From positions 204,139 to 268,138 of the forward strand of contig CAWFQW010000006.1 of NCBI GenBank assembly GCA_963818065.1: DNA of 64,000 nucleotides. Direction: 5' to 3'. The notes under the pieces were generated by a model. The model saw nothing but the letters and a program-made list of their open reading frames with translations. It was not told the origin of the DNA and searched no databases. Shown here piece after piece: positions 1 through 64,000 of this stretch. Source of the stretch: Bryobacterales bacterium. GTDB taxonomy: Bacteria; Acidobacteriota; Terriglobia; Bryobacterales; Bryobacteraceae. Position 1 is the first letter of the stretch. The number at the start of each line of letters is the position of its first letter. The position numbers and the translations under genes are program-made.

Positions 1-171
1 TCCCGAAAGCTGGGCGATGATGCGCGGTTCGGCCGTGCCGACGATGGTCTGATCGAGCGCGGCTAACAATACCGCCAGCAGCAGCCCGGTCATGGTCGCA
101 AACATTTGCGGACGCGTGAGCCGGATCAGGCCGGACGTATGGAATTTGGGCTCGACGGCGGAGGCGGCCAT
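1..171 (-). CDS. MFS transporter (DHA2/EmrB-like), first 57 codons only; gene runs off the window start
   Basis: Minus-strand ATG at 171-169. The translation MAASAVEPKFHTSGLIRLTRPQMFATMTGLLLAVLLAALDQTIVGTAEPRIIAQLSG has TM1 plus the LDxTIV motif typical of drug:H+ antiporter MFS N-termini. The frame stays open to position 1. It is absent from the ORF track because it is short and open-ended. Confidence 0.55.
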   Translation of the reverse strand, partial: MAASAVEPKFHTSGLIRLTRPQMFATMTGLLLAVLLAALDQTIVGTAEPRIIAQLSG

Positions 172-208
172 TCCTAATGTTATCCTTTTTGCCGGTGGCT
201 TTCTTGGC

Positions 209-656
209 ATGACGACGGCGGATGCTTACTTACGCGCAGCGATCGAACAAGCTCGCAAGAGCTTGTCTGAAGGCGGTATTCCCATCGGTTCCGTGCTGGT
301 GCATGATGGCAAGATCATCGGCCGGGGGCACAACTGCCGCGTGCAAACCGGCAGCGCGATCGATCACGGCGAGATGAACTGCCTGCAGGAACGCCGGCCG
401 TCTGTCCGCGCAGGTTTACCAAAACAGCACCATCTACTCGACGCTTTCGCCGTGTCCGATGTGCAGCGGCGCCATCGTGCTGTACAAGATTCCGCGCGTG
501 GTGGTCGGCGAGAACCGGACGTTTCTTGGCGCGGAGGATTATATGCGCAGCCAGGGCATTCAAGTGGATGTGATCCAGGATCAGGAGTGCATCCAAATGA
601 TGACCGATTTTATCCGAGCGAGCCCTGCGCTATGGAACGAGGACATTGGAGTTTAG
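209..656 (+). pseudogene. Fcy1-type cytosine deaminase (CMP/dCMP deaminase fold), one frameshift near 388
   Basis: ATG at 209. The N-terminal part lies in ORF 92..661 (GGIPIGSVLVHDGKIIGRGHNC...DHGEMNCLQ, the H-x-E zinc motif). The C-terminal part lies in ORF 459..656 (MCSGAIVLYKIPRVVVGEN...ASPALWNEDIGV). Reading 390-470 in the second frame gives NAGRLSAQVYQNSTIYSTLSPCPMCSG, which restores the PCxxC motif. The product is colinear with yeast-type cytosine deaminase. Confidence 0.8.
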
Positions 657-657
657 G

Positions 658-1143
658 ATGAGCGGAGCAGTGCAAATTTTGAATCGGGCCTTGCTCGACG
701 ATTTGATCGAGCGCGCGCGGCGATCGCCCAGGCTGCGCATCAATCACAACTTCCACGCGTCGATGGAAGAAAACCCGCATCGCTTTCTGAACGTGATGCT
801 GAAGGGGACTTATGTCGCGCCGCATCGTCATCTGGATCCACCGAAAGCCGAATCGTTTGTGATTTTGGAGGGCGAGGTGGCGTTCTTCATCTTCGATGAC
901 TCAGGAAATGTAGTCCGGACGGAAGTGGTGGGCCGCGATCCTTTGGGGATCGACCTTCCAGTCGGCGTCTGGCACACGCTAACGCCGCTGTCGGCGCACG
1001 CCGTCTGTTATGAAGTGAAGCCGGGGCCGTACTCCGCCGCGAACGACAAAGACTTCGCTCCCTGGGCGCCGCGCGAAGGCGATGCAGGCGTGGCGGCGTA
1101 CCTCGAGAGCTTGTTGGCGAGCGTCAAAAACAAATGTGCTTGA
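658..1143 (+). CDS. WbuC-family cupin-fold protein
   Basis: ORF 646..1143; ATG at 658 with GGAG upstream. RLRINHNFH...PHRFLNVMLKGTYVAPHRH...ESFVILEGEVAFFIFDD is typical of the WbuC cupin family. Confidence 0.7.
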   Translation: MSGAVQILNRALLDDLIERARRSPRLRINHNFHASMEENPHRFLNVMLKGTYVAPHRHLDPPKAESFVILEGEVAFFIFDDSGNVVRTEVVGRDPLGIDLPVGVWHTLTPLSAHAVCYEVKPGPYSAANDKDFAPWAPREGDAGVAAYLESLLASVKNKCA

Positions 1144-1902
1144 TCAAATCCACCAGCGCGTGCAGGCCCGCCGATGCGAGGATGCTGGAGCTCTTTTCGA
1201 AAACCTTGCCGTAGGCGATGCCGGCGATGGTCGCAAGAATCATGTAGCGCCAGTTTGGAAGCGGCTGGGGTCCATTGTCGAGATGCGCGCATCCAAAAAT
1301 AAACGCGGCAAGCAGCAGCGTGCGCGTGCTGGTTCCGAACCGTCTGTGCGATGGAATTCTGGATCAGTCCACGGAATAGGATTTCTTCCGGAAGCGCGGT
1401 GGCAGCCAGGATGATCAGATACTGCGATCCAATGTGCGCCGCTGACGGCTGCGCGGGCAGATGAAATGGCGGCAGGAAGCCGATCGCGCGTCCCAGCACG
1501 ATCAACACTGGCGCGCAGGCCGCAAAGCCGATCAGCAGGTTGACGAGATCGCGGCCCGATCGCGGAAGGTTGATTTTCATCCCGGAGAGCCGCCGGAACA
1601 GCAGAAATATCGAGAGGGCGAGCAGAATGGAAACGGCGTAGGCGGCCAGATGCAGCGTGCTTCGCGCCTGCTACGGGAATCCATTGATGACCGACGGAAA
1701 ACTCCAGTGGAAACCACAGCAGCGCGATGATGACGAAATCGAGCCAGGTTGGCGGAGGAGTGTCGCGCGCCAGATACGCTACAGCCGCAGGCAGGAACGT
1801 ATAGGCCAAAATCAGGCCCGCTAACGGAATGCTGAAGGCACTCAGATGAGCCGCCAGTGCCAGGAACGCCGCGGACAATACGGCCGGAATCGCAAACAAC
1901 AA
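1124..1902 (-). pseudogene. CPBP (CAAX) family intramembrane metalloprotease, split over three frames
   Basis: ORF 1240..1902 gives the N-terminal TM helices. ORF 1008..1580 gives the EEILFRGLIQ motif (EExxxR). A third frame across 1124-1330 reads ...EKSSSILASAGLHALVDLIKHICF*, the C-terminal His motif. At least two frameshifts are needed. Confidence 0.65.
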
Positions 1903-1925
1903 GGGGGCCTACTTTTGTTTGAGGC

Positions 1926-3281
1926 TTAAGCGCCTAGAATTTCGATATACCGCGCCACCGCCTCGATGCCACGGAAGAAATTCGGCAGGTACAGTTTTTC
2001 ATTCGGCGCGTGCAGATTGTCGTCCGGCAGGCCGAAGCCCATCATGACGCTTGGAATTCCCAGGTCCTTATCGAAGGCGGCGACAATCGGAATCGAACCG
2101 CCCGAGCGAATGTACACGGTCTCCTTGCCGAACACCTGCTTCATCGCCTCGGCGGCAGCCTGGATGAACCGATTGTCCGGATTCACCAGCGAAGGCGGCG
2201 CTTTGTGGATCAGTTTGTATTCGGCCGTCACGCCTTTGGGACACGCCGCTGCCACGGCCTTCTGCAATTGCTTGGCAGCCTCGTCGGGATTCTGATCGGC
2301 CACCAGCCGCATGCTCAGCTTCGCCACGGCGCGGGCCGGGATCACCGTCTTGGCGCCTTCGCCGATGAATCCGCCGCGAATGCCGTGGACCTCAAGCGTC
2401 GGCCGCGCCCACAATCGCTCGAACAGCGGGATCTCAGGCTCGCCCACCAACTCCTTCACGCCGACTTCATTCTTTGTATAGTCGACCTCATCGAACGGAA
2501 GCCGCGCCCAGGCAGCCCGCTCCTTGGCGCTGGGAGGAACCACGCGATCATAAAATCCCGGAATTTTGATGTGCCCTTCGCGATCCTTCAGCGCAGTCAG
2601 AATCTCGGCCAGCGCCATTATTGGATTCGGCGCCGCCCCGCCATACACACCCGAGTGCAGATCGTGATTCGCGCCTTCCACCACCAGTTCGCCGTAAATG
2701 ATGCCGCGCAATCCCACGCAGATGGTGGGCAGCTCCGGCGCAAACATTTCGGTATCGCAAATCACGGCCGCGTCGGCTTTCAATCGCGCCGGCTTGCTCG
2801 CCACATAGGCTTCGATATGTTCGCCGCCGACTTCTTCTTCGCCTTCAATCAAAAACTTCACGTTGATTGGCAGGCGACCGTGCTGCTTCAGCAGACCCTC
2901 CACTGCTTTGATCAGGATATAAGTTTGCCCCTTATCGTCGGCCGAACCGCGCGCATAGATATTGTTGTTGCGGATGTCGGGCTCAAAGGGCGGCGACTTC
3001 CACTCGTCCAGCGGATCCGGCGGCTGCACGTCATAGTGCCCGTAAAACAGCAGAGTTGGCTTGCCCGCGGCGCCTAGCCATTCAGCATAAACCAGTGGAT
3101 TCCCTTCGCCTTCGATCAACTGTGCCTGCTGTAGGCCTGCCTTCTCGAGTTCACGGCGAACAAAATCGGCCGCGCGCTGGATGTCCGGCTTGTGCTCGGA
3201 AAGCGTGCTGATGCTCGGAATGCGGAGGAAGGTTTTCAGCCCTTCGAGATAACTGTCGTGGTGCTGCTCGTAATAGTTCAT
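1926..3281 (-). CDS. M20 family dipeptidase
   Basis: Intact 451-aa ORF. YGHYDVQPPDPLDEW, RGSADDKGQ and IEGEEEVGG are M20 metal-binding and catalytic motifs. Confidence 0.9.
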   Translation of the reverse strand: MNYYEQHHDSYLEGLKTFLRIPSISTLSEHKPDIQRAADFVRRELEKAGLQQAQLIEGEGNPLVYAEWLGAAGKPTLLFYGHYDVQPPDPLDEWKSPPFEPDIRNNNIYARGSADDKGQTYILIKAVEGLLKQHGRLPINVKFLIEGEEEVGGEHIEAYVASKPARLKADAAVICDTEMFAPELPTICVGLRGIIYGELVVEGANHDLHSGVYGGAAPNPIMALAEILTALKDREGHIKIPGFYDRVVPPSAKERAAWARLPFDEVDYTKNEVGVKELVGEPEIPLFERLWARPTLEVHGIRGGFIGEGAKTVIPARAVAKLSMRLVADQNPDEAAKQLQKAVAAACPKGVTAEYKLIHKAPPSLVNPDNRFIQAAAEAMKQVFGKETVYIRSGGSIPIVAAFDKDLGIPSVMMGFGLPDDNLHAPNEKLYLPNFFRGIEAVARYIEILGA

Positions 3282-3296
3282 TACTTTGCCGTCCGC

Positions 3297-3824
3297 CTAT
3301 TTCGCTACTATGCCGACTTGGCTGACGATGATTCCCAGTTGACGGATATCCGGACCCGTTGGTGGCAGGGTGTGGTCCACGGCGAAATCGATGCGCACGT
3401 CCGAGCCGTCCAGCTTGTCGGCGGGAATGTCGCGCTCGTAGGTGTACGATCCGGCCTTGGCGAATGTTTGTGGAGCGAGCTTTAGGCCCCCGACCGAACA
3501 AGAAAGCTCCACGAATTGCGAATGTTGGATTACCGGGTCCGGCACTGCCAGATGCATGACCAAGTGCCCGCCCCGTTCGGCTGAGTGCGGCGGAGGATTC
3601 AGGGTCACGGCGAATTGCTTGGAGGTCCAGCGCCAGGCGCCATCCTCGATATCGTAAAAGCCCGATGTAAAATGGCTGGCGACGGTCGGATCGCTGGCAA
3701 AGATCGTGCTCGCTATTTCCCCGGGTTTGTGGCGGCGCCGGCAGCCTCCGGACAAAAACAGAACGGGTAGCACTACTGTCAGAATCAAAGTTAAGTAGAT
3801 GGATCGCATGTTTTTGGTGTGCAC
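3297..3824 (-). CDS. hypothetical lipoprotein
   Basis: 175-aa ORF. N-terminal signal peptide with a lipobox-like LSGGC. No family recognised. Confidence 0.55.
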   Translation of the reverse strand: MHTKNMRSIYLTLILTVVLPVLFLSGGCRRRHKPGEIASTIFASDPTVASHFTSGFYDIEDGAWRWTSKQFAVTLNPPPHSAERGGHLVMHLAVPDPVIQHSQFVELSCSVGGLKLAPQTFAKAGSYTYERDIPADKLDGSDVRIDFAVDHTLPPTGPDIRQLGIIVSQVGIVAK

Positions 3825-3843
3825 TATATGGCCGCCCGCGCGC

Positions 3844-5907
3844 TCAGTCTCCGCACTTCTCGACGTCCACCAGACAACTGTAGAACGTTGGGCCGCCGCC
3901 GATGTCGGTGAGCCGGTCGGACGTCAGGGTGTTGATGCTGCGATGGTCGGGCGCGAGCTTGTTCCAGCGGACCGACGGCGCCAGCACAACGCCTGGTCGC
4001 ACCAATCCAGCGGAGGGGCCGTTCACACCGGCCACCAGCGTGCAACTGCCGCGATCGTTAAAGACGCGGACTAGATCGCCGTTGCCGATCCCGCGCGGGC
4101 GCGCGTCGTCGTCGTGCAGGAAGACGGTGGACGTCTGGCTCTGTGCCGGGCTCTCGTTGCCGAAGGTCGAGTTCATGCTGTCGTGGCTCTTGGACGAAAT
4201 CAGCTCCAGCGGAAAGCGCATGCGCAACTCACGGGCGCCCAGCCGCGACTCCACTGGTGGCTGGTAGTCTAACATCTCCGCGCCAAACTCGCATTTGCCG
4301 GAATTCGTGCCAAACCCGCCCTGTGCGAACGGCAAATACGGCTCGGAGCCCGGCGCAACGTTCAACCGTACGGAATGCTCGCGCTCCAGCCGTTCCAGCG
4401 TGATCCCCTGTAAGAACGGATGCCCCGAAGCGAGCAACGTGCGGAGCATGTCGTCTTCGGAATCATGGAAGCAGGCATCGTCGAAGCCCATGCGCTCCGC
4501 CAGCAGCCGGAATACTTCCACGTTCGATTTTGTTTCGCCTGGCGCGGGCAGCGCCGGCCGCGCCAGCTGCAAATGGTAATGCCCGTAGGCCAAATAGAGA
4601 TCGGTATGTTCCAGGAACGTGGTTGCGGGAAGCAAGATATCGGCGTGATCCGCAGTGTCGTTCTGAAACTGTTCCAGCACCACCGTGAACAAATCCTCGC
4701 GCCGCATTCCCGCCAGCACCAGATTCTGATTTGGTGCGATCGATGCCGGATTGGAGTTGTAAACCACCAGCGCTTTTACCGGCGGCGCATCTAATTGCGT
4801 CAGCGCCTTGCCCAACTCGCTCATGTTGACGATGCGCGCTTCGCGGCCAAGCGGCGATCGCTGTTGAAGTTCGGGCATTTCCAATCCGGCCTTATTGAAC
4901 CGAAAGGCTTGACTGGTAGATAGCTGCAGGCCACCGCCCACTTCGCGCCACGATCCAACCAGAGCCGGCAGCGCCGCAATGGCCCGGGTGGCCGCTCCGC
5001 CACGATCGCTCCGCTGGACGCCATAGTTCAGCCGGATCGCGGCCGGTCTTGTCGTCGCGTATTCACGGGCGAGCGTTACGACGTCCTCTCGTGGAATACC
5101 AGTGAACGCTTCCACTCGCTCCGGCGGATATTCGCCCGCCCGCCGGGCCAGCGCATCAAACCCGTTGGTGTAATTCGCCACGTAATCCGCGTCGTGCAGT
5201 TTCTCGCCGATGATCACGTGCATCAGTCCCAGCGCGAGCGCCAGATCGCTGCCCGGATAAATCGCGAAATGCTTGTCCGCCAGCTTGCCGGTCTTATTGC
5301 GAATCGGATCGATGGTGTAAAACCGCGCGCCGTTCCTGCGTGCCTCGACGATGAATGGCCACAGGTGCACATTGGTGGCGAGCACGTTGGCTCCCCAGGC
5401 GATGATCAGCTTGGAGTGGCGAAACTGCTCGGGCTCGGTGCCGTACTTAAAGCCCAGCGTTTCCGTCAAGCCCGCGCCTCCCGCCGATGAACAAATGGTC
5501 CGATCGAGCCGCGAAGCCCCCAGCCGGTGGAAGAACCGCCGGTCCATGCCGCCGCCATTCAGCAATCCCATGGTTCCGGCATAGCTGTAAGGCAGAATCG
5601 CCTCCGGTCCATGGTGGTCCGAAACCTTCTGCAACCGTTCGGCGATGGTATCCAGCGCCTGGTCCCATGAAATCCGCTGGAACTTGCCCTGACCTTTTGC
5701 CCCGACGCGTTTCTGGGGAAAGAGCAGCCGGTCGGGTGAGTACTCCCGATCCAAGTAGCGCGCCACCTTGCCGCATAAAAATCCGCGCGTCACCGGATGT
5801 TCCGGATTTCCGCGTAAACGGCTGCCTTTGTCGTTATCGACATCGATAAGCAGAGAGCAGCAATCGGGACAATCCAGCGCGCAGACGGAATGTCGGACTT
5901 GCGGCAT
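3844..5907 (-). CDS. molybdopterin (bis-MGD) oxidoreductase family protein
   Basis: Intact 687-aa ORF. N-terminal CALDCPDCCS...C 4Fe-4S Mo/W-bisMGD motif, followed by MopB-type domains. Confidence 0.9.
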   Translation of the reverse strand: MPQVRHSVCALDCPDCCSLLIDVDNDKGSRLRGNPEHPVTRGFLCGKVARYLDREYSPDRLLFPQKRVGAKGQGKFQRISWDQALDTIAERLQKVSDHHGPEAILPYSYAGTMGLLNGGGMDRRFFHRLGASRLDRTICSSAGGAGLTETLGFKYGTEPEQFRHSKLIIAWGANVLATNVHLWPFIVEARRNGARFYTIDPIRNKTGKLADKHFAIYPGSDLALALGLMHVIIGEKLHDADYVANYTNGFDALARRAGEYPPERVEAFTGIPREDVVTLAREYATTRPAAIRLNYGVQRSDRGGAATRAIAALPALVGSWREVGGGLQLSTSQAFRFNKAGLEMPELQQRSPLGREARIVNMSELGKALTQLDAPPVKALVVYNSNPASIAPNQNLVLAGMRREDLFTVVLEQFQNDTADHADILLPATTFLEHTDLYLAYGHYHLQLARPALPAPGETKSNVEVFRLLAERMGFDDACFHDSEDDMLRTLLASGHPFLQGITLERLEREHSVRLNVAPGSEPYLPFAQGGFGTNSGKCEFGAEMLDYQPPVESRLGARELRMRFPLELISSKSHDSMNSTFGNESPAQSQTSTVFLHDDDARPRGIGNGDLVRVFNDRGSCTLVAGVNGPSAGLVRPGVVLAPSVRWNKLAPDHRSINTLTSDRLTDIGGGPTFYSCLVDVEKCGD

Positions 5908-6088
5908 GCTTTCAATTATAACGTTCAGCGATTCTACGTCTACCCGCGTCGCTGTAACCTGCGTCTAGCGCGCTACGTCGGTTGTCATATGGCTGGTACT
6001 AAAGGGGCGCTTTCTAAGTGGAATTGGCGATCGCGCGCGTGCCTTTTGGCGTTACAATGTGATTGAGAAGCGTCTGAGGAGTCTGCAT

Positions 6089-6748
6089 ATGCGTTGCCTC
6101 GTTCCCGCGGTCTTGTTGTTGAGCTCCACTGGTCTTGTCTTTGGCCAACACGCAGGCGGGGGCGGCAGCGGTAGCGGGCGGGGTTATTCGCGAGCGTTCG
6201 CTAATCCTGGCCGAGCGGCCCATCCTCTTCACGGCGCCGCGGTGATCGTTCCTTATCCGGTATTCTACGGCGGTTATTATGGCGGAGCCAACGGCTACTA
6301 CGATCCTTCCGCCGCCGGCTACGCACCCGGCTCCGGTTCCGCATATGTTGACGATGGTTCGCAAGCCAACGGCCCCGGAATGCCGTCGGTGGTGATCAAC
6401 CAGAGTTTCGTCCCACAGCAGTCCAATCCTCAGGTTCGCGAATACAACGGCGACCAGCCGCTGCCCCAGGATCAATCCGGCATGAAACTCTACCAGGCGC
6501 CGCCATCGCATCCGTATGCGGACGCGCAACACGCCTCGAACAGCGGCCAACCCACAATCTATCTCCTTGCCTTCCGCGACCATACTATCGTGCAGGCGCT
6601 GGGCTATTGGATGCAGGGCAGCACGTTGCATTACGTCAGCGCTGAGCAGACGCTCAATCAAGTGAGTATCGACTTGGTGGATCGCGATCTGTCACAACGT
6701 TTGAACGACGAGCGCGGGTTGGATTTCCGCCTGCCGCAGCCGAGGTAA
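6089..6748 (+). CDS. secreted Gly/Tyr-rich hypothetical protein
   Basis: ATG at 6089 with GAGGAG 8 nt upstream. Signal peptide MRCLVPAVLLLSSTGLVFG, a low-complexity G/Y/P region, and a structured C-terminal domain. Confidence 0.6.
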   Translation: MRCLVPAVLLLSSTGLVFGQHAGGGGSGSGRGYSRAFANPGRAAHPLHGAAVIVPYPVFYGGYYGGANGYYDPSAAGYAPGSGSAYVDDGSQANGPGMPSVVINQSFVPQQSNPQVREYNGDQPLPQDQSGMKLYQAPPSHPYADAQHASNSGQPTIYLLAFRDHTIVQALGYWMQGSTLHYVSAEQTLNQVSIDLVDRDLSQRLNDERGLDFRLPQPR

Positions 6749-6796
6749 CGAGAACCGCTCACTCAGGCGCGAGGCACAGCTTCCGAGTCGTGATCG

Positions 6797-7183
6797 TCAG
6801 GGAGCGTCTGTAAATACCCGAATGAACTCGGCATCCCCTTCCAGGAAATCGTAATTGCCCAAGCTACCGCGCGCCGCCCACGCAATCTGCTCGAAATCCA
6901 GATTCTTCGGCTCACCCTTGAACCCGGTCACGCGATAAAAAATCAGCAGGATCGGCGGCCGTTCCGGGTATTGGTATTCGTAGCGCATGATCTCGTGGTC
7001 CACCTGCGCTCGGATCGCCAATTCCTCTTCCAGTTCGCGCACCACGGCTTCTTCCGGCGCCTCGCCCGGCTCTACCTTGCCGCCCGGGAACTCCCACTTC
7101 AGCGGATGCTGGCCGGTCCGCTTGCGCTGGGCAATCAGGATGCGACCGTCCTGCTCGATCACCGCCGCCACTACAGTGGTCAT
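6797..7183 (-). CDS. NUDIX hydrolase (MutT-like)
   Basis: Nudix box GGKVEPGEAPEEAVVRELEEELAI. Confidence 0.85.
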   Translation of the reverse strand: MTTVVAAVIEQDGRILIAQRKRTGQHPLKWEFPGGKVEPGEAPEEAVVRELEEELAIRAQVDHEIMRYEYQYPERPPILLIFYRVTGFKGEPKNLDFEQIAWAARGSLGNYDFLEGDAEFIRVFTDAP

Positions 7184-7200
7184 AATGAGAACGAGCCCCC

Positions 7201-7557
7201 TTGTACAGCGAAGCCTTCCTCGATCATTTCAAGAATCCGCGCAATGTGGGTGAACTCGCTCCGCCCGCCCTTACGGTGGAGATCTCAAATCCGGCTTGCG
7301 GCGATATCCTGCGACTTTCGGCGCGGTTCGAAGACGGCCGCGTTGCCGAGGTTCGCTACAAAATCCGCGGCTGTACGGCGTCCATCGCCAGCGGCTCCGC
7401 GCTCACCGAATGGATGCTCGGGAAAACGCGGGCCGAGCTCGCCGGGCTCGACACGGCGGCTATTGAATCTGAGGTCGGCGGCCTGATACAGGAATCCAAG
7501 CACGCCGCAGTGCTGTGCGTGGACGGAGTGAAAGCTCTGCTGCAGGCGAGGCCCTAG
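7201..7557 (+). CDS. NifU N-terminal/IscU-like Fe-S scaffold protein (stand-alone)
   Basis: TTG start. FLDHFKNPRNVG...NPACGD...IRGCTASIAS...HAAVLCV carries the three conserved scaffold cysteines. Confidence 0.8.
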   Translation: MYSEAFLDHFKNPRNVGELAPPALTVEISNPACGDILRLSARFEDGRVAEVRYKIRGCTASIASGSALTEWMLGKTRAELAGLDTAAIESEVGGLIQESKHAAVLCVDGVKALLQARP

Positions 7558-7620
7558 CTGGGCCGTCACGGTACCGCAGGGCTATTGCCGGCCTTCTAAG
7601 TCCGCGCCATTTTCGATGCA

Positions 7621-7869
7621 GTGATAACGTTCGCACTTGTCGGGTTTCTGTTGGGTTCCATCGCGGCCGCCGCGCAAGCCCCCGTGCCATTCAAGGGTAC
7701 GATTTTCAACCTCGGGACCGAACCGGCTCCATACGTCCCGGCAGGCCCGCCGAAGGAGATCGAAGAGACGCCTCCTCCCGCGCCAGGAGTAGCGAAGCCA
7801 GCGTCCAGACCAATGGTGGCTACGGCCGTGCCTGGCGTATCACAAAATATTGACCGCCCGGGCTGCTAG
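7621..7869 (+). CDS. small secreted Pro-rich hypothetical protein
   Basis: GTG start. Plausible signal peptide ITFALVGFLLGSIAAAAQA. The 3' end overlaps the convergent gene by 30 nt. Weak call. Confidence 0.35.
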   Translation: MITFALVGFLLGSIAAAAQAPVPFKGTIFNLGTEPAPYVPAGPPKEIEETPPPAPGVAKPASRPMVATAVPGVSQNIDRPGC

Positions 7870-8538
7870 CAACGCCACCGTCACCAGCGAGATACTGGCC
7901 TGAACCATCATCATCACCTTGGCCCAGCGCGACAACACCGGAACGTCGGTGGGCGAAAACGCCGTGCTGGTGTTGAACGCCAGGAACAGGTAGTCCACAA
8001 ATCCCGGCCGCCAGTTCTTATCGCTGTCCCAGGGGGTAATCATTTGAGGAAAAAGGAACGCCCCGTCGTCGTGCGATTCTCTTCGGTCGCGTTCGTTGGG
8101 GCCGCCTGCGTCCAACCGCCAGTACCATGAAGCGAACACCAGAATATTGGCAACCCAAAGACTCGCGGCGCAGCGCAGAAGCTCTACCGGCGAATCGGCG
8201 TGCGAAGGCAGGCGGTGGATCAACAGACTCAGCGACCCAACCATCGAGGCAGTTATGATGCTCAGTACCAAACGACTGAAAATCCGGTTGAGACGATCTT
8301 TACCGATTTGGTGGGTCACGATAGTCGGTATAAGCAACACCGAAACAATCGCCAATAGCAGCCACTGCTGCCCGAATCGCAGCGGCGCCGGTATGACGAA
8401 ATATAGGCCGCCGGTGGCCAGGAACGCAAGTACCGCCGGCCAGCGAGGTTCGCGTTCCCTGGGTAGGGACCCGGCGGGCGCCCGGGGTAAGGCATTCGCC
8501 TGAGACATATGGGACAATGTACCAAGCCACCTCCCCAT
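7840..8538 (-). CDS. DUF1345 family membrane protein
   Basis: 232-aa ORF with multiple TM helices. The C-terminal YLFLAFNTSTAFSPTDV motif is typical of DUF1345. An alternative start exists at the internal Met (8508). Confidence 0.7.
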   Translation of the reverse strand: MGRWLGTLSHMSQANALPRAPAGSLPREREPRWPAVLAFLATGGLYFVIPAPLRFGQQWLLLAIVSVLLIPTIVTHQIGKDRLNRIFSRLVLSIITASMVGSLSLLIHRLPSHADSPVELLRCAASLWVANILVFASWYWRLDAGGPNERDRRESHDDGAFLFPQMITPWDSDKNWRPGFVDYLFLAFNTSTAFSPTDVPVLSRWAKVMMMVQASISLVTVALLAARAVNIL

Positions 8539-8779
8539 GAAGGTTGTAGTTCAAAGTTCGTCCTTGATCTTTACTGTGCTTTCGATCATCCTGAACGTGC
8601 CGATCACTCGCGTAAAACGAAAGCCGGTGGGGCGGGAAGTGACGCGCACTGAACCGAGTGCCGCGACCGGATAGGGCGTGGCGGCTGAAGCCGACCCGCC
8701 GCGGCGGCCATAATAAATATAGACACCCAGCGTTAGTCGAACGCTGAGCTTGTAGGATTTTTCGATCAGCACGACAGTA

Positions 8780-11534
8780 ATGGCAATCTCACCTCGGTTC
8801 GCGCTCTCTCCGCCTGATGACGAAGAGTCATCGACGAATTCTCGCGATTGCGTCTATTCCTTCGACCTGCACGGGAATCTGATCGAAATGAATGCCGCCT
8901 TCGCCGATATCACCGGCTACGATCGCGACGGAGCAGTTCCAGTGAGCCTCAGCCAACTGCTCGATCAGGAATCCTGGCAGCGGTCGCGCGAGCAGGCCCT
9001 CGCGTTGCTCGGAGGCAGCGGGACTCAGAATCTGGAGCTCACCGCCATCGCAAAAGACGGTCAGCCAATCCGGATGGAGGTCGTGCGACGCCTGTTGTTT
9101 GAGCGTGGCCGCCCGGTGGCGATTCAGGATTCCGGACATCTCCTCTACGACGCTGGGGAAGATTTCCCGAGCCCGCTGGGCGAGACCGGAGCGGAGTTGC
9201 CGCCCAGATCCGAGCAGGTGAACCGCTTCGCCGAGCAGTTGAAGCAATTGCACCGGCTCAGCACCACGCACTATGCCACGCTCGATGAGGCTTTTGAGGA
9301 CCACCTGCGGACCGGTTGCCGGCTGTTTGAGCTGCCCATCGGGTTGCTTCTGCAAGTGGATGGAAGCCACGGGCTGATTCAGGCATCGTACAGCGCTGGG
9401 GAGCTCGGTGCCTCGGAGTTCAAACCAGGCGGCACAATTCCGTTGTTGCGGGAAACCCTGCGCGCACACCATCGAAGGGCGGCTCAGGACCGTGACGATG
9501 TCGGCCAATGACACGCTGGAGCGGCCCGCGTTCGAGACGTACATCGGCACACCCGTGTGGCTGGGTGCGGAGCTGTTTTCAACGCTGAGCTTCTCATCCC
9601 CATACAACGGCGCCGCGCGCAGCTTCTCGTCGGCCGATCGAGAGCTGATCGAACTGATGGCCCGCAGCATCGGACGCGTGATTCTGGAGCACAGAATTCA
9701 ATCCGAGCGCGACCGGCTCCAGAGCCTGGAGAAAAACCGCAACTGCGTGCTCGAGATGGTGGCCGAGAACGAAAGCATCGAGGCGATCCTGGCGGAGGTC
9801 GCGCGTTTAGTGGAGGAGGAGCGCCCGGGAACGCTGTGCTCGTTACTGATTCTCAAGGATGAGGCGCTGGCATGGGCCTCGGCCCCCAGCTTCCCGCCGG
9901 AAGCCATCCGGATCTTCAAACCGTTCCGCGTGCTGCGAGGCACCGCTGCCCTGGCGACCGCCGAGGTGGCGCGTTCCACAGTGTTTTGGGAGGACGTTCG
10001 CACTTGTCCGTTCTGGGCCGAACGAGGGCACTTCGCCGCGCAGATGGGCATTGTATCGTGCCGCTCCACTCCCATTCTCTCGGCGGAGGGCGTTTTGCTC
10101 GGAATCCTGGCGCTGCACTATAAAGAGGGCCAGCCGCACGACTACAGCGACACCGAACTGCTGCAAGCGGCCGGCCGATTAGCGGCTCGCGCGCTCGAAC
10201 AGCGAGGCCTCAACGAACGCCTGGAGTTCCAGGCGCGGCATGACTCTCTCACCGGCCTTCCCAACCGCTCCTACTTCATGGAGCTCCTCAATGCCGCTTT
10301 GGAAGACGCGGGCGAGCGCTCGGGCTACCTGGCCGTGCTGTTCATCGATCTCGATCGCTTCAAACAGATCAACGATATCCTCGGCCATGCCATGGGTGAC
10401 CGGCTGTTGAGAGAAGTAGGCCAGCGCTTGAAGCGGCTGCTGACAGAAGACGATCTGGCGGGCCGCATGGGCGGCGACGAGTTCATCATCGTTCTCACGC
10501 GCCAGCCCGATGAAGAGGCCGCGGCGCTGGCATCGCGCGAGTTCCTGGTCGCACTGCGCGCGCCCCACCAGATTGAAGACAATGAGCTGTTCGTCACGGC
10601 TAGCATCGGCGTCGCCATTTATCCGCGGCATGGCAAAACCGTCGCCGAACTGCTGCGCAATGCGGACCTCGCGATGTATCACGCCAAGAACAGCGGCAAG
10701 AACGAAGTGGAGGTTTTCCGGGCCGAGGATCATGCTGCCAGCCTGGAGCGCCTGCGCCTGGAAAACGCTCTGCGGCGCGCGCTGGAACACCAGGAATTCG
10801 AGCTGCTGTATCAGCCCGTGGTCGGCATGAACGGGAAGGTGGAAGGCCTGGAGGCGCTGCTCACCTGGCGGCATCCCATCTACGGCACTATTTCGCCCAA
10901 GCAGTTCATCCCGATCGCCGAGGAAACCGGGCTGATCATCGACATCGGATCGTGGGTGATCCGCAGGGCCTGCCTCGAAGCCGCCAGTTGGCACAAAGCC
11001 GGGCACAGCGCTGCCCGCGTTTCAGTCAACGTATCGGCATTGCAGTTTGAACGGCGCGATTTCCTGGAAACCGTGGCCGACGCGCTGGCGTTGAGCAATC
11101 TGCCGCCCGGCCGCCTGGAGCTGGAGCTCACCGAAAGCTACATCATGAAGGATCTCCCGCAGGCCGCCGCGCGTTTCGCTCAGATTCGCAAGCTAGGCAT
11201 CAGCATCGCCATCGACGATTTCGGCACCGGATATTCGTCGCTCAGCTATTTGAGCAAGCTGCCGGTCGATTCCCTGAAAATCGACCAATCGTTCCTACGC
11301 AACCTGCAAGAGCCCGAAGGATCGCTGGCGGTGATCCAGAGCATCGTTCGAATGGCGCATAGCATGAACCTCACGGTAGTGGCCGAAGGAGTGGAGACAC
11401 GCGCGGAGTTGGATCTGGTGCGCGTGCTGGGCTGCGACAAGGTGCAGGGCCACGTGTATGGGCCGGCGCGGCGGCGCGAGGATGTGGAGGCGTTGCTGGC
11501 GGCGCACGATTCGCTGGGTCCGCTGGAGCCTTAG
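8780..11534 (+). pseudogene. PAS-GAF-GAF-GGDEF-EAL signalling protein (c-di-GMP turnover), one frameshift near 9457
   Basis: ORF 8780..9511 holds the PAS domain and the start of GAF. ORF 9408..11534 holds the rest of GAF, a second GAF, GGDEF (RMGGDEFII) and EAL (EALLTW...DDFGTGYSSL). The junction reads ...GGTIPLLRET/CAHTIEG once one nt is removed in gaaaCCCtgc. Confidence 0.8.
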
Positions 11535-11546
11535 TAGGGCGGTCCC

Positions 11547-11576
11547 CCTGGACCGCGGCCGACGCCCCCGTCGGCC
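11547..11576 (+). terminator. rho-independent terminator between convergent genes
   Basis: GGCCGACG-cccc-CGTCGGCC (8-bp stem) followed by tcattcttgt. A second G/C hairpin (GGACGaggGCGTCC region, about 11590-11625) serves the opposite strand. Confidence 0.55.
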
Positions 11577-11636
11577 TCATTCTTGTATGCCGGACGAGGG
11601 GTCCGGCGCGGACGAGGGCGTCCGCCCCACTCCGGG

Positions 11637-14021
11637 CTATTCCACGCGCAGCGACAGAAGTCCGGCCAGTTCCTTGAACTCCGCGCTCCACCGTGATTCG
11701 CCTGGATACACTTTCTGCAGTATTTCGTAGCAGCGATTCTGCACCTGCCACAAGATCAGCGGAAATGGCAGCGAGCGTGCCACCGCGACACTCTTGCGGA
11801 ACTTGGCCAGCCGCGGCAAATCTTTGGGATCCTCCAGAAAACTATCCGAGCCCTTTTCGATGTTACGGCGCAGCGTCATCTCCATGCCGGATTGATCCAA
11901 GTGGATTTGGGCGATCCGGATCTCTTCCAGTAGCCCTTGAATCACCGCCAGGTCGAGCTCCGGCGCCGCGAGCGCTTGCCGCAGCAAGGCGTTTAATGCC
12001 ACCTCCGCCGTGGCTTTCAGCTCACTTGGAATCGGCACGCCGCAATCGTTGAGGAAACGCAGGAGCGGAGCCTGATCCTCGTACATCTGCTGGTACACCG
12101 ACGAGGAATGTTCCACGGTGGATTCCAGCACTTCGGTGAGCACTTTGCGCTGTTCGTCGCGGAACAGATTCTTGACCGAATACATACGGCTGCCGAAGCC
12201 CTCGTCCAGGCAACGAATGGTGGCCGCCAGATCCGAACGGCTGAAAGCCTCGCGCGTCGATTTGCCGAGCTCGCGGTAAGCGTCCTCGCTGCCGAACAGC
12301 GCCACGCCTCCATGCAAATTGTGATCGCCGAAATGGAGCACGCCGAAAATCAGCATTTCGGAGTTCTGAGTGATTTCCGACGTGAAACGCGCCTTGCCAA
12401 AGGCCAGCCGCATCTTGCCTGAGCGCTTCAGCCGGTAGTCCTTGTTGTCCACCGAATAGGAATAAATGCGAGTGCTATCGGGGTAGCTCTCAAACAAGGA
12501 GCTCATGGCGTAGTGCGCGCCCAGCTTGAGTAGGTCCACGCGGGCCGGTTTGACGAACATTTCGTAGATGCGCGCGCCGTCGGCATGCCCCGGAAGGTTG
12601 CTCTTGGCCAGCGCGAGCTGCTGGACGAACCCCTCCTCGATCCCACCGCCGAATAGTTCGCCGGCCAGCTCCGCCACACGGCCGGCATATTGGATGACTT
12701 GCACCGTCTCGAGGCCCGAGAGCTCGTCGAAAAACCAGCCGCAGCTGGTGTACATCAGCATGGCGTGCCGCTGCATCTCGAGCAGCTTCCAGACATTGAC
12801 GCGGTCGCTCCGCTGGAGGTTCTTGCGCCGGAAATTAGCGGCCGCGAAGCGATCCTTGCTGGCGGGCGACCGGTCGAGTACTACGTGAATATAGTTGTTC
12901 CGCGCCGCCCATGGGTCTTTGAAGTAGCGCCTGGCCATTTTCTCATAGCGTGGCGCGATTTCGTCGCGCAACCAGTCCAACGCCGCACGCAAGGGAGCGC
13001 GCCATTCCTGGTTCCAGTCCGAATGGCCGCCGGAATTGCAGCCGCAGTTGACGGCCCATCGTCCCACGCCGTGTACACAGCTCCAGGCGGTGTTCTCCAG
13101 GATCTCCACATCCTGCGCGGGAGGATGCCGCTCGAGAAACTCGCCGTAATTGGTGACGTTCGCTAACCCGCTGGATTCGATGTGCTCGAGTGCATACGCC
13201 AGCGCCATGTCGCCAAACTCGTGATGGTGTCCGTAGGTCTCGCCATCGGTCGCGATGTGGGCCAGCTGTGGGCCTTCCCGCGCATCCGATAGCGCGTCCA
13301 ACAAACGGCTGGCGAAGCGCTCGCCATTGCTCAGCAAGCGTTCAAATGCGACCGCCTGCGAAACCGGCCCGTCATAAAAGAACAAGTCGATGGCATGCCC
13401 CGATGAAAGCTTCTGACGGTAACCGCGCGCTGGATCGATGCGTTGGCCCGTGACGTCGTTTCCGTCGACCGATTTCGCCTGCGATGGCGCGAGGATCGTG
13501 AACTTGATCCCATGTTGCGCCAGGAGGTCGAGCGTCTCCAGGTCGACTGCCGTTTCCGGAAGCCACATGCCTTCCGGGTCCCGACCGAAGCGAAAGCGAA
13601 AGTCTTCGACGCCCCAAATTACTTGGGTCAACTTGTCGCGCGCGTTCGCTAGCGGCATGATCATGTGGTTGTAGCATTGCGCGAGCGCCGAACCATGGCC
13701 CGAGAACCGCAGCGCGCTCACGCGGTCGGCCTCGAGAATCGACTGGTACGTGTCCGGCGACTTGTCCTTCATCCAGGACAACAAGGTCGGCCCGAAATTA
13801 AAACTGATGCTGGCGTAGTTGTTGACGATTTTCGCGATGCGGCTCTCGGCATCCAAGATCCGGGCAGCGCTGTTGGGGGCGTAGCATTCCGCCGTCACGC
13901 GCTCGTTCCAGTCGTGATACGGCTCGGCGGAGTCCTGGAGCTCGATCGCCTCCAGCCAGGGGTTTTCGCGCGGCGGCTGATAGAAATGGCCGTGGATGCA
14001 AAGATATCGGTTTTGGTTCAC
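11637..14021 (-). CDS. glycoside hydrolase family 57 protein with DUF3536-type C-terminal domain
   Basis: Intact 794-aa ORF. The N-terminus YLCIHGHFYQPPRENPW is the GH57 signature. Confidence 0.9.
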   Translation of the reverse strand: MNQNRYLCIHGHFYQPPRENPWLEAIELQDSAEPYHDWNERVTAECYAPNSAARILDAESRIAKIVNNYASISFNFGPTLLSWMKDKSPDTYQSILEADRVSALRFSGHGSALAQCYNHMIMPLANARDKLTQVIWGVEDFRFRFGRDPEGMWLPETAVDLETLDLLAQHGIKFTILAPSQAKSVDGNDVTGQRIDPARGYRQKLSSGHAIDLFFYDGPVSQAVAFERLLSNGERFASRLLDALSDAREGPQLAHIATDGETYGHHHEFGDMALAYALEHIESSGLANVTNYGEFLERHPPAQDVEILENTAWSCVHGVGRWAVNCGCNSGGHSDWNQEWRAPLRAALDWLRDEIAPRYEKMARRYFKDPWAARNNYIHVVLDRSPASKDRFAAANFRRKNLQRSDRVNVWKLLEMQRHAMLMYTSCGWFFDELSGLETVQVIQYAGRVAELAGELFGGGIEEGFVQQLALAKSNLPGHADGARIYEMFVKPARVDLLKLGAHYAMSSLFESYPDSTRIYSYSVDNKDYRLKRSGKMRLAFGKARFTSEITQNSEMLIFGVLHFGDHNLHGGVALFGSEDAYRELGKSTREAFSRSDLAATIRCLDEGFGSRMYSVKNLFRDEQRKVLTEVLESTVEHSSSVYQQMYEDQAPLLRFLNDCGVPIPSELKATAEVALNALLRQALAAPELDLAVIQGLLEEIRIAQIHLDQSGMEMTLRRNIEKGSDSFLEDPKDLPRLAKFRKSVAVARSLPFPLILWQVQNRCYEILQKVYPGESRWSAEFKELAGLLSLRVE

Positions 14022-14043
14022 TGCGTAGGCCCTGTGGAACGCC

Positions 14044-14397
14044 CTAGCGGTTGGGCTTCACCGTCACCGCGGTGCCGTAACATAGCACCTCGGTCACTCC
14101 TTGCATGATATCGGTTGCGTCGTAGCGAACTCCTATGATGGCGTTGGCGCCCATCTGCGCGGCATGTTCCGCCATGCGTTGAAAGGCGTGTGCACGCGTT
14201 TCTTCGCAGAGATTGGTGAACAGCGTGATGTCGCCACCGACCAGAGTCTGCAAACTGGCTCCCAAGGTTCCAAAAACCGAGCGGGAGCGGACGATGATGC
14301 CCCGAACGATTCCGAGATTCCGCTCAATGGCGTAGCCGTCCAGCGTGAAGGCTGTGGTCACCATGTAGTCGAGCACTGCGGGCGATTGTTCTTCCAT
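14044..14397 (-). CDS. YbjQ family protein (UPF0145)
   Basis: 117 aa. GIVRGIIVRSRS...GGDITLFTNLCEETRAHAF..M...A...GANAIIGVRYD is typical of YbjQ. Confidence 0.85.
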   Translation of the reverse strand: MEEQSPAVLDYMVTTAFTLDGYAIERNLGIVRGIIVRSRSVFGTLGASLQTLVGGDITLFTNLCEETRAHAFQRMAEHAAQMGANAIIGVRYDATDIMQGVTEVLCYGTAVTVKPNR

Positions 14398-14478
14398 CGC
14401 GATAAGTCTTGTATTCTAGCATTCGGGCACAGGCGGGTCGCCAAGGGCCGGGTGAGCTGGGGAATGCTGGCTAGCGGT

Positions 14479-14673
14479 TCATTTCTTCTCTAGTTTAGTG
14501 ACTCGGTCCGACAGTGCTTCCATCTCCAAATCGATCGCTCTCAGTGCCGCTGTATGGGTTCGTTGGCGTGCCTCGGACGGCGACGCCCATTTGTGGAACT
14601 CTGTGAGCAACGAAGTTTCCACTGTCCGGAGTTGCTCCGTTATCCAGTGCTTGTCCTCATCCGTCAAACTCAT
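14479..14673 (-). CDS. small coiled-coil hypothetical protein
   Basis: 64-aa ORF in a locally A+T-richer stretch, with heptad-like charged sequence. No family recognised. Confidence 0.4.
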   Translation of the reverse strand: MSLTDEDKHWITEQLRTVETSLLTEFHKWASPSEARQRTHTAALRAIDLEMEALSDRVTKLEKK

Positions 14674-14817
14674 CGGTACTCCTGTTTGATTTTGACACGT
14701 TTCGGGAGCTGCAGTTTATCAATGCGCAGCCGCAAGTTGCATAAGTAACGCTCCGTTTGGCTCAGGAGTAAAGGAGCTGGCTGTCGGATCAGCCGGGGGC
14801 CTAAAGGCCAAATTTGT

Positions 14818-15192
14818 TCATGTTGCCATCGGCAAGCGGGCGATTGTACCAATTGTACCGTCCATCGCTAGAAGTTGCAGTACAAACGAATCGACCCCTG
14901 CTGGTTCGATCGGCATACGAAGAGCCACAGATTCGACCTCGCCAAGCGCTTTGCACCCGTCACCTCGAAGCTTGATTTCGACGACCGCGTGACCTGACGA
15001 ATCCGAACAGTAGAAGCTCATCTTCACCCCGCCGTCGGCATGACTCGGATCAAACGTACCAAGGTCGACCTTACGGGTGTCGCTCACGTTAGATGGGAAT
15101 CCGCGCAAGGCATGGGCCAGCTCCGACAAGCCGTCGTGGCTCAGGTAGATTTCGGCCCAACCGGAGAAATGTCCATTCGAACAACTAAGCAC
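14818..15192 (-). CDS. hypothetical protein (orphan)
   Basis: 124-aa ORF with a GTG start. The frame stays open another 20 codons upstream with no start codon, so the gene may be 5'-truncated or frameshifted. No family recognised. Confidence 0.4.
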   Translation of the reverse strand: MLSCSNGHFSGWAEIYLSHDGLSELAHALRGFPSNVSDTRKVDLGTFDPSHADGGVKMSFYCSDSSGHAVVEIKLRGDGCKALGEVESVALRMPIEPAGVDSFVLQLLAMDGTIGTIARLPMAT

Positions 15193-15325
15193 GGCCTCGA
15201 TGAAGTCTTGGTAAAGCCAAATGACCTCGAAATTGATCCCGCTTTCAATCGCTCAGGCTAACAATTTCTGCTGCTCATCTTGTTGGAGTACAGCATCGGT
15301 TTTAGACTAAACGTGAGATAACCGT

Positions 15326-16672
15326 TTACGACAATTCCGATAGTTCCCTGAACTGTCCGTTACTATCGCCCAACTTGTCGACAGGCACGCCCAGTTTATT
15401 CAGCAAAGTCAGTTCCAGGTTGGCGAGCGGCGTGTGCTCCGGATAGACCAGGTGACGGCCGCCCTTCAGCGTCCCGCCGCCTCCACCCACCAGAAACGTC
15501 GGCAGCGGGCCGTGCGTGTGCCGATCGCTGTTACTGATGCCCGAGCCAAAAAGAAGGATCACGTGATCCAGCAGCGAGCCGTCGCCATCCGGGGTGTTGC
15601 GCAGCTTCTCGAGATATTCAGTAAAAAGAGCGATGTGATAGCGCTGAATCTTCGCGCATTTTGCCATCTTTTCCGGGTTGCCCTGGTGGTGTGTGATTGG
15701 ATGATGCCCCTCAGGCACGCCGATCTGGGGATATGGCCTGGCCGTCTGCTCGCGGCCGTACATAAATGTGATCACCCGGGTCAGGTCGGATTGATACGCC
15801 AGCAGTTGCAAGTCATACAACAACCGGACCTGGTCCTCGAACTTTTCCGGGATACCGGCGGGCTGAGGCACGTCGGGCAATTCTTTGGAGCTCTGTTCTT
15901 CAGCCTTCTGAATGCGCCGCTCCACGTCTCTGAGGGACGCGAGATAGTCGTTCATCTTGCTTTTGTCGGCTGCCCCGAGCTGGCGCTGCAGTTGATTCAC
16001 GCGATCGCTCACGGAATCGAGAAGGCTTTTGTCCTGGTTGAGGCGTGCCGCGCGAACGCGAGGGTCGGTGCTGTCGCTCGAACCGAACATCCGCTCAAAA
16101 AGCACCCGCGGATTATTTTCCGCCATCAGCGGCAAGGTTGGCGTCAGCCAGGAGAGCGTGCTGCTGTAGGCGCAGCTATAGCCTAAATCGCACGAACCCA
16201 GCAGGCTATTTTCATCCGCGGTCATTTGCAGCGAGGAAAGCTGAGTCTCGCGCTCAAATGCCTTGGCGGCGATCTGATCCATGGACACAGAATTCTCGAC
16301 ATTGCTGTCCGACTTCTTCACATGCACGCCCGTGAGGTAGGAGCCGCACGCGCGGGAGTGGTCGCCGCCGCCGTCACCGTTCGCCTCCGCCGTATCGCAG
16401 AACAGGCCCGTGATAACCGTCAGTTTATCCTTGAAGGGTTCGAGTCCTTTTAATGTAGGCGAGAGCTCAAAATCGGAACCGACGCCCGTCGGCAGCCATT
16501 GATCGTAGATGACACCGTTGGGATGGTAGACGACGCCGAATCGGCGTACAGGTTTCGTGGAAGCGGCCGGCGCGAACGCTGGAATCATCGAGTCGAGCAG
16601 AGGCAGCGCGACAATCGTACCCGCTGCTCGAAGGACAGTGCGGCGCGAGATGGCTTTCTTGGTTACGAACAT
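15326..16672 (-). CDS. DUF1552 domain-containing protein
   Basis: 448 aa. Tat-like N-terminus SRRTVLRAAGTIVALPLLDSM. The sequence is typical of DUF1552, and it is partnered with the upstream DUF1592-family gene. Confidence 0.9.
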   Translation of the reverse strand: MFVTKKAISRRTVLRAAGTIVALPLLDSMIPAFAPAASTKPVRRFGVVYHPNGVIYDQWLPTGVGSDFELSPTLKGLEPFKDKLTVITGLFCDTAEANGDGGGDHSRACGSYLTGVHVKKSDSNVENSVSMDQIAAKAFERETQLSSLQMTADENSLLGSCDLGYSCAYSSTLSWLTPTLPLMAENNPRVLFERMFGSSDSTDPRVRAARLNQDKSLLDSVSDRVNQLQRQLGAADKSKMNDYLASLRDVERRIQKAEEQSSKELPDVPQPAGIPEKFEDQVRLLYDLQLLAYQSDLTRVITFMYGREQTARPYPQIGVPEGHHPITHHQGNPEKMAKCAKIQRYHIALFTEYLEKLRNTPDGDGSLLDHVILLFGSGISNSDRHTHGPLPTFLVGGGGGTLKGGRHLVYPEHTPLANLELTLLNKLGVPVDKLGDSNGQFRELSELS

Positions 16673-16685
16673 CGTCCGATTTTCC

Positions 16686-19112
16686 TCACTTCCTGGCCGT
16701 AGTCACCGAGGCCGGCACTGGTCCCGCAATTTTCATCTGAAATGCCGGGCTCTTTACAATTCCCAGGATAACTGATGACCAACGGTAGTCATCCGCCGCC
16801 GCGGAGCGGTCAATCGCGCGGACCGTAGTAGCGTCGTAATATTCCAATCCACGGCCCAGAGCGTACGTCAGCAGTTTGCCGGTTACCGTTGTTACAAATT
16901 GCGTTTTCTGCGCCGCTAAAGCCTGCCGCAATTCCCGCGGACCATTGACCTTCGTGCCGTCCAGCAATACGCCGGAGGCGTCGATGGCGTGGCCTGCGTC
17001 TGTTGTGCGCCACTGCCCGATGGCATCGAAATTTTCCAGGCTCAATCCAAGCGGGTCCATGCGGGCGTGGCAGCCCGCGCAAGCCGGATTTGCACGGTGC
17101 ATCTCCAGCATTTGCCGGACGGATACAGGCTTGCCATCTTTATTGCTCAACTCGAGCGCAGGCACGTTGGCGGGAGGCGCCGGAGGCGGCGCACCCACCA
17201 TATTTTCGAGAAGCCATTTGCCCCGGATGGTCGGGGCGGTACGCGTTGCGTACGAAGTAACGGCCAGCACGCTGGCCTTGCCCAACAGTCCAAAGCGATT
17301 CTCATCCGTCAGTTTTACTGGCCGGAAATGGCTCCCATAGACACCAGGAATTCCGTAATGGCGAGCCAGTTGCTCGTTGAGAAATGTCTCGTTCGACGTC
17401 AATAGATCCGCCACGCTCGCGTTCTCTTTTACTTGAGCATCGAGAAACATCTCCGTCTCGGTGACGAACGCGGAACGGAGGTTGTCGTCGAACCAGGGGA
17501 ACTTTGTGCCGTCGGGATTCAGCAGCCAAACGTTGCGAGTCTCAAGCCAGTCCGAGAAGAAATTGTTGACTAGCGATGTACGCGCGCGCGGGTCGGCGAA
17601 CATACGCGCGACTTGTTGTTCGAGAATCGCCGGCTCATGCAATTTCCCTCGGATTGCCAAGTCCAGTAGCGTGTCGTCCGGAATGCTACTCCACAAAAAG
17701 AACGACAATCGCGAAGCTAGCTCGATATCTGAAACATGGTGCACAGCGCCGGGGGCCCCGGCTGCGGGATCGGCCTCAATGCGGAACAGAAAATCGGGGC
17801 TCACCAGCACGCGCTCGAGCGCGGCGCGAATTCCATCGTCGAAGGTTCCAGTCGATCGTGCGCGTTTGTAAAAACTAAGCAGGGTTTCGACGTCAGTGCC
17901 GTCGGCGGGACGGCGATAAGCACGCTGCGCCAGCCGTGACAAAATCTTGGTCGCGCAGGAAATCTCGTCGGCGGAGGCCTTTTCGCCTGAAATGGCCGGA
18001 TGGCACACAAAGACCAGCTGGCGGCTCGGCGAATCGACAGGCACCTGGCCCTTATATGGACCGCCGATGAGCAACGACGCAATGGCAATCGGGGAAGTTG
18101 GCGTGTCGGATGCGCGACTGAAAAGCGGAAGATGGTCCGGCCCTGGGCCCTCGGGTTCCACATCGTCCGTTTTGAGCATGGTCGCCATCACCTCGTGCGG
18201 ACCAGCCTTCACCGGCAATCGCACTTGCAGCGGCTCATCGCCCCCAGACTCAGAGTTCCTCGACGTTTTTTCGCCACCCAGCGTCAATTGCCAAACGCGC
18301 TTTCCATCCAGCCGGATTTCGAATTGAGTCGGAACGTTCAGGCCGCGGATTACTGTGTCCCAGGTCCGCTGCAGACGCAGCTTGATAACGTATTCCCCAT
18401 CCACTGGAAAATAATGTCGGGCTGCGACGCCGCCCTTGGACCCCAACGGAAAGTCTTCGCCCAGCCGGTCTGTCTGGCGAAGATAAGTCTGATCGTTCGC
18501 GCTGCCCTTCAACGCGCCATAGCGCACAAACGCCGGCGGGATTGTGGAATCACCCACGGCCCGGCGCGCGATGGCCGACGCCGCGGATACGTAGCGATCC
18601 AATAAGGCCGGTTGCATCGAAAGCGCCTCGGCATTGTTCTCGAACCCGAACGCCTGTTCATCGGGCGGCAGCATAGCCTGGGCGTCCACGTCCACCGCGA
18701 TCAGATCGCGCACGGCGTTGGCGTATTCGGCACGATTGAGCCGATGCAAGCTGGCGGCGCGGCCCGGGTTCACATGAGCCGCGGCGGCGCGGTCAATTTC
18801 GGATTCGAGGTAAGCGGCAACCGTATCGTAGGTAGCGTTATCCGGGCGCGAAAGTTTCGGGGGCGGCATAGCGCGACTGCGGAGCTTCACAATCACCTTT
18901 TCCCAAGTCTCTTGCGAGTTGTAAGGATTCTCCGCGTCGATTCGATCCAAGGCCAGGCCACCAGTCTTAAGCTTCGCGTTGTGACAAGAGACGCAATACT
19001 TGTTCACCAGTTCGCGCGCGGGATTCTCGGTGGCAGCGTTTGCCGCAATGGCGGAAATCGCGAAGCAAGCCAGGCCGAGGTAATGAATTTGCCTCACTGC
19101 TCCGCCCTGCAC
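16686..19112 (-). CDS. DUF1592/DUF1588/DUF1587/DUF1585/DUF1595-family protein with N-terminal cytochrome c motif
   Basis: 808-aa ORF. It carries CVSCHNAKLKTGGLALD and a C-terminal CAGCHARMDPLG. An alternative GTG start at 19097 forms a GTGA overlap with the stop of the upstream ankyrin gene. Confidence 0.9.
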   Translation of the reverse strand: MQGGAVRQIHYLGLACFAISAIAANAATENPARELVNKYCVSCHNAKLKTGGLALDRIDAENPYNSQETWEKVIVKLRSRAMPPPKLSRPDNATYDTVAAYLESEIDRAAAAHVNPGRAASLHRLNRAEYANAVRDLIAVDVDAQAMLPPDEQAFGFENNAEALSMQPALLDRYVSAASAIARRAVGDSTIPPAFVRYGALKGSANDQTYLRQTDRLGEDFPLGSKGGVAARHYFPVDGEYVIKLRLQRTWDTVIRGLNVPTQFEIRLDGKRVWQLTLGGEKTSRNSESGGDEPLQVRLPVKAGPHEVMATMLKTDDVEPEGPGPDHLPLFSRASDTPTSPIAIASLLIGGPYKGQVPVDSPSRQLVFVCHPAISGEKASADEISCATKILSRLAQRAYRRPADGTDVETLLSFYKRARSTGTFDDGIRAALERVLVSPDFLFRIEADPAAGAPGAVHHVSDIELASRLSFFLWSSIPDDTLLDLAIRGKLHEPAILEQQVARMFADPRARTSLVNNFFSDWLETRNVWLLNPDGTKFPWFDDNLRSAFVTETEMFLDAQVKENASVADLLTSNETFLNEQLARHYGIPGVYGSHFRPVKLTDENRFGLLGKASVLAVTSYATRTAPTIRGKWLLENMVGAPPPAPPANVPALELSNKDGKPVSVRQMLEMHRANPACAGCHARMDPLGLSLENFDAIGQWRTTDAGHAIDASGVLLDGTKVNGPRELRQALAAQKTQFVTTVTGKLLTYALGRGLEYYDATTVRAIDRSAAADDYRWSSVILGIVKSPAFQMKIAGPVPASVTTARK

Positions 19113-20632
19113 TTATTCTGCGCCTCGCAGGGATGCCCCAACTTCGGATCGGCGCCATGCTTGGCCAACAGCTCCGCGCCTTCCTTGTTATAAAGGACAC
19201 CGCCCAGACGGTCGCCGTCGCCATGCGCCGCGAGATAAGGTGTCACGCCGGCCTTGCTGACCGCATTCACATTGACGCCCAGATCGATCAACTGCGCCAG
19301 GAGTTTATTCCACCCGCGATAGCCCGGGCCGAACAAAGCATTCTCGCCAAACGTTGTCTCGCCCTTCGGGTCGACGCCGAGATCCAACAGCAGCTTTACC
19401 GTCTCCATCGCTTGGGCCTCCGTGACGGTGTCCTCTCCGATGGAATGGTTCAATCCTGCAGCAGCCATGATGGCCGACGCGTTCGTGGCCGTAAGTATTT
19501 TGGGATCGGCGCCGGCGTCGAGAAGAATGTGCATCATCTCGATGTCATTGGCCGAAGCAGCGAGTACGAAAGGCGTCGCACCGGTGGCGTCCAGGTAGCC
19601 GCCCGCGAACTGCGGCTGCGGTTTCGTCGCGCGCGCATTCACATTCGCTCCGTGGGCCAGCAGTGCTTTCACCAGCCGCAGCTTGGCCTGGCGATCCGGA
19701 ATGCCGGACATGGGATCGTCAAAACCGTACACAGGATTCGCGGTGAAGCTTTCCCACTGGCTGGATGCCCAATGTAGCGGTGTAAAACCGGCCGCGATGT
19801 TGTTGGGATCGGCGCCATGATCCAGCAAATACAGCGCGAGGTCCACTTGGCCTCGTACCACGGCCACCAGCAACGGAGTGTACCCGAGAGTGCCCTGGCT
19901 CTTGGCAATCCCGAGGAAAGACGAAACGCGGTTGGTGCTGCCCTCGGCGGTGTGCGTCAGGATGTTGACGTCGACTCCCGCGGCGGTCAACAACTTTACG
20001 CTTTCCAGATCACCGAGGCGTGCCGCAAAGTGAATCGCTGTGAATCCCTGTTTGGAATTGGCCGTGAGATCCGCGTGGGCGTCGATGAGCGCTTTCACGA
20101 CGTCGGAGTGACGCTCCGCCGCGGCCCACATCAACGCCGTCTGATTCTGCGCCGGCTCTTTTGCGTTCACTGCCGCGCCGTACTCGATCAGCATGCGAAC
20201 GGCGTCGACACTGCCGCTCTTGGCGCAGGTCATCAGCGGAGTCACGCTCGTGGCTACGGCCGTGTTTGGATTGGCGCCCGATTTCAGGAGCAACCGCACC
20301 AATGCGGAATTTCCGTTGGTGCAGGCTTCCGATAGCGGCGTCATTCGGAAGTCATTTATGGCGTTCGCGTCCGCACCGGCGCCGAGCAGAAGATTCGCCG
20401 TGTCCAAATCATTCCAATGCGCCAGCCAAAGGAGCGCGGTCGAACCGTCGCTGGATCGGGCATTCACGTCAACCTTCTGAGTCACGAGCGCGCGAACGGC
20501 GTTTTGGTCTTGGTTTCTGGCAGCGTCCACCAGTAGCGAATCGGTTGGTTCTGCGGCGTGCGCCAAACCAGGCGCCAGGAGCAGCGTCAACGCCAGCGCT
20601 GGCCCGCAGTGCTTAAGGAAGTGATCAAACAT
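19094..20632 (-). CDS. secreted ankyrin-repeat protein
   Basis: 512 aa. Signal peptide ALALTLLLAPGLAHA, then more than 10 ankyrin repeats (G.T.L..AA..G....V..LL..GADVN). Confidence 0.9.
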   Translation of the reverse strand: MFDHFLKHCGPALALTLLLAPGLAHAAEPTDSLLVDAARNQDQNAVRALVTQKVDVNARSSDGSTALLWLAHWNDLDTANLLLGAGADANAINDFRMTPLSEACTNGNSALVRLLLKSGANPNTAVATSVTPLMTCAKSGSVDAVRMLIEYGAAVNAKEPAQNQTALMWAAAERHSDVVKALIDAHADLTANSKQGFTAIHFAARLGDLESVKLLTAAGVDVNILTHTAEGSTNRVSSFLGIAKSQGTLGYTPLLVAVVRGQVDLALYLLDHGADPNNIAAGFTPLHWASSQWESFTANPVYGFDDPMSGIPDRQAKLRLVKALLAHGANVNARATKPQPQFAGGYLDATGATPFVLAASANDIEMMHILLDAGADPKILTATNASAIMAAAGLNHSIGEDTVTEAQAMETVKLLLDLGVDPKGETTFGENALFGPGYRGWNKLLAQLIDLGVNVNAVSKAGVTPYLAAHGDGDRLGGVLYNKEGAELLAKHGADPKLGHPCEAQNKCRAEQ

Positions 20633-20921
20633 CCCGCGCCTCCCAATTGTGGCTCGCAGCCATTATATGAGATTCGAACCTCTCAGGCTGCTGTGATCGC
20701 TCGTGGTAGCCTTCGCCGGTATCCTAGGAGTTTTCCGCTGTTTACCCTAGGCGAAATCCGCCGCCTGCCGATGGAGTAACTGAAGACGTCGCGATGGCGC
20801 ATTTGAAGAGAAATTAATGCGATGTATCTGACTGATTATGCAGCCAGCCATTACCCACGGTACGTCCAAACTTTGGGGCCGCTCGCGCCCGATGCTATAT
20901 TTTAGACTCATACGTTAGTCC

Positions 20922-23471
20922 ATGCCCTTTCAGATTCAACCGGTTAAAGAATTTCTAGTCCGCCCCGCTCTACCCCCAGCGCTCTCCAGGATGGGTGACC
21001 TCGCCTATAACCTCCTCTGGAGCTGGGATCACACTGTCCGATCGCTGTTCCGCCGACTGGATTCGGCGCTGTGGAAGAATTGCCGGCACAACCCCGTTTT
21101 GATGCTCGGCCGCGTTCCGCAGCCGATTTTGGAGCGCGCGGCAGCCGACCCTCGCTTTCTCAGCGCGTACCGGAAAGCCTGCGAACGTTATTCCAGTTAC
21201 CTGGAGCGCTCCGAACCCATCGACGATCGGTTGATCGCCTATTTTTCGATGGAGTACGGCTTGGTGGAATGCATGCCGATCTACAGCGGCGGCTTGGGTG
21301 TGCTTTCGGGCGATCACTTGAAGGCGTCCAGTGACGGCGATATTCCTCTGGTTGCCGTGGGCCTGCTGTACCAGAAGGGTTATCTGCAGCAAGCCCTGAA
21401 CCCGGATGGCTGGCAGCAAGAGCGCAACCCCGTCAACGACTTTTATACCCTTCCGGTCCGGCCGATGGTCGACGAAGAAGGGCGCGACATGAAGGTGCAG
21501 GTGGAGCTGCCCACCGGCGTGGTGGTAATCAAGATCTGGCACATCGCAGTAGGGCGAGTAAAACTCTACCTGCTCGATACCAACATCCCGGAAAACGATC
21601 GGGCAGAACACCGCGGGATCACCGATCAACTCTACGGCGGCGATATTCTGACCCGGATGCGGCAGGAGATTGTTTTGGGGATTGGCGGCCTGCGGGCGCT
21701 CGACCGGCTCGGCCTAAAGCCCACCGTGTGGCACATGAACGAAGGTCACTCGGCCTTCTTAGCGATCGAGCGCATGCGACGCCTCATCAAGGAGTACAAG
21801 CTGTCCTTTGACGAAGCGCTGGAGGCTTGCCGTTCCAATAGCGTCTTCACCACTCATACTTCGGTTCCGGCCGGGATCGACTTGTTCGAGCCGGGTCTTC
21901 TGTATGAATACTTCAGCGAGTATTGCGCCGAAGCCGGCATTCCGTTCGAGAGATTTCTCGCGCTGGGCCGGGTCCGCCCCGAGAATCATAACGAGCCGTT
22001 CTCGATGGCGATCTCTGCGATTCAGACTTCGGCTTTTCGAAACGCGGTTAGCACCCTGCATCGCCAAGTCTCGCAGGAGATGTGGCAGGATTTGTGGCCC
22101 AAGCTGCCGGTATGGGAAGTTCCAATCACCTCGGTCACCAATGGGGTACATTTGCTGACCTGGTTGAACGGTGATCTGGCGTTGCTCTACGATCAACATC
22201 TGCAGCCCGATTGGCGGGAGCGAAACTCCGACCAGAAAATTTGGGACCTGGTGGAAGATATGCCCTCGCAGGAGCTATGGGAGGCGCATCGCCGCCGCAA
22301 GCGCTTCCTGGTGGCCTTCGTGCGCGAGCGAGTAGTGGCTGCGGCCGTGGCGCGCAAAGCTTCTTCAGCCGAGCAGCGGCGCCTGGCCGAAGTGCTCGAC
22401 CCCGACACTCTCACCATCGGATTCGCCCGCCGCTTTGCCACCTACAAACGCGCCACCCTGTTGTTCCGCGATGTCGAGCGGCTCAAGCGGCTTTTGACCA
22501 ATCCCGATCGCCCAGTCCAGATTGTGATTGCCGGAAAAGCGCACCCCCGCGATCTGCCGGGGAAGACGCTCATCCGCGAAATCGTCCAGCTCTCTCGATC
22601 GCCCGAGCTCTCCAAGCACATCGTGTTCGTCGAAGATTACAGCATCGAGGTTGCCCGCGAGATGGTACAAGGAGTCGACCTTTGGCTGAACACTCCCCGC
22701 CGCGGCGAGGAAGCTTGTGGAACCAGCGGTATGAAAGCGGGAATGAACGGGGTGCTCAACCTGAGCATCTTGGATGGCTGGTTCGACGAAGCTTACGAAA
22801 TCTCCGGTGGTTGGGCCATTGGCGATCGGGAACCGTACGCCCCAGACCAGGACGAAACCCACGCTCGCGCCATTTATTCCATATTGGAAAACGAAATTGT
22901 GCCGATGTACTATCAGGATCGCGAGGGTGGCGTTCCGGTGGACTGGATTCGCCGCGTGAAGCAGTCCTTGCAGAATATCAGCTATAGATTCAACTCTGGG
23001 CGGATGGTCAGCGAGTATATGTCGCAACTGTACGAACCGGCCCATCAGGCGTATCTGGAAATCTCGCACGATTGCTTCCAGCCGGCCCGCCAGCGAGCGA
23101 GCTGGAATCTGCGGGTGCAGCAGGTGTGGGATAAGGTCGGGTTTTTGGAGGTTGGGCCGGGCCCCGAGGTTTCGATCATGGCGGGCCTTCCCATTCCCGT
23201 GCGCGCGGTTGTGAATTTGGCCGGCCTTTCGCCTGGCGACGTACGCGTGGAAGCCGTGGTGGGACGCATCGGCGTCAATGGAAACCTGGAGGAGACCCAG
23301 GTGATGAGTCTTCCGGCGGTGGAACAAAACGGTAACGATTGCGTGTTCCTTAAGGACTTCGTGCCGCATCAAACCGGTAGACTGGGCTATTCGCTGCGAA
23401 TTAGCCCCAATCACTACGAGGATCCCCTGACACGGCCTTGTAATTCGTTGTTGAAGTGGAGCGGGGAATAA
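20922..23471 (+). CDS. glgP: alpha-glucan phosphorylase (GT35, GlgP family with DUF3417 N-terminus)
   Basis: Intact 849-aa ORF. It carries SMEYGL...YSGGLGVLSGDHLK, and EACGTSGMKAGMNG is the PLP-Lys region. Confidence 0.9.
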   Translation: MPFQIQPVKEFLVRPALPPALSRMGDLAYNLLWSWDHTVRSLFRRLDSALWKNCRHNPVLMLGRVPQPILERAAADPRFLSAYRKACERYSSYLERSEPIDDRLIAYFSMEYGLVECMPIYSGGLGVLSGDHLKASSDGDIPLVAVGLLYQKGYLQQALNPDGWQQERNPVNDFYTLPVRPMVDEEGRDMKVQVELPTGVVVIKIWHIAVGRVKLYLLDTNIPENDRAEHRGITDQLYGGDILTRMRQEIVLGIGGLRALDRLGLKPTVWHMNEGHSAFLAIERMRRLIKEYKLSFDEALEACRSNSVFTTHTSVPAGIDLFEPGLLYEYFSEYCAEAGIPFERFLALGRVRPENHNEPFSMAISAIQTSAFRNAVSTLHRQVSQEMWQDLWPKLPVWEVPITSVTNGVHLLTWLNGDLALLYDQHLQPDWRERNSDQKIWDLVEDMPSQELWEAHRRRKRFLVAFVRERVVAAAVARKASSAEQRRLAEVLDPDTLTIGFARRFATYKRATLLFRDVERLKRLLTNPDRPVQIVIAGKAHPRDLPGKTLIREIVQLSRSPELSKHIVFVEDYSIEVAREMVQGVDLWLNTPRRGEEACGTSGMKAGMNGVLNLSILDGWFDEAYEISGGWAIGDREPYAPDQDETHARAIYSILENEIVPMYYQDREGGVPVDWIRRVKQSLQNISYRFNSGRMVSEYMSQLYEPAHQAYLEISHDCFQPARQRASWNLRVQQVWDKVGFLEVGPGPEVSIMAGLPIPVRAVVNLAGLSPGDVRVEAVVGRIGVNGNLEETQVMSLPAVEQNGNDCVFLKDFVPHQTGRLGYSLRISPNHYEDPLTRPCNSLLKWSGE

Positions 23472-23794
23472 GCGGATAGGCGTAAACGTTCGTTTGGTAC
23501 TAATGTTTGGTACTGGATAAGGTCTCTCGATCACGTTTAGATTTCAGTAGCTTCTGAGATTGATTCGTGGTACATAGTATGTAGGCGTAAGCGGAACAAT
23601 GTTTTTTCCAGCTTCAGCCGGTTCCCGCAGAAATCCTCCGCATTGATCCTCAAGCATGCCGGCACAGGGCGGGAAGCCCACAAAATTATTGAGGCCAGCG
23701 GAGTAGTACCAAGCGCTTGTGCGCTTCAAAGTGACTACATTCGATCAAGCCGCTAAAGTTGCGAGGGCGCAAGTTCCAGGAGTCGATTTGACAC

Positions 23795-24283
23795 ATGGAC
23801 GACGACCGTAAGTATAGACAACGGGGCTACATGGACACTAATGGCGGGTCCAACGACCGCCGGCTCCCCGACCGGCCAAAGCCTTCCGGGCCTCGGCCGC
23901 CTCTGGACGTCACCGGTCCCCGGCTCCCCCGGCTGCTCCAAAGCGTGGTTGCGGCGCGCTGTTTTAACTGCTCCACCGCGCTTTCGCCCGATGCGGACTG
24001 GAAAGGCAAGTGTCCCAAATGCGGCGTCGCCTTGCATTGCTGCAAGCAATGCGCCCACTTCGAACCTTCCACTCGCTTTCAGTGCCTGAAGCCGGTTCCC
24101 GTACGAATCGCCTACAAGGATCAAGCCAACGAGTGCGATCTGTTTAAACCGCGCGTTACGGTGGCCCGCGACGCAGCGCCCGCCAACAATAACAATCACA
24201 ATGGCGCCGCTGCACAACAAGCGCCGCGAACGCCGACCGACGCCCGCGCCGCTTTCGACAGTTTATTCAAGAAGCCCGAGTAA
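23795..24283 (+). CDS. zinc-ribbon hypothetical protein
   Basis: 162 aa. CFNC...CPKC...CCKQC cysteine pairs with low-complexity termini. Confidence 0.6.
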   Translation: MDDDRKYRQRGYMDTNGGSNDRRLPDRPKPSGPRPPLDVTGPRLPRLLQSVVAARCFNCSTALSPDADWKGKCPKCGVALHCCKQCAHFEPSTRFQCLKPVPVRIAYKDQANECDLFKPRVTVARDAAPANNNNHNGAAAQQAPRTPTDARAAFDSLFKKPE

Positions 24284-25181
24284 TTGGACTTTGTTCGGCG
24301 TTTAGCGGCACGTTGACTTCGGCGCTCTGCGCCGAGGGCGACGAAAGAAAATCCAAAGCTTTGCTCAAATAGTTCTTCAAGTCGGCGCGCTTCACCACTG
24401 CATCCAGAAAGCCGTGTTGCAGCAGGAACTCGCTGGTTTGAAAGCCGGCCGGCAGCTTCTGCCGGATGGTCTGTTCGATCACGCGCGGCCCCGCGAAGCC
24501 GATCTGCGCGCCTGGTTCGGCGAGGTTCAGATCGCCCAGCATCGCGAAACTGGCCGTCACGCCGCCTGTGGTAGGGTCCGTCAGGACGCTGATGTATGGA
24601 ACACGGGCCTCGTCCAGCCGCATCAGCGCGGCGGAGATCTTGGCCATCTGCATCAGGCTGATGGCGCCCTCCTGCATGCGCGCGCCTCCCGACGCCGAGA
24701 CGATAATCAGCGGAACCTTGTGCTGGAGGGACCGTTCAATGGCGCGCGTGATCACCTCGCCCACCACGGTTCCCATGCTGCCGCCCACAAACTTCAGCTC
24801 CATGGCGCACACATGCACGCGGCGGCCATTCAGGTTGCCGCCCGCGGAGATGATCGCGTCGCGTAAATGCGTGGCTTCTTGCGATGCCGCCAGGCGGTCG
24901 GTATATTTCTTGGAGTCGACAAACGCCAGCGGATCGGTGGAAACCAGACTCTGATCGAACTCTTCGAACTTGCCGTCGTCGAACAGCATGGCCAGGCGCG
25001 TCCGCGCGTCTAACCGTCCATGGTGGCCGCACTTAGGGCAAACCTGGAAATTGTCCTCCAGCGCCTTGCGCCACACGATCTGGCCGCAGCGCTCGCATTT
25101 CAGCCACAGGCCTTCGGTGCGTACGCGTTTCTCGCTGTCTTCGCGCTTTACCGAAGGCTTATCTCGAGTGAACCAAGCCAT
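24267..25181 (-). CDS. accD: acetyl-CoA carboxylase carboxyltransferase subunit beta
   Basis: N-terminal Zn ribbon CERCGQ...CPKCGHH, followed by the carboxyltransferase domain GGSMG...SGGARMQEG. Confidence 0.95.
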   Translation of the reverse strand: MAWFTRDKPSVKREDSEKRVRTEGLWLKCERCGQIVWRKALEDNFQVCPKCGHHGRLDARTRLAMLFDDGKFEEFDQSLVSTDPLAFVDSKKYTDRLAASQEATHLRDAIISAGGNLNGRRVHVCAMELKFVGGSMGTVVGEVITRAIERSLQHKVPLIIVSASGGARMQEGAISLMQMAKISAALMRLDEARVPYISVLTDPTTGGVTASFAMLGDLNLAEPGAQIGFAGPRVIEQTIRQKLPAGFQTSEFLLQHGFLDAVVKRADLKNYLSKALDFLSSPSAQSAEVNVPLNAEQSPITRAS

Positions 25182-25225
25182 GCAGCTTCAGTATAGGGGG
25201 TGAGTTGCGGCTTGACGTCGGCGCA

Positions 25226-25660
25226 TCACTTCGGGTAGGGATGTCCGCGCAGCAGCGTGAAAGCCCGGTAAATCTGTTCGGCCAGCACCACCCGCGCCAG
25301 CTCATGCGGCATGGTCATTTCCGAAAGCGATAGCAGCAGGTCGCCATTCTTTCGCCCGGCTTTTTCACGCCACGCCGGAAGCAGCCCCTCTGCCCCGCCG
25401 ATCAGGAAAATCAGGTCGCGCGCGGCCTGCTCGGCTCCCGAAACCAAGCGGGCGAATTGCGCCGAATCCATCCGTTTGCCGGCCGGATCGAGCATCACTT
25501 TCGTCGCCGTGGGATGCTTGACCCAAGGATCGAAACGGGCCGGCTGAATCTCGCGCATTTCACACCGTCCGTAGCGCGTGGAACGCTTGATGAACTCCTC
25601 GGCCATGCCGTTGGCGTGCGGATCTCGTGGCTTGCCAACGTAGTAAATTATCACCTTCAT
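25226..25660 (-). CDS. rlmH: 23S rRNA (pseudouridine1915-N3)-methyltransferase
   Basis: 144-aa SPOUT protein with IGGAEGL...LSLSEMTMPHELARVVLAEQIYRA. Confidence 0.9.
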   Translation of the reverse strand: MKVIIYYVGKPRDPHANGMAEEFIKRSTRYGRCEMREIQPARFDPWVKHPTATKVMLDPAGKRMDSAQFARLVSGAEQAARDLIFLIGGAEGLLPAWREKAGRKNGDLLLSLSEMTMPHELARVVLAEQIYRAFTLLRGHPYPK

Positions 25661-25710
25661 GTCATCTTCATGTCATCGCGCGCTCGCATTTACGATATTC
25701 TTAGGTTATT

Positions 25711-27373
25711 ATGGCTGGCGTCGCAGTGAAGTTCATCCCGCGAGAATTGTTGGTTCACACGCCAGATGGCGCCATTCGGCCGCTGCTGCTGGAGCGTGAT
25801 CGCTATACGCTCGGCCGAAGCAGCGCGAATGAGCTTTGTTATCCGGAAGATGCGGGACTTTCCCGCCAGCACCTGGCTTTGGAAAGGAACGGCGACACCT
25901 GGTCGGTCCGCGACTTAGGCAGCAAGAACGGCACCTTCGTCAATGGGGTTCGAATTAATGGCCCCTTCGAGTTGGGCAAGAACGATCGCGTCACTGCCGG
26001 CCACATCGCCCTCGATTTTGGCGAGAATTCGCTGCCGCCGCCTGCCGACGACAAGACCGTCGTCTTCATCGAAGGCTTGACGCCCACTACTTCGGTTTCC
26101 ACCACGGTCGCCACCAGCCTGAAAGGGGTCCTCGGTCAGGAAAAGGAAATCGAAGGCGGTCCGCAGATGCGCGCGCTCATCCGCGCCGGCCGCGAGCTGG
26201 CGGGCAATATGCCGCTCACCGAGCTGTTCAAGCTCATCATGAATCTGTCGGTGGAGGCCGTGGGCGCGACGCGCGGCGTGCTGATGACGCTCGAAGGCAA
26301 CGAACTGGTGGTTCGCTCGGCCTTAGGCGATGGATTCCGGATCAGCAATGCGGTGCGCGATCGCGTGATCAACGAGAAAACGTCGCTGCTGGTGCGCGAC
26401 GCGCGTCTGGATGAAGCGTTCGCGGACAGAATGAGCATCGTCCAGCAGCAGATTCGCAGCATGCTCGCCGTCCCGCTCCAAACCGACGACCGCGTCATCG
26501 GGCTCATCTATCTGGACTCGCCGCACTTTATCAAAGAGTTCACGAAGGACGACTTGAGTTTGCTCACCGTGATGGCCAACGTAGCGGCCATCCGCATCGA
26601 ACACACGCGTTTGGCCGAGGTGGAGCAAGCCGAGCGGATCCACGCCAAACAACTGGAGCAGGCCGCCGAGATCCAGCGTGGCTTGTTGCCGGTGAAAGCT
26701 CCCAATGTGCCTGGAGTGGATTTGGCCGGATACAACGCCGCGTGCCACACGGTGGGCGGCGATTACTACGATTTCCTGGTCTACCCCGATGGCCGTGTAG
26801 GAGTGCTGGTCGGCGATGTGGCAGGGAAGGGAATGCCGGCCGCGTTGTTGATGTCCAGCCTTCAGGCCCGCGTGCAGGTTTTGTTCGACGACCCCACGAA
26901 TTTGGCCGCATTGGTTACCCGGCTGAACCGGATCATTACTTCCAACTGTCCGTCCAACCGTTTCATCACGTTCTTCATCGGCATCCTCGACCCCACGACC
27001 GGCGAGCTGACTTATGTGAATGCCGGTCATAATCCGCCGCTGGTGGCTCACGCCGACGGAACCGTGGAAAAATTGGATGGCACCGGCCTGATTCTGGGTA
27101 TTTTGTCAGTCGCCCAGTACACGCAGCAAACCTGTACCTTGGCGCCAGGCGACGCCCTGCTTCTCTTCAGCGATGGCGTGAGCGAACCGGTCCGGCCGGA
27201 CTCCGACGAAGAATTTGGCGAAGATCGGCTGGCCCAGAACTTTGGCGAAATTGCGGGATGAGGATGCGCAGACGATCATCGACACCATCAATCAGCAAGT
27301 ACGCGAGTTCACCTGCGGCATGCCGCTGCCGGACGACATCACGTTGGTGGTCGCAAAGCGGACGGCGATATAG
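25711..27373 (+). pseudogene. FHA-GAF-PP2C (SpoIIE-type) phosphatase, frameshift near 27233
   Basis: ORF 25711..27261 holds FHA (YTLGRSS...LSRQHLAL...GSKNGTFVNG), GAF and PP2C (GGDYYDF...GDVAGKGMPAAL). The conserved C-terminus ...LAKLRDEDAQTIIDTINQQVREF...PLPDDITLVVAKRTAI* continues in the next frame to TAG at 27371-27373. Confidence 0.85.
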
Positions 27374-27403
27374 ACAGCCTGGGCTGCCCCTCGATCGATC
27401 CGG

Positions 27404-28151
27404 TTAATCCACGATCTTCGGCACGATCACCAGAATCAGCGCATCGCCTGCGCTGTTGATGCTGGATTTGCCCACCACGGTCTTTTGGCCTTCTTTCACG
27501 TCCAGGTCCGTAGAGATTTTAGCCGGAGTTTGCGTGTGATCGGTGGTTACGTTGTCCTTGGTAGTGGTGGTGACTTTTTGGGCCGCGAAGATTGAAACGC
27601 AGTCCATTGATGTGTACCGTCCTCGGATCCCCCGGAGAGACCTCCAGACTGTTGTAAGCCAAGAGGTACGTCAAGTTGGTTGTGCCGGGAAGCACTCCTT
27701 CACTTTCCGTCTCCCTGCCCTGGAACGGCCTGCCGGTGCGTCCGCGAAGCACCAGCGTATCCGACAACTTATAGCTTTTGTACGCAAACATCCCATGCAA
27801 TTGCTTTATCGTCGAAGCGAGTTCCTGAGGCACGTCATCGCTTGCCGTTCCTTGCGCAACGCCGGAAATCAGATATACCGCCAACTCAACATCCGGCTCG
27901 GCGGAAAGCGGCACATCCAGCTTCTGAATGGCGGCGGTGACGGCAGCCACAAGATCCGGTGGGCCGGAGACACCGATCACGTGTAAGGCGGAGTCCGCTC
28001 TCATGTTTGCGTTGAACGTTTGCCGAAGCAGATCTGCCAGGCGATTGGGGTCGGCGTACTTCACGTCAATGATGGCCTGCGTACTCTTGGGTGCCTCCTG
28101 CGCCCAAGCGGCAGCCGTCATCAGCAAAAGTGCCAAAAGCGTCGGCTTCAT
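27404..28151 (-). pseudogene. secreted protein with secretin-N-like domains, frameshift near 27600
   Basis: ORF 27519..28151 has a signal peptide and IDVKYADPNRLADLLRQTF-type repeats. ORF 27404..27607 holds the C-terminal part. It lies downstream of the sigma/anti-sigma pair on the same strand. Confidence 0.5.
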
Positions 28152-28163
28152 TTTGATCTCTCC

Positions 28164-28610
28164 TTAATCGACTATCCAATACACAACCACGTCCGGATCG
28201 GGCGTCAGCATTTTCACCAGCAGCGGCTGCTCCGGCTGCGCGCTTCGGCGAGCAGGCTTAGGCTTTCGGCGTAAAGGTGGCTTTAGCGTCGGCGCGGGCG
28301 GTAGCTTGGCCGTTACAGTCACGGGTGCGGTTACGGGCTGGGGATGCGGTGATGGCTGCTGGAATCCTTGGTGTGCGATTAGTACCAAAAGAACCGCGGC
28401 CGCCGCGGCCGCTAGCCAAGGAAGAATCGGGCGCCGCTCGGCGATCCTTACGCTGGGTAGCTCCTCATCTCTGAATGAATTCAGAGCCAGCGCGTTCGCG
28501 TGCAATTCTTCTTGGATTGCCCGGCACGTCACGCAACCTGTTAGGTGATCCGCTACGGCCGCCTCTGGTCGGCCATCCGCCAACAACAACTCACATTCCT
28601 CGCACTTCAT
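28164..28610 (-). CDS. anti-sigma factor (zf-HC2)
   Basis: N-terminus MKCEECELLLAD...HLTGCVTCRA, one TM helix, and a Pro-rich periplasmic tail. It overlaps the sigma gene by 4 nt. Confidence 0.8.
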   Translation of the reverse strand: MKCEECELLLADGRPEAAVADHLTGCVTCRAIQEELHANALALNSFRDEELPSVRIAERRPILPWLAAAAAAVLLVLIAHQGFQQPSPHPQPVTAPVTVTAKLPPAPTLKPPLRRKPKPARRSAQPEQPLLVKMLTPDPDVVVYWIVD

Positions 28611-29134
28611 TGCCGGCTCCTCACGTATTTCGCTAACTTCACGCGCGCGATCGAGATGTGGCTGCGCACGGTCCCCTCTTCCACACCCAGAATTGCCGCG
28701 GTCTCGGCCGTCGACAGGCCTTCGATATCTCTCAACACCACCGATGTTCGCTCCCGTTCGGACAAAATGGCCAGCCCATCCATCAACAACCGCTTTCGCT
28801 CATCGAGCGTGATGGCACGCTCTGGATCGGGCGCCGGGTCCGCCCGATCATCGTCCAATTCAATCACCGGCATCCGCCTGCGGTGATGATCGTTGCAAAC
28901 GTTCACCGTCACCCGGTATAGCCAGGCTTTGGGATCGCCATCCATCCGGTCCAGATTCCGGAACAGCCGCAGAAAGACTTCTTGCGACGCGTCCTGCGCG
29001 TCCTCCACTCGGCCCAGAAGACGGTACGCCGTCCGCAGCACCAGGGGCTCATGAGCGGCCACCAACTCCTCAAAAACCCGTCCGCCGGTGCGTTCTCTGG
29101 GGAAAATCGGCAGTGTTAACTCTCCGGCTGTCAC
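28607..29134 (-). CDS. ECF-type RNA polymerase sigma-70 factor
   Basis: Region 2 (DAQDASQEVFLRLF...WLYRVTVN) and region 4 (GLSTAETAAILGVEEGTVRSHISIAR). Confidence 0.9.
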   Translation of the reverse strand: MTAGELTLPIFPRERTGGRVFEELVAAHEPLVLRTAYRLLGRVEDAQDASQEVFLRLFRNLDRMDGDPKAWLYRVTVNVCNDHHRRRMPVIELDDDRADPAPDPERAITLDERKRLLMDGLAILSERERTSVVLRDIEGLSTAETAAILGVEEGTVRSHISIARVKLAKYVRSRQ

Positions 29135-29175
29135 TTCATAGGGATATACGCTCGGGGAGCCGGATTCGTTGAGTA

Positions 29176-30031
29176 CTAATTAGTAGTGGTGATCTTGTGT
29201 TTCTTGAGCCACTTGAAAATCTGCGGCCACAGCTCATCCATCTGCTGGGGCGTGAAGCCGTGCTGTGCCCCAGGAACGGTGATCAATTCTGCATCGCCGC
29301 CCGCGCTCTTGATCGCTCTGATTAAATTCACGCTCTGCTGGTAGGGCACTAGCGGATCCGCGTCGCCATGCAGCGCGAGAATAGGTGGCAGTCCTTTGCG
29401 CACGTAGGTCATCGGCGACATCTGGCGCGCCAATTCCAGGCGATTCGGCTGCTCTGGAATCCACTGGGCGGCGTATTCTCTCGCGTTCGGACCGGCGAGT
29501 TGATCGGCCACGTCTGCGATGCCGAAGAAATCGATCACCCCTGCGATCTTCACGGACGGGCCCAGGTTCGCGCGGCTGGCGTCATCCCGACCATCAGCGC
29601 AAGATGCCCTCCAGCCGAGTCGCCGCTGACCAGAATCCGGTTAGGATCAACGTTGTATTTAGCGGCATGATCATGGAACCACTGCGCGGCTTGAAGCACA
29701 TCACTCACTGCGGCCGGTGCCGGCGCCGCTTTCGCCAGCCGGTACTCGACATTCGCCACCACGAAGCCGTGCCGGATAAACGGAAGGCAAATCCTGTCTA
29801 CGCGTGTTCTCCTTGTCGCCCTGCAATCCAGCCTCCACCGTGGATGACAATCATGCCCGGACGGTTCCCCAGCGCGGGCGCGCTTGGCTGCAGAATGTCG
29901 AGCACGGTCTCCGGATATTTGTCGTAGCGGATATTAGCTTCGATCTGGTAATCCAGCGCGGAAGCAGCGGAACACCAGGCGAGCAATAATAGGACGGAAG
30001 AGGAAACGATGCCGCGGCGCGTCACAATCAT
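29176..30031 (-). pseudogene. alpha/beta hydrolase (esterase/lipase type), split over three frames
   Basis: ORF 29798..30247 has an internal ATG at 30031, a signal peptide and the oxyanion motif VIHGGGW. ORF 29550..29762 carries the nucleophile elbow GDSAGG. ORF 29176..29553 carries LHGDADPLVP...GAQHGF, with the catalytic Asp and His. Confidence 0.75.
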
Positions 30032-30845
30032 CAGTTTACTCTGGGCGTTTCTGAGCCCTCTGGGCGCCGGCGATCTTGGGCCGCCCATCGGCAGCCCGTT
30101 TCCGGAGCGCGGCATAAAGAGCACGCTGGGACCGAAGGGCGCGTTGATTTTGGTTGACCCCTCCGCTGGTCCTGCATCTTCCGAGATCAAGCAGAATCGG
30201 GAAGCAGCGCGAAAGCTTGGGTTGGGAATCGCCGCGAGCCCCTCCAAGATTCACCCCGGATGGTACGTGCTGGATGCTCGGGGTGTCATCGTGTCAAAGT
30301 ATTTTGACGATAGCGCCCGTTATACGCCGGCCGCTATTTTGGTTCACCAGTTCGGCATGGACGCCCTCGGAACCGGCCGTGGAAATCGAAGGCAAGCAGC
30401 TTAGCGCGAAGGCCAGCGCCAGCGACGTTACAGTCGCGCCCGGCGAGCGCGTCGCGTTGATCCTGGACGTCGATCTTTAGCCCAATATGCACGTGTATGC
30501 GCCCGGCGTCGAGGGCGGCTACATTTCGATCGACTTGGAAGATGCAGGATTCCCCGACGGCCACGGTGCACCCGGCGATTTTCCCGCATTCCACGAAAGC
30601 TGTATCTCAAGGCCATTGGCGAAACCGTGCCTGCCTATCGTGGTCATTTCCGGTTGACGCGCGACATCACGATTCCCCCGGAGACCGAGCTCCGGCCGGC
30701 GCTGGACGGCTCGGGAAAATTCACGGTACCCGGCTCGCTACGCTATCAGGCGTGCGACGACCGCGTCTGCTATATCCCGCAAGAGATGCATCTCACATGG
30801 ACGTTTCAATACCAGGCATTTAACAAAGCTGGCGCGCCAAAATAG
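30009..30845 (+). pseudogene. redoxin-like / DsbD-N-terminal-like domain protein, degraded (frameshifts plus in-frame TAG)
   Basis: The fragments are ORFs 30009..30404, 30154..30480 and 30627..30845. The DsbD-N-like pattern reads ...VAPGERVALILDVDL*PNMHVYAPGVEGGY...AYRGHFRL...SLRYQACDDRVCYIPQ. A TAG at 30478-30480 interrupts the conserved pattern before HVYAP. The redoxin-like part has no CxxC. Confidence 0.45.
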
Positions 30846-30951
30846 CTCTAGGTACCTAGTCTTAGTACTCCGCTAGGATCAAATTAGTACTATGAGTTCT
30901 TGGGCAGTGTTTGGCTGTTTGCTAGGGTAGGGAAGGAGATCATAAACGAGA

Positions 30952-32316
30952 ATGAAAGTATCAATTATTGGAACTGGTTATGTCGGTTTGACCACCGGGG
31001 TGTGCCTGGGTTTCCTGGGGCACAAGGTCACTTGTATCGACACCGACGAAAAGAAAATCGATCTCCTGCGCGCCGGCAAGACGCCCATCTTCGAGCCGTT
31101 CCTTACTGAGTTGATGGCGGCCGCCCAGCCAAACCTCCAGTTCTGCACCGAATATGCGGGCGCGGTCAAGGACGCCGACGTCATCTTTATCGCGGTGGGA
31201 ACGCCGCCTTCGCCCGACGGGAGCCCGGACTTGCGCTACCTCAGCGAAGCTGCGCGAGGAATCGGGAAGCATTATGACGGCGATTTCCTGGTGGTGGTGA
31301 ATAAATCCACCGTACCGATCGGCAGCGGCAACTGGGTAGGATCCCTGGTGCGCGAATCTTACGAGCAGGAACATGGCCGCAAGGCCAACGGGCACTTTTC
31401 AGTGGCGTCCAATCCCGAGTTTCTGCGGGAAGGCTCGGCATTGCACGACAGCCTGTATGCGGACCGCGTGGTCATCGGCTCCGACAACAACCGGGCGCTC
31501 GAGGTTCTGTATTCGTTGTATCGCCCCATTCTCGACCAGACGTTCGCACCTCCGCCCTATCTGCCGCGTCCGGAAGAGCTCGGCGCAGTCCCTCTGATTT
31601 CTACCGATTTGGCCTCCGCCGAACTCATCAAGTACGCGGCCAACGCGTTTCTCGCCACAAAGATTTCCTACATCAATGAAATTGGCCAACTCGCCGAGAA
31701 GGTTGGCGCCGACATTTCGCAAGTGGCCAAGGGAATCGGTTTGGACGCTCGCATCGGAACGCGCTTTCTCCAGGCCGGCATCGGCTGGGGCGGCTCTTGT
31801 TTTGGAAAAGATACATCCGCTTTGGTGGCGACGGCGCGTGAATACAACATCGGGATGCCCATCGTCGAAGCTGCGCGCGAAGTCAATCGCCGCCAGCGCG
31901 AACGGGTGGTCGACAAGTTGCTGGGTGAACTGAAGATTCTCAAAGGCCGCACGATCGGGCTGTTGGGCCTGGCGTTCAAGCCTAATACCGACGATCTGCG
32001 CGAAGCGCCGGCCATCGATATCGCCCGCAAGCTGCTGGAGCGTGGTTGTAAGGTGAAGGTCCACGATCCGGTGGCGCTCGATCGCTTTGAGCGCGAATAT
32101 CCGGACCTGGGCGTGGTGCGCTGCGAATCGGCTGAGGAAACGGCCGACGACGTCGACGCGCTGGTTCTGGTGACCGAGTGGCAGGAATACCGCGAGCTGG
32201 ACTGGGAAGCGATCGCCGGCCGCATGCGATCGCCGCTGATCCTGGATGGACGCAACGCGCTGGATCGGCCGCGCCTGGAGCGGTTCGGCTTCCGCTATTT
32301 GGGAATCGCCGGCTAA
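30952..32316 (+). CDS. ugd: UDP-glucose 6-dehydrogenase
   Basis: Intact 454-aa ORF with IIGTGYVGLTTG (Rossmann fold) and GGSCFGKD (catalytic Cys). Confidence 0.9.
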   Translation: MKVSIIGTGYVGLTTGVCLGFLGHKVTCIDTDEKKIDLLRAGKTPIFEPFLTELMAAAQPNLQFCTEYAGAVKDADVIFIAVGTPPSPDGSPDLRYLSEAARGIGKHYDGDFLVVVNKSTVPIGSGNWVGSLVRESYEQEHGRKANGHFSVASNPEFLREGSALHDSLYADRVVIGSDNNRALEVLYSLYRPILDQTFAPPPYLPRPEELGAVPLISTDLASAELIKYAANAFLATKISYINEIGQLAEKVGADISQVAKGIGLDARIGTRFLQAGIGWGGSCFGKDTSALVATAREYNIGMPIVEAAREVNRRQRERVVDKLLGELKILKGRTIGLLGLAFKPNTDDLREAPAIDIARKLLERGCKVKVHDPVALDRFEREYPDLGVVRCESAEETADDVDALVLVTEWQEYRELDWEAIAGRMRSPLILDGRNALDRPRLERFGFRYLGIAG

Positions 32317-32323
32317 CGTTCGT

Positions 32324-32364
32324 GGCGCCCGCACTCCAGGAGTGCCTGCGCCGCATTCTTTTTT
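32324..32364 (+). terminator. rho-independent terminator after ugd
   Basis: GGCGCCCGCACTCC-agg-AGTGCCTGCGCC hairpin followed by gcattCTTTTTT. Confidence 0.6.
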
Positions 32365-32443
32365 CCACGCTACCATCGGAGAGTCCATCGAATAACGGAT
32401 CGTGAATCGCCGGAGGAGTGGGACCCCCGGAGGAGTGGGAGAC

Positions 32444-32749
32444 ATGGATGAGCATCTAATGGCCTCTCCAGAAACGATGGCCCGCCTAAAGCGAGTCTTC
32501 GTCGATTCGTTACATTCGAACCTCCGCGCTGAAGAGTTGCCTTATGAGCAGATTCTGGAAGAGGCAGCCATCCTCGATTCCGTTGCCGTGCTCGAATTCG
32601 TAATCGCCGTTGAAAAGGAATTTGAAGTCACGCTGGAAACGGAATTCCTCGAGTTCGACTTTCTGAGAGACCTATCGGTACTCGCCTTGTACATCGACGA
32701 GCGGATGGGGTCGCGTCCCGCTACCGATTCCACGGGTGCGCCGGAGTGA
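32444..32749 (+). CDS. acyl/peptidyl carrier protein (phosphopantetheine-binding)
   Basis: ATG at 32444, 8 nt after GGAGGAG, within ORF 32402..32749. ILDSVAVLEFVIAVEKEF holds the DS phosphopantetheine attachment motif. It overlaps the next gene by 4 nt (GTGA). Confidence 0.7.
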   Translation: MDEHLMASPETMARLKRVFVDSLHSNLRAEELPYEQILEEAAILDSVAVLEFVIAVEKEFEVTLETEFLEFDFLRDLSVLALYIDERMGSRPATDSTGAPE

Positions 32750-34263
32750 CCGATCGTTTCACATCGGACAGCCCTGAAGATTTCCTCCAGCTCAAACAAC
32801 ATGCCGCGCAGATGCCGTCGGCAATCGCTCTGACTTCTCCCGGAAGCGATGCACTGACTTACCTGGAGCTCGAACGGCGCCTCCACGCAATGCGGCTAGA
32901 AGCGGCGGGTGCGGGCTTCGGTCCCGGCGAAGTTGCCGCTCTGGTGCTGCCCAATGGGCCGGATCTGATCACTGCATTCCTCGCAGTTGCCGGCATCGGA
33001 GCCGGGGCGCCTCTCGACCCATCGTCTACCGAAAGTGAGTTTCGCTATTATCTGGTTCGCTTGGGTGCCCGGATGGTCATTGTTCCTGATGGCGTGTCTT
33101 CGCCAGCAGTTGCCGCAGCCGGTGCACTCCGCATTCCCCTGCTAAGAATTCGTTCGCCTGGAACTTTCGTACGCACGCTGCCGGACAACCTGGAGACCGC
33201 CAGGTCCTTTCGCACCACGGATGCGGCGATTCTGATGTTCACCTCCGCAACTACCGGTGCCCCGAAGCTCGTTCCGCACACCTGGGCGAACCTGCGCGCC
33301 ATGGCAACTCGCGAAATCAGCACCCTCGAACTGAGCGCGACGGATCGCTTCTTGAGCTTGATGCCGCTGTTCCACTTGCACGGGCTGGCCGCCGTGCTTG
33401 CGCAGTTATTTTGCGGGGGCGGCGTTATCAGCACCCCTGGATTCAACCCCGCGACTTTCCTCGCCTGGCTCGACCGCTTCCAACCCACCTGGTTCTCATC
33501 GAGCCCTCCGTTGAACCGTGCCATTCTCGCGTTGGCGCACAAGCACCCGGAAGTTTTCAGGCGCACGTCCTTGCGTTTCATCCGTACCACCGGTGCGGTG
33601 CTACAGCCGGAAGTGCTAACGGCGCTGGAAGAATCCGTTGGCGTGCCCGTGCTTACCGGCTACGGACTGACGGAAGCCGGCGGCGTGACCCGCGACACGG
33701 CGAAGGCCCGAAAGCCCGGATCGGTCGGCCGAAGCAGCGGCTTGGAAGTAGCCAGCATGGATCCGCTCGGGAATCTCATGGCGGACCACCGGGAGGGAGA
33801 AATCGTCGTTCGTGGGGCGTCGGTAACTTCCGGATATGTCGATGATCCGGAAGCCAATCAATCCGCGTTTCGCAATGGGTGGTTCCACACCGGGGACATC
33901 GGCCGCCTGGACAGCGAGAAATTTCTATTCATCACCGGCCGCCAAAAAGAGATGATCGACCGCGGAGGTGAAAAAATCATTCCCCAAGGAGTGGAAGATG
34001 TTCTCGCCGCACATCCGGCGGTCTCGGAAGCCGCGGTATTCGCCGTCTCGCATCCAACGCTTGGAGAAGACATAGTCGCGGCGGTTGTATTGCGCGCTGG
34101 AGCGGTGGCAACGGCGCTGGAACTGCGACGTTTCGCGGCCACTCGGCTGGCTCCTTTCAAAGTGCCTCGCCGGATCGAGTTCCTCGACAGCATTCCGCGA
34201 ACGTCCACCGGAAAGCCGCAACGATCCCTACTGGCCGATCGGTTTCGTCGCGGAAAAATCTGA
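32746..34263 (+). CDS. AMP-forming adenylating enzyme (acyl-CoA/acyl-carrier ligase family)
   Basis: 505 aa with the core motifs FTSATTGAPK, GYGLTEAGG, WFHTGDIG, GRQKEMIDRGGEKI and PRTSTGKPQR. Confidence 0.9.
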   Translation: MTDRFTSDSPEDFLQLKQHAAQMPSAIALTSPGSDALTYLELERRLHAMRLEAAGAGFGPGEVAALVLPNGPDLITAFLAVAGIGAGAPLDPSSTESEFRYYLVRLGARMVIVPDGVSSPAVAAAGALRIPLLRIRSPGTFVRTLPDNLETARSFRTTDAAILMFTSATTGAPKLVPHTWANLRAMATREISTLELSATDRFLSLMPLFHLHGLAAVLAQLFCGGGVISTPGFNPATFLAWLDRFQPTWFSSSPPLNRAILALAHKHPEVFRRTSLRFIRTTGAVLQPEVLTALEESVGVPVLTGYGLTEAGGVTRDTAKARKPGSVGRSSGLEVASMDPLGNLMADHREGEIVVRGASVTSGYVDDPEANQSAFRNGWFHTGDIGRLDSEKFLFITGRQKEMIDRGGEKIIPQGVEDVLAAHPAVSEAAVFAVSHPTLGEDIVAAVVLRAGAVATALELRRFAATRLAPFKVPRRIEFLDSIPRTSTGKPQRSLLADRFRRGKI

Positions 34264-35678
34264 TGGGCCGCCAGAGAACGACTTCGGAGGGCTTCTCCGC
34301 GCGAACCGCCATCGGTCCCGTGCTATGCATTACGGTCCTGGCTGCTATCTGGCTAGCTCCCATCGGCGCCGATCCAACCGCGCGGCACGCGCTCGCAGTA
34401 GCTGCGTTCATGATCATCGCCTGGATCACCGAAACCGGGTCTTACGCGCTCGCGGGCATGCTGGGATGCTACTTGTTCTGGGTGCTCGGAGTGGCGCCGT
34501 TTCGAACAGCCTTCGGCGGCTTCGCGGACCCGACGGCCTGGTTTGTGTTTGGGGCGCTCCTGCTCGGAGCGATGGCGGTCAAATCCGGCATTGCGCGGCG
34601 CCTGGCTTTCGTGGTGATCCGGCGCACCGGCACCAGCTATTCCCGCATTCTGCTCGGGATGATTCTGACATCTTTTCTGTTGACGTTTCTAGTGCCGTCG
34701 GGGCTGGCCTGCGTCGTCATTATGGCTTCGGTCGCGCTGGGACTCACGGAAATCCTGGGGATCCGCCCGGGCAGTAACTTCGGCCGGGGAATCTTCATCA
34801 CTTTGACCTACACCGCCGGCATTTTCGACAAGATGGTCCTGGCAGGGCCCGCCTCAATTCTGGGCCGCGGAATGATCGAAAAAGCCACCAACACTCCGGT
34901 TTACTGGAGTCTTTGGCTGTTCGCATTTCTGCCTTGCGCGCTGGCGACGATTTTCTTCGCCTGGCGCCTCATCTTGAAGCTGTACCCGCCCGAAAAGGTG
35001 GCCCCGGAACGTGCGCTCGCATTTCTTCAGGACGAGCTGAAAAAAATGGGCGCGCTGTCTCCGTTGGAGAAGAAGACTTTGTTCTTGATGCTTCTGGCTG
35101 TGGCTCTCTGGATGACCGATCTCATTCACCACATTCCTCCAGCCGCGATCGGTATCGGGGCCGGTCTCATCGCCGCGTTGCCAGGCGTGGGGATTCTCGA
35201 TCAGCAGGACCTGAGGCGGGTAAATTACCAACCTGTATTCCTTGTTGCCGCTGCGATCGGTATGAGCGATGTACTGATAGAAACCAAGGCGCTCTCCACC
35301 GTTACGGCCGTCATGTTCGGGTGGATGGCGCCTTTGATTACCAACCCATATGCTCTCGCAGTGGTTCCCTACTGGACGGCCTTCGCCTATCATCTCTTTC
35401 TGGGAAACGAGATCTCCATGCTGGCGGCTTCCTTGCCGGCTCTGCTGCGATTTGCCACTTCCCACGGCCTTTCTCCCTTGCAACTCGGGCTGATCTGGTC
35501 GTTCGCCGCGGGCGGGAAAATCTTCGTCTACCAGTCCGGCGTCATGGTCATGGGCTATTCCTACGGCTACTTCGAAGTACGGGATCTGTTCCGGGTGGGA
35601 TTGTTGTTGACGATTCTGGAATCGCTGTTGCTAGCGGTTCTCGTGCCGTTCTATTGGCCGCTCATCGGAATTCATTGA
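34263..35678 (+). CDS. SLC13/DASS-like anion permease (ArsB/NhaD superfamily)
   Basis: 471-aa polytopic membrane protein. AAFMIIAWITE...FGGFADPTAWFVFGALLLGAMAVKSGIARRLA is typical of the DASS family. The start overlaps the upstream stop by 1 nt. Confidence 0.75.
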   Translation: MGRQRTTSEGFSARTAIGPVLCITVLAAIWLAPIGADPTARHALAVAAFMIIAWITETGSYALAGMLGCYLFWVLGVAPFRTAFGGFADPTAWFVFGALLLGAMAVKSGIARRLAFVVIRRTGTSYSRILLGMILTSFLLTFLVPSGLACVVIMASVALGLTEILGIRPGSNFGRGIFITLTYTAGIFDKMVLAGPASILGRGMIEKATNTPVYWSLWLFAFLPCALATIFFAWRLILKLYPPEKVAPERALAFLQDELKKMGALSPLEKKTLFLMLLAVALWMTDLIHHIPPAAIGIGAGLIAALPGVGILDQQDLRRVNYQPVFLVAAAIGMSDVLIETKALSTVTAVMFGWMAPLITNPYALAVVPYWTAFAYHLFLGNEISMLAASLPALLRFATSHGLSPLQLGLIWSFAAGGKIFVYQSGVMVMGYSYGYFEVRDLFRVGLLLTILESLLLAVLVPFYWPLIGIH

Positions 35679-35745
35679 GACGACCCTCGCCGGCGCACCA
35701 CTATTTCGCCGTGAAAGATCAAATCCTCGCCCGCCACCTCAATCG

Positions 35746-36807
35746 ATGCCGCCGCGCGTCAACGCGCCATTGACGCCGCCCTCAGCCAGATGGACAAGCA
35801 GTTCGGAAAAGGCTCCGTGCTTCGCCTCGGCTCGCGCAGTGTTCTGCCCGTGGCCGTGATATCCAGCGGTTCCATTTCGGTGGATGCCGCGTTGGGCGTG
35901 GGTGGATTCCCGCGCGGCCGGGTGATCGAGATCTTTGGGCCCGAGTCGTCCGGCAAAACCACCATGGCGCTTGCAGGTGATCGCGCAGGCGCAGAAAGCC
36001 GGCGGAACAGCGGCGTTTATCGATGCCGAGCATGCGCTGGACCCCGGCTACGCCAGGAATCTTGGAGTGGACGTGGACAACCTGATCGTCTCGCAGCCCG
36101 ACTACGGCGAGCAGGCGCTCGAAATCACCGGCGCGCTGATCGGCTCCGGCGGCATCGACATCGCGGTGGTGGATTCCGTCGCCGCCCTGGTGCCGAAAGC
36201 CGAGCTGGATGGTGAGATGGGCGATAGTCACATGGGTCTGCACGCCCGGCTGATGTCGCAGGCGCTGCGGAAACTGACGGGCACGGTGGCGCGCACCAAT
36301 ACGCTGCTGGTCTTTATCAATCAGGTTCGCGAGAAAATTGGCGTGATGTTCGGCAATCCGGAAACCACCACCGGAGGACGCGCGCTGAAGTTCTATTCCT
36401 CGGTCCGGGTGGAAGTGCGCCGGATGGCTGCCATCAAGGACGGCGAGAAAATCGTCGGCAACCGCACCAAGGTCAAGATCGTGAAGAACAAGGTGGCCGC
36501 GCCGTTCCGCGAAGCGGAAGTGGACATCCTGTACGGCCAAGGAATCTCGCGCGAGGGCGACCTGCTGGATCTGGGAGTGATTCAGGAACTTGTGGAAAAA
36601 AGCGGTTCGTGGTTTAGCTACGCGGGCCAGCGCATCGGCCAAGGCCGCGATAACGCCAGAACGTTCCTCGCCGAGAACCCGGCGCTGGCCGATCGCCTGG
36701 ACGCCGAATTGCGCGCGCGGCTGAGGCTTCCGAACGCCGCCGCGCCCGGACCGCTAACCACCGCGAGCGATTCGCTGGACTTGGCGCAAACCGCCCGGAC
36801 CGCGTAA
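35746..36807 (+). pseudogene. recA: recombinase RecA, at least 2 frameshifts
   Basis: ATG at 35746 is one nt out of frame with ...[28 protein letters not shown]...[12 protein letters not shown] (frame of ORF 35790..36215). The rest, [24 protein letters not shown]...[19 protein letters not shown]..., lies in ORF 35935..36807. The second shift is near 35965 (gcgctTGcaggtg). Confidence 0.9.
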
Positions 36808-36918
36808 ATTCGAGCTTTCTAACGGCTACTACTAGCTCCAAAACCCCATTCCATCGGCTCCCCGGATGTGCTAGGCTCAGAAAGCTGAGAAAAAACGCTG
36901 GTTTGGAGCATTCTTCTC

Positions 36919-36947
36919 TTTACAAGCGTCTTGGCATCTCGTATGAT
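36919..36947 (+). promoter_or_regulatory. sigma70-type promoter upstream of the HU gene
   Basis: TTTACA (36919-36924), 17 nt, TATGAT (36942-36947). It lies about 95 nt upstream of the HU coding region. Confidence 0.5.
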
Positions 36948-37057
36948 TTGGTAGAAACAATTCGGTACGGTTATGTTTTAATCAGACCGGACCGGATTTG
37001 GAAGAACCATACCTGGAAGAACCATACACAAGGAGAAGTAAATGGCAGCAGCTAAGA

Positions 37058-37345
37058 TTGACGCAGACGCAAGTAATCAAGGAACTGGCCGGAGCCACCG
37101 GTACCACCACGAAGGTAGCCAAGCAGTTCGTTACGAGTTTCTCTGAATTGGCCGTTCGCGAGACCAAGAAGAACGGGCTGTTTGTGATCCCCGGCATCGG
37201 CCGTCTGGTGCGCGTGGACCGCAAAGCGCGCCTCGGCCGCAATCCCGCCACCGGCGAGACCATCAAGATTCCCGCCAAAAAAGTAGTGAAGTTCAGGGTG
37301 GCGAAGGCCGTGAAGGACGCGATCGTACCTCCGAAGAAGAAGTAG
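37058..37345 (+). CDS. HU family DNA-binding protein
   Basis: In frame of ORF 36998..37345. (M)TQTQVIKELAGATG...VIPGIGRLVRVDRKARLGRNPATGETIKIPAKKVVKFR is canonical HU/IHF. The start is either TTG at 37058, or the SD-proximal ATG at 37042, which is one nt out of frame. Confidence 0.85.
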   Translation: MTQTQVIKELAGATGTTTKVAKQFVTSFSELAVRETKKNGLFVIPGIGRLVRVDRKARLGRNPATGETIKIPAKKVVKFRVAKAVKDAIVPPKKK

Positions 37346-37366
37346 ATCGCACTACTCGAAAAACAC

Positions 37367-37404
37367 AAACCCCCGCGTACAGCATCGCGGGGGTTTTGTT
37401 TTTT
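37367..37404. terminator. bidirectional rho-independent terminator between HU and tatA
   Basis: aaaCCCCCGCG-tacagcat-CGCGGGGG-ttttgtttttt. The A-run on the left side lets it serve the convergent tatA as well. Confidence 0.85.
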
Positions 37405-37449
37405 AAAGTCGATTTAGGTCGGTTCAGCTTGCGAACGACCCAGGAAGCC

Positions 37450-37632
37450 TTACGCCTGCTTCTTTTCGTCGACGTTGGGTTTGACGTCGTGTTCCTCTTT
37501 CACAGCGTTCTTGAAGTTCTTAATGCCTTCGCCTAAACCTTTCGCCAGCTCAGGAATCTTCTTTCCGCCAAACAGCAGAACGGCGACTACCAAAATGACC
37601 AGGAGTTCAGGCAAGCCAATGGATCGGAACAT
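37450..37632 (-). CDS. tatA: twin-arginine translocase subunit TatA/E
   Basis: 60 aa. [47 protein letters not shown] sits upstream. Confidence 0.9.
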
Positions 37633-37763
37633 ACGGCCTCCTTATGGGCACACTTCATTGTAGGGACCGGTTTCTCGAGTCAAGCCAAGGGGTTTGGGCA
37701 TCACTCGCGCTGATTCGACTTGAACCGGCTGCAGCTCGCTCTGATATACATAACGTTCGCCTT

Positions 37764-39397
<1,634 letters not shown>

Positions 39398-39416
39398 TTT
39401 TCGTTAACATAACAAG

Positions 39417-39869
39417 GTGTCTGATTCCAAGACGGGACCCTTCGCGCCTCTGATCGGCGAGAAGGCGCAAGGATGCTGGCTTGGATACGGTTCTGTTCTA
39501 TTCCTAGAATTTGGCGAGCCCCAACCCCTGCAAGACGGATGGAGGCATTGTCATGGCGAGTGGAGCCTGTCATGCGACAAGATCCTTTGGCGGATCGAGC
39601 AAGGCAACCGTGTGCTGGCTGGTTCCGAAGATGACAGACCAGTAATGGAAGACGCGATTGAACAGCTAAACGGCCATATCCTCGTATCAGGTGAAATATC
39701 CGAATCGACTGGAGATTCACTCCTGGAGTTCACCGATCATGTCGTGCTCAAGACCTTCGTTATAACGTCCGAAGAAGACGCTCGTTGGAGTTTCAGATAT
39801 AGAGACTCCTATCTTGCCTTGGGACCGGAATTAGCGCCGTCGCGTGTAGATACCGATATTCAACCATGA
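39417..39869 (+). CDS. hypothetical protein, cassette paralog 1
   Basis: 150-aa ORF with a GTG start, 19 nt after the lctP stop. It is paralogous to the next ORF through shared R[IL]ExGxx[IV]LxGSxD...LxGxxL...GDxxLxF...SxEDxxW...LGP. No family recognised. Confidence 0.6.
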   Translation: MSDSKTGPFAPLIGEKAQGCWLGYGSVLFLEFGEPQPLQDGWRHCHGEWSLSCDKILWRIEQGNRVLAGSEDDRPVMEDAIEQLNGHILVSGEISESTGDSLLEFTDHVVLKTFVITSEEDARWSFRYRDSYLALGPELAPSRVDTDIQP

Positions 39870-40366
39870 CCCAGCGAGACGCGGAGGCGCTGCAGGAGTT
39901 TTCCAAAGTCCTCTGGGGAGCGACCATATCGCGGGTGAGGTTGTATATTTACCATGGCTTCGAAGAAGGCTACTCGCCAGAGGATCTCGAAGAATTGCGG
40001 CTCGATTTTCACGAACCTCTCCCCGTCCCTGAGAAGATCAGAAAACATCGACGAGTCGGTTCCATTTGGATCTCGGGCAACTGCCAGCCCAGGCTCGAGC
40101 GAGGGGGCAAGATTCTTGTCGGAAGCGGGGATTCAATCCCAAGAGTGCTAGAGCAGTTCCGCAAGATGGTTGGAGGACGGCTGCTGAAGATCGAAGTCCG
40201 CCCCCCGGCCGGCGACACCGCGCTCGTCTTCGAGAACGACCTGACCCTCAACTGCTTCCCCGCCAGGTCTAGGGAAGACGATTCATGGATTATCAGCGCT
40301 GAGGATGGAGACGAGGTGAAGCTTGGACCGGGCGCCCGCGTCACTTACCAGACCGGCCTGCGGTAG
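39866..40366 (+). CDS. hypothetical protein, cassette paralog 2
   Basis: 166-aa ORF whose ATG overlaps the upstream stop (ATGA). It is paralogous to the preceding ORF. Its stop lies 6 nt before repeat copy B. Confidence 0.6.
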   Translation: MTQRDAEALQEFSKVLWGATISRVRLYIYHGFEEGYSPEDLEELRLDFHEPLPVPEKIRKHRRVGSIWISGNCQPRLERGGKILVGSGDSIPRVLEQFRKMVGGRLLKIEVRPPAGDTALVFENDLTLNCFPARSREDDSWIISAEDGDEVKLGPGARVTYQTGLR

Positions 40367-40372
40367 AAAAGC

Positions 40373-40429
40373 GTGATCGGCTTGATCGCGCTGTTCTACA
40401 CGTCCGTAGCGCCCGGCTTGCAGCCGTAG
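40373..40429 (+). repeat. 57-nt direct repeat, copy B (orphan lctP 3' end)
   Basis: gtgatcggcttgatcgcgctgttctacacgtccgtagcgcccggcttgcagccgtag. It translates to VIGLIALFYTSVAPGLQP*. Four of its 5 differences from copy A are synonymous. Confidence 0.9.
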
Positions 40430-40500
40430 CTGAGCCGCGACCGTCAGGGAGCCGGGCGCATCGTGGCTCCTGATTCGGTCTGCTACACTGCCTACTTCTC

Positions 40501-41823
40501 GTGACTCTTCCTAAAAGTGCCGAACAACTGCGCCGCGTGGTGCGGTTGCCCGACCTGGTTTTGTTCAATGTCACCGTGGTGGTGGGCGTCCGCTGGGTGG
40601 CGGTGGCGGCGCGCACCGGCCCTGGATCCATCACGTTGTGGATCGCGGCGGTATTGCTGTTTTTCATTCCCACCGCTCTGGTAGTGGCGGGACTTTCCCG
40701 GCGATACCCGGAAGAGGGCGGCCTGTATGTATGGACCAGGGAGGCTTTCGGACCCTGGCACGGGTTCTTGTGCGGCGCTTGTTATTTCGTGAGCACTTTG
40801 TTCTTTCTTCCCGTCGTGCTTCTGTACGGGTTGTCCATAGCGGCGGTGGAGTTCGGCTTCTCGCAGGATAAGCTGCTCATGATCGGCCTGGCTCTCGCCA
40901 TCCTGTGGTCCGTGGCAATCCTAAACCTGCTTGGAACGGAATTGGGGAAATGGAACAGCGACATGGGCGGGATCGCCACCATCCTGGTTGGCGCGCTACT
41001 CATCGTGGCAGGCTGGTCCGCCTGGAGGCATGGAGGCTCGGCGACGCCGCTTCGCAATCTCGTGCCGCGGCTGGACTGGGAAAAGCTGAACTTTTGGTCG
41101 CAAATCGCCCTTGGATTGACCGGCCTGGAACTCGGAGCCATCATGGCCGGGGAGATCCGCGACCCTAAGCGCACAATTCCGCGCGCCGCTTGGATGTCGG
41201 GACTGGCGATCTGCGCCTTCTACGTGGGTGGAACACTGGCGCTGCTGGTGCTTGTGCCTTCAGGCCAGGTGGACATCATTTCGGGAGTGATGCAAGCGGC
41301 CCAGGCCGCGGGGACACGCCTGGGATGGTCCGGCTTCCCGCTGCTGATCGCGCTTCTCATTCTGGCCACCGCGGTCGGCGCGTTTGGTTCCTGGCTGAGC
41401 GGCATCGCCCGGCTTCCGTTTGTGATCGGAATCGATCGCTACTTGCCGCCGGCCTTTGCGCGCCTCCATCCGCGTTGGGGCACCCCCTACGTCGCGCTTC
41501 TGGCGGCAGCCGCCTTCACCAGCGTAGCCATCGTGACCATGATGGCGGGTGAGAGCCTGCGCGGCGGCTACCAGATCCTGGTGGACCTCACCACCGTCAC
41601 CACCCTGTTCCCTTTTGTGTACATCTTCGCCGCTGGATGGAAATGCGGCTGGCGCGTGAGCACCGCGTGCGGGCTCGGCGTCACGGCCCTGGCGCTGACG
41701 GTGGCCTTCATTCCGCCCGAGGGTGCTTCGTGGCTCTATGAGATAAAGATGATCGGAGGATGCGCGGCGGTAGTAGTTGCGGCCCGGATGAATTTTCAGT
41801 ACGCCTCCCGGCGCCGCAAATGA
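40501..41823 (+). CDS. APC family amino acid permease
   Basis: 440 aa with a GTG start and about 12 TM helices. LPDLVLFNVTVVVGVRW...YPEEGGLYVW is typical of APC transporters. Confidence 0.85.
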   Translation: MTLPKSAEQLRRVVRLPDLVLFNVTVVVGVRWVAVAARTGPGSITLWIAAVLLFFIPTALVVAGLSRRYPEEGGLYVWTREAFGPWHGFLCGACYFVSTLFFLPVVLLYGLSIAAVEFGFSQDKLLMIGLALAILWSVAILNLLGTELGKWNSDMGGIATILVGALLIVAGWSAWRHGGSATPLRNLVPRLDWEKLNFWSQIALGLTGLELGAIMAGEIRDPKRTIPRAAWMSGLAICAFYVGGTLALLVLVPSGQVDIISGVMQAAQAAGTRLGWSGFPLLIALLILATAVGAFGSWLSGIARLPFVIGIDRYLPPAFARLHPRWGTPYVALLAAAAFTSVAIVTMMAGESLRGGYQILVDLTTVTTLFPFVYIFAAGWKCGWRVSTACGLGVTALALTVAFIPPEGASWLYEIKMIGGCAAVVVAARMNFQYASRRRK

Positions 41824-41849
41824 GCGCTTGACGCGCAGGCCTCCCCGCC

Positions 41850-43979
41850 TTGATTCTTGTACAAAGGTTACTTGTGCCAATCGCGGCGCGTCTGCTCCCG
41901 TTCACATTGCTCGTCGCTGCCGGCATCGCGGGCGCGGCCCAGCAGCGCATTCCACGGCAGACGTTTCCGGCCACTGCAGCTGTACAAGGGATCGTCACCA
42001 CAGAACAGGGCCTCGGCCTCGGTGGCGTTGCGATTCTATTGCAGAACTTGACCACTGGCCGCAGCCTTTCGGCAATCACTGCGGGGGACGGCTCATTCCG
42101 CTTCTTGAATCTGGCGCCTGGTCGATATCAGGTGAAGGCGTCGCGCGATGGTTTCCTGCCCTTCGCGCAAGGCGACATAAATCTGGCCGCGGGTGACGTG
42201 TTCCCGCTGCAGTTCGCGATGGAAGCGATTCCATCGGGCTCCGAAGGCGTCCGCGAAATCCCGCGTCTGCCCGATCTCGGCCCCAAGCCTGCGGCCGCCC
42301 CCCAGCAACCCGCCGCATCGGGCCCGTATCGCAATTTACCCTCGCCGCCTCCGGCCTTGAGCGCGAGCGAGGCCAAGCCGCTATCGCCGCTGCCGACCGA
42401 CGATCAGGTCTTCAACGCCGTCCCGAATCGCTGGAACTATCCTTTCCCCGATTATCATCGCTACCCCGACGGCGAAGTCCCCTATACGAAAGGCCATTGG
42501 TACGATCCGTTCAATCTCAACAAGCTCAAAGGCGACCGGCCGATCATCGGAAACCAAACCTTCTTCGATTTCACCTTCACCAGCGACACCTTCACCGACG
42601 GCCGCCGTTTGCCGGTCGCAAGCGGCGTGAGCACGGCGAGCCCCGGTGAGACCCAGTTTTTCGGGCGCTTCGGCCAATTCCTGATGAGCGAAAACCTGGC
42701 GTTCTCCTTCGACTTGTTCCACGGCGACACGTCGTTCCGGCCAGCTGACTGGCGCATCCAGATCACGCCCGAAGTGAATATCAACTACCTGAAAGTGCAG
42801 GAAACCGGCGTCGTCAACTTCGATGTCCGCGATGGAACCACGCGGCTGGATTCGCACCTGGGTTTGCAGGAAGGCTTCGCCGAAGTGAAGCTGAAGGATC
42901 TGAGCAATCAGTTCGACTTCATCTCGCTGCGCGTGGGCATTCAGTCTTTCACCAGCGATTTCCGCGGCTTCATCTTCTCCGACCAGGAGCCCGGCGCGCG
43001 CCTGTTCGGCAACTTCGACTCCAACCGCTATCAATTCAACCTGGCCTATTTCGCCATGCTGGAAAAGGACACCAACAGCGGCTTGAATTCCATGGCTTAT
43101 CGCCAACAGCAGGTGATGATCGCCAATATCTATCGCCAGGATTTCATCAAGCCCGGTTACACGATCCAGGCGAGCTTCCATTACGACAAGGACGATCCGT
43201 CGTTTCAATACGACACCAATGATTTTCTGGTGCGCCCCGCCCCCATCGGCACAGTGCAGACGCACGCCATTCGTTCTTATTACTACGGGCTCACCGGCGA
43301 CGGCCACTTCGGAAAGCTGAATCTCACGCACGCGTTCTATCAAGTGCTGGGCCATGACAGCTTCAACGAGCTGGCCGGACGCCGCGTGGATATCAACGCG
43401 CAGATGGCCGCCGTGGAACTGTCGCTCGATAAGGATTGGCTGCGCTATCGGGTGTCGTTTTTCTACTCGTCGGGCGATAAAAATCCACGCTATGGAAGCG
43501 CACGCGGCTTCGACACCATCTTCGACAACCCGAATTTCGCGGGTGGCTTCTTCAGCCTGTGGGATCGCGAGGGCATCCCGCTCACCGGCACCGGCGTCAA
43601 CCTGGTGAATCCCGGGAGCCTGGTTCCGGATCTGCGCACCAGCAAGATCGAAGGGCAGGCGAACTACGTCAATCCCGGCTTGTTCCTATACAACGCGGGG
43701 GTGGACGTCGATCTCACGCCCAAGCTGCGCCTGTTCGTCAACGAGAATTTGCTGTTCTTCGCGCGCACCGACCCGCTGGAGCTGCTGCTGTTCCAATCCA
43801 ACATTCATACTGGCATCGGAGCCGACTCGGGCATCGGCCTTTCGTATCGTCCGCCGCTATCGGAAAATATCGTGATCACCGGCGGCGCGGATGCGCTGGC
43901 GCCATTTCAGGGCCTGCGCGATATCTCCACCAATCGAACCCTGCTCTCGGTCTTCGCGAACGTCCGCTTCCGATTCTAA
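41850..43979 (+). CDS. outer-membrane beta-barrel protein with N-terminal carboxypeptidase-regulatory-like domain
   Basis: 709-aa ORF. The signal peptide more likely begins at GTG 41874 (PIAARLLPFTLLVAAGIAGAAQQ). The CarboxypepD_reg pattern is GIVTT..G.GLGGVAILLQNLTTGRS..AITAGDGSFRFLNLAPGRYQV. The rest is a long Tyr/Phe/Asp-rich alternating sequence that ends ...VRFRF. Confidence 0.8.
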   Translation: MILVQRLLVPIAARLLPFTLLVAAGIAGAAQQRIPRQTFPATAAVQGIVTTEQGLGLGGVAILLQNLTTGRSLSAITAGDGSFRFLNLAPGRYQVKASRDGFLPFAQGDINLAAGDVFPLQFAMEAIPSGSEGVREIPRLPDLGPKPAAAPQQPAASGPYRNLPSPPPALSASEAKPLSPLPTDDQVFNAVPNRWNYPFPDYHRYPDGEVPYTKGHWYDPFNLNKLKGDRPIIGNQTFFDFTFTSDTFTDGRRLPVASGVSTASPGETQFFGRFGQFLMSENLAFSFDLFHGDTSFRPADWRIQITPEVNINYLKVQETGVVNFDVRDGTTRLDSHLGLQEGFAEVKLKDLSNQFDFISLRVGIQSFTSDFRGFIFSDQEPGARLFGNFDSNRYQFNLAYFAMLEKDTNSGLNSMAYRQQQVMIANIYRQDFIKPGYTIQASFHYDKDDPSFQYDTNDFLVRPAPIGTVQTHAIRSYYYGLTGDGHFGKLNLTHAFYQVLGHDSFNELAGRRVDINAQMAAVELSLDKDWLRYRVSFFYSSGDKNPRYGSARGFDTIFDNPNFAGGFFSLWDREGIPLTGTGVNLVNPGSLVPDLRTSKIEGQANYVNPGLFLYNAGVDVDLTPKLRLFVNENLLFFARTDPLELLLFQSNIHTGIGADSGIGLSYRPPLSENIVITGGADALAPFQGLRDISTNRTLLSVFANVRFRF

Positions 43980-44016
43980 GCTAGGGCCTTCGTGTATGAT
44001 GATTGGAACCTAAGAC

Positions 44017-44451
44017 ATGACAATTCCAGAACGATTTGGAAAAGGCATCAGCCGTCGTCAGTCGGGAATCCTTTGCCTCGCGCTGCTAATCGCGGGGCTG
44101 TTTACCGCAACTCCTGCAATCGCTCAAGGCTCAGGTTTCAAAATCGGGCCCATCGACAAAGGTTTGGTGGTGGGCGGTATCGTGGGGATTGCGGCGGTTG
44201 TAGCGGCTGCTATCGTGATCACTTACCTGGTCGTTCACAACCACGGAGCGGTCGTGGGCTGTATAGTCGAGTCCGGCGGGAAGAAAACTCTCGTTAGCTC
44301 CGACAAGAAAGTTTACTCGCTTGTTGACTCCGGCCCGCCGTTGCCCGTTGGTGAGCGTGCCAAGTTGAAAGGCCATAAATCGGGCCCGTCGTCGGCGCCC
44401 ACGTTCCAGGTCGTGAAGGTTTTGAAGGACTACGGCCACTGCCAACCTTAG
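44017..44451 (+). CDS. small membrane-anchored hypothetical protein
   Basis: 144 aa. It has a signal/anchor, a second hydrophobic helix (VVGGIVGIAAVVAAAIVITYLVV) and a roughly 70-aa C-terminal domain. It sits between the barrel gene and the giant cytochrome gene. Confidence 0.55.
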   Translation: MTIPERFGKGISRRQSGILCLALLIAGLFTATPAIAQGSGFKIGPIDKGLVVGGIVGIAAVVAAAIVITYLVVHNHGAVVGCIVESGGKKTLVSSDKKVYSLVDSGPPLPVGERAKLKGHKSGPSSAPTFQVVKVLKDYGHCQP

Positions 44452-44503
44452 GACCCCTTCTTCTAGATATCGATGACCACTCGTAGCGTTGCAATTGCTC
44501 TGA

Positions 44504-47500
44504 GTGTCAGCGGCGCTTGCGTCGCTTCTCTGCGCGCTGCTGCTCGGACAGCAATCGAGCCAATCACGCCTCGGCGAATCGCAAGAAGAGGCTGACCGCA
44601 ACAGCGTCGGCTGCGTCGCATGCCACGGCCAGACCGATTCCGCGTCGATGCACACCACGGGGACTGTTCGCTTGGGCTGTGTCGATTGCCACGGCGGCCA
44701 CGCCGGGGTCACGCCGCCCACTGGTGCCCAGAAAGGCTCGGCTGGCTATGACGAGGCCAAAAAAAAAGCGCATCCCAAACCCAGCGTCCCTGAGCTGTGG
44801 CGCAGTTCCGCCAATCCGGTTCGTCCCTTCACCGAATGGCTCAAGGAAACCAAGGAGTACATCCAATTCGTCAATCCGGGCGATCTGCGCGTGGCCGAAC
44901 AAACCTGCGGCTCCGGCGGCTGTCACGCCAAGGAAGTGCTCGCGGTCCGCACCAGCATGATGACCACCGGCGCCATGCTCTGGGAAGCGGCTCTCTACAA
45001 CAACGGCGGCTTTCCCTACAAGGACGCCCGCTTCGGCGAGAGCTATTCGCCGGACGGAGTGGCGCAACGCGTCAACACTTATCCGCCGCCGTCGCAGGAA
45101 CTAACTCGCACCAAAGGCGTGCTCCCGCACCTGGATCCGCTGGCGCGCTGGGAAGTTTCGCAGCCCGGCAATATTCTGCGCGTGTTCGAGCGGGGCGGGG
45201 GAGAGCGCTCCGAAGTCGGCATTCCCAACACTGAGGAAGATCCCGGGCGTCCCGACGTGAAGCTGAGCGAGCGCGGCCTCGGGACCGAGCTGCGGACCGA
45301 TCCGGTTTTTCTCGGGCTCCAAAAGACGCGCCTGCTCGATCCCATTCTCTCGATGCCCGGTACCAACGATCATCCCGGCGACTATCGCAACAGCGGCTGC
45401 ACGGCTTGCCACGTCATCTACGCCAACGATCGTTCGCCCATTCACTCCGGGCCCGTATGCCCAGTACGGCAATCAGGCGCACAGCGCCGAGATCGATCCC
45501 ACCATTCCGCACAACGAGTCCGGCCATCCCATCAAGCACGAGTTCACGCGCTCCATCCCCACCAGCCAGTGCATCGTGTGCCACATCCATCCCGGCACCA
45601 ACATGGTGGCGTCGTATCTCGGCTACATCTGGTGGGACAACGAAACCGACGCCGAGCACATGTATCCGAAGGAGCAGCACAATCCGTCGGATGAAGAGCG
45701 ATTCCAAGCGTGGCTCGCGAATCCGGAGAGCGCCGCCGCGCGCGGGCTCTGGAAGGATCTTTCGTTTCTCGAGAAAACCGGCAGCCCCGAGTTCAATCAG
45801 CAGCTCAAGCACACGCAGTTCGCCGATTTCCATGGCCACGGCTGGGTGTTTCGCGCCGTGTACAAGCGCGATCGCAAGGGCAACCTGCTGGATCCCGAGA
45901 GCCACGTGGTGCCTTCGGACGATAAGGACAAGTTTCAAAAATCAGTCCAGCTCCGCGACATCCATCTCGAGAAGGGCATGCACTGCACCGATTGCCATTT
46001 CGCGCAGGACAACCATGGCGACGGCAATCTCTACGGTGAGACGCGCAACGCGGTCGAGATCGATTGCGTGGATTGCCACGGCGCCATCTCGCACAAAGCG
46101 ACGCTGCGGACTTCAGCCGCGGCCGCGCCCGCCGGCGGCACCGACATCTCGTTGCTCCGCACTCCCTGGGGCCAGCGCCGCTTCTATTGGCAAGACGGAA
46201 AACTCTATCAGCGCTCCATGGTCGACAAGGACCGCGCGCCATGGGAAGTGGTGCAGGTGGTGGATACCATCACGCCCGGCAATCCGCACTACAACGAGAA
46301 GTCGCGGCTGGCCAAGACGATTCTGAAAGACGGGAACACCTGGGGCAGCGTGCCCGGCGACGAATCCACGCTGGCGCATTCCAACGAGCGCATGACCTGC
46401 TACGCCTGCCACACTTCCTGGACCACCAGTTGCTTCGGCTGCCATCTGCCGATGAGCGCAAACCGCAAGCTGCCCATGCTGCACAACGAAGGGCTGACCA
46501 CGCGCAACTACACCGCCTACAATTTCGAAGTGCTGCGCGACGACATTTACATGCTCGGCATTGACGGCACCGTCACCAAGCATCGCATCGCGCCCACGCG
46601 TTCCACCTGCGCCGTCGTCGTCAGTTCGCAGAACGCCAATCGCGACTGGATCTATTACCAGCAGCAGACGATTTCCGCGGAAGGCTTCAGCGGCTTCGGC
46701 GTTCAGCCCTTACTATCCGCACACCGTCCGCGCCACCGAAACCAAAACGTGTACCGATTGTCACGTCTCGCGCGAGGGCGACAACAACGCGTGGATGGCG
46801 CAGCTCCTGATGCAAGGGACAAATCTCGTCAATTTCATGGGACGTTACGTCTACGTGGCCGAAGGTTCCAAGGGCTTCGACGCCGTCGCCGTGGCCGAGC
46901 ATGACGATCCGCCCGCAGTGTTCGGAAGCGATTTGCAGAAGCTTGTCTACTCGAAGGACTACCAGGAAGTGGAGGAGCATCACGGCGAAATTCACGAAGC
47001 CGATCATCACGGGGGCAACGTCCTGGATCTCCAGTTGCGCGGCGAATATCTTTACGCGGCGTTGGGCAAGGACGGTTTCCGAGTCTACGATGTCGCGAAC
47101 ATCGATAACAAGGATTTCTCGGAGAAGATGACCACGGCGCCGGTATCGCCCTTGGGACAGCGGTTCTATGTGAAGACTAAGAACGCTACTGCGGTCGGTT
47201 CGCCATCGACGCTGGCCGTCGATCCCTTGCGCACCCGCATTCCAGCGAACGAAGAGCAGGCCATCGCGTTGATGTACGGATTCCTCTACGTAACCGACGC
47301 CGAAGAGGGGCTGGTGGTGATCGGCGATCCTGACCTTAAAAGCAAAGCTCCCGGCGTGCTCACGCTGCTGGACGGCAATCCTGCGAACAATTTCTTAAAA
47401 CGCGCCACAACATTTAACCCCAATAACGTCTTAAAGGGCGCTCGCCGGATCACTATCGCCGGAACCTATGCCTACATCCTTTGTGATCGCGGCTTGGTAG

Positions 47501-48189
47501 TGGTCAACATCGCCAATCCGCTCGCGCCCAAAGTGGAGTCTGAAATCGGGGCGCCCGATTTGGTCGATGCGGAAGGCATCGCCATCCAGTTCCGCTACGC
47601 TTTTGTCGTGGATCTCCAGGGACTGAAGGTTCTGGATGTCACCTCGCTCGCGCACCCGCGCGTGGTACAGGGCGCGAGTGTTCCGCTTGACGACGCCCGC
47701 AACATCTACATCGCTCGAACGTACGCCTACGTCGCCGGCGGCAAGCAGGGCCTGGTGATCATGGATGTGGAGCGCCCCGAGCACCCGCGCATCGAACAGG
47801 TATTCACCGCGGAGGGCGCCCTGAACGACACGCGCGATGTGAAGCTCGGCATGACCGCCGCCAGCGCATTCGCTTATATCGCCGACGGCCAGAACGGCAT
47901 GCGCATCGTGCAGTTGTTCGCGCCCAACGACACGCCCAATTACCTCGGCTTCAGCCCGAAGCCCACGCCCAGGCTGATCGCCACCTATCGCACCAAAGGC
48001 CCGGCGCTCGCGGTCTCCAAAGGCATCGATCGCGACCGCGCCGTCGATGAAGACGGCAATCAGCTCTCGGTCTTCAATCGCCGCGGCTCACGTCCCTTCA
48101 ATCGCGAGGAAGCACAACGCCTGTATCTAAAGAACGGGCAGGTGTTCACTGTGACGAACGATCCGCCGGGCCCGGCGAGCAACAAGTAG
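44504..48189 (+). pseudogene. giant multiheme c-type cytochrome fused to an LVIVD-repeat beta-propeller (about 1200 aa), 2 frameshifts
   Basis: ORFs 44504..45694, 45576..46904 and 46561..48189 are colinear. Heme motifs are CVACH, CVDCH, CGSGGCH (CX4CH), CTACH, CIVCH, CTDCH, CVDCH, CYACH, CFGCH and CTDCH. The C-terminal roughly 450 aa carries repeats of the G[LF]xV[IVL]DV..P..P type ([51 protein letters not shown]). The shifts are near 45454 and 46700. A possible upstream ATG at 44473 lies in another frame. Confidence 0.8.
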
Positions 48190-48194
48190 CGCGA

Positions 48195-49442
48195 CTATTC
48201 CGCCAACTGTTTGAGGCTATATTTCCCGACGACCGGCTTTTCCTTGCTCCAATCGTGATACGCGTGGCATTCGAAGCAGCGCGCTTCCGCCGCGTCGGGT
48301 CCAGCGCGATGGCATTGCCGGCAGGTCTGAATACCAGGGATCAGCACGTCGGACGTCTCTTGGCTATCCTTCGCCTTCGCGTGACAGGACGCGCATTGCA
48401 GCATCTGATGCGCTTGGTGATCGAAATTCGCGTGCGGCAGCCATCGCGCTGTAATCGCGGCCTTCGCGACCACCGGCAAAATGCTGGGGCCGTCAAGATA
48501 ACTCAAGGTATGGCATTCCTTGCACGATTTTCGCCACAGCAGCAACTGCGCGTCGGTCATGCGCTGCTGGACCCACTCGGCGGCGCTGCGCGCGGGCGGT
48601 TGCGGAGGACGGGTCGGCAGTCGCTTATCAGGTTCGTCTACTAAAGGAATCTCCGCCGGATGCGCCGCGATGTATGCAGTCAGCTTCGCGAACACGAAAT
48701 CGTAGACGACTTTCGGATCCTTGTGCGGCGCCGACTCGCTGAAGCGCCTATCAAATTGCAGCGGGTGGCATGAGGCGCAATGCTTCTCGTAATTGACCGG
48801 CGTCATGTATGGGCGACCGGACGAACCGGACGTCTGGTGGCAATCGGCGCACTTCAACTGCACCGGCCCGGTCGGACCGCGTAGGTCCTCTTTCAGATGC
48901 ACGCGATGGTTGAACTTGATGGTCCCGGGATCCGTCGCGCCCGGCCGCAGCGGGGCGAATTCAGGATGGCTGCGGTCGAATGCACGAATGCTCGAAGCGA
49001 ATTTCGATGTCCCGTGCGTGGTCTTCAAATCCGCATGGCACTGCGTGCAGGCCGCATCGCCGGTGCTTGCCAGCCGAAACGCACCCTGGTGCTCCACATG
49101 GCAGCTTGAGCAGGATGGCGTGAAGGTTTGGTCCGCGTGATGGATCGGGCCATCGTGACACGCCAGACACGCCTGGTCCGTCGCGCTTTGACGATAGCTC
49201 GCATCGGAAACGTGACATACTACGCACTTCTGGCCAAGCAGCGCGTGCGCGTGAGCGAGCGGCCCGGCGTTGTAGGGCTTCGGACTGCCGACCAGCGCGA
49301 ACCATCCCAGCCAGACTAGGCCAACCAGCACAAACGCGCCTGACAGAATCCGCCGCCAGCGTGGAATACCGCGGAGCGCTTTGAAATAGTTTAAATCGAT
49401 CCGCTGCGCGAGCTTCTTGGTGGTGCGTGTGCGTCCCGCCAT
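48195..49442 (-). CDS. membrane-anchored decaheme c-type cytochrome (cytochrome c3-family-like)
   Basis: 415 aa. One N-terminal TM helix (ILSGAFVLVGLVWLGWFALVG). Ten CxxCH motifs: CVVCH, CLACH, CSSCH, CTQCH, CADCH, CASCH, CKECH, CASCH, CRQCH, CFECH. Confidence 0.9.
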   Translation of the reverse strand: MAGRTRTTKKLAQRIDLNYFKALRGIPRWRRILSGAFVLVGLVWLGWFALVGSPKPYNAGPLAHAHALLGQKCVVCHVSDASYRQSATDQACLACHDGPIHHADQTFTPSCSSCHVEHQGAFRLASTGDAACTQCHADLKTTHGTSKFASSIRAFDRSHPEFAPLRPGATDPGTIKFNHRVHLKEDLRGPTGPVQLKCADCHQTSGSSGRPYMTPVNYEKHCASCHPLQFDRRFSESAPHKDPKVVYDFVFAKLTAYIAAHPAEIPLVDEPDKRLPTRPPQPPARSAAEWVQQRMTDAQLLLWRKSCKECHTLSYLDGPSILPVVAKAAITARWLPHANFDHQAHQMLQCASCHAKAKDSQETSDVLIPGIQTCRQCHRAGPDAAEARCFECHAYHDWSKEKPVVGKYSLKQLAE

Positions 49443-49445
49443 GCC

Positions 49446-50306
49446 TTAATATCTCAGCGCCATCACGGCGTGGACGCCGCCCAAAACAAGCAGCGCGATC
49501 GAAAGAGGAACGTGCACCAGCAGCCACGCATGCAGCCAGCGATAGATGCGAATCTGACGGCTCAACTGCCGCTCTTCCTCGCAGATGTTTTCCAGATCGT
49601 CCAGGACTCCATGCACCGGCTCAGCCAGCAGCCGCCGCAAAGCTTCAAACGTTTCCCCGGAGCGCAATCGATCGCTCAGCTCCGCCGTGGGTGTATCGGG
49701 GTCGGCCAGATACGGCCGGACCTTGCGAAGATAGACTTCGCGAAAGCGTTCGCGATCCTCGTGCTCGATCTCGACCAGTGCAATCTCCGCTCCCACGCCA
49801 CCCACCGGACCACAAATTGCAGCGGCAAGTTGATCGGCTTCTTCTCGAAGCTGCGCGCGCACATGCGGGATCTCCTCATAGATAGTCTCCAGCGGCACAC
49901 GCGACATCATGAAGCTGGGCACATAATGCTGGATCGCGGCTCCCAGAATGCCGCTGCCGATTACGATGAAGAACAGCAACATCAGCACCAGCGTCAGCGG
50001 TCCGCGAAAGGCGAAGCCACCGTGAAAAAGAATCAGGAGCAAACTCAGCAGACCCAGCCATAGGTGCCCGCGCATCCAAGTTTGGGCGCGTCCGATGCGC
50101 CAGGTCGGAACTTGTTTGCGCGCGCCCAGGAGTCCCGCGTACAGCATCAGCCCATAGCCGGCGATTCCGAATGTTAGCCCCATCGCGCTTCCGCCGCGCG
50201 GTCCGGAGGGAGTGTCGACCGAGTAGACGACGTACGCTACGCAGCTCACGATCGCGAGCACAATAGTTGCGATCACCCAGGGACGGTGTGTCCGGTCGAT
50301 CCGCAT
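49446..50306 (-). CDS. 5-TM His-rich membrane protein (candidate b-heme subunit)
   Basis: 286 aa. Four N-terminal TM helices, a roughly 110-aa soluble insert, and one C-terminal TM helix. Histidines within TM segments: GHLWLGLLSLLLILFHGG, AAIQHYV, LHAWLLVHVPLSIALLVLGGVHAV. A GAGG SD is present. It lies 3 nt upstream of the decaheme gene. Confidence 0.7.
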   Translation of the reverse strand: MRIDRTHRPWVIATIVLAIVSCVAYVVYSVDTPSGPRGGSAMGLTFGIAGYGLMLYAGLLGARKQVPTWRIGRAQTWMRGHLWLGLLSLLLILFHGGFAFRGPLTLVLMLLFFIVIGSGILGAAIQHYVPSFMMSRVPLETIYEEIPHVRAQLREEADQLAAAICGPVGGVGAEIALVEIEHEDRERFREVYLRKVRPYLADPDTPTAELSDRLRSGETFEALRRLLAEPVHGVLDDLENICEEERQLSRQIRIYRWLHAWLLVHVPLSIALLVLGGVHAVMALRY

Positions 50307-50315
50307 CGCGCCTCG

Positions 50316-52469
50316 CTAGTTTCTCCGCGGCTGGTTGGCAAGAGGCGTGCCCACCCAGCGGAAAAATTCGTTGGGCTCCACGCGATGCGCCGCGTCATGC
50401 GGGCACGCATACACGCAACTGGGCTCGGCGAGATCGGTGCATAGATCGCACGAGGTCGCCTTCTGTTTGACCACGGCCATCTGGCGTCCCGCGTTCGCGG
50501 GATCGTTTTCCATCACCGTGAACGGATGCATGTTGATATTTCCGTACGGGCAATTCTTCGCGCACAGGCCGCATCCGATGCACCAATTCTCGATGATCAC
50601 TTCGAGCGAATTGCGCCGGCGAATCGACCCGACCGGACAACCGATCATGCACAACGGATCCCTGCAATGGCGGCAGGACGTGGCCACCAGATATTTGTCG
50701 AAACGCTGGCCTTCGCGGATCAGCCGGGTTACTCCATCGTGAGCATCGGCACACGCGCGCACGCAGGCATCGCAACGCGTACAGCGCTCCAGATCCATCA
50801 CCAGCAGGCTCTGCGCTTCCATCAATCCTTGGGCCAGGAACGAATCCAGTGGCATGCTGGTCGCGGTAGCCAGGCGCTGCCGGTTCTGCTCTTGCCGCTC
50901 GCGCACCAGGGTCTCCAGGCTCCGGCGCACTTCAGGGAATCGCTCCACCATGCGGTGAAATTCCTCGCCGTGAATGCGCACCAGCTCCACGTGATCGAGC
51001 GCTGTGCAGGTGGCCGTTCGGATTCCGCCACCCAGCAATCCGATTTCGCCGAAGTATCCGCCGCGTCCCAGGTACGCCAGCACCAACTCGCCGCCAGGAT
51101 GCCCTTCCGACACTTTCACGAACCCGAGGCGAATCACGTAGAAGCTGTCCGCGATGTCGCCCTGCCGGCAAATCACGTCGCCCTTGGTGTAGCGCACCAG
51201 CTCCACCTTGTCGCGCAAGGTGTCGATGAACTCCGGATCCAGCGATGCAAACATAGGAACGCTGCGTAGATGATCGTCGAGTGCGCGGCGGCGATAGTTG
51301 GCGTCGAGCTGGGCTTTTAGTGTTTTGTTGCGCTGGATAATATCGAGCACGTTGCGCAGCATTTCAAACATCACGCAGTCGGTGGCCGCGCGTACCGTTG
51401 CCGAGCGCGGATACAGACTCATGCATGTCATTTCGCCGAATAGATCGCCGGGGCCGAGCGTGGCCACCGGATGGTCATAGGGCAAATCCACGGGCGCGTC
51501 AATGGGAATGGTTTCGCGCCGGCCCTCTTCGGAGCGGCTTTCCTGCTGGCGTCCAAATAGGCGGCTGGTCATCTTGCCGAGGAAACCAGTACCGTGACGT
51601 TCGGTATTCACGTGCGCCATCGGCGTCGAGAGAAACACTTCGGCTTGGCCTTCCAGGATGTAAAACGCCGTGGAACCGTACTCGCCCTCGCGGCAAACGA
51701 TCTCACCCTTGCGGAAGTGCCGGCGAACGACGGCATTCTTATTCAATTCGAGAAACGTTCCCGAGACCTTCTGGAAGTAAGAGAGCCGCTGCAGTTCGTC
51801 GATGTCCACCGGCTCGCCGGGCAGAACCGTTTTCACCACACTCTTGTTGGTGAGGGCGCCGGTGGGGCACGACACCATGCACTCGCCGCAGGACACGCAG
51901 GAGGAATTGCCCATCGGCAGATTGGTGTCGAACGCGATGCCCGCGAGGAAGCCCTTACCGCGTCGCCCCAATACATCGTTATGGCGGATTTCGTCGCAAC
52001 CGCGAATGCAGCGATCGCACAAAATGCAGGCCTCGTGATCAACCGCGATCACCAGCGACGAATTGTCCTGGCCGCGTGCGGAGATTTTGCGCGGGAAACG
52101 CGGTTCGCCGATGCCTTCGAGGCGCGCCAGAGTTTCCAATTCGCAGTCGTTCGATTGCCGCTGGCGAGCGCAGGGGCTGGGATGATCCGCCATCAGCATT
52201 TCCACGAGCGTCCGGCGTGCACGTAACACTCGCTCGGAATTGGTGCGCACCACCATATTGTTCTCGGCGGGCCGCACGCACGAGGCTGCCAGTACCCGAG
52301 CTTTCTCTAGGTCAACCACGCACACGCGGCACACGCCGACGGGCGTTTCGTTCTGCTGATGGCACAGCGTGGGGATTGCGATGCCGTGGATGCGCGCCGC
52401 GTCGAATACGCTGGTTCCTTCGGGCACCGAAATCGCTTGGCCGTCGATGCTGAGTTGAACGTCGCTCAT
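50316..52469 (-). CDS. Fe-S protein: NuoG-N-terminal-like [2Fe-2S]/[4Fe-4S] domains + two cNMP-binding domains + four-cluster ferredoxin domain
   Basis: ATG at 52469 forms an ATGA overlap with the upstream stop; ORF 50316..52493 begins at a TTG. N-terminus: C-x11-C-x2-C-x13-C, CILCDRCIRGC and CVSCGECMVSCP. Middle: two CAP-type cNMP domains (FGEMTCMSLYPRSATVRA; YFGEIGLLGGGIRTATCTA). C-terminus: CTRCDACVRAC, CRHCRDPLCMIGCP, CIGCGLCAKNCP and CDLC-x7-CVYACP. Confidence 0.85.
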   Translation of the reverse strand: MSDVQLSIDGQAISVPEGTSVFDAARIHGIAIPTLCHQQNETPVGVCRVCVVDLEKARVLAASCVRPAENNMVVRTNSERVLRARRTLVEMLMADHPSPCARQRQSNDCELETLARLEGIGEPRFPRKISARGQDNSSLVIAVDHEACILCDRCIRGCDEIRHNDVLGRRGKGFLAGIAFDTNLPMGNSSCVSCGECMVSCPTGALTNKSVVKTVLPGEPVDIDELQRLSYFQKVSGTFLELNKNAVVRRHFRKGEIVCREGEYGSTAFYILEGQAEVFLSTPMAHVNTERHGTGFLGKMTSRLFGRQQESRSEEGRRETIPIDAPVDLPYDHPVATLGPGDLFGEMTCMSLYPRSATVRAATDCVMFEMLRNVLDIIQRNKTLKAQLDANYRRRALDDHLRSVPMFASLDPEFIDTLRDKVELVRYTKGDVICRQGDIADSFYVIRLGFVKVSEGHPGGELVLAYLGRGGYFGEIGLLGGGIRTATCTALDHVELVRIHGEEFHRMVERFPEVRRSLETLVRERQEQNRQRLATATSMPLDSFLAQGLMEAQSLLVMDLERCTRCDACVRACADAHDGVTRLIREGQRFDKYLVATSCRHCRDPLCMIGCPVGSIRRRNSLEVIIENWCIGCGLCAKNCPYGNINMHPFTVMENDPANAGRQMAVVKQKATSCDLCTDLAEPSCVYACPHDAAHRVEPNEFFRWVGTPLANQPRRN

Positions 52470-54154
52470 GCGCGCACCTCGCGCATGGGACAAACGCCTT
52501 CCGGACAGCGGTGCTCGCGAACGTGCGCGTCCAATTCATCGCGGAAATGCAGCAGGACCGAGCTGAGCGGTGAGTGCGCGAATTGGCCGAGCCCGCAGAT
52601 GGACGTCAGCTTCAGCGCCTCGGTGAGGTCGTCGATCAGCGCCATATCGGCGGAAGATCCTTGGCCGCGCGTCCAGCCGGTCAGGATGTCCACCATCTTC
52701 TGCGAGCCCGTGCGGCACGGGACGCACTTGCCGCAGGATTCGTTGCGGAAGAATTTCACCGCGTTCAATGCCATGTCGAGCATGCATCGCCCTTCGGCGC
52801 AGACCACAATAGCGCCGGAGCCGAGCATCGATCCGACTGCGGCCAGTGATTTGAAATCCAGTCGCACGTCTACCATCGAAGCCGGCAAGTATCCCGACGA
52901 AGGCCCAGACGGAGCGAAAGCCTTCAACTGTTTGCCGTCCACGATGCCGCCTGCCAGGTTGAAGATCACCTCCGACATCTGCAGACCCATCGGGATTTCG
53001 AACACGCCTGGACGGCGCACGTCCCCGCTGACGCCGACGAACTTCAGTCCGGCCGCGCCGCCTTGTCCCTGGGCTTTGTACCACTCCACGCCGTTTACCA
53101 AAATCTGCGGCACATTGGCGAAGGTCTCGACGTTGTTCAGCGCGGTCGGCTTATTGAACACGCCCTGGTGCACGGGGAAAGGCGGTTTATTGCGAGGCTC
53201 GGCGCGCTTGCCTTCGATGGCTTCGATGAGCGCGCTCTCTTCACCGCAAATGTATCCGCCCGGGCTCACGAACAGCTCCAGGTCGAACGTGAGGCCCGAT
53301 CCCAACACGCTCGGCCCAAGAATCCCCGACGCGTAACAGCGCTCGATCTCTTCGTGCAGAACCTTCTCTTGCGCGTGATACTCGTGCCGGATATAAAGGA
53401 TACCTTTTTCGGCGCCAGTCACCAGTCCAGCGATGATCATGCCCTCAATCACCAGGTTCGGGAGATTGCCCATGATGAAACGATCCTTAATGGTGCCAGG
53501 CTCGCTCTCATCGGCGTTGCAGACCACGTATTTTTCGGGACCCGGCGCCCGGCGAACGGCCTCCCACTTCATGCCGGTGGGAAATCCTGCGCCGCCCAGT
53601 CCGCTCAACCCGCTAGCCTTCAATTGCGCGATCGTGCCGTCCCAATCGCGCGTGGCCGCCAGCATTCGCAAGGCACCGTAGCGCTCGGCGCTCAGGTACG
53701 GGTCGGATGTCAGATCCGCCGTCTTTTCTTCGGCGGACATTTCGGGAAGCTCGTTCCCGCCTAGGGCCGTCAGCACCAGCGCTTCGGCCTGAGCCACAGT
53801 GACGCCGCGATAAATATGATCGTTGATCGAAACCGCCGGAGCGCCGTCGCACTGTCCGAGGCATGAGATGTCGCGGATGGCAACGTCTTCCCCGCTCATC
53901 CCGCGGAAGCGTTGTTCCAAGCCGGCGCGAAGATTGGCGGCGCCCCGCAGATGGCACGACATGTCCGCACAGACGCCCGCAGCCACTCTGGGCGGCCGCG
54001 TCAGATGGAAGTGGGGATAGAAATCGGCGACCCCGTGAATGCGATACAAAGGCGTGTTGGTACGTTCGGACAGCGCTGCTAACTGTTCGCCCGGTAGATA
54101 ACCGTACTGACTCTGAATCGCTCTGAGGTCGTCAAAAATCAACGGTTCGTACAT
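52466..54154 (-). CDS. fused NuoE-like/NuoF-like NAD(P)H-oxidising flavoprotein
   Basis: Intact 562-aa ORF. NuoE-like part: CADMSCHLRG...CLGQCDGAPA (thioredoxin-like 2Fe-2S). NuoF-like part: GLGGAGFPTGMKW, CNADESEPGT, YICGEESALIEAIEG and ESCGKCVPCR (FMN, NADH and 4Fe-4S motifs). Confidence 0.9.
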   Translation of the reverse strand: MYEPLIFDDLRAIQSQYGYLPGEQLAALSERTNTPLYRIHGVADFYPHFHLTRPPRVAAGVCADMSCHLRGAANLRAGLEQRFRGMSGEDVAIRDISCLGQCDGAPAVSINDHIYRGVTVAQAEALVLTALGGNELPEMSAEEKTADLTSDPYLSAERYGALRMLAATRDWDGTIAQLKASGLSGLGGAGFPTGMKWEAVRRAPGPEKYVVCNADESEPGTIKDRFIMGNLPNLVIEGMIIAGLVTGAEKGILYIRHEYHAQEKVLHEEIERCYASGILGPSVLGSGLTFDLELFVSPGGYICGEESALIEAIEGKRAEPRNKPPFPVHQGVFNKPTALNNVETFANVPQILVNGVEWYKAQGQGGAAGLKFVGVSGDVRRPGVFEIPMGLQMSEVIFNLAGGIVDGKQLKAFAPSGPSSGYLPASMVDVRLDFKSLAAVGSMLGSGAIVVCAEGRCMLDMALNAVKFFRNESCGKCVPCRTGSQKMVDILTGWTRGQGSSADMALIDDLTEALKLTSICGLGQFAHSPLSSVLLHFRDELDAHVREHRCPEGVCPMREVRA

Positions 54155-54196
54155 TATATCGTTACGGCTCTGATACCCTGTCTAAGTACTCGACCG

Positions 54197-55501
54197 ATGA
54201 AACCGGCACCGGGCATCCAACTGCTTCTGGGCGCGCTCCTGGCGGTCCGCTGCCTGATGGCCGCCGATAGCGCGGAGTCTTCGAAATACACCGGACCAGG
54301 CTCCTGCAGTTCCCCCAGTTGCCACGGCGGCGTACAAGCGCGCGATCAGACCACAGTGCTGCAGAACGAGTACAGCACCTGGGTGGTGCGCGATAAACAC
54401 GCGCATGCATTTTCGAATCTCACCAATCCGGTTGGGACACGCATCGCCAAAATCATGGGACTGCCGAGTCCCGACACGGCGCCGCGCTGCCTGGCTTGCC
54501 ATGCGCTGGATGTTCCGGCCGATCAGCGCGCCCGCACCTTCGACCTCACCGACGGCGTGGGATGCGAGAACTGCCACGGCCCAGCGTCGGCATGGCTGGG
54601 GCCGCACACCACGCGCGGCTGGAAGTACGAAAAATCGCTCGAGTCGGGACTGTACGATACACGCGATCTGGTGAAGCGCTCCGAAAAATGCCTCAGCTGC
54701 CACCTTGGGACGCCGGAAAAGATGGTGGATCACGAACTGATCGCCGCGGGCCATCCCGATCTGTACTTCGAGCTTGATTCGTTCATGTCGGTGATGCCGC
54801 CGCATTGGAAGGAAGTGGACACCGACCCGTGGTTCGCGGTCCGCGCTATGGCTGTGGGGCAAGCCGTGCAGTTGCGTGAGCAGCTTAAGCGCGTGGCGCG
54901 CGAGTCGCAAGGCGGCATCTGGCCGGAATACGCGGAGCTGGATTGCTTCGCTTGTCACCACAACCTGACTGCCGCGAAAGACAGCTGGCGGCAGGAGCGA
55001 GGGTACACCGGCCGGCGTCCCGGCAATCCGCCGTTCAACCTGTCGCGCTACGTGGTGTTCAAGCACGTGATCCAGGACTCCGATCCCGGGGCCGTTCGCG
55101 ATCTCGAGGCTGGGATCAAGCAGGTCTACGCGGGCGTCACCGCGCTGAATTCGGATCGCCGTCAAGTGGCCATGGAAGCAACCGGCGCGTCGGAGCTGGC
55201 GGGGAGATTGGCGCAACGTTTGAACGGGATGAAATTCGATCCGCCTCAAACGTTGCGTTTGTTGAAGAGCATCGCCGCCGATGGCGACGGAATCGCCGAG
55301 CAAGGTGAGCGCGCGGCCGAGCAAGCCACCATGGCGCTGGATTCGCTGTTCATCGCGTACTCGAAGAACGACAAGCTCGGCAACGAGGCGCAGATTCGAG
55401 CCGGCATTAACGGACTGTTCCAGCAACTGGACGATCCGTCGTTGTTCAACGGCTTCAAGTTCGCCGCGGCAATGAAGAATCTGAGTTCGTTGCTGCCATA
55501 G
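54197..55501 (+). CDS. periplasmic multiheme c-type cytochrome (cytochrome c554-family-like) with helical C-terminal domain
   Basis: 434 aa with a signal peptide. Heme motifs are CSSPSCH (CX4CH), CLACH, CENCH, CLSCH and CFACH. Confidence 0.85.
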   Translation: MKPAPGIQLLLGALLAVRCLMAADSAESSKYTGPGSCSSPSCHGGVQARDQTTVLQNEYSTWVVRDKHAHAFSNLTNPVGTRIAKIMGLPSPDTAPRCLACHALDVPADQRARTFDLTDGVGCENCHGPASAWLGPHTTRGWKYEKSLESGLYDTRDLVKRSEKCLSCHLGTPEKMVDHELIAAGHPDLYFELDSFMSVMPPHWKEVDTDPWFAVRAMAVGQAVQLREQLKRVARESQGGIWPEYAELDCFACHHNLTAAKDSWRQERGYTGRRPGNPPFNLSRYVVFKHVIQDSDPGAVRDLEAGIKQVYAGVTALNSDRRQVAMEATGASELAGRLAQRLNGMKFDPPQTLRLLKSIAADGDGIAEQGERAAEQATMALDSLFIAYSKNDKLGNEAQIRAGINGLFQQLDDPSLFNGFKFAAAMKNLSSLLP

Positions 55502-55509
55502 GCCGAGCC

Positions 55510-57048
55510 ATGCCGTTAGCGCGAACCATCTCCATGTTGACGTTAGCGGCCTGGATCTGTCTTGCGCAGGCACCGCCGCGTCCGCCGATTCATCACCGTC
55601 CGCTTCCGGACCCACCGTCGCTGGTCGATCCCGTGCTGTTGACGTCCGCTGATGTCGCGAGAGTGGTGGAAGTTGCCGCATCATCCGTGAATTCCGATGC
55701 GATGGTGATCGCGGTCACGGATCGCCAGGGCAATATTCTCTCGATTTATCAAAAACCGAACGCGCCGGCCACGGCGCTCGCCAATTTTGGAGTGCAGGCG
55801 GACACGCAAGAAGTAGCCGTAGCGCTCGCGCGGACTGCGGGGTTCTTCAGCAACGATCAAGCGCCGCTTTCCTCGCGGACCGTGCGCTACATCAGCGGCA
55901 TTCACTTTCCGCCAGGAATCAATTTTACGGCCAACGCCCCGCTGTACGGCATCGAGAACACCAATCGCGGCTGCCCCTTCAACGCCGCTTACATCCTGGG
56001 CCAGGAGTTTCCGGCAGCGCGTTCCATCGATGGGTCGACCACCGGCCTCGGCATTCTTACCGGAAAAGCGAATCTCTACGACAGCGATCCCATCGCAGTG
56101 AATCCAGGCGGAGTTCCACTGTACAAACAAGGCGTGCTGGTTGGTGGAGTCGGCGTGGCAGGCGTCGCGGCCGATGTCGCGGAGTTCGCGGCGTTCTCGG
56201 GAGCGGTTGGTGCGGGTTTCGGTGCGAATCCAGCGCCGCCAGGCGTGGTCATCATTAATGGCATCGCGGTGCCCTTCGTCAATCAGACGACTCGGCCCGC
56301 TGGATATGGCGCGGGGTCAGCGGACGGGATGTATGTGTTGGGTCCGCTCGCGAGTCTGAAAGCTCCACCCGAGGGTAATCTGGTTGCGCCGCGCGCGGGT
56401 CCCATTGGCGGCCTGACCGCGGACGAAGTGGAGAGCATCGTTAACGCGGCCACAGCCGAAGCCAATCTCACACGCGCCGTGATCCGATTGCCGATTGGCG
56501 CGCGGACGCGCATGACGATCGCAGTCGCCGATCTGGACGGCACGATCATCGCGCTGTATCGTATGGCCGATGGCACCGTGTTCAGTATCGACGTCGCGGT
56601 GGCGAAAGCGCGCAACGTGATTTTCTTTAGCGGACCTAATCGTACGGCCAGTGATTTGCCGGGTGTGCCGATGGGCACCTCGGTTACTAATCGGACCATA
56701 GGCTTCGGCGGCCAGCCGATTTATCCGCCGGGAATCGACGGCTCGGGGCCAGGTCCTTTTTTTCAGCTCTATCAATTCGACACGCTGAATCCGTGCACGC
56801 AAGGATCGCAGTCGGCGAATCCGAATCAAAACGGCATCGTCTTTTTCCCCGGCTCGCTTCCGCTGTATAAGAACGGAGTGCTGGTGGGTGGCCTGGGCGT
56901 GAGCGGCGATGGCGTGGATCAAGACGATTTCGTGACTTCCGCGGGTGCGGCCGGATTCGATGCGCCCACCAACATCCAAGCCGATCAAATCATCGACCAA
57001 GGCGTGCGGCTGCCGTACCTCAAGTTTCCGCGCAACCCTACGGATTGA
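55510..57048 (+). CDS. secreted protein with two tandem GlcG/HbpS-like (DUF336) domains
   Basis: 512 aa with a signal peptide. Two copies of the DUF336 signature are present (GGVPLYKQGVLVGGVGVAGV... and GSLPLYKNGVLVGGLGVSGDGVDQDD), each preceded by a T..DV..VV......A......MVIAV.D..G-type segment. Confidence 0.8.
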   Translation: MPLARTISMLTLAAWICLAQAPPRPPIHHRPLPDPPSLVDPVLLTSADVARVVEVAASSVNSDAMVIAVTDRQGNILSIYQKPNAPATALANFGVQADTQEVAVALARTAGFFSNDQAPLSSRTVRYISGIHFPPGINFTANAPLYGIENTNRGCPFNAAYILGQEFPAARSIDGSTTGLGILTGKANLYDSDPIAVNPGGVPLYKQGVLVGGVGVAGVAADVAEFAAFSGAVGAGFGANPAPPGVVIINGIAVPFVNQTTRPAGYGAGSADGMYVLGPLASLKAPPEGNLVAPRAGPIGGLTADEVESIVNAATAEANLTRAVIRLPIGARTRMTIAVADLDGTIIALYRMADGTVFSIDVAVAKARNVIFFSGPNRTASDLPGVPMGTSVTNRTIGFGGQPIYPPGIDGSGPGPFFQLYQFDTLNPCTQGSQSANPNQNGIVFFPGSLPLYKNGVLVGGLGVSGDGVDQDDFVTSAGAAGFDAPTNIQADQIIDQGVRLPYLKFPRNPTD

Positions 57049-58653
57049 GCGCGTTCTCCGCGGCGCGCTTTTTTGCCAACTGGCGGAAAATTTCGCCGAA
57101 CGCCGGCATGCTGGAGCGCAGCTTGTCGAAATCCCGCTTGGGAATGATCAGCACATTCATCGCGGTGCGGGCTTGAATCGTGGCGTTGCGGCTCTGATCG
57201 GCAAGCAGCGCCATTTCGCCGAAATGGTCGCCGACTATCAGCGTCGCGAGAAGCCTGCGCTCGCCGTTTTCTTCGCGCCACACTTCGCACTCGCCTTCCT
57301 CGATCACATAGACGCTATCGCCCAGATCGCCTTGCCGGAAAACCACGTCGCCCGGCTTGGAAGTGCTGGTTCTGAATTGCGGACGTGGGATCGAGCTTGG
57401 TCTCGGCGAGATCGGGCGGGAACAGCAGGCGCAGCGCTCCAATCGGTCGCGATGCGGGTCTTGCGATTCAGCCCCGGCATCTTCATCAGATAAATGCAGC
57501 GCCATAGCATCCAAGCCAAAAAGCCCGAGAGTTTCACGCCCAGGATCTGGGCAACGGCCGCTCCATGGCCGAGAGAACTGAGCGTACCCAAACCTTCGAA
57601 CATGAACTCGGCGCGCGCGCCTCCACGGATAGCGGCGGCGATGTTGGTTGCGGCCGTGGCGGCTTCTCGAATGGCGTGCTGCGCGGTGGGCGGAGCTTCC
57701 TTGCCTGAAACAGTTTTCACCACCGCACAATCGCCGAGGGCCCACACCTGACCCTCGTGGTCCTTCAGTTCGAGACCGGTGTTGGTCAGCAGTTTGCCTT
57801 TTTCTTTCGCGCAATTCAGCTTCTGGATCACCGGGGTCAGCGTGGAAGGCACGGTACACACGATGGTCTTGCATGCGATCTCAGCGCCCGATTTCAAGAT
57901 GGCTTTTTCCGACGTCGCAGCTACCAGCCGGTCTTCCAGAATGATCTCGACTCCACGTTTGCGCAGCGTCTTTTGAGCGAACAGCGCCAGCGGCTCGGCC
58001 ATTTCCTGAAGAATGCGGTCGCGCGAATGAACCAGCACCGCGCGATGCGGCTGATCGCGGAGGCGCAGATAATTTTTCTTGACTGCCCGCACGAAGTCGT
58101 TCAGCTCGGCGATCACCTCTACGCCTGAAAATCCTCCGCCGCCCACCACAAAGGTGAGTAGCTTACGCCGCAGCTCGGGATCTTCCTCGACGTCCGCTTC
58201 CTCGAGCGTTCGAATCACGTGATTGCGCAACACCATCGCGTCGGCCAGCGTCTTGAAGGGCATCGCGTTTTCGAGCATGCCCGGCATTCCATAGAAGTTC
58301 GTAACATTGCCGAGCGCGATCACCAGATAGTCGTAATGAATCTGGAGCTGGCGCGGGCGAAACCCAGGGCTGACCGTGACCACGTGGTTCTGAAGATCGA
58401 TGTCTTCAATCTCGCGAGTCACCAGGTTTGTGCGCGGGCAGAGGCGGCGGATGGGCGATACGACGTTAGCCAAGCCGAGGGAGCCGGAGATTACTTCCGA
58501 GAGCATGGGCTGATAGACCCAATAGTTCTCGCGATTGACCAGCGTGATGGCGGCTTCTTCAGGGCGCAGGAGCTTTTCGAGATAGCGGGCCGTATAGACG
58601 CCGGCGAATCCTCCGCCCAGGATGACGATTTGTTTCGCGGCCCGGGCGTCCAT
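57038..58653 (-). pseudogene. type II NADH dehydrogenase (NDH-2) fused to a C-terminal cNMP-binding domain, 2 frameshifts
   Basis: ORF 57304..58653 gives the NDH-2 body (ILGGGFAG, VVGGGGFSGVE, WALGDCA). A third frame reads LLFPPDLAETKLDPTSAIQNQHF. The tail of ORF 57038..57874 gives KPGDVVFRQGDLGDSVYVIEEGECEV...GDHFGEMALLADQSRNATIQA. The shifts are near 57432 and 57360. The 3' end overlaps the convergent GlcG-like gene by 11 nt. Confidence 0.8.
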
Positions 58654-59526
58654 TTATGCAATTGGCTTCGTCTGGTAATTTGGGCGGCTTAGGCGTCCGA
58701 ATTGCCACGCCATGACCGCTCCGCCCAATACTACTGCAAGTCTCGCGCATTCGAACCACGAGAATTTGCTTCCCGAACTCATTCGTTTTAGTACTTCCCA
58801 CCGCTGCGCGTTGGAGAGCGGACGCGCCTTTATCAGCTTGCGATAAAACTGGTAGCTGCGGCCATAAATGTACATTTTCTTGTACCACTTCCAAACGCTG
58901 GTAATTTCCAAGTGACGGATGACAACATCTGGGGAAAAACGCAGGATCCGGCACGAAAACCGATCGACCACCTGCCGCACGAAAATCGTGTCGGCGCCTC
59001 TGCCCAGCTCCACAAATGGACCGATGGCGTCTATGAGCGACCTGTCGGACCGCCATGTTGTTGGTATACCCGTAGAACGCGTGGCGGTCCGTTCCGGACA
59101 AGACGTAATTTGCCTTCTGCGCCTCATAGGCTTCCAGCGAACTCATCTGGCGCGATCGTCCTTGAAACTCACGCCTGCCCAACACAAGACCGACTTCGCC
59201 GCTCCGCATGATGGCGGCGATCTGCTGTAGCCAGTCGGGACGCGGCACACAGTCCGAATCGGTGAAAGCAATAATCTGCCCGCGGGCTTCATTCATCCCC
59301 AATTTCGGGCGGCATACGATCCTTGTTTGGGCTGGAACAGCAAACGGACGGACGGGTACCGCTTTACGATTTCGGCGGACTTGTCCGTTGAGTTATTGTC
59401 GATCAGGATGAACTCGCAGGCGCCTTCCGAGTACCGTTGACTGAGCAGTCCCTGGATGCAGGCCTCTACATGGTCCTCATTGTTGTAGAGCGGTACTATG
59501 ACAGAAATGTCGATTGCGGGGGCCAC
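58654..59526 (-). pseudogene. family 2 glycosyltransferase, 2 frameshifts
   Basis: ORF 59293..59778 gives ISVIVPLYNNEDHVEACIQGLLSQ...EFILIDNNSTD. ORF 58559..59302 gives GMNEARGQIIAFTDSDCVP. ORF 58654..59127 gives the C-terminal part. The start is uncertain: GTG at 59526 or TTG at 59577. The stop abuts the NDH-2 start. Confidence 0.65.
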
Positions 59527-59695
59527 TTCCTGATCTTTGTCGTCGATGGTGCCGCTCCCTTGGGTTATCCATGGCAAGGCGTTGATCGGCGACTCATCCT
59601 CGAGTATACAGCACCGACCTGCGAAGGGCGGCCAAGGAGTAACCCAAAGAATTGCATGGTTCCAGGGCAAGTCTATCTGCTTGAAAAGATTCCAC

Positions 59696-59724
59696 TTGAC
59701 GGTTGTATTGCGATTGGTGATAAT
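59696..59724 (+). promoter_or_regulatory. candidate sigma70 promoter of the isc operon
   Basis: TTGACG (59696-59701), 17 nt, GATAAT (59719-59724). It lies about 38 nt upstream of the iscR ATG, in an A+T-richer spacer. Confidence 0.4.
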
Positions 59725-59761
59725 GATATAGGACTGTTCCGGTCGGAGATCTGGATTCCGA

Positions 59762-60175
59762 ATGCTGAAGCTCACCAAAAAAGCGGACTACGGGCTCATC
59801 GCTTTGAAGCACTTGGCGGTGAATGCGCCGGCCAGTTCCAGCGCCAAGGAGATCGCCGAGACCTACGGAATTCCGGCGGCGCTGCTGTCGAAGATTCTGC
59901 AGAAGCTGGTGAAGAACGGCTTCCTGCGCTCCGAGCACGGAACCAACGGCGGCTACAAGCTGGCTCGCGATGCGCGCGAAATCACGGCGTACGAAGTGAT
60001 CCGCACCATCGACGGGCCGATTTTTCTGACCGCGTGCTTCACCGAGCACGGCTATTGCGTGCACACCGACAAGTGCACCGTGCGCGATCCGTTGCAGAAG
60101 GTTCACGAAGGAATCCTGCGGCTTTTGGCGAGCATCAGCATCTCAGATATGTCCGCGGATTCGTCGAAGAACTGA
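59762..60175 (+). CDS. iscR: Rrf2 family transcriptional regulator IscR
   Basis: [19 protein letters not shown]... is a winged-helix N-terminus. The Cys triad C-x6-C-x5-C ([14 protein letters not shown]) fits an Fe-S cluster. It is the first gene of the isc cluster. Confidence 0.85.
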
Positions 60176-60272
60176 ATCCAAACCGGAAGACGAGGTGGCC
60201 AAATCGGCGCAGCGTTTGTACGATCTTTCGATCCCGCCGGCGCAGACACATGATGTGAATGAGGGACCGAGA

Positions 60273-61487
60273 ATGAAACTGCCGATCTACATGGACTATC
60301 ACGCGACCACGCCGATGGATCCGCGCGTGTTTGAAGCGATGAAGCCGTATTTCCTGGAGACCTTCGGGAACGCCGCCAGCCGCAATCACAGCTTTGGCTG
60401 GGAAGCGGAGGAAGCGGTGGAGAAGTCGCGCAAGCAGATCGCGAGCTTGATCGGCGCCACCGCCAAGGAGATCGTGTTCACCAGCGGCGCCACCGAATCG
60501 AACAATCTGGCGCTGAAGGGCGTGGCCGAGATGTACGCCGAGAAGGGCAACCACATCATCACGGCGGCCACCGAGCACAAGGCCATCCTCGACACCTGCA
60601 AGCGGCTGGAAAAGCACGGCGTGCGCGTGACTTATCTGCCGGTGCAGACCAACGGTCTGGTGGATCTGGAGCAGTTGCAGGCGGCGATCACGGACAAAAC
60701 GATCCTGATCAGCATCATGTACGCCAACAACGAAATCGGCGTGATGCAGCCGATCGCGGAGATCGGCAAGATCGCGAAATCGAAGGGCGTGCTGCTGCAC
60801 ACCGACGCGACGCAGGCGGTCGGCAAAGTGCCGGTGAACGTGATCAAGGACAACATCGACCTGATGTCGCTGAGCGGCCACAAAATGTACGGGCCCAAGG
60901 GCGTCGGCGCGCTGTATGTTCGCCGCAAGAGCCCGCGCGTTCAGATCACGGCGCAGATGGACGGCGGCGGCCACGAGCGCGGCATGCGGTCGGGCACGTT
61001 GAATGTTCCGGGAATCGTCGGGTTGGGCGAAGCCTGCGCGCTGTGCCAGGCCGAGATGCCGGAAGAGTCCAAGCGCATGGCGTTTCTGCGCGACAAGCTG
61101 CGCGACAAGCTGCAATCGGAGCTGGATGAGACTTACATCAATGGCACCATGGAGCACCGGCTGCCGAACAATTTGAACATCAGCTTCGCTTACGTCGAAG
61201 GCGAGTCGCTGCTGATGGGCATCAACGATATCGCGGTGTCGAGCGGCTCGGCCTGCACCTCGGCCACGCTGGAGCCGAGCTACGTTTTGAAGGCGCTGGG
61301 CGCCGGCGACGATCTGGCGCACTCGTCCATTCGTTTCGGCCTGGGGCGGTTCAATACCGAAGAGGAAGTGGACTACGTCGCGGCCAAGGTCATCGACGTG
61401 GTGAAGAAGCTCCGCGAACTTTCGCCGCTCTATGAGATGGCGAAAGAGGGAATCGATTTATCGAAGGTCCAGTGGGCCGCGCATTAA
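60273..61487 (+). CDS. iscS: cysteine desulfurase IscS
   Basis: ATG at 60273 after GAGGGA, within ORF 60195..61487. It carries [22 protein letters not shown] (PLP Lys) and SSGSACTS (catalytic Cys). Confidence 0.95.
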
Positions 61488-61544
61488 GAGAAACAGAGCC
61501 GCGACCGTGAGGGAGCGGAAGGTAAGATAGAAGAGGACACCAAC

Positions 61545-61967
61545 ATGGCTTATTCCGACAAAGTAATCGACCACTACAACAACCCCCGCAACGTCGGCTC
61601 GATGGACAAGAGCGATCCGAACGTGGGCACCGGCATGGTAGGCGCGCCGGAATGCGGCGACGTGATGAAGCTGCAGGTGAAGGTGAATCCCGAGACCGGC
61701 ATCATCGAAGACGCCAAGTTCAAGACGTTCGGATGCGGCAGCGCGATCGCGAGTTCGTCGCTGGCCACCGAATGGCTGCGCGGCAAGACCGTGGACGAAG
61801 CGCTGGCAATCAAGAACACCGACATCGTCAACGAGCTGAGCCTGCCGCCGGTGAAGATTCACTGCTCGGTGCTGGCCGAGGACGCGATCAAGGCCGCCAT
61901 CGGCGACTACAAGCAAAAGGCCGCGGGCAAGACTGAAGCCGTTGGGTCGAGTGTCGCATCTAAGTAA
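61545..61967 (+). CDS. iscU: Fe-S cluster assembly scaffold IscU
   Basis: YSDKVIDHYNNPRNVG...GAPECGDVMKLQ...FKTFGCGSAIASSS...LPPVKIHCSVLAEDA. Confidence 0.95.
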   Translation: MAYSDKVIDHYNNPRNVGSMDKSDPNVGTGMVGAPECGDVMKLQVKVNPETGIIEDAKFKTFGCGSAIASSSLATEWLRGKTVDEALAIKNTDIVNELSLPPVKIHCSVLAEDAIKAAIGDYKQKAAGKTEAVGSSVASK

Positions 61968-62291
61968 TTGATGGTTACCGTAACACCCAAGGCCGTTGCG
62001 AAGATCCGCGAGCAGTTCGCCAAGCATGGCGTCCAGGGAGGGCTGCGCCTGGGCGTGCTGGGCGGCGGATGCTCCGGCCTTAGCTATCTTTTCAAGTTCG
62101 ACGTGAAGCCGCGGCCGACCGACACGGTCTACGAATTCGAGGACGTGAAGGTTTTCGTGGACCCCAAGAGCATGGTCTATCTGAACGGCATGACGCTGGA
62201 TTGGAAGGACTCGCTCATTCACTCCGGCTTCGAGTTCGACAATCCGAACGCGAAGAAAAGCTGCGGCTGCGGAACGTCTTTCTCGGCGTGA
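61968..62291 (+). CDS. iscA: iron-sulfur cluster insertion protein (IscA/HesB family)
   Basis: 107 aa with GGGCSGLSY and a C-terminal SCGCGTSF. Confidence 0.9.
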   Translation: MMVTVTPKAVAKIREQFAKHGVQGGLRLGVLGGGCSGLSYLFKFDVKPRPTDTVYEFEDVKVFVDPKSMVYLNGMTLDWKDSLIHSGFEFDNPNAKKSCGCGTSFSA

Positions 62292-62855
62292 CCGGACTAC
62301 TACGCAGCTGCTCGGCATTCCGCGCAGTCTCAATCTTTCGCTCGACGACTCTGCAGACAGCGCTATTACGAGCTGAGCCGCGCAGCTGCATCCCGATCGA
62401 TTCATGCAAAAGCCGGAAGCCGAGCGCCAGCGGGCGCTGGATATGTCGTCGGCGCTGAACGACGCCTACCGGACGCTGAAGGATCCGATCAAGCGCGCGC
62501 AATATTTGCTGGGTCTGGAGGGCTTCGACATCGGCGAGCAGCGCTCGAAGGACGTGCCGCCGGAGTTGCTGGAAGAGGTCTTCGAGCTGAACATGGCGCT
62601 GGAGGAGATGCGCGGCGGCGACGATTCCGCGCGTCCGCAATTGGAGCAGGCCGAGAAGAATTTCACGGGCATGCTGGCCGAGTCCGACCAGGAGCTGCGA
62701 GCGCTCTTTGTGACAGTACGATGCCGCGCAATCGCGCGACGTGCTGGCCCAAATCCGCAATGTTTTGAACCGCCGCAAGTACATCTCAGAACCTGGTCTC
62801 CGAAGTCCAGAAGACGCTCGAAGCCAGCCACCAGCAACCAACCACCAGCAGCTAA
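62288..62855 (+). pseudogene. hscB: Fe-S co-chaperone HscB, at least 4 frame changes
   Basis: A GTG at 62288 overlaps the iscA stop. Pieced across all three frames it reads ...YYAQLLGIPRSLNLSLDD...RYYELSR..LHPDRFMQKPEAERQRALDMSSALNDAYRTLKDPIKRAQYLLGLEG (J-domain HPD) ...LRALF...RDVLAQIRNVLNRRKYIS...LVSEVQKTLEASHQQPTTSS*. ORFs 62201..62458, 62404..63057 and 62741..63136 each carry a part. Confidence 0.75.
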
Positions 62856-62859
62856 CGCC

Positions 62860-64000
<1,141 letters not shown>

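Follow-up and report, generated by a model that had tools for sequence, protein, structure and literature searches.

The present study asks what is encoded by a stretch of about 17 kb (positions 41850–58653) in an uncultured soil acidobacterium, within the 64,000 nucleotides analyzed here as the window, where genes for heme, Fe-S and flavin proteins lie in series with a gene for an outer membrane barrel. The sequence-only reading had named ten consecutive genes with about 25 heme c motifs. A reading-frame check of the window found 10 of 10 genes at the coordinates given below, Pfam and NCBIfam profile searches upheld their domain labels, and the motif count was exactly 25, with 10 in a giant cytochrome, 10 in an anchored decaheme and 5 in a c554-like cytochrome. 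A literature search found no published description of this gene set, which is real, uncharacterized and conserved across phyla. Gene content, domains, heme motifs, synteny and lineage swaps of an input module are direct observations. The reading that we favor, tentatively and at a little less than an even chance, is a cyclic-nucleotide-gated chain that exports electrons from NAD(P)H to the periplasm, where a terminal oxidoreductase would be served by an outer membrane channel.

Synteny was compared across 160 related loci and two sphingomonad megaplasmids. The ten genes had been proposed as a single island, to be checked for synteny or patchiness among relatives; synteny proved strong and spans phyla, but the island resolves into two separable modules plus a small protein and an NDH-2::cNMP protein that are both lineage-restricted. 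Gene order thus describes two linked modules and not one rigid island. By the same comparison module A consists of the barrel and the giant, usually accompanied by a secreted tandem HbpS/GlcG-like protein and the c554-like cytochrome. Module B is an operon whose four genes encode a NuoE-NuoF fusion, a protein with Fe-S and cNMP domains (Fe-S/cNMP protein), a cytochrome b predicted to be di-heme, and the membrane-anchored decaheme. Module B lies within 10 kb of module A in 33 of the 45 loci with full flanks, and a giant is present in 21 of 36 module-B-centered metagenome loci. The pairing recurs in Planctomycetota (Tepidisphaerales, locus L078) and on a megaplasmid of the cultured Sphingobium herbicidovorans, and the genes between the two modules are unrelated from locus to locus.

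In module A, 74 of 74 loci place the barrel gene (41850–43979, plus strand) immediately 5' of the giant, usually with overlapping ends; in L081 and L082 the called genes share about 20 nt. Read from its N-terminus, the barrel protein comprises a signal peptide, the Ig-like CarboxypepD_reg domain, a linker rich in Pro, a pre-barrel segment of high conservation (about residues 186–235) and a barrel of about 18 strands, with RFRF at the C-terminus. Pfam matches were confined to the N-terminal domain, profile searches gave no NCBIfam match and no MtrB/PioB-family match, and more than 4000 homologues were found. A weak AF2 model (pLDDT 54) places 18 strands over residues 237–708, with AlgE, OprD/Occ and chitoporin as best Foldseek matches (E about 1e-10); the model tentatively makes the barrel one of about 18 strands, resembling AlgE/OprD and not MtrB. 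Between barrel and giant lies a gene for a small protein (44017–44451, plus strand) with a predicted signal/anchor helix and a second TM helix, seen among the loci compared only in the window and its closest relative, L016. Barrel and giant abut or overlap in most genomes, leaving no space for it, and it appears to be a lineage-specific insert.

The giant (44504–48189, plus strand; about 1230 residues) joins an N-terminal domain with ten heme motifs, nine CxxCH and one CX4CH (CGSGGCH), to a C-terminal LVIVD beta-propeller. In the window it is split over three frames by 1-bp insertions at about 45449 and 46698 relative to intact orthologues of about 1240 residues, with which it shares 73–92% identity. 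The AF2 model has a pTM of 0.80 and a propeller pLDDT above 90; the propeller fold matches AztD, BtuG and cd1 nitrite reductase. Like that enzyme, hydrazine synthase and the quinohemoprotein dehydrogenases, the giant combines c-type heme domains with a propeller, but its ten hemes far exceed theirs, and the propeller, of LVIVD type, lacks any invariant His, Cys or Met of the kind that might point to a bound cofactor. The giant is weakly similar, over local stretches, to ExtM (NF040943; 81 bits, E 4.5e-23, against a family cut-off of 800) and to the heme 4–5 module of NrfA/ONR (E 4e-4). The giant is the most conserved component, with a median identity of 77% compared with 59–60% for the carrier cytochromes, and it retains 46% identity over about 1200 residues with its Sphingobium counterpart. 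A protein of 1240 residues that is heme-poor, propeller-fused, secreted by a Sec-type and not a lipoprotein signal, and the most conserved part of its system is more in keeping with an enzyme than with a wire running inside a barrel, although sequence and model analysis identified neither a catalytic heme nor a substrate site. Outside this region, too, the window has genes that appear split, one for a GT2 and one for a lactate permease.

The two usual partners of barrel and giant lie on the far side of module B in the window. The c554-like cytochrome (54197–55501, plus strand; Pfam Cytochrome_C554) is a periplasmic pentaheme (four CxxCH and one CX4CH, CSSPSCH) with a helical C-terminal half and a best PDB match to Nitrosomonas c554 (E 2e-5). 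It is divergent from NuoEF, which it adjoins in 40 of 43 module-B-centered loci, and comes first in the sphingomonad operon order c554-GlcG-barrel-giant. The GlcG-like protein (55510–57048, plus strand) has a signal peptide and two HbpS/GlcG (DUF336) domains, matched by Pfam HbpS-like in two stretches. The family label given to it earlier was borne out by Pfam, but "heme-binding" is just the name of the family, the closest solved relatives being EfgA, PduO-C and NahX. The gene is directly 5' of the barrel in Terriglobales/Acidoferrales loci, Blastocatellia, Chloracidobacterium, Tepidisphaerales, Sphingobium and Sphingopyxis, and its product is the third near-universal partner of barrel and giant.

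Module B runs on the minus strand with a gene order that was constant in every locus with enough sequence, its genes tightly packed or overlapping. The NuoE-NuoF fusion (52466–54154) is the first gene and overlaps the next; it matches Complex1_51K (144 bits), NADH_4Fe-4S (92 bits) and 2Fe-2S_thioredx (85 bits), scores 446 bits against NuoF TIGR01959, under the equivalog cut-off of 558, and has a predicted 2Fe-2S cluster, FMN/NAD(P)H site and 4Fe-4S cluster. The Fe-S/cNMP protein (50316–52493) begins with a HoxU/NuoG-like region (2Fe-2S and 4Fe-4S clusters), continues with three cyclic-nucleotide-binding domains, in which the canonical phosphate-binding cassette FGE...R[ST]A occurs at 352 and 481, and ends in a 2x[4Fe-4S] ferredoxin module; its alignment has invariant Cys columns. 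Pfam and NCBIfam searches found no catalytic domain in it, so it must pass its electrons on. The third protein (49446–50306) has five TM segments, a cytoplasmic helical domain of about 120 residues, and two pairs of invariant His, each 14 residues apart, H81/H95 in TM3 and H265/H279 in TM5, plus H259. Its orthologues give sub-threshold matches to DUF4405 (15 of 26), Ni_hydr_CYTB and, in two of them, Ferric_reduct, and the Sphingobium orthologue matches cytochrome b561 (E 1.4e-4). This His pattern, together with the sub-threshold Pfam hits, predicts a transmembrane di-heme cytochrome b. The last gene, always 3' of the cytochrome b-like gene, encodes the anchored decaheme (48195–49442), with ten CxxCH motifs, one N-terminal TM helix at 32–50 and matches to Cytochrome_C7, Paired_CXXCH_1 and c3.

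The tenth gene, NDH-2::cNMP (57038–58653, minus strand), encodes an NDH-2 with a C-terminal cNMP domain (Pyr_redox_2, NDH2_C and cNMP_binding). It too is split over three frames, by 1-bp insertions at about 57354 and 57437; the intact orthologue in L033/L035 is 529 residues, and the NDH-2–cNMP junction is read through uninterrupted in the N-terminally truncated copies of L016, L008 and L018. The gene was present in 5 of 45 module-A-centered and 0 of 80 module-B-centered loci and thus appears tied to the cluster only in some lineages. It is one of three forms taken by the input to the system. The first is NuoEF with the NuoG-like N-terminus on the Fe-S/cNMP protein; the second is a separate NDH-2::cNMP, with NuoEF and the NuoG-like N-terminus lost, as in L033/L035, where it is directly 3' of c554; the third is a fused Pyr_redox_2/3 domain in Sphingobium. 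The core of cNMP/2[4Fe-4S] protein, cytochrome b and multiheme is constant across them. That non-orthologous NAD(P)H-flavin inputs are swapped while the core stays suggests that the function is linked to pyridine nucleotides.

Predicted localization agrees with the earlier suggestion of redox proteins spread over cytoplasm, inner membrane and periplasm, together with an outer membrane barrel. Neither NuoEF nor the Fe-S/cNMP protein has a signal peptide or TM segment, and both are predicted to be cytoplasmic; the five-TM protein and the anchored decaheme would be in the inner membrane; signal peptides would send the c554-like, GlcG-like and giant proteins to the periplasm; and the barrel would be in the outer membrane. 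None of these analyses put a component at the cell surface. In the export chain, module B would form one transmembrane complex in which NAD(P)H is oxidized at the NuoF FMN and electrons move outward through the Fe-S chain of the cNMP-domain subunit, presumably docked directly on the cytochrome b, across the membrane over two b hemes and on to the periplasmic decaheme. A quinone step would not be needed, and the flow, dissipative if left unchecked, would be gated by the three cyclic-nucleotide-binding domains. Electrons would then travel on the soluble c554-like pentaheme to module A, where the giant would act in the periplasm as terminal oxidoreductase with the tandem HbpS/GlcG-like protein as partner, and the channel of about 18 strands would let oxidant in or hold the enzyme in place beneath the outer membrane. 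This chain is favored by the invariant adjacency within module A, the fixed order and packing of module B, the linkage of the two beyond a single lineage, the replacement of the input with the core kept, the Fe-S subunit without a catalytic domain, the two His pairs with weak matches to three di-heme cytochrome b families, the consistent localization, the conservation of the giant and its NrfA/ONR-like two-heme module, and the resemblance of the modeled barrel to 18-strand solute channels. Alternatively, the membrane pair could be a CbcL-like quinol oxidase with which the cytoplasmic proteins are loosely associated.

Parts of this proposed route have counterparts elsewhere. The Tmc/Hmc complexes of sulfate reducers and the CbcL type of Geobacter share an operon with periplasmic multiheme c and membrane cytochrome b, and Tmc/Hmc also include a cytoplasmic Fe-S protein, linking a periplasmic cytochrome pool to cytoplasmic redox chemistry. 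Here, however, the cytoplasmic side has, in place of HdrD/CCG, a NuoEF-type flavoprotein and a HoxU-like Fe-S protein that carries three cNMP domains, and profile comparison detected no family-level homology for the membrane subunit. NOX, ferric reductases and MsrQ share the proposed path from pyridine nucleotide through flavin and two stacked b hemes to an outside acceptor, and the Sphingobium variant has a fused FAD/NAD-type domain; the present system differs in being multi-subunit, with an Fe-S chain between flavin and hemes, and in its five TM helices and other His arrangement, all family matches being sub-threshold.

The first alternative, which we regard as unlikely, is a true porin-cytochrome conduit across the outer membrane. 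The giant would be held in or by the barrel so that its hemes or its propeller are exposed at the cell surface, and the inner-membrane module would supply the electrons for reduction of insoluble Fe(III), Mn(IV) or particulate humic matter. With Shewanella MtrCAB and Geobacter OmbB-OmaB-OmcB/Ext the cluster shares a barrel gene beside a decaheme gene, here translationally coupled in every genome, nearby periplasmic and inner-membrane multihemes and an outward electron logic, and its hosts are peat and soil bacteria, from habitats where such acceptors are common. Some giant homologues give weak MtrC/MtrF-domain matches, and BtuG, among the fold matches of the propeller, is a surface lid on an outer membrane barrel. 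Propeller proteins also accompany porin-cytochrome clusters elsewhere, namely NHL proteins in D. ferrophilus (as cited in bioRxiv 10.1101/2022.05.06.490989) and a separate NHL propeller in Acidobacteriota EET1, beside an MtrB-like porin and a 13-heme OmcE-like cytochrome (Fiorito et al. 2026, bioRxiv 10.64898/2026.05.27.727921). EET1 and EET2, the latter a true MtrC/DmsE/MtrB-like set with a TsdA-like tetraheme (same source), have in common with our locus the host phylum, habitat and syntenic barrel and multihemes, but both lack the LVIVD-decaheme fusion, the CarboxypepD_reg barrel, NuoEF and cNMP proteins. The earlier analogy to such conduits is weakened by the lack of homology to the MtrB/PioB, MtrA/DmsE and OmcA/MtrC families and by a modeled barrel of AlgE/OprD type, its roughly 18 strands, compared with 26, too narrow to sheathe a heme rod. 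The giant, four times longer than MtrA, has a low heme density (10 hemes in 1240 residues), a non-lipoprotein signal and the conservation of an enzyme, whereas the carrier cytochromes of the system diverge fastest. Another parallel is the extHIJKLMNOPQS cluster of G. sulfurreducens, with porin-like ExtI, 12-heme ExtM, 10-heme ExtN and cytochrome b/Rieske (PMC5877670). In both clusters a porin-like channel of solute type is encoded close to large multihemes and a b-type cytochrome of the membrane, and ExtM, like the giant family, is unusually conserved among its host's cytochromes. ExtM has no propeller, though, and the giant falls far below its equivalog cut-off; our locus lacks rhodanese ExtH, selenoprotein ExtKL and a Rieske protein, and the Ext cluster lacks an NAD(P)H module. 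The system also occurs in sphingomonads, aerobes for which we know of no metal respiration. A classical conduit is thus less likely than export to a periplasmic oxidoreductase.

It is also possible, but distinctly improbable, that modules A and B function separately although they often lie side by side, A being a self-contained periplasmic enzyme and channel fed by host cytochromes and B serving other periplasmic acceptors. Module A stands alone amid housekeeping genes in L081/L082 and has no module B within 10 kb in 12 of 45 full loci; Sphingopyxis has only c554-GlcG-barrel-giant; Chloracidobacterium pairs module A with three different multihemes; many module B loci have no module A nearby, and 15 of 36 module-B-centered loci have no giant in the available sequence. 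Nevertheless, the two have stayed adjacent in several Acidobacteriota orders, in Planctomycetota and in Alphaproteobacteria, through rearrangements and the insertion of unrelated genes, which argues against chance, and c554 bridges both modules, adjoining NuoEF in Acidobacteriota and lying within the module A operon in sphingomonads.

Less probable still is that the four 1-bp insertions across two genes of the region are genuine and the cluster is decaying as pseudogenes; in that case the system would be non-functional in this organism. Over the 44 codons on either side of each shift, however, identity to intact orthologues is about 92% for the giant and about 72% for NDH-2::cNMP, no in-frame stop occurs within 44 codons of any of the four, and the insertions at 45449, 46698 and 57354, although not that at 57437, duplicate the adjacent base in the manner of basecalling or polishing errors. 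The remaining eight genes are intact, and split genes unrelated to the cluster occur elsewhere in the window. The insertions are probably assembly errors.

Reverse flow, with the giant oxidizing a donor in the periplasm or outside the cell (for example Fe(II), Mn(II), reduced humics or a reduced compound of sulfur or nitrogen) and electrons passing inward to NAD(P)+ or the respiratory chain, would accord with the reversibility of NuoEF-type modules in other enzymes, with the relation of c554-like and NrfA-like modules to nitrogen-oxidizing pathway proteins and with a sequence that does not itself fix direction, but is very unlikely because on bioenergetic grounds the reduction of NAD(P)+ by c-type hemes runs uphill in redox potential and movement from the positive to the negative side opposes the membrane potential, and the Pfam/NCBIfam domain content of the cluster includes no proton-pumping or bifurcating partner.

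Under the export chain, our guess is that the terminal oxidant is diffusible or colloidal and extracellular, for example chelated Fe(III), quinone-like humic material or an oxyanion, and that the system may serve its hosts as an auxiliary electron sink under limiting O2.

Each of the ten genes that a sequence-only reading had listed for 41850-58653 was confirmed by ORF listing, translation and scans against Pfam and NCBIfam, and, subject to the frameshifts taken up below, the gene set is real. On the plus strand, the barrel protein of the outer membrane (41850-43979) has a signal peptide and, N-terminally, a CarboxypepD_reg (Ig-like) domain, and it ends C-terminally in ...RFRF; next come a small two-helix protein (44017-44451) and a giant cytochrome with LVIVD repeats (44504-48189). 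Four closely packed minus-strand genes follow at 48195-54154. Their products are a decaheme cytochrome anchored by a single N-terminal TM helix (48195-49442), a membrane protein rich in His and with five helices (49446-50306), an Fe-S/cNMP protein (50316-52493) and a NuoE-NuoF fusion (52466-54154); the Fe-S/cNMP protein combines an Fe-S N-terminus like that of HoxU/NuoG with three cyclic-nucleotide-binding domains and, C-terminally, a 2x[4Fe-4S] part. Divergent from the NuoEF gene are plus-strand genes for a c554-like cytochrome (54197-55501) and a secreted tandem HbpS/GlcG-like protein (55510-57048), and a minus-strand gene converging on both (57038-58653) encodes a fusion of NDH-2 with a cNMP domain. 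Heme c motifs, earlier put at about 25, number exactly 25 (10 + 10 + 5). In the hydropathy scan NuoEF and the Fe-S/cNMP protein were cytoplasmic and all others had signal or anchor helices, and these cytoplasmic, membrane, secreted and barrel proteins, together with the domain scans, bear out the envelope-spanning redox pathway that had been proposed. An amino-acid permease gene (40501-41823), likewise on the plus strand, ends 27 bp short of the barrel gene. The window shares this adjacency (at 97% identity) only with L016, the collinear locus of a Bryobacterales MAG from palsa soil, and it is not kept elsewhere.

Patterns of gene order across related genomes divide this region into two modules, the first comprising barrel and giant, usually with the GlcG-like protein and c554-like cytochrome, and the second comprising NuoEF, the Fe-S/cNMP protein, the five-helix protein and the anchored decaheme. 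For the stitched giant the search gave at least 8000 homologues, 8000 being the most candidates that it scores; the best are 73-92% identical, about 1240 aa long and all unnamed. Taking a single genome for each GTDB species, a further scan yielded 80 giant loci, which were searched by tblastn with all window proteins; their hosts were Bryobacterales, Terriglobales, Acidoferrales, Vicinamibacterales, Blastocatellia, Chloracidobacterium, Binatia and Tepidisphaerales. The barrel was immediately upstream of the giant in all 74 loci with enough sequence, the genes mostly overlapping or abutting, and in one genome the pair stood alone amid housekeeping genes. Loci of Terriglobales, Acidoferrales, Blastocatellia, Chloracidobacterium and Tepidisphaerales have the GlcG-like gene immediately before the barrel, also when the second module is missing. 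Where that module occurred in these loci its four genes were always together and constant in order. In 33 of the 45 loci whose flanks were complete they lay at most 10 kb from the giant, tail-to-tail with it and no more than 50 bp away in 19 loci and otherwise across a gap of 2-6.5 kb. Genes within these gaps were considered as extra components and rejected, being mutually unrelated (GH63, CarboxypepD_reg repeats, Zn-ADH, TPR, PFK). Among metagenome contigs seeded from the Fe-S/cNMP protein the four-gene order was again universal, c554 adjoined NuoEF in 40 of 43 loci, and the giant was present in 21 of 36 loci that reached at least 4 kb past the operon. The small two-helix protein was confined to the window and L016, and NDH-2::cNMP appeared in 5/45 loci centred on the giant and 0/80 centred on the Fe-S/cNMP protein. 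These counts describe two conserved modules, often but breakably neighbours, plus lineage-specific additions. The single ten-gene island of the sequence-only reading was therefore drawn too wide; on its question of synteny or patchiness, the two modules tend strongly to be neighbours, but that tendency can be broken, and the small protein and NDH-2::cNMP are lineage-limited. At one Chloracidobacterium sp. locus (L074, 1998-5885) the place of the NuoEF/Fe-S/cytochrome b operon beside the GlcG-like/barrel/giant trio is taken by three further multihemes, with 9, 9 and 4 CxxCH, and an unassigned protein of 268 aa; here the same terminal unit appears to be supplied with electrons by another module.

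The distribution reached cultured organisms when PLSDB was searched by tblastn: megaplasmids of Sphingobium herbicidovorans MH, of eleven further Sphingobium strains and of Sphingopyxis indica MC4 carry the giant at full length (43-47% identity, 98% coverage); matches on a Gloeothece plasmid were dismissed, as they span only the propeller region of Calx-beta proteins. In S. herbicidovorans MH (B6S01_RS18410-18455) one operon encodes a c554-like cytochrome, an HbpS-like "heme-binding protein", a 612-aa barrel without the Ig-like domain and the giant, and a second, convergent operon encodes a protein combining Pyr_redox_2/3, two cNMP domains and 2x[4Fe-4S], a membrane protein like cytochrome b561 and a multiheme cytochrome of FHA-TM-multiheme layout. 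Locus tags are RS18415 for the GlcG-like gene, RS18420 for the barrel, RS18425 for the giant and RS18455/18450/18445 for the input module. Of the two operons, Sphingopyxis has the first alone (c554-GlcG-barrel-giant). In the Sphingobium locus (L163, plasmid pMSHV) the counterpart of the anchored multiheme (17733-19532) bears an N-terminal cytoplasmic FHA-like (Yop-YscD_cpl) domain, which hints at phospho-threonine-dependent regulation replacing or standing beside cNMP control. ShlB/FhaC/HecB two-partner-secretion transporters occur on both sides of the same cluster (1-6533 and 25993-27672), with a 2092-aa hypothetical protein.

With these loci included, the NAD(P)H-flavin input was seen in three non-orthologous forms. 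In the window, most Acidobacteriota and Tepidisphaerales it consists of NuoEF and the NuoG-like N-terminus of the Fe-S subunit. In Terriglobales-type loci (L033, L035) NuoEF and the NuoG-like part are absent, the Fe-S subunit is cut down to cNMP x3 + 2x[4Fe-4S], and NDH-2::cNMP directly follows c554. In Sphingobium the input is the fused Pyr_redox domain. Across all three the core of cNMP + 2x[4Fe-4S], membrane protein and anchored multiheme is unchanged, and no other argument speaks as strongly for a coupling of pyridine nucleotides to periplasmic cytochromes by this module as this displacement of inputs around a fixed core. The same pattern gives NDH-2::cNMP, at the region's edge, a plausible if lineage-limited place in the system.

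In the NuoE-NuoF fusion the Nuo51 FMN/NADH, NuoF 4Fe-4S and NuoE 2Fe-2S thioredoxin-like domains all scored well above Pfam cut-offs, while the NuoF equivalog score of 446 bits fell below its cut-off of 558, so that the fusion is to be classed as a module of NuoEF type rather than as complex I itself. NDH-2 exceeded the cut-offs for Pyr_redox_2 (133 bits) and NDH2_C (34.6 bits), and its extra C-terminal cNMP domain was confirmed in intact orthologues. The Fe-S/cNMP protein matched cNMP_binding with 132 bits across three stretches and has canonical phosphate-binding cassettes (FGE...R[ST]A) at residues 352 (RSA) and 481 (RTA); the cNMP domain of NDH-2 has RNA at the R[ST]A position. Pfam and NCBIfam found no catalytic domain in the Fe-S/cNMP subunit, so its electrons must go on, most obviously to the predicted cytochrome b of the same operon. 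Transmembrane di-heme b cytochromes classically ligate their hemes by pairs of histidines 13-14 residues apart on two TM helices. In the five-helix protein H81/H95 lie on one predicted TM helix and H265/H279 on another, each pair spaced by 14 residues and invariant in 26 orthologues, and a cytoplasmic helical domain of about 120 residues is also conserved. Matches of these 26 orthologues to Pfam families were sub-threshold (DUF4405 in 15, best E 9e-5; Ni_hydr_CYTB in 2; Ferric_reduct in 2), as was the b561 match of the Sphingobium membrane protein (E 1.4e-4), and a PDB profile search with the five-helix protein returned nothing meaningful; from the histidine pattern we predict that it binds heme b. 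With Tmc, Hmc and CbcL the system shares the logic of a transmembrane redox complex, and with NOX the passage from NAD(P)H through flavin to di-heme b. It is conceivable that the five-helix protein and anchored decaheme act as a CbcL-like quinol oxidase.

The giant would be the destination of these electrons. Its AF2 model (pTM 0.80, propeller pLDDT >90) has a propeller resembling AztD, BtuG and cd1 nitrite reductase in Foldseek, where generic propeller matches dominated for the whole model and left the heme-domain fold without a class; no His, Cys or Met of the propeller is invariant. The heme domain matched Geobacter ExtM (NF040943) with 81 bits over three local stretches, against an equivalog cut-off of 800, and the giant may thus be called a remote ExtM relative for part of its heme domain only. 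A PDB sequence search with the giant gave nothing, a PDB profile search gave one two-heme module (hemes 4-5) shared with NrfA/octaheme nitrite reductase at a marginal E of 4e-4, and the heme-motif scan yielded only CxxCH sites and one CX4CH, with no CxxCK, the catalytic heme motif of that superfamily, among the sites it reported; membership of the superfamily is not supported. The CX4CH is heme motif 3 (window ~44900), present in most orthologues (CGSGGCH, CGTSGCH) and replaced by CXXCH (CGNCH) in others; this difference, as between P0030 and P0078, is natural variation in how the attachment motif is spaced. The signal peptide is of Sec type, without a lipobox. Over 12 complete loci the giant had the highest median identity (77%), as against 63% for the barrel and 59-60% for the two carrier cytochromes, and its heme core formed 297 clusters at 50% identity (E<1e-30). 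The GlcG-like protein carries the HbpS/GlcG domain (DUF336, PF03928) twice, with 71.6 bits against a cut-off of 25. Its nearest solved members are EfgA, whose ligand is formaldehyde, PduO-C and NahX, with one "extracellular heme-binding protein" at E 0.13; these relatives bind different ligands, and heme is therefore only one possible ligand of the GlcG-like protein.

No barrel family matched the barrel in Pfam (E<=0.01) or NCBIfam, CarboxypepD_reg and a sub-threshold SdrD_B both falling in the N-terminal region, and a PDB profile search matched its N-terminal Ig-like domain only. A TonB-dependent or SusC-like receptor was rejected for lack of any match to Plug or to the 22-strand TonB_dep_Rec barrel in Pfam or NCBIfam; by comparison, a genuine OMP_b-brl_4 receptor in locus L076 was readily detected. 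The AF2 model has 18 long strands and is weak (pLDDT 54), probably owing to a shallow alignment at 71-94% identity; in Foldseek it comes closest to AlgE, OprD/Occ and chitoporin, all channels of 18 strands, and MtrB was not among the best 50. Barrel residues ~186-235 (window ~42405-42555), between a Pro-rich linker and the first strand, form a near-invariant segment (RW..P.Y.RY...PY..GHWYDPFN.NKLKGD.PI.G) that AF2 was unable to place; the segment is kept in Sphingobium though the Ig-like domain is lost there, and it could be a plug or docking element. From the conservation, signal and heme features of the giant and the features of the barrel, a catalytic terminal enzyme with its own solute channel would be the better fit, and a porin-sheathed heme wire the poorer one, though on indirect evidence and with a poor barrel model. 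The logic of pairing a solute channel with a large conserved multiheme is shared with ExtI/ExtM.

The analogy to porin-cytochrome conduits drawn in the sequence-only reading is probably wrong; by every family test this is not an Mtr, Pcc or Ext system. The MtrB/PioB barrel (PF11854) of MtrCAB has 26-28 strands, in contrast to the 18 modelled strands and absent family match of the window barrel. Against MtrA/DmsE (TIGR03508) the anchored decaheme scored 26 bits with a cut-off of 192 and the giant had no match; moreover, MtrA/DmsE decahemes insert into the barrel, whereas that of the window has an inner-membrane TM anchor. Unlike the surface lipoproteins OmcA/MtrC, the giant lacks a lipobox and has no TIGR03507 match, weak and sub-threshold MtrC/MtrF-domain matches occurring in some giant homologues only. 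Assignment to EET2, one of two clusters described from peat Acidobacteriota by Fiorito et al. (bioRxiv 10.64898/2026.05.27.727921), was rejected on their supplement, and the cluster belongs to neither EET1 nor EET2. The searchable literature gave no description of an LVIVD-decaheme family or of a cNMP/Fe-S–cytochrome b–multiheme operon, although absence there is not proof; the LVIVD protein of Tenderiales has no relation to cytochromes.

Taken as an export chain, the system would oxidize NAD(P)H at a flavin (FMN of NuoF, or FAD of a substitute input) and pass electrons along the Fe-S chain of the cNMP-gated subunit, across the membrane by two b hemes and onto the anchored decaheme, from which the c554-like pentaheme would carry them onward to the decaheme/propeller enzyme, helped by the DUF336 protein and with substrate entering through the 18-strand channel. 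Outward flow is favored because it is downhill in redox terms and aided by the membrane potential, and reverse flow is disfavored because it would be uphill on both counts, with no energy-coupling partner encoded. Such a path would dissipate energy, which would explain tight allosteric control by cyclic nucleotides. Rfam found no riboswitch or other RNA across the whole window, and promoter and terminator consensus scans of it did no better than on shuffled sequence. We hold the chain as a whole tentatively, at a little short of evenly balanced; we are more confident that the NuoEF-to-decaheme module connects NAD(P)H with periplasmic cytochromes, and far less so about any one terminal substrate. 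It is possible, if rather doubtful, that this module is a new respiratory complex, a cyclic-nucleotide-gated, quinone-independent NAD(P)H:periplasmic-cytochrome-c oxidoreductase (flavin to Fe-S to di-heme b to decaheme c) feeding a new family of terminal decaheme/propeller enzymes which, with its own outer-membrane channel and DUF336 partner, is widespread in Acidobacteriota, the dominant soil phylum, and that this family was transferred horizontally to Planctomycetota and sphingomonad megaplasmids, a claim sharing the doubt of that reading as a whole.

In the window neither the giant nor NDH-2::cNMP is a single ORF, each occupying three frames. Alignment to L016 (87-93% nucleotide identity over 40468-58209) located four single-base insertions, those at ~45449, ~46698 and ~57354 being copies of an adjacent G and the C at ~57437 copying no neighbor. 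A GT2 glycosyltransferase (58559-59778, minus strand) is likewise divided among at least two overlapping ORFs, and a lactate permease (37644-40366, plus strand) matches only profile positions 1-100 of 522 before giving way to unassigned ORFs, which suggests further frameshifts and an indel problem across the whole sequence. The broken frames could mean that these genes are pseudogenised in the source organism, but this is improbable, since orthologues are unbroken (giant ~1240 aa, NDH-2::cNMP 529 aa), the coding sequence around the insertions is otherwise undamaged and other genes are split, and the insertions are therefore read as assembly or basecalling errors.

Elsewhere in the window there is a "Planctomycete cytochrome" gene pair (15326-19112, minus strand) of DUF1552 (HXXSHH) and DUF1592/1588/1585/1587/1595 (PSCyt/PSD) with a cbb3-type cytochrome c motif. 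A further redox enzyme, some 36 kb away from the cluster, is the catalytic subunit of a molybdopterin oxidoreductase (3844-5907, minus strand), which has a 4Fe-4S domain at its N-terminus. Second-messenger signalling proteins are plentiful, a GAF-GGDEF-EAL protein (9408-11534, plus strand) and an FHA-GAF-SpoIIE phosphatase (25711-27261, plus strand) adding to the cNMP domains of the cluster. An ORF at 63058-63834 (minus strand) matches the "NAD-GH" Pfam family, which is known to pick up spurious antisense ORFs when a genome is GC-rich, and it is therefore probably not a real gene.

The system is a variant among multiheme envelope electron-transfer systems, widespread in dominant soil bacteria, strongly conserved and mechanistically distinctive, although its genes are annotated merely as "hypothetical" or "multiheme cytochrome". 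Presence of the cluster on megaplasmids of cultured sphingomonads makes it directly testable by genetics and biochemistry, which is rare for findings from MAGs. Peat and acidic soils are dominated by Acidobacteriota of the orders Bryobacterales and Terriglobales, and the way in which these dispose of electrons under O2 scarcity matters for carbon turnover. If the model is true, these bacteria would have a direct route from NAD(P)H to the periplasm that bypasses quinones and is controlled by cyclic nucleotides, together with a new kind of terminal multiheme enzyme.

Follow-up and report, generated by a model that had tools for sequence, protein, structure and literature searches.

The forward-strand gene at positions 44473–48189 of the window (the whole stretch of DNA that was analysed, 64,000 nucleotides from a Bryobacterales bacterium) encodes, after removal of three inserted bases, a single protein of 1237 amino acids in which a domain with ten haem-binding motifs is fused to an LVIVD-type beta-propeller. 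Our main reading, to which we give slightly better than even odds (a probability of roughly 0.55), is that this is one Sec-exported decahaem–propeller protein that would act, together with a neighbouring barrel, as the outer terminal module of a previously undescribed trans-envelope electron conduit. As judged by sequence comparison, the conserved gene neighbourhood is a more informative feature of the locus than the frameshifts that interrupt the gene.

Domain architecture of the fusion protein

The first 27 residues of the repaired protein (44473–44554, + strand), MTTRSVAIALSVSGACALLCALLLGQQ, read as a Sec-type signal peptide, and the N-termini of homologous proteins align with them. The signal is type-I-like (...ALLCALLLGQQ) and has no canonical lipobox. 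Several distant homologues carry lipoprotein signal peptides, with the lipoboxes LWGC, LASC, LIGC or IIGC.

The multihaem domain that follows (residues 28–790; 44555–46845, + strand) contains ten haem-binding motifs, which lie at positions 44612, 44678, 44906, 45398, 45570, 45984, 46065, 46398, 46431 and 46750 of the window. The preliminary description of this DNA, which was made from the sequence alone, had listed nine CxxCH motifs and one CX4CH motif; counting in the repaired protein gives the same figures, with all ten motifs placed between residues 47 and 763 and the CX4CH motif (CGSGGCH, at 44906) as the third of them. That third site is a plain CxxCH in P0062, P0100 and many other homologues. 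Among 36 full-length relatives the ten motifs and 13 further histidines are each at least 90% conserved. The features of a multihaem c-type cytochrome are thus present (ten motifs behind a signal peptide, conserved among homologues), and covalent attachment of haem within the domain is predicted from the motifs. The haem density is low, at approximately 1.3 per 100 residues. No CxxCK motif occurs in the window protein, and its cysteines outside the haem motifs and the signal peptide are all isolated. A search of PDB sequences with a profile of close homologues (A1) gave no match at E ≤ 1, and a search with a diverse profile (A4) gave only weak matches to nitrite reductases.

The C-terminal region (residues ∼791–1200; 46846–48075, + strand) had been assigned to LVIVD repeats from its recurring motifs, and a profile search supports that assignment: the Pfam LVIVD model (PF08309) matches the third fragment of the gene over five stretches with an E-value of 2.4e-24 and 84.8 bits, and the repaired protein with 74.3 bits, against a cut-off of 20.2. 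In an AF2 model of the homologue P0100 the propeller region has pLDDT values mostly between 80 and 97. A run with distant relatives reached a mean pLDDT of 73 and a pTM of 0.79; an earlier run, based on 74 close homologues, left the haem domain below a pLDDT of 50. Foldseek comparisons with the PDB returned two top-50 lists that contained only propellers, with TM-scores of up to 0.68 on the target; lists filled in this way by propellers say nothing on the fold of the haem domain. The models indicate that the LVIVD region folds as a beta-propeller, which probably has seven blades as read from the strand pattern assigned by DSSP; the propellers matched by Foldseek are ones that, from our own reading of the entries, we take to be seven-bladed as well. 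No histidine, cysteine or methionine is conserved in the propeller among the 36 full-length relatives, and the tenth haem motif directly precedes the first propeller strands. Both features would fit the earlier suggestion, drawn from sequence, that the propeller serves for binding and is joined to an electron wire.

Family size and gene neighbourhood

The combination of a decahaem domain and an LVIVD propeller, as first described from this one gene, is conserved in thousands of homologues. Homologues number at least 8000 among database proteins and are encoded in at least 534 species genomes, and a 420-residue middle segment used alone as the query retrieved 297 clusters at fifty percent identity (E ≤ 1e-30). 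Besides Acidobacteriota, the family extends to KSB1, Wallbacteria and Nitrospirota, where the fusion and its ten haem sites are kept down to approximately 40% identity; distant relatives thus retain both the ten haems and the LVIVD region. All copies that we examined are named ‘hypothetical protein’ in public records, and we found no account in the literature of a multihaem cytochrome that carries LVIVD repeats, nor of the gene cluster described below. The dN/dS ratio of the fusion gene relative to its nearest relative (locus L004) is 0.053. On these sequence data the family is very large, unnamed and under strong purifying selection.

Directly upstream of the fusion gene and on the same strand (41850–43979) lies a gene for a protein with a signal peptide, a CarboxypepD_reg domain (Pfam PF13620) and a C-terminal, barrel-like region of ∼520 residues that ends in VFANVRFRF. 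A barrel-like gene occupies this position in 78 of 83 loci, and residues 186–709 of its product in the window share 50–54% identity with the upstream gene of the Wallbacteria and KSB1 loci; at locus L084 the upstream gene (1010 residues) does not match. The protein has no cysteine and carries a C-terminal aromatic signature. It found no match in the PDB and no match to a Pfam barrel family, and a crude scan for amphipathic beta-strands, which returned only six segments, was uninformative. Taken together, these features suggest that the upstream product is probably an outer-membrane beta-barrel. Two observations hint at localisation: the lipoprotein signals of several distant members of the fusion family, which resemble those of known outer-surface cytochromes, and the ...NVRFRF terminus of the barrel-like protein.

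Six other partner genes are found within 10 kb of the fusion gene in 48–52 of the 83 loci. The nearest in the window (48195–49442, − strand) encodes a membrane-anchored decahaem cytochrome of 415 residues, with one N-terminal transmembrane helix and ten CxxCH motifs, that is present in 49 of the 83 loci and in L084–L086. It is followed by a gene for a membrane protein with five transmembrane helices (49446–50306, − strand) and two histidine pairs, H81/H95 and H265/H279, each with the spacing H-x13-H. These pairs are conserved over 50 homologues, including some of only 27–42% identity; the L084 orthologue scores 27.6 bits on the Pfam Ferric_reduct model (cut-off 28) and DUF4405 gives a weak match, and a PDB search with the protein returned nothing useful. 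The conservation of the histidines makes it a probable dihaem-b transmembrane electron carrier. Next to it, a cytoplasmic FeS protein (50316–52493, − strand; 49 of the 83 loci and L084–L086) combines a 2Fe-2S/4Fe-4S region resembling HoxU and the N-terminus of NuoG, three cNMP-binding stretches and a HydN-like dicluster ferredoxin. A NuoE–NuoF fusion (52466–54154, − strand), corresponding to an FMN- and NADH-binding module, is present in 50 of the 83 loci; neither the KSB1 and Wallbacteria loci nor L084 contain a match to it. The last two genes encode a secreted, C554-like pentahaem cytochrome that includes a CX4CH motif (CSSPSCH; 54197–55501, + strand; 52 of the 83 loci and L084–L086) and a secreted HbpS-like protein (PF03928; 55510–57048, + strand; 48 of the 83 loci, L085 and L086). 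At the KSB1 and Wallbacteria loci six partners recur, of which five are also present at L084. The locus holds, in synteny with the fusion gene, both a transmembrane-anchored decahaem and a C554-like pentahaem cytochrome as periplasmic or inner-membrane partners.

Proposed role and a competing enzymatic explanation

From the gene structure, motifs, domains, conservation and synteny observed here we infer localisation, complex formation, the direction of electron flow and the substrate. Cytoplasmic NAD(P)H/FeS proteins (NuoEF-like, and HoxU/HydN-like with cNMP-binding domains) would deliver electrons to the dihaem-b membrane protein, which would pass them to the membrane-anchored periplasmic decahaem cytochrome, then to the C554-like pentahaem cytochrome and from there to the decahaem–propeller protein. 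The latter, with the barrel, would form the outermost module of this trans-envelope chain. The haem chain would end at the propeller, which might dock a partner protein or an extracellular acceptor; candidate acceptors include minerals, humic or particulate organic matter and metal ions.

The fusion protein could alternatively be a periplasmic multihaem oxidoreductase, an explanation that we regard as rather unlikely. The decahaem domain would then supply electrons to, or withdraw them from, a catalytic site located either within the propeller or at a single special haem, and the substrate would be soluble, such as a nitrogen, sulfur, selenium or metal oxyanion; cd1 nitrite reductase, hydrazine synthase and octahaem nitrite reductase would be the functional parallels. 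Several observations speak for it or against a conduit. No significant match links the haem domain to the MtrC/OmcA families; its similarity to PDB sequences is weak and to enzymes only, with an octahaem nitrite reductase (E = 2.7e-4) and NrfA (E ∼0.3) as the best matches; and there are weak NCBIfam matches to octahaem tetrathionate reductase, NrfA and Geobacter ExtM. Foldseek also lists NirN, in which c-haem and a propeller are combined. The low haem density would be as compatible with an enzyme as with a wire, many members have the atypical CX4CH at the third haem site, and the window protein has a type-I-like signal peptide in place of a lipobox. However, the enzyme-family scores are all far under their cut-offs, the protein is devoid of CxxCK or any other unusual proximal-ligand motif, and the CX4CH site is replaced by an ordinary CxxCH in many homologues. 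The 13 conserved extra histidines would suffice for bis-histidine ligation of all ten haems, whereas the propeller offers no conserved histidine, cysteine or methionine that could hold a metal or a cofactor, and the constant partner of the protein is a probable outer-membrane barrel.

We accordingly prefer placement of the fusion protein at the outer end of an electron conduit. A broader proposal is possible, if doubtful: that a module of seven to eight genes, present in several phyla, takes electrons from NAD(P)H- or ferredoxin-type donors in the cytoplasm through both membranes, bypassing the quinone pool, and provides the Acidobacteriota that are abundant in soil and peat with a regulated route to extracellular acceptors or with a means of reductive iron acquisition. 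This module would comprise the barrel, the decahaem–LVIVD protein, the C554-like pentahaem cytochrome, the HbpS-like protein, the membrane-anchored decahaem cytochrome, the dihaem-b protein and the cNMP-regulated FeS protein, to which the version found in Terriglobia adds the NuoEF unit.

Acidobacteriota dominate many soils and peats, which raises the question of how they respire when oxygen and soluble acceptors run short. The family described here is syntenic, across phyla, with a probable barrel and with a putative, full cytoplasm-to-periplasm redox chain. If the conduit reading is true, it would offer a testable candidate for the reduction of humic matter, minerals or metals by Acidobacteriota, as well as a case in which a haem wire terminates in a fused propeller for binding.

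Integrity of the fusion gene

In the window the gene is spread over three colinear open reading frames (44504–45694, 45576–46904 and 46561–48189, in frames 2, 0 and 1 modulo 3). The positions of the breaks were taken from a DNA alignment of the window with three intact orthologous loci (L001, L002 and L004), in which the differences that break the frame are exactly three single-base insertions, each opposite a 1-nt gap in all three loci: an extra T at 44522 (GCTTGCG[T]CGC), one extra C in GGGCCCG at 45452–45454 and an extra base at 46699–46701 (TTCGG[C/G]GTTC), all given on the + strand. Two frameshifts had been reported previously, near 45454 and 46700; both were recovered at those positions in the alignment, and the total is three rather than two. 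The additional insertion also explains an ambiguity at the N-terminus (ATG at 44473 versus GTG at 44504) that the preliminary description had pointed out: it puts the ATG out of frame with the rest of the gene, and upon its removal the ATG opens MTTRSVAIALSVSGACALLCALLLGQQ, of the same length as MTTRSVTIGVGVSGAAALLCALLLGQQ in P0002. Across the second junction all homologues read RSPIHSGPYA, and across the third they carry an aligned stretch of 15 residues in one frame. Removal of the three bases yields an open reading frame of 3714 nt with no internal stop, whose product is 92% identical to the intact, 1246-residue P0001 and, in its best segment, 95% identical to L004. With intact homologues of ∼1240 residues in existence, the three fragments are parts of one protein, as had been proposed.

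Comparable lesions are scattered over the window. The recA gene carries an isolated +1 insertion at 35969, a lactate permease gene carries one at 38104 and a second frame change at ∼38606 that lies within a run of small indels, the NDH-2 gene has +1 insertions at 57355 and 57437, and a deaminase domain is split over two frames. Since +1 insertions of this sort are also present in recA and in further genes of the window, the frameshifts in the fusion gene are not specific to it, and the distribution of isolated +1 insertions over the whole window indicates that the breaks are most likely artefacts of assembly or consensus calling. Such splits do occur in public assemblies, since the orthologue at L077, a public MAG, is also divided into two open reading frames.

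A true pseudogene, in which three independent frameshift mutations mark a decaying gene, appears improbable. Three breaks within one 3.7-kb gene would fit decay, and breaks also affect several more of the window's non-essential genes, as in genome reduction. Against this, the repaired frame contains neither stops nor any further lesion, dN/dS stays at 0.05–0.08 in each segment even downstream of the breaks, and recA is broken in the same manner. Eight breaks were compared with L004; each of them is a +1 shift, with no isolated deletion among them, whereas a bias towards deletions is typical of bacterial pseudogenes. A real and very recent triple frameshift may be an alternative to an artefact. 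Programmed +1 ribosomal frameshifting or phase variation, for which it can be said that all three shifts are +1, is effectively refuted by the comparative data, as every homologue examined continues through these positions in a single frame, flanked by conserved residues, no slippery motif is common to the three sites, which also lie outside repeat tracts, and insertions of the same kind occur in unrelated genes including recA. The breaks in the fusion gene are thus most likely consensus or assembly errors and not gene decay, and in the organism itself the gene is very probably whole. In practical terms, frequent single-base insertion errors in the sequence of the window will fragment gene calls.

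Comparison with known systems

The PDB matches of the haem domain point to enzymes of nitrogen metabolism over limited regions. Two colinear stretches resemble residues 12–71 and 370–425 of TvNiR, corresponding to haems 1–2 and to the H...CxxCH...CxxCH arrangement of haems 6–7; the E-value is 2.7e-4 for the whole sequence and 0.14–0.63 per stretch, and TvNiR has eight haems as compared to ten and a propeller here. Residues 248–327 of NrfA resemble the second of these stretches. Membership of the NrfA family was rejected (8.5 bits in NCBIfam against a cut-off of 595, and no CxxCK), as was membership of the octahaem tetrathionate reductases, for which the NCBIfam score is also far under the cut-off. 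The best NCBIfam match is Geobacter ExtM (NF040943), a cytochrome of a selenite/tellurite reduction operon, over the region of haems 6–7; since it scores 63.7 and 27 bits where the cut-off is 800, membership was again rejected, and the likeness reflects common haem-packing motifs only.

NirS and NirN (cd1 nitrite reductase) and hydrazine synthase (PMC12758564) likewise combine c-type haem domains with a beta-propeller. They contain one or two c haems and a propeller that holds a cofactor or lines a substrate tunnel, whereas the family described here has ten haem motifs and no conserved ligands in its propeller. The C-terminal 400 residues of the window protein score far over the Pfam LVIVD cut-off and in this respect resemble the LVIVD-repeat cell-surface proteins (Adindla et al. 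2004, PMC2447325).

Within the same phylum and habitats, peat Acidobacteriota have been searched for extracellular-electron-transfer machinery with priority given to small, haem-dense cytochromes, and a cluster of a porin, an NHL beta-propeller scaffold and a cytochrome c, EET1, has been described (Fiorito et al. 2026, bioRxiv 10.64898/2026.05.27.727921). The same logic of a barrel, a propeller and a multihaem cytochrome, there proposed for extracellular electron transfer, applies to both clusters. In EET1, however, a six-bladed NHL/DUF5128 protein of its own provides the propeller, next to a small, haem-dense cytochrome, whereas here an LVIVD-type propeller is fused to a haem-sparse decahaem domain. 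The term LVIVD does not occur in the main text or supplements of that report, nor ‘carboxypeptidase’ in its main text, and its passages on a propeller concern the NHL protein only. EET1 was rejected as the identity of the present cluster, which is a different system.

As in the MtrCAB and related porin–cytochrome (PCC) systems, comprising the decahaem lipoprotein MtrC and the barrel MtrB in Shewanella and Omb/Oma/Omc in Geobacter, the present locus encodes a secreted, ten-haem cytochrome of ∼700 residues beside what is probably a large outer-membrane barrel, and other multihaem cytochromes, periplasmic or anchored in the membrane, are encoded close by; some distant members of the present family are, like MtrC, lipoproteins. 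The MtrC/MtrF domain II/IV model (PF22113) scores below threshold on the window protein (17.7 bits, cut-off 30), and PDB sequence searches at E ≤ 10 returned no MtrC or OmcA chain; MtrB was likewise absent from the PDB matches. MtrC has no propeller, in contrast to the fused beta-propeller found throughout this family, and where MtrCAB relies on a quinol dehydrogenase of the CymA type, the present locus encodes an FeS/NuoEF-like module and a dihaem-b-like membrane protein instead.

Three single-base insertions interrupt the cytochrome–propeller gene

The gene encoding the cytochrome–propeller protein lies at positions 44473–48189 on the forward strand, and appears in the ORF list as three colinear forward-strand fragments (44504–45694, 45576–46904 and 46561–48189), each offset by +1 from the preceding one. 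The points at which the sense frame is handed over are visible in a six-frame translation, and protein alignments span both junctions: the homologues all carry the sequence RSPIHSGPYA across the first and a common stretch of 15 residues across the second. Alignment of the DNA with three intact orthologous loci (L001 and L002, at 84–85% nucleotide identity, and the closest relative, L004, at 90%) identified exactly three extra single bases in the window, at approximately 44522, 45454 and 46699, with all remaining indels within the gene being multiples of three.

A preliminary description, made by reading the sequence alone, had placed the three fragments, the haem motifs and the LVIVD repeats where the ORF list, the fused translation and Pfam also place them. 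Both frameshifts that it reported are present in the sequence, and the DNA alignment raises their number to three by adding the insertion near 44522. That insertion is also the cause of the ambiguity that the description had seen at the N-terminus: the conflict between frames exists, and is resolved by a start at ATG 44473 followed by a frame slip after codon 16. Once repaired, the N-terminus (MTTRSVAIALSVSGACALLCALLLGQQ) agrees in length and pattern with that of the homologous protein P0002 (MTTRSVTIGVGVSGAAALLCALLLGQQ). Removal of the three bases yields an ORF of 3714 nt, encoding 1237 amino acids, that contains none of the internal stops by which the description would have recognized a true pseudogene.

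The frame breaks most likely reflect sequence error

Programmed frameshifting was excluded, as the homologues read straight through and the breaks display no shared slippery motif. There is also no sign of the relaxed selection expected of a pseudogene: comparison of the repaired gene with L004 gave a dN/dS of 0.053 (dS 0.43; Nei–Gojobori method), pN/pS values in the segments downstream of each break were 0.05–0.08 in the same comparison, and the ratio against five further orthologues was 0.047–0.070.

Comparison of the window with L004 and two other homologous loci (L008 and L077) over 33–58 kb revealed other genes that are split in the same manner. These are recA (35715–36804, forward strand; a single-base insertion at 35969, with positions 59–262 of the Pfam RecA model and RecA_C in one frame and the N-terminus in another), a lactate permease gene (37734–39397, forward strand; three frames, with an isolated insertion at 38104 and a second break near 38606 within a run of small indels), and the gene for an NDH-2-type oxidoreductase bearing a cNMP-binding domain at its C-terminus (57023–58653, reverse strand; single-base insertions at 57355 and 57437 relative to L004). 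Outside this range, a codon-usage scan and Pfam searches pointed to further probable breaks: a cytidine/tRNA deaminase domain (53–1140, forward strand) split near 390, an Rce1-like CAAX protease gene (1127–1908, reverse strand) distributed over three frames, and a PAS/GAF-GGDEF-EAL gene (8756–11531, forward strand) from which the PAS part is probably split off near 9470. L004 allowed a check of eight breaks, every one of which shifts the frame by +1; isolated insertions of a single base account for seven of them, and there was no isolated deletion. The orthologue in L077 (public MAG MFD04540.bin.2.84; 9905–13635) is itself split into two overlapping ORFs, with several neighboring genes also fragmented, and breaks of the frameshift type at this locus therefore occur in public assemblies as well.

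Because recA is broken, the pattern consists uniformly of insertions and selective constraint is intact, we conclude that an error of consensus or assembly is the most likely cause of the frame breaks (with a probability of roughly 0.85). The split in recA is in itself strong evidence that the frameshifts in the window are sequence errors. They represent an ordinary data-quality problem. The cytochrome–propeller gene is real and almost certainly intact in vivo.

Two segments of the window are missing from loci with which it was compared. A segment of ∼975 bp (39398–40371) directly follows the lactate permease stop codon, contains two ORFs without a Pfam or NCBIfam match, and is absent from L004, L008, L014 and L077. 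On both sides it is bordered by 58 nt of the permease 3' end in direct repeat (39340–39397 and 40372–40429, 91% identical), and it has the look of a small element that was inserted where that gene ends. A further ∼925 bp (33882–34806), between the genes for an acyl-CoA ligase and a DASS-family symporter, has no counterpart in L004, where the equivalent flanks are just ∼27 bp apart.

Domain organization of the repaired protein

A Sec-type signal peptide (residues 1–27) is followed by ten haem motifs (residues 47–763), comprising nine CxxCH and one CGSGGCH in the fused translation, a density far beyond chance. Some homologues (P0062 and P0100) have a plain CxxCH in place of the CX4CH, and we therefore regard this site as a genuine haem site carrying a two-residue insertion. 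Conservation across 36 full-length relatives, some of which are just 41–57% identical, is at least 90% for each of the ten motifs and also for 13 further histidines, which would be enough for bis-His ligation of every haem. No CxxCK motif was found in the protein.

The LVIVD profile (PF08309), by which the preliminary description had proposed to check the repeats, matched fragment 3 in five stretches (E = 2.4e-24; 84.8 bits, against a gathering score of 20.2). Among the 36 full-length relatives the propeller is rich in conserved Asp, Glu, Asn and Arg and contains no conserved His, Cys or Met. An AlphaFold2 model of P0100 (77% identical), calculated with a diverse alignment, had a mean pLDDT of 73 and a pTM of 0.79, with values in the propeller region mostly between 80 and 97. 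Its strand pattern is compatible with a propeller of some seven blades, with the strands after haem 10 completing the ring. The top 50 Foldseek matches were all generic beta-propellers, such as a 6-phosphogluconolactonase, a BtuG-type surface lipoprotein, AztD and NirN. For the haem domain, a close-homologue profile found no sequence homologue in the PDB at E ≤ 1. With a diverse profile, octahaem nitrite reductase (E = 2.7e-4) and NrfA (E ∼0.3) appeared as weak, colinear hits; the Pfam and NCBIfam multihaem models all scored below threshold.

A large family of decahaem–propeller proteins

A collection of 5.8 billion proteins contained at least 8000 scored matches, the best of which are intact (1233–1261 amino acids, 87–92% identity) and derive mostly from Bryobacteraceae and other acidobacterial MAGs. 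In a set clustered at 50% identity, the middle 420 residues alone matched 1488 clusters at E ≤ 1e-3, of which 297 reached E ≤ 1e-30. Distant full-length representatives (1090–1702 amino acids, 39–60% identity) carry ten haem motifs, save for P0148 (1648 amino acids), in which c7/c3-type modules added N-terminal to the conserved decahaem–LVIVD core bring the number of CxxCH motifs to 28. Six of the seven distant representatives scanned contain LVIVD repeats, and several have lipoprotein signal peptides. A database search seeded with the most distant of them returned proteins labeled Thermoanaerobaculia, candidate division KSB1, Candidatus Wallbacteria and Nitrospirota. Of the first 600 pattern matches in species-representative genomes, 534 were confirmed as carrying a relative, so that the family is present in at least this number; the best 80 loci of that scan were essentially all from Acidobacteriota. 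Members are always named "hypothetical protein" or "LVIVD repeat". The family is huge and unstudied, and the window protein is typical of it.

Two MAGs labeled Bordetella contain a copy 73–75% identical to the gene, one (L036) within a full acidobacterial-type neighborhood and the other (L032) on a short contig with the barrel gene only; these labels are probably binning or taxonomy errors.

A conserved probable barrel partner and redox neighborhood

In 78 of 83 loci, the cytochrome–propeller gene is immediately preceded, in the same orientation, by an orthologue of the gene at 41850–43979 (forward strand); in four of the five exceptions the upstream sequence is too short for a call. The product of the gene at 41850–43979, probably an outer-membrane beta-barrel, has a signal peptide and a CarboxypepD_reg domain along with a C-terminal region of ∼520 residues that lacks cysteine; the final residues, VFANVRFRF, resemble the signature of outer-membrane proteins. 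At the Wallbacteria and KSB1 loci, the upstream gene encodes a counterpart of this C-terminal region with 50–54% identity. Between the barrel and cytochrome genes lies a small ORF (44017–44451, forward strand; 144 amino acids) with a signal-like N-terminus, two hydrophobic segments and a weak coding score. It is present in the window and L004 only (81% amino acid identity), and its two flanking genes abut in the remaining loci.

Six further genes lie within 10 kb of the cytochrome–propeller gene in 48–52 of the 83 loci. They encode a decahaem cytochrome with one transmembrane (TM) anchor (48195–49442), a five-TM protein (49446–50306, reverse strand), an FeS protein combining a HoxU/NuoG-like N-terminus, cNMP-binding domains and a HydN-like ferredoxin (50316–52493), a NuoE–NuoF fusion (52466–54154), a C554-like pentahaem cytochrome (54197–55501, forward strand) and a secreted HbpS-like protein (55510–57048). 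All except NuoEF recur at the KSB1 and Wallbacteria loci of distant homologues. Four are present at another locus, L084, where no HbpS-like match was found and the upstream gene does not match the barrel gene.

The five-TM protein contains two histidine pairs (H81/H95 and H265/H279), each spaced as H-x13-H inside a TM helix, that are retained in 50 homologues down to 27% identity; H7, H127 and H259 are also conserved. One orthologue scored 27.6 bits against the Pfam Ferric_reduct model (cut-off 28). We take the paired histidines to be a dihaem-b signature, on the pattern of the cytochrome b561 and ferric-reductase families, and the protein is probably a dihaem-b transmembrane electron carrier, whose conservation alongside the cytochrome cluster extends over several phyla.

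A CX4CH-type motif (CSSPSCH) is present in the C554-like pentahaem cytochrome too, which suggests that the organism matures sites of this kind in two or more of the proteins encoded at the locus. The cNMP-binding domains found on both the NDH-2-type oxidoreductase and the FeS protein of the cluster suggest that several redox enzymes at the locus may be under cyclic-nucleotide control.

A possible electron path and its relation to known systems

In the most likely mechanism, these components would form a chain in which electrons pass from the cytoplasmic FeS and flavin proteins to the dihaem-b membrane protein, from there to the membrane-anchored periplasmic decahaem cytochrome, and then by way of the C554-like pentahaem cytochrome to the barrel-associated decahaem–propeller protein. 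Haem 10 is located immediately N-terminal of the first propeller strands, and the wire would therefore end at the propeller. Since the propeller lacks cofactor ligands, it most plausibly acts as a docking module, either for a partner or for an acceptor outside the cell. The main rival explanation, that the decahaem–propeller protein is a periplasmic enzyme, is favored by the weak similarity of its haem domain to octahaem nitrite reductase and NrfA and by its low haem density. Against it stand the conservation of the probable barrel partner and the lack of any motif for a catalytic haem. Of interest is that both the fusion and its redox neighborhood are conserved, the latter in several phyla; the function is hypothetical.

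LVIVD repeats were defined from archaeal and bacterial surface proteins (PMC2447325), and no description of such repeats fused to a multihaem cytochrome came up in a literature search that reached few subscription journals. In its way of working the system can be likened to a porin–cytochrome conduit (MtrCAB/PCC), although the window protein fails sequence tests for membership of the MtrC/OmcA group. A parallel is offered by "EET1", a cluster of porin, NHL-propeller and cytochrome recently proposed in peat Acidobacteriota (bioRxiv 10.64898/2026.05.27.727921). EET1 differs from the system in the window in that its NHL propeller is a protein in its own right and its cytochrome is not the same.

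Follow-up and report, generated by a model that had tools for sequence, protein, structure and literature searches.

The ptdABCDEFG gene cluster contains a three-protein set, PtdE-PtdF-PtdG, consisting of a CNB/Fe-S protein, a cytochrome-b-like transmembrane protein and a decahaem cytochrome, and further includes PtdA (pentahaem), PtdB (porin), PtdC (FAD/NAD(P) oxidoreductase) and PtdD (tetrahaem); the published accessions include MBT5131324 and REK03315, and the function of the module has been called "completely unknown" (bioRxiv 10.1101/2023.11.21.568154). In the window analyzed here, a 64,000-nucleotide stretch of a contig from a Bryobacterales bacterium (CAWFQW010000006.1), an operon with the matching three-gene order and a ten-haem cytochrome was found, the likeness being one of descriptions rather than of sequences. 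Both systems differ in their input, which in the window is a NuoE-NuoF flavoprotein (NuoEF) plus a fused HoxU-like module in place of PtdC, and in their hosts, soil and peat Acidobacteriota for the former and marine taxa for the latter. Moreover, the number of 4Fe-4S clusters given in the preprint is two, as against four motifs in the C-terminal domain of the window protein. In the window a c554-like cytochrome with five haem motifs is divergently transcribed, and no porin (PtdB) was recognized. Among the cluster members of 10 short-form representatives, no accession matched the Ptd list. The window operon resembles a Ptd-type module, and gating of its electron flow by cyclic nucleotides (cNMP) is plausible. 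A Sphingobium operon with a Ptd-like layout, not among the listed Ptd loci, is homologous to the window operon.

In bacteria, cNMP are known as regulators mainly of transcription, channels and a few enzymes. In the mycobacterial acetyltransferase Pat, a cNMP-binding (CNB) domain allosterically controls the enzyme fused to it, the output being acetylation, whereas in the protein described here the output is an Fe-S domain. FNR also combines a CNB-like fold with a [4Fe-4S] cluster, but FNR senses through the cluster, has lost its cNMP site and acts by binding DNA; our protein has retained intact phosphate-binding cassettes, and its clusters make up a chain for electron transfer. Literature searches yielded no characterized combination of a CNB domain with NuoF, NDH-2, Fer4 or a 4Fe-4S oxidoreductase, and no demonstrated case of direct cNMP control of a respiratory or extracellular electron chain through an Fe-S subunit.

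The central gene of the operon, whose ATG overlaps the stop codon of the upstream NuoE-NuoF gene (ATGA), encodes a polyferredoxin in which a HoxU-like module, two CNB domains (CNB-A and CNB-B) and a four-cluster domain follow one another (Table 1; AF2 model with pLDDT 79 and pTM 0.70). This protein carries tandem cNMP-binding domains within an Fe-S electron-transfer polypeptide. Two or more other genes of the window probably contain indel errors, which could suggest that such a multi-domain ORF arose from an assembly or frameshift artefact joining separate genes. That explanation is practically negligible, as it is already refuted by the recurrence of the architecture, found at 713-727 aa and 79-100% identity in more than 100 clusters, and in full length in at least 587 species genomes and in the cultured Tundrisphaera sp. 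TA3. The family as a whole comprises 1564 matches at E<1e-30 among representatives of 50%-identity clusters, and abounds in Acidobacteriota of peat and soil.

Table 1. Features of the locus, with positions in the window.
Feature	Position	Strand	Basis
Target gene, 717-aa polyferredoxin	50316..52469	-	ORF, Pfam, NCBIfam, AF2, regex motifs
[2Fe-2S] domain, residues 1-80, C36/C47/C50/C64	52230..52469	-	Fer2_4 E 6.6e-17
Remnant of NuoG N5-type His-ligated site, residues 85-124, H96/C100/Q103/C109	52098..52217	-	NADH-G_4Fe-4S_3 23.0 bits, cutoff 27
Ferredoxin-like domain, two [4Fe-4S] motifs, residues 141-210	51840..52049	-	Fer4_21, Fer4_Nqo3, regex
CNB-A, residues ~223-395; cassette 344-358 at 51396..51440	51285..51803	-	Pfam, AF2, Foldseek
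CNB-B, residues ~397-538, alphaC helix 512-538; cassette 473-487 at 51009..51053	50856..51281	-	Pfam, AF2, Foldseek
Flexible hinge, residues 539-552, joining CNB-B alphaC to first C-terminal Cys motif	50814..50855	-	pLDDT <50 at 539-548
HydN/DmsB-like domain, four [4Fe-4S] motifs, residues 553-700	50370..50813	-	NCBIfam, Cys conservation
NuoE-NuoF fusion flavoprotein, 562 aa, NADH/FMN input, [2Fe-2S] and [4Fe-4S] sites	52466..54154	-	Pfam, NCBIfam
Membrane protein, 286 aa, five helices, cytoplasmic helical insert of ~125 residues	49446..50306	-	Invariant His, weak Pfam match
Decahaem cytochrome c, 415 aa, 10 CXXCH, N-terminal membrane anchor	48195..49442	-	Pfam, motif count
Periplasmic c554-like cytochrome, 4 CXXCH and 1 CX4CH, divergently transcribed	54197..55501	+	Pfam, motif count
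Secreted protein, two HbpS/GlcG-like domains, frequent neighbour	55510..57048	+	Pfam
Large multihaem cytochrome fused to LVIVD beta-propeller	44504..48189	+	Relatives, haem motifs

The CNB pair was recognized by the Pfam profile cNMP_binding (PF00027) with 131.8 bits (cutoff 27.5; E 9e-39), the match being split into three stretches because the beta-barrel of CNB-A is interrupted by an insertion of ~45 residues (~290-334), modelled by AF2 with low confidence. The phosphate-binding cassettes are FGEMTCMSLYPRSAT in CNB-A (G345-E346...R355-S356-A357) and FGEIGLLGGGIRTAT in CNB-B (G474-E475...R484-T485-A486). A previous sequence-only reading of this DNA had proposed two canonical cNMP-binding domains at about residues 240-500; the profile search strongly supports the domains themselves, with both cassettes intact, whereas their extent is larger (~223-538). 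In the AF2 model the pair shows the beta-barrel and alphaB/alphaC helices arranged in tandem as in PKA-R and PKG, and Foldseek matched it to the CNB-A/B tandem of PKG I-beta (top match 4z07, E 1.5e-19), returning also 3shr and 5j3u at E ~1e-19. HMMER alignments with PKA-R and PKG are colinear through the cassette of CNB-A, the inter-domain helices and the whole of CNB-B, with canonical cassettes in both domains. The differences from these proteins lie in the output, which is an Fe-S domain and not a kinase, in the CNB-A insertion and in the relative orientation of both domains in the model (rmsd 14-20 Å). Residues 406-525 are also matched by the NCBIfam model ActPatMycb56.

To gauge conservation of the cassettes, residues were counted in about 140 cluster representatives (50% identity). 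In CNB-A, the counts were 138/138 for Gly, 135/138 for Glu, 134/141 for Arg, 108/140 for Ser/Thr and 124/140 for Ala; those for CNB-B were 140/140 (Gly), 126/139 (Glu), 117/137 (Arg), 98/138 (Thr/Ser) and 111/137 (Ala). Across Acidobacteriota and Planctomycetota, neither G345 nor G474 varies, and conservation reaches 90% or more at R355, S356, A357, T358, R484, A486 and T487. Conservation of the ligand-contacting Arg and Ser/Thr thus holds across the deep family, and because of it the objection that these might be degenerate domains fails.

A more specific objection is that the pair binds another ligand, for example a nucleoside, or serves only as a structural spacer, with no sensing of cAMP or cGMP. 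CNB folds with non-cNMP ligands do exist, such as the nucleoside-binding, cAMP-independent PKA-R of trypanosomes, and structures of this protein are among the Foldseek matches; the cassettes are also divergent in some family members, as in CNB-B of P0267. In addition, the remark in the sequence-only reading that no cyclase is visible was borne out by a Pfam scan of 37 window ORFs, all but about 13 short ones, in which no class III cyclase was found. On the other hand, the Gly-Glu pair and the Arg that contacts the phosphate are ~85-100% conserved in both domains over these divergent representatives, the pattern expected of a cyclic-phosphate site and not of a spacer, and we consider a different ligand or a spacer role decidedly unlikely. 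The scanned ORFs also include a GAF-GGDEF-EAL protein.

The N-terminal module belongs with the electron-input modules of HoxU, NuoG, FdhA and HydA. Fer2_4 matches residues 4-78, Fer4-type matches lie at 141-207, and residues 1-211 of the AF2 model superpose on HydA/FdhA/NuoG N-modules with an rmsd of 1.8 Å (over ~210 residues to 7t30_A and 7q4w_A), all in agreement with the NuoG-like assignment made from the letters alone. The [2Fe-2S] motif reads C36-x10-C47-x2-C50-x13-C64, correcting the C-x11-C spacing given previously, and where the region is present (77-80 representatives), its Cys are kept in 72-76 of them. Two ferredoxin-type [4Fe-4S] motifs follow, CILCDRCIRGC (148-158) and CVSCGECMVSC (191-201), with all their Cys invariant in A1. 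By NCBIfam, the N-terminal 211 residues score 170.1 bits with HoxU and 118.5 bits with NuoG, both under the equivalog cutoffs (333 and 470, respectively). This module differs from HoxU and NuoG in that CNB domains come after it and in that it has no His-ligated cluster: the NuoG-type site, suspected before to be degenerate, is present with exact spacing as H96-x3-C100-x2-Q103-x5-C109, with Gln as the third ligand, and its profile (NADH-G_4Fe-4S_3) stays below cutoff. No aligned representative has Cys at position 103, and position 109 is mostly Asn. Judged by these ligand positions, none of the homologues examined has kept the N5-type His-ligated exit cluster.

The C-terminal part (Fer4-type matches at ~555-700) has four CxxCxxCxxxC(P)-type motifs, at 563-573, 599-611, 630-640 and 674-689, and all 16 Cys are conserved in at least 97% of the representative alignment, so that the four-cluster ferredoxin domain proposed before is upheld. 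Its best NCBIfam matches (residues 555-701) are in the HydN/DmsB group, HydN with E 2.4e-16 and 59.7 bits (cutoff 260) and DmsB with E 3.4e-13 and 49.9 bits (cutoff 214). Subunits of the HydN/DmsB/PsrB type usually relay electrons from a catalytic subunit to a membrane anchor; the domain described here differs from them in being cytoplasmic and fused to CNB domains, and in scoring far under the equivalog cutoffs.

The gene upstream encodes a flavoprotein with FMN/NADH motifs and the Pfam domains 2Fe-2S_thioredx, Complex1_51K, SLBB and NADH_4Fe-4S (NCBIfam nuoF_fam, E 6.7e-134). No extra Fer4 or ferredoxin domain was detected on it by Pfam, the protein ending with NADH_4Fe-4S (residues 460-544 of 562), and a NuoF-like subunit of this kind points to a simple diaphorase rather than to a bifurcating enzyme. 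An electron-bifurcating enzyme of the Bfu/HydABC type was accordingly rejected. The operon encodes no hydrogenase, molybdopterin or NuoCDHI partner and no NrfD/DmsC-type anchor.

The 286-aa membrane protein encoded downstream is probably a dihaem b-type transmembrane electron carrier, to judge by two pairs of histidines on two transmembrane helices that run parallel. H81/H95 and H265/H279, with a spacing of 13-14 residues, show no variation across the loci (80/80), nor among orthologues of 24-35% identity. Its Pfam match to DUF4405 is weak (E 0.0086), and the Sphingobium orthologue matches Ni_hydr_CYTB at E 1.4e-4, under the cutoff of that family. Foldseek against the PDB gave nothing at E<0.001, a search of PDB sequences with the family profile gave noise, and the AF2 model is poor (45 close homologues; pLDDT 66, pTM 0.52), so that a ferric-reductase-like fold found no confirmation. 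The decahaem cytochrome gene comes next, and with the NuoEF input this layout is the one predicted for the NADH-linked reduction of a partner cytochrome that the sequence-only reading had envisaged. The multihaem/LVIVD beta-propeller protein, a single chain of ~1240-1290 aa in relatives that is split by two frameshifts in the window copy, is a possible downstream partner.

It could be argued that NuoEF and the polyferredoxin form a soluble NADH-dependent reductase for a cytoplasmic acceptor, their link to the membrane protein and the cytochrome being one of neighbourhood only, and two planctomycete loci (L081 and L084) do encode NuoEF and the polyferredoxin with no adjacent membrane protein or multihaem cytochrome. 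Nevertheless, the gaps between genes in the window operon are only 3-9 bases, both the membrane protein and the decahaem cytochrome come after the polyferredoxin in 79/80 acidobacterial loci, and both are found again in Sphingobium and three distant loci although the inputs differ, which makes a purely soluble enzyme very improbable. The same acidobacterial loci have NuoEF in 77/80 cases, the c554-like cytochrome nearby in 65/80 (and in L085 and L086), the HbpS/GlcG-like protein in 44/80 (and in L086) and the multihaem/LVIVD protein in 32-38/80; the latter also adjoins the Sphingobium operon at 47-48% identity. Farther away, operon partners recur at 26-43% identity in L082, L085 and L086, homologues of the decahaem cytochrome are found in L082, L083, L085 and L086, and NuoEF is present in all five distant loci with a NuoEF-type input (L081, L082 and L084-L086).

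The input side is more variable. On plasmid pMSHV of Sphingobium herbicidovorans a Pyr_redox flavoprotein domain replaces NuoEF and the HoxU-like module ahead of the two CNB domains and the four-cluster domain (CNB-CNB-Fer4x4), and the membrane protein and the cytochrome recur there despite the different input; in L082 the HoxU-like module is fused to NuoEF on a polypeptide separate from the CNB pair; and 48/149 representatives begin with the CNB pair, the HoxU module being absent. Compared in this way, the invariant core across phyla is CNB-CNB-Fer4x4 with the membrane protein and a multihaem cytochrome, and the predicted NAD(P)H input is interchangeable (NuoEF plus HoxU, a fused Pyr_redox domain, or NuoEF-HoxU on a separate polypeptide). 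The CNB pair had been described as sitting between two cluster-bearing modules, which is true, covalently, of the window protein; however, the pair is not primarily an insert. On the evidence of domain order across the family, it is the N-terminal module of the conserved CNB-CNB-Fer4x4 core, to which the HoxU-like module is one of several inputs.

This modularity bears on whether a bound cyclic nucleotide would control assembly, partner choice, membrane recruitment or stability instead of electron flow. A core that works with interchangeable, sometimes separate inputs fits regulation of a docking step, and the tandem is colinear with those of PKA-R and PKG, which bind and release partners. In the window protein, however, both flanking modules are covalently attached to the pair by short linkers, so that complete dissociation is impossible. 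Control of assembly, which in any case overlaps largely with direct gating, is in our view unlikely.

The explanation we prefer, direct gating, is that the polyferredoxin is the central Fe-S subunit of a four-protein, quinone-independent, cNMP-switched module for the export of electrons from NADH, a proposal that we regard as evenly poised between right and wrong. Electrons would enter at the NADH/FMN site of NuoEF and continue through the HoxU-like [2Fe-2S] and two [4Fe-4S] clusters. In the AF2 model, the alphaC helix of CNB-B (512-538) leads through a short flexible hinge into the domain with four [4Fe-4S] motifs, which, from gene order and the invariant residues, may dock on the cytoplasmic face of the membrane protein. 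The pairs H81/H265 and H95/H279, separated by 14 residues along two parallel helices, would bind a stack of two b-haems, from which electrons could pass to the membrane-anchored periplasmic decahaem cytochrome and then to the c554-like and multihaem/beta-propeller proteins encoded nearby. If cAMP or cGMP binds to the CNB pair, a conformational change like that of PKA-R and PKG would follow; it may unmask the four-cluster domain or shift its position with respect to the electron donor, and in this way NADH-driven export would be switched on or off. Where the HoxU module is separate (L082) or absent, gating must act through docking and not through a simple tether. Taken together, the predicted layout suggests that a second messenger may control the electron outlet from NADH to the ten-haem cytochrome.

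Tight control would be expected of such an outlet, because outward transfer of electrons from NADH conserves no energy, depolarizes the membrane and drains reducing power, and the same rationale applies to the regulated NADPH oxidases of eukaryotes. Among these, NOX5 and DUOX join a Ca2+ sensor of the EF-hand type to an NADPH/FAD dehydrogenase and a transmembrane domain with two haems. The likeness, an analogy only, lies in the oxidation of NAD(P)H in the cytoplasm, in two bis-His haems on two helices and in control by messenger binding, whereas the window system has FMN and Fe-S clusters at its input, a CNB sensor, a multihaem cytochrome as acceptor instead of O2, and separate polypeptides. 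The genomes of the family also encode other CNB-bearing NAD(P)H-dependent electron-transfer enzymes, namely an NDH-2-CNB fusion and a CNB-CNB-[2Fe-2S]-FNR-NO-synthase. Only tentatively, and with more doubt than confidence, we propose that cAMP or cGMP directly opens or closes a gap in the Fe-S chain, within one protein or between subunits, as a valve for the export of NADH electrons to multihaem cytochromes, and that the tandem CNB is a general plug-in for NAD(P)H enzymes, these two fusions included, in Acidobacteriota, Planctomycetota and Alphaproteobacteria.

Both Sphingobium herbicidovorans MH and Tundrisphaera sp. TA3, in which the family is present, are in culture, which makes the hypothesis directly testable. 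Multihaem cytochromes of peat and soil Acidobacteriota are candidates for the reduction of iron and humic substances. If gating is true, the disposal of reducing equivalents to the outside of the cell would be under a post-translational switch, and the family would offer a natural design for ligand-gated electron wires.

The 717-residue target protein comprises a HoxU-like module, two cyclic-nucleotide-binding domains (CNB-A and CNB-B) and a C-terminal domain with four Cys motifs (Fer4x4). Its Pfam matches, and the motifs located by regular expressions and manual indexing, are collected in the table together with other features of the window and of related loci. In NCBIfam, residues 4-216 align with HoxU, NuoG and the N-terminus of [FeFe] hydrogenase, the middle aligns with the CNB domains of CRP, Pat and encapsulin-2B, and residues 555-701 align with HydN, DmsB and AegA; as none of these alignments reached the equivalog cutoff, membership of the HoxU, NuoG, HydN and DmsB equivalogs was rejected. 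Every sequence-level test for a CNB domain came out positive. Because the motif indexing, Pfam and NCBIfam results match it, the description in the sequence-only reading, of two CNB domains embedded in an Fe-S electron-transfer polypeptide, is correct apart from one spacing, the [2Fe-2S] motif opening with C-x10-C instead of C-x11-C.

Coordinates of features in the window, in the target protein and in loci of target homologues (L-handles)
Feature	Location	Strand	Remark
GAF-GGDEF-EAL c-di-GMP enzyme	window 9408..11534	+	
DUF1552 (HXXSHH) and PSCyt/PSD-domain cytochrome-like (DUF1592/1588/1585/1587/1595) gene pair	window 15326..19112	-	
FHA-GAF-SpoIIE phosphatase	window 25711..27261	+	
RecA ORF	window 35935..36807	+	begins at profile position 59/262
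Multihaem/LVIVD protein	window 44504..48189	+	three overlapping ORFs; frameshifts near 45455-45600 and 46700-46710
Target ORF	window 52469..50316	-	717 residues
Fer2_4	target 4-78		Pfam
[2Fe-2S]-type motif	target C36-x10-C47-x2-C50-x13-C64		
NADH-G_4Fe-4S_3	target 85-124		Pfam, sub-threshold
NuoG-type His site	target H96-x3-C100-x2-Q103-x5-C109		
Ferredoxin-type matches	target 141-207		Pfam
CILCDRCIRGC	target 148-158		
CVSCGECMVSC	target 191-201		
cNMP_binding	target, middle		Pfam, E 9e-39, split over three stretches
Phosphate-binding cassette	target 344-358		FGEMTCMSLYPRSAT
Phosphate-binding cassette	target 473-487		FGEIGLLGGGIRTAT
Four Cys motifs	target, C-terminal domain		
Second set of ferredoxin-type matches	target ~555-700		Pfam
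Secreted c554-like cytochrome	window 54197..55501	+	4 CXXCH and CSSPSCH; divergent from operon
Secreted double HbpS/GlcG-like protein	window 55510..57048	+	divergent from operon
NDH-2-CNB fusion, split	window 57038..58653	-	frameshift between ~57388 and ~57436
137-aa ORF, class-V aminotransferase (IscS-like), truncated Hsp70-family ORF (HscA-like)	window 59762..64000	+	
CNB-CNB-NO-synthase protein	L019:12396-15614; L009:14484-17723	+; +	adjoins operon in two Bryobacterales relatives
Ser/Thr protein kinase	L082:9635-11818	+	727 aa
Decahaem-cytochrome homologue	L083:10102-11901	+	Sphingobium

Degenerate CNB domains, the alternative that the sequence-only reading had named in case the ligand-contacting Arg and Ser/Thr residues proved variable, were ruled out by conservation of the phosphate-binding cassettes (PBC) in two alignments. 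An exhaustive HMMER search for the family among 50%-identity cluster representatives gave 1564 matches at E<1e-30, and the first alignment joined the query to 148 of the 150 top representatives. In CNB-A and CNB-B, respectively, the PBC Gly is kept in 138/138 and 140/140 sequences, Glu in 135/138 and 126/139, Arg in 134/141 and 117/137, Ser/Thr in 108/140 and 98/138, and Ala in 124/140 and 111/137. The second alignment, which covers Acidobacteriota and Planctomycetota at 39-99% identity, has G345 and G474 invariant and R355, S356, A357, T358, R484, A486 and T487 kept in at least 90%. Divergent cassettes occur in a few lineages, for example in CNB-B of the cluster representative P0267. Judged from these alignments, ligand-site conservation is solid. 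As predicted ligands, cAMP and cGMP are both compatible with the PBC residues; R-S-A-T, the form of CAP, and R-T-A-T, the form of PKG, CNG and HCN, would each fit either nucleotide.

In an AlphaFold2 model built from 122 homologues (pLDDT 79, pTM 0.70), residues 1-211 fit HydA of bifurcating hydrogenases and FdhA at 1.8 A, and the middle matches the tandem CNB structures of PKG I-beta and PKA-R (E ~1e-19); PKG CNB-A/B and the target tandem are colinear in a HMMER alignment. The model places a low-confidence insertion of ~45 residues in CNB-A and the alphaC helix of CNB-B at 512-538, followed by a hinge (539-548, pLDDT <50) that leads directly into the first Cys motif of the C-terminal domain. 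The observation first read from the sequence is confirmed and its architecture solid; the interpretation attached to it is supported in part.

The NuoG-type His site, suspected of degeneracy at its His-x3-C-x2-C-x5-C pattern, indeed has Gln as third ligand residue in the target (Q103), and in the first alignment no homologue has Cys there, the fourth position being mostly Asn; the family as a whole has lost this cluster, whose counterpart in complex I, N5, is where electrons leave NuoG. By analogy with the cluster chains of complex I and HydA, the absence of such a cluster implies that electrons of the N-module would exit via the ferredoxin-like domain, which ends at about residue 205, some 20 residues ahead of CNB-A.

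The target is encoded by the second of four co-directional genes, spaced by 3-9 bases or overlapping; its ATG and the TGA stop codon of gene 1 share bases in the string ATGA, and a GAGG motif lies a few bases ahead of it. Gene 1 encodes a 562-aa NuoE-NuoF fusion (NuoEF) with FMN/NADH, [2Fe-2S] and [4Fe-4S] motifs, gene 3 a 286-aa membrane protein, and gene 4 a 415-aa, N-terminally anchored cytochrome c with ten CXXCH motifs. Identification with the bifurcating Bfu enzyme was rejected, Pfam and NCBIfam searches having found no extra ferredoxin domain on NuoEF. In 80 loci of Acidobacteriota genomes, where the homologue is 71-96% identical to the target, the relative gene positions are kept, with NuoEF in place in 77 and the membrane protein and cytochrome each in 79. 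The divergently transcribed c554-like cytochrome is found in 65/80, the HbpS-like secreted protein in 44/80 and the multihaem/LVIVD protein in 32-38/80. One MAG, MFD09286.bin.1.167, carries the whole operon twice on different contigs (L013 and L024; 88% and 84% identical to the target), and paralogous modules therefore exist within one genome.

For the membrane protein, five helices are predicted, together with a ~125-residue insert that is helical and cytoplasmic. Its residues H81, H95, H265 and H279 do not vary across the 80/80 loci or among orthologues at 24-35% identity. Because helices 3 and 5 both run inside-to-outside by the positive-inside rule, and are thus parallel, H81/H265 and H95/H279 would form two bis-His sites ~14 residues (~21 A) apart, the classical layout of a dihaem cytochrome b. 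Profile matches were weak (DUF4405, E 0.0086; Ni_hydr_CYTB, E 1.4e-4, in one orthologue), and a structure-based search with a poor-confidence model of the protein returned no fold match.

Beyond Acidobacteriota, the full target architecture is frequently met in Planctomycetota, the cultured Tundrisphaera sp. TA3 among them, the homologues there being annotated merely as 'cyclic nucleotide-binding domain-containing protein'. The NuoEF gene lies within the same cluster in all five distant NuoEF-type contexts examined (L081, L082, L084-L086), and membrane-protein and multihaem-cytochrome homologues in three (L082, L085, L086). The c554-like and HbpS/GlcG-like proteins also accompany the operon in other phyla, the former in L085 and L086 and the latter in L086. 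L082 has the HoxU-like module fused to NuoEF (1158 aa) and CNB-CNB-Fer4x4 as a separate 545-aa protein; at its end, the gene for the latter overlaps one for a kinase, which hints at further signalling input in this lineage. Plasmid pMSHV of Sphingobium herbicidovorans MH encodes an 825-aa protein with a Pyr_redox flavoprotein domain N-terminal to CNB-CNB-Fer4x4, followed by membrane-protein (E 4e-14) and cytochrome (E 9e-32) homologues and adjoined by a multihaem/LVIVD homologue (47-48% identity). Among 149 aligned N-termini (148 representatives and the query), 55 are HoxU-like, in 48 the CNB pair comes first and 29 carry a different extension. Since N-termini and input genes vary and the partners stay constant, CNB-CNB-Fer4x4, membrane protein and multihaem cytochrome are the invariant unit, which interchangeable NAD(P)H-oxidising flavoproteins are predicted to feed. 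The Sphingobium cytochrome bears a cytoplasmic FHA-like (Yop-YscD_cpl) domain N-terminal to its membrane anchor, and a 10-haem 'Forkhead-associated protein' present in 27 genomes of a Gallionellaceae pangenome (PMC10734462) may belong to the same family.

A 'ptdABCDEFG' cluster of 'completely unknown' function has been named in marine bacteria (bioRxiv 10.1101/2023.11.21.568154). Compared by description only, three genes of the window agree in order and type with PtdE-PtdF-PtdG (CNB/Fe-S protein, transmembrane protein, decahaem cytochrome); the window instead uses NuoEF and the fused HoxU module as input and has no recognisable porin, and its five-haem-motif cytochrome might, by analogy, be the counterpart of PtdA. 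The literature searched held no other description of such a module beyond that preprint, and no experimental work on any family member; the target module is a variant of a type noticed once in a preprint and is uncharacterised.

These genomes encode further NAD(P)H-dependent electron-transfer enzymes that bear CNB domains, which we count as supporting context for a CNB-gating mechanism. Just 5 kb away from the operon lies the first of them, the NDH-2-CNB fusion, again an NADH-oxidising enzyme that bears a putative cNMP sensor; its parts form a single ORF of 544-572 aa in six related genomes, so the window copy is frameshifted, whether through a sequencing indel or as a pseudogene. No paper among the 10 top-ranked literature-search results combined NDH-2 with 'cyclic nucleotide-binding domain'. 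The other, of 1072-1079 aa (L019, L009), joins a nitric oxide synthase oxygenase domain (E ~1e-150) to two CNB domains, a BFD-like [2Fe-2S] domain and FNR-like domains for FAD and NAD binding; such a protein would be a bacterial NO synthase that senses cNMP and brings its own reductase.

The multihaem/LVIVD protein, in relatives one ~1240-1290-aa chain whose N-terminal part is multihaem (8 CXXCH or more) and is joined to an LVIVD beta-propeller, has no PDB relative by sequence and may be a downstream redox partner or enzyme of the operon. RecA apparently lacks its N-terminus or has it encoded in a different frame; with the two genes split by frameshifts, this is suggestive of the indel errors that long-read assemblies typically show. 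At the window's end, the 137-aa ORF, which by eye resembles an Rrf2/IscR-type regulator, and the IscS-like and HscA-like genes make it likely that a gene cluster for Fe-S assembly (isc) lies within a few kb of the Fe-S-cluster-rich operon. The pairing of DUF1552 and PSCyt/PSD genes, typical of Planctomycetes-style genes, is found here in an acidobacterium. GAF domains, present in two further window proteins, are able to bind cNMPs; no cNMP cyclase was seen among the 37 window ORFs scanned, in line with the first reading.

Electrons would pass from NADH via FMN to the Fe-S clusters of NuoEF, then through the [2Fe-2S] and two [4Fe-4S] clusters of the HoxU-like module to the four [4Fe-4S] clusters of the C-terminal domain, and by two b-haems across the membrane to the decahaem cytochrome and periplasmic or outer partners. 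Binding of cAMP or cGMP to the CNB pair could cause a rearrangement of the PKA-R/PKG type that, through the alphaC helix and hinge, would shift or unmask the four-cluster domain and alter its distance or docking to the electron donor. Such direct gating of the Fe-S wire, suggested from the sequence at the outset, we advance tentatively and hold to be somewhat doubtful. On the cofactor-binding motifs, folds, conservation and gene linkage observed here, the most fitting description of the system is a putative module for transmembrane electron export, fed by NADH and regulated by CNB domains. Electron flow outward from NADH goes downhill in redox as well as membrane potential, depolarises the membrane and conserves no energy; this energy-wasting, depolarising character, which by general analogy regulated NADPH oxidases share, would provide a rationale for regulation.
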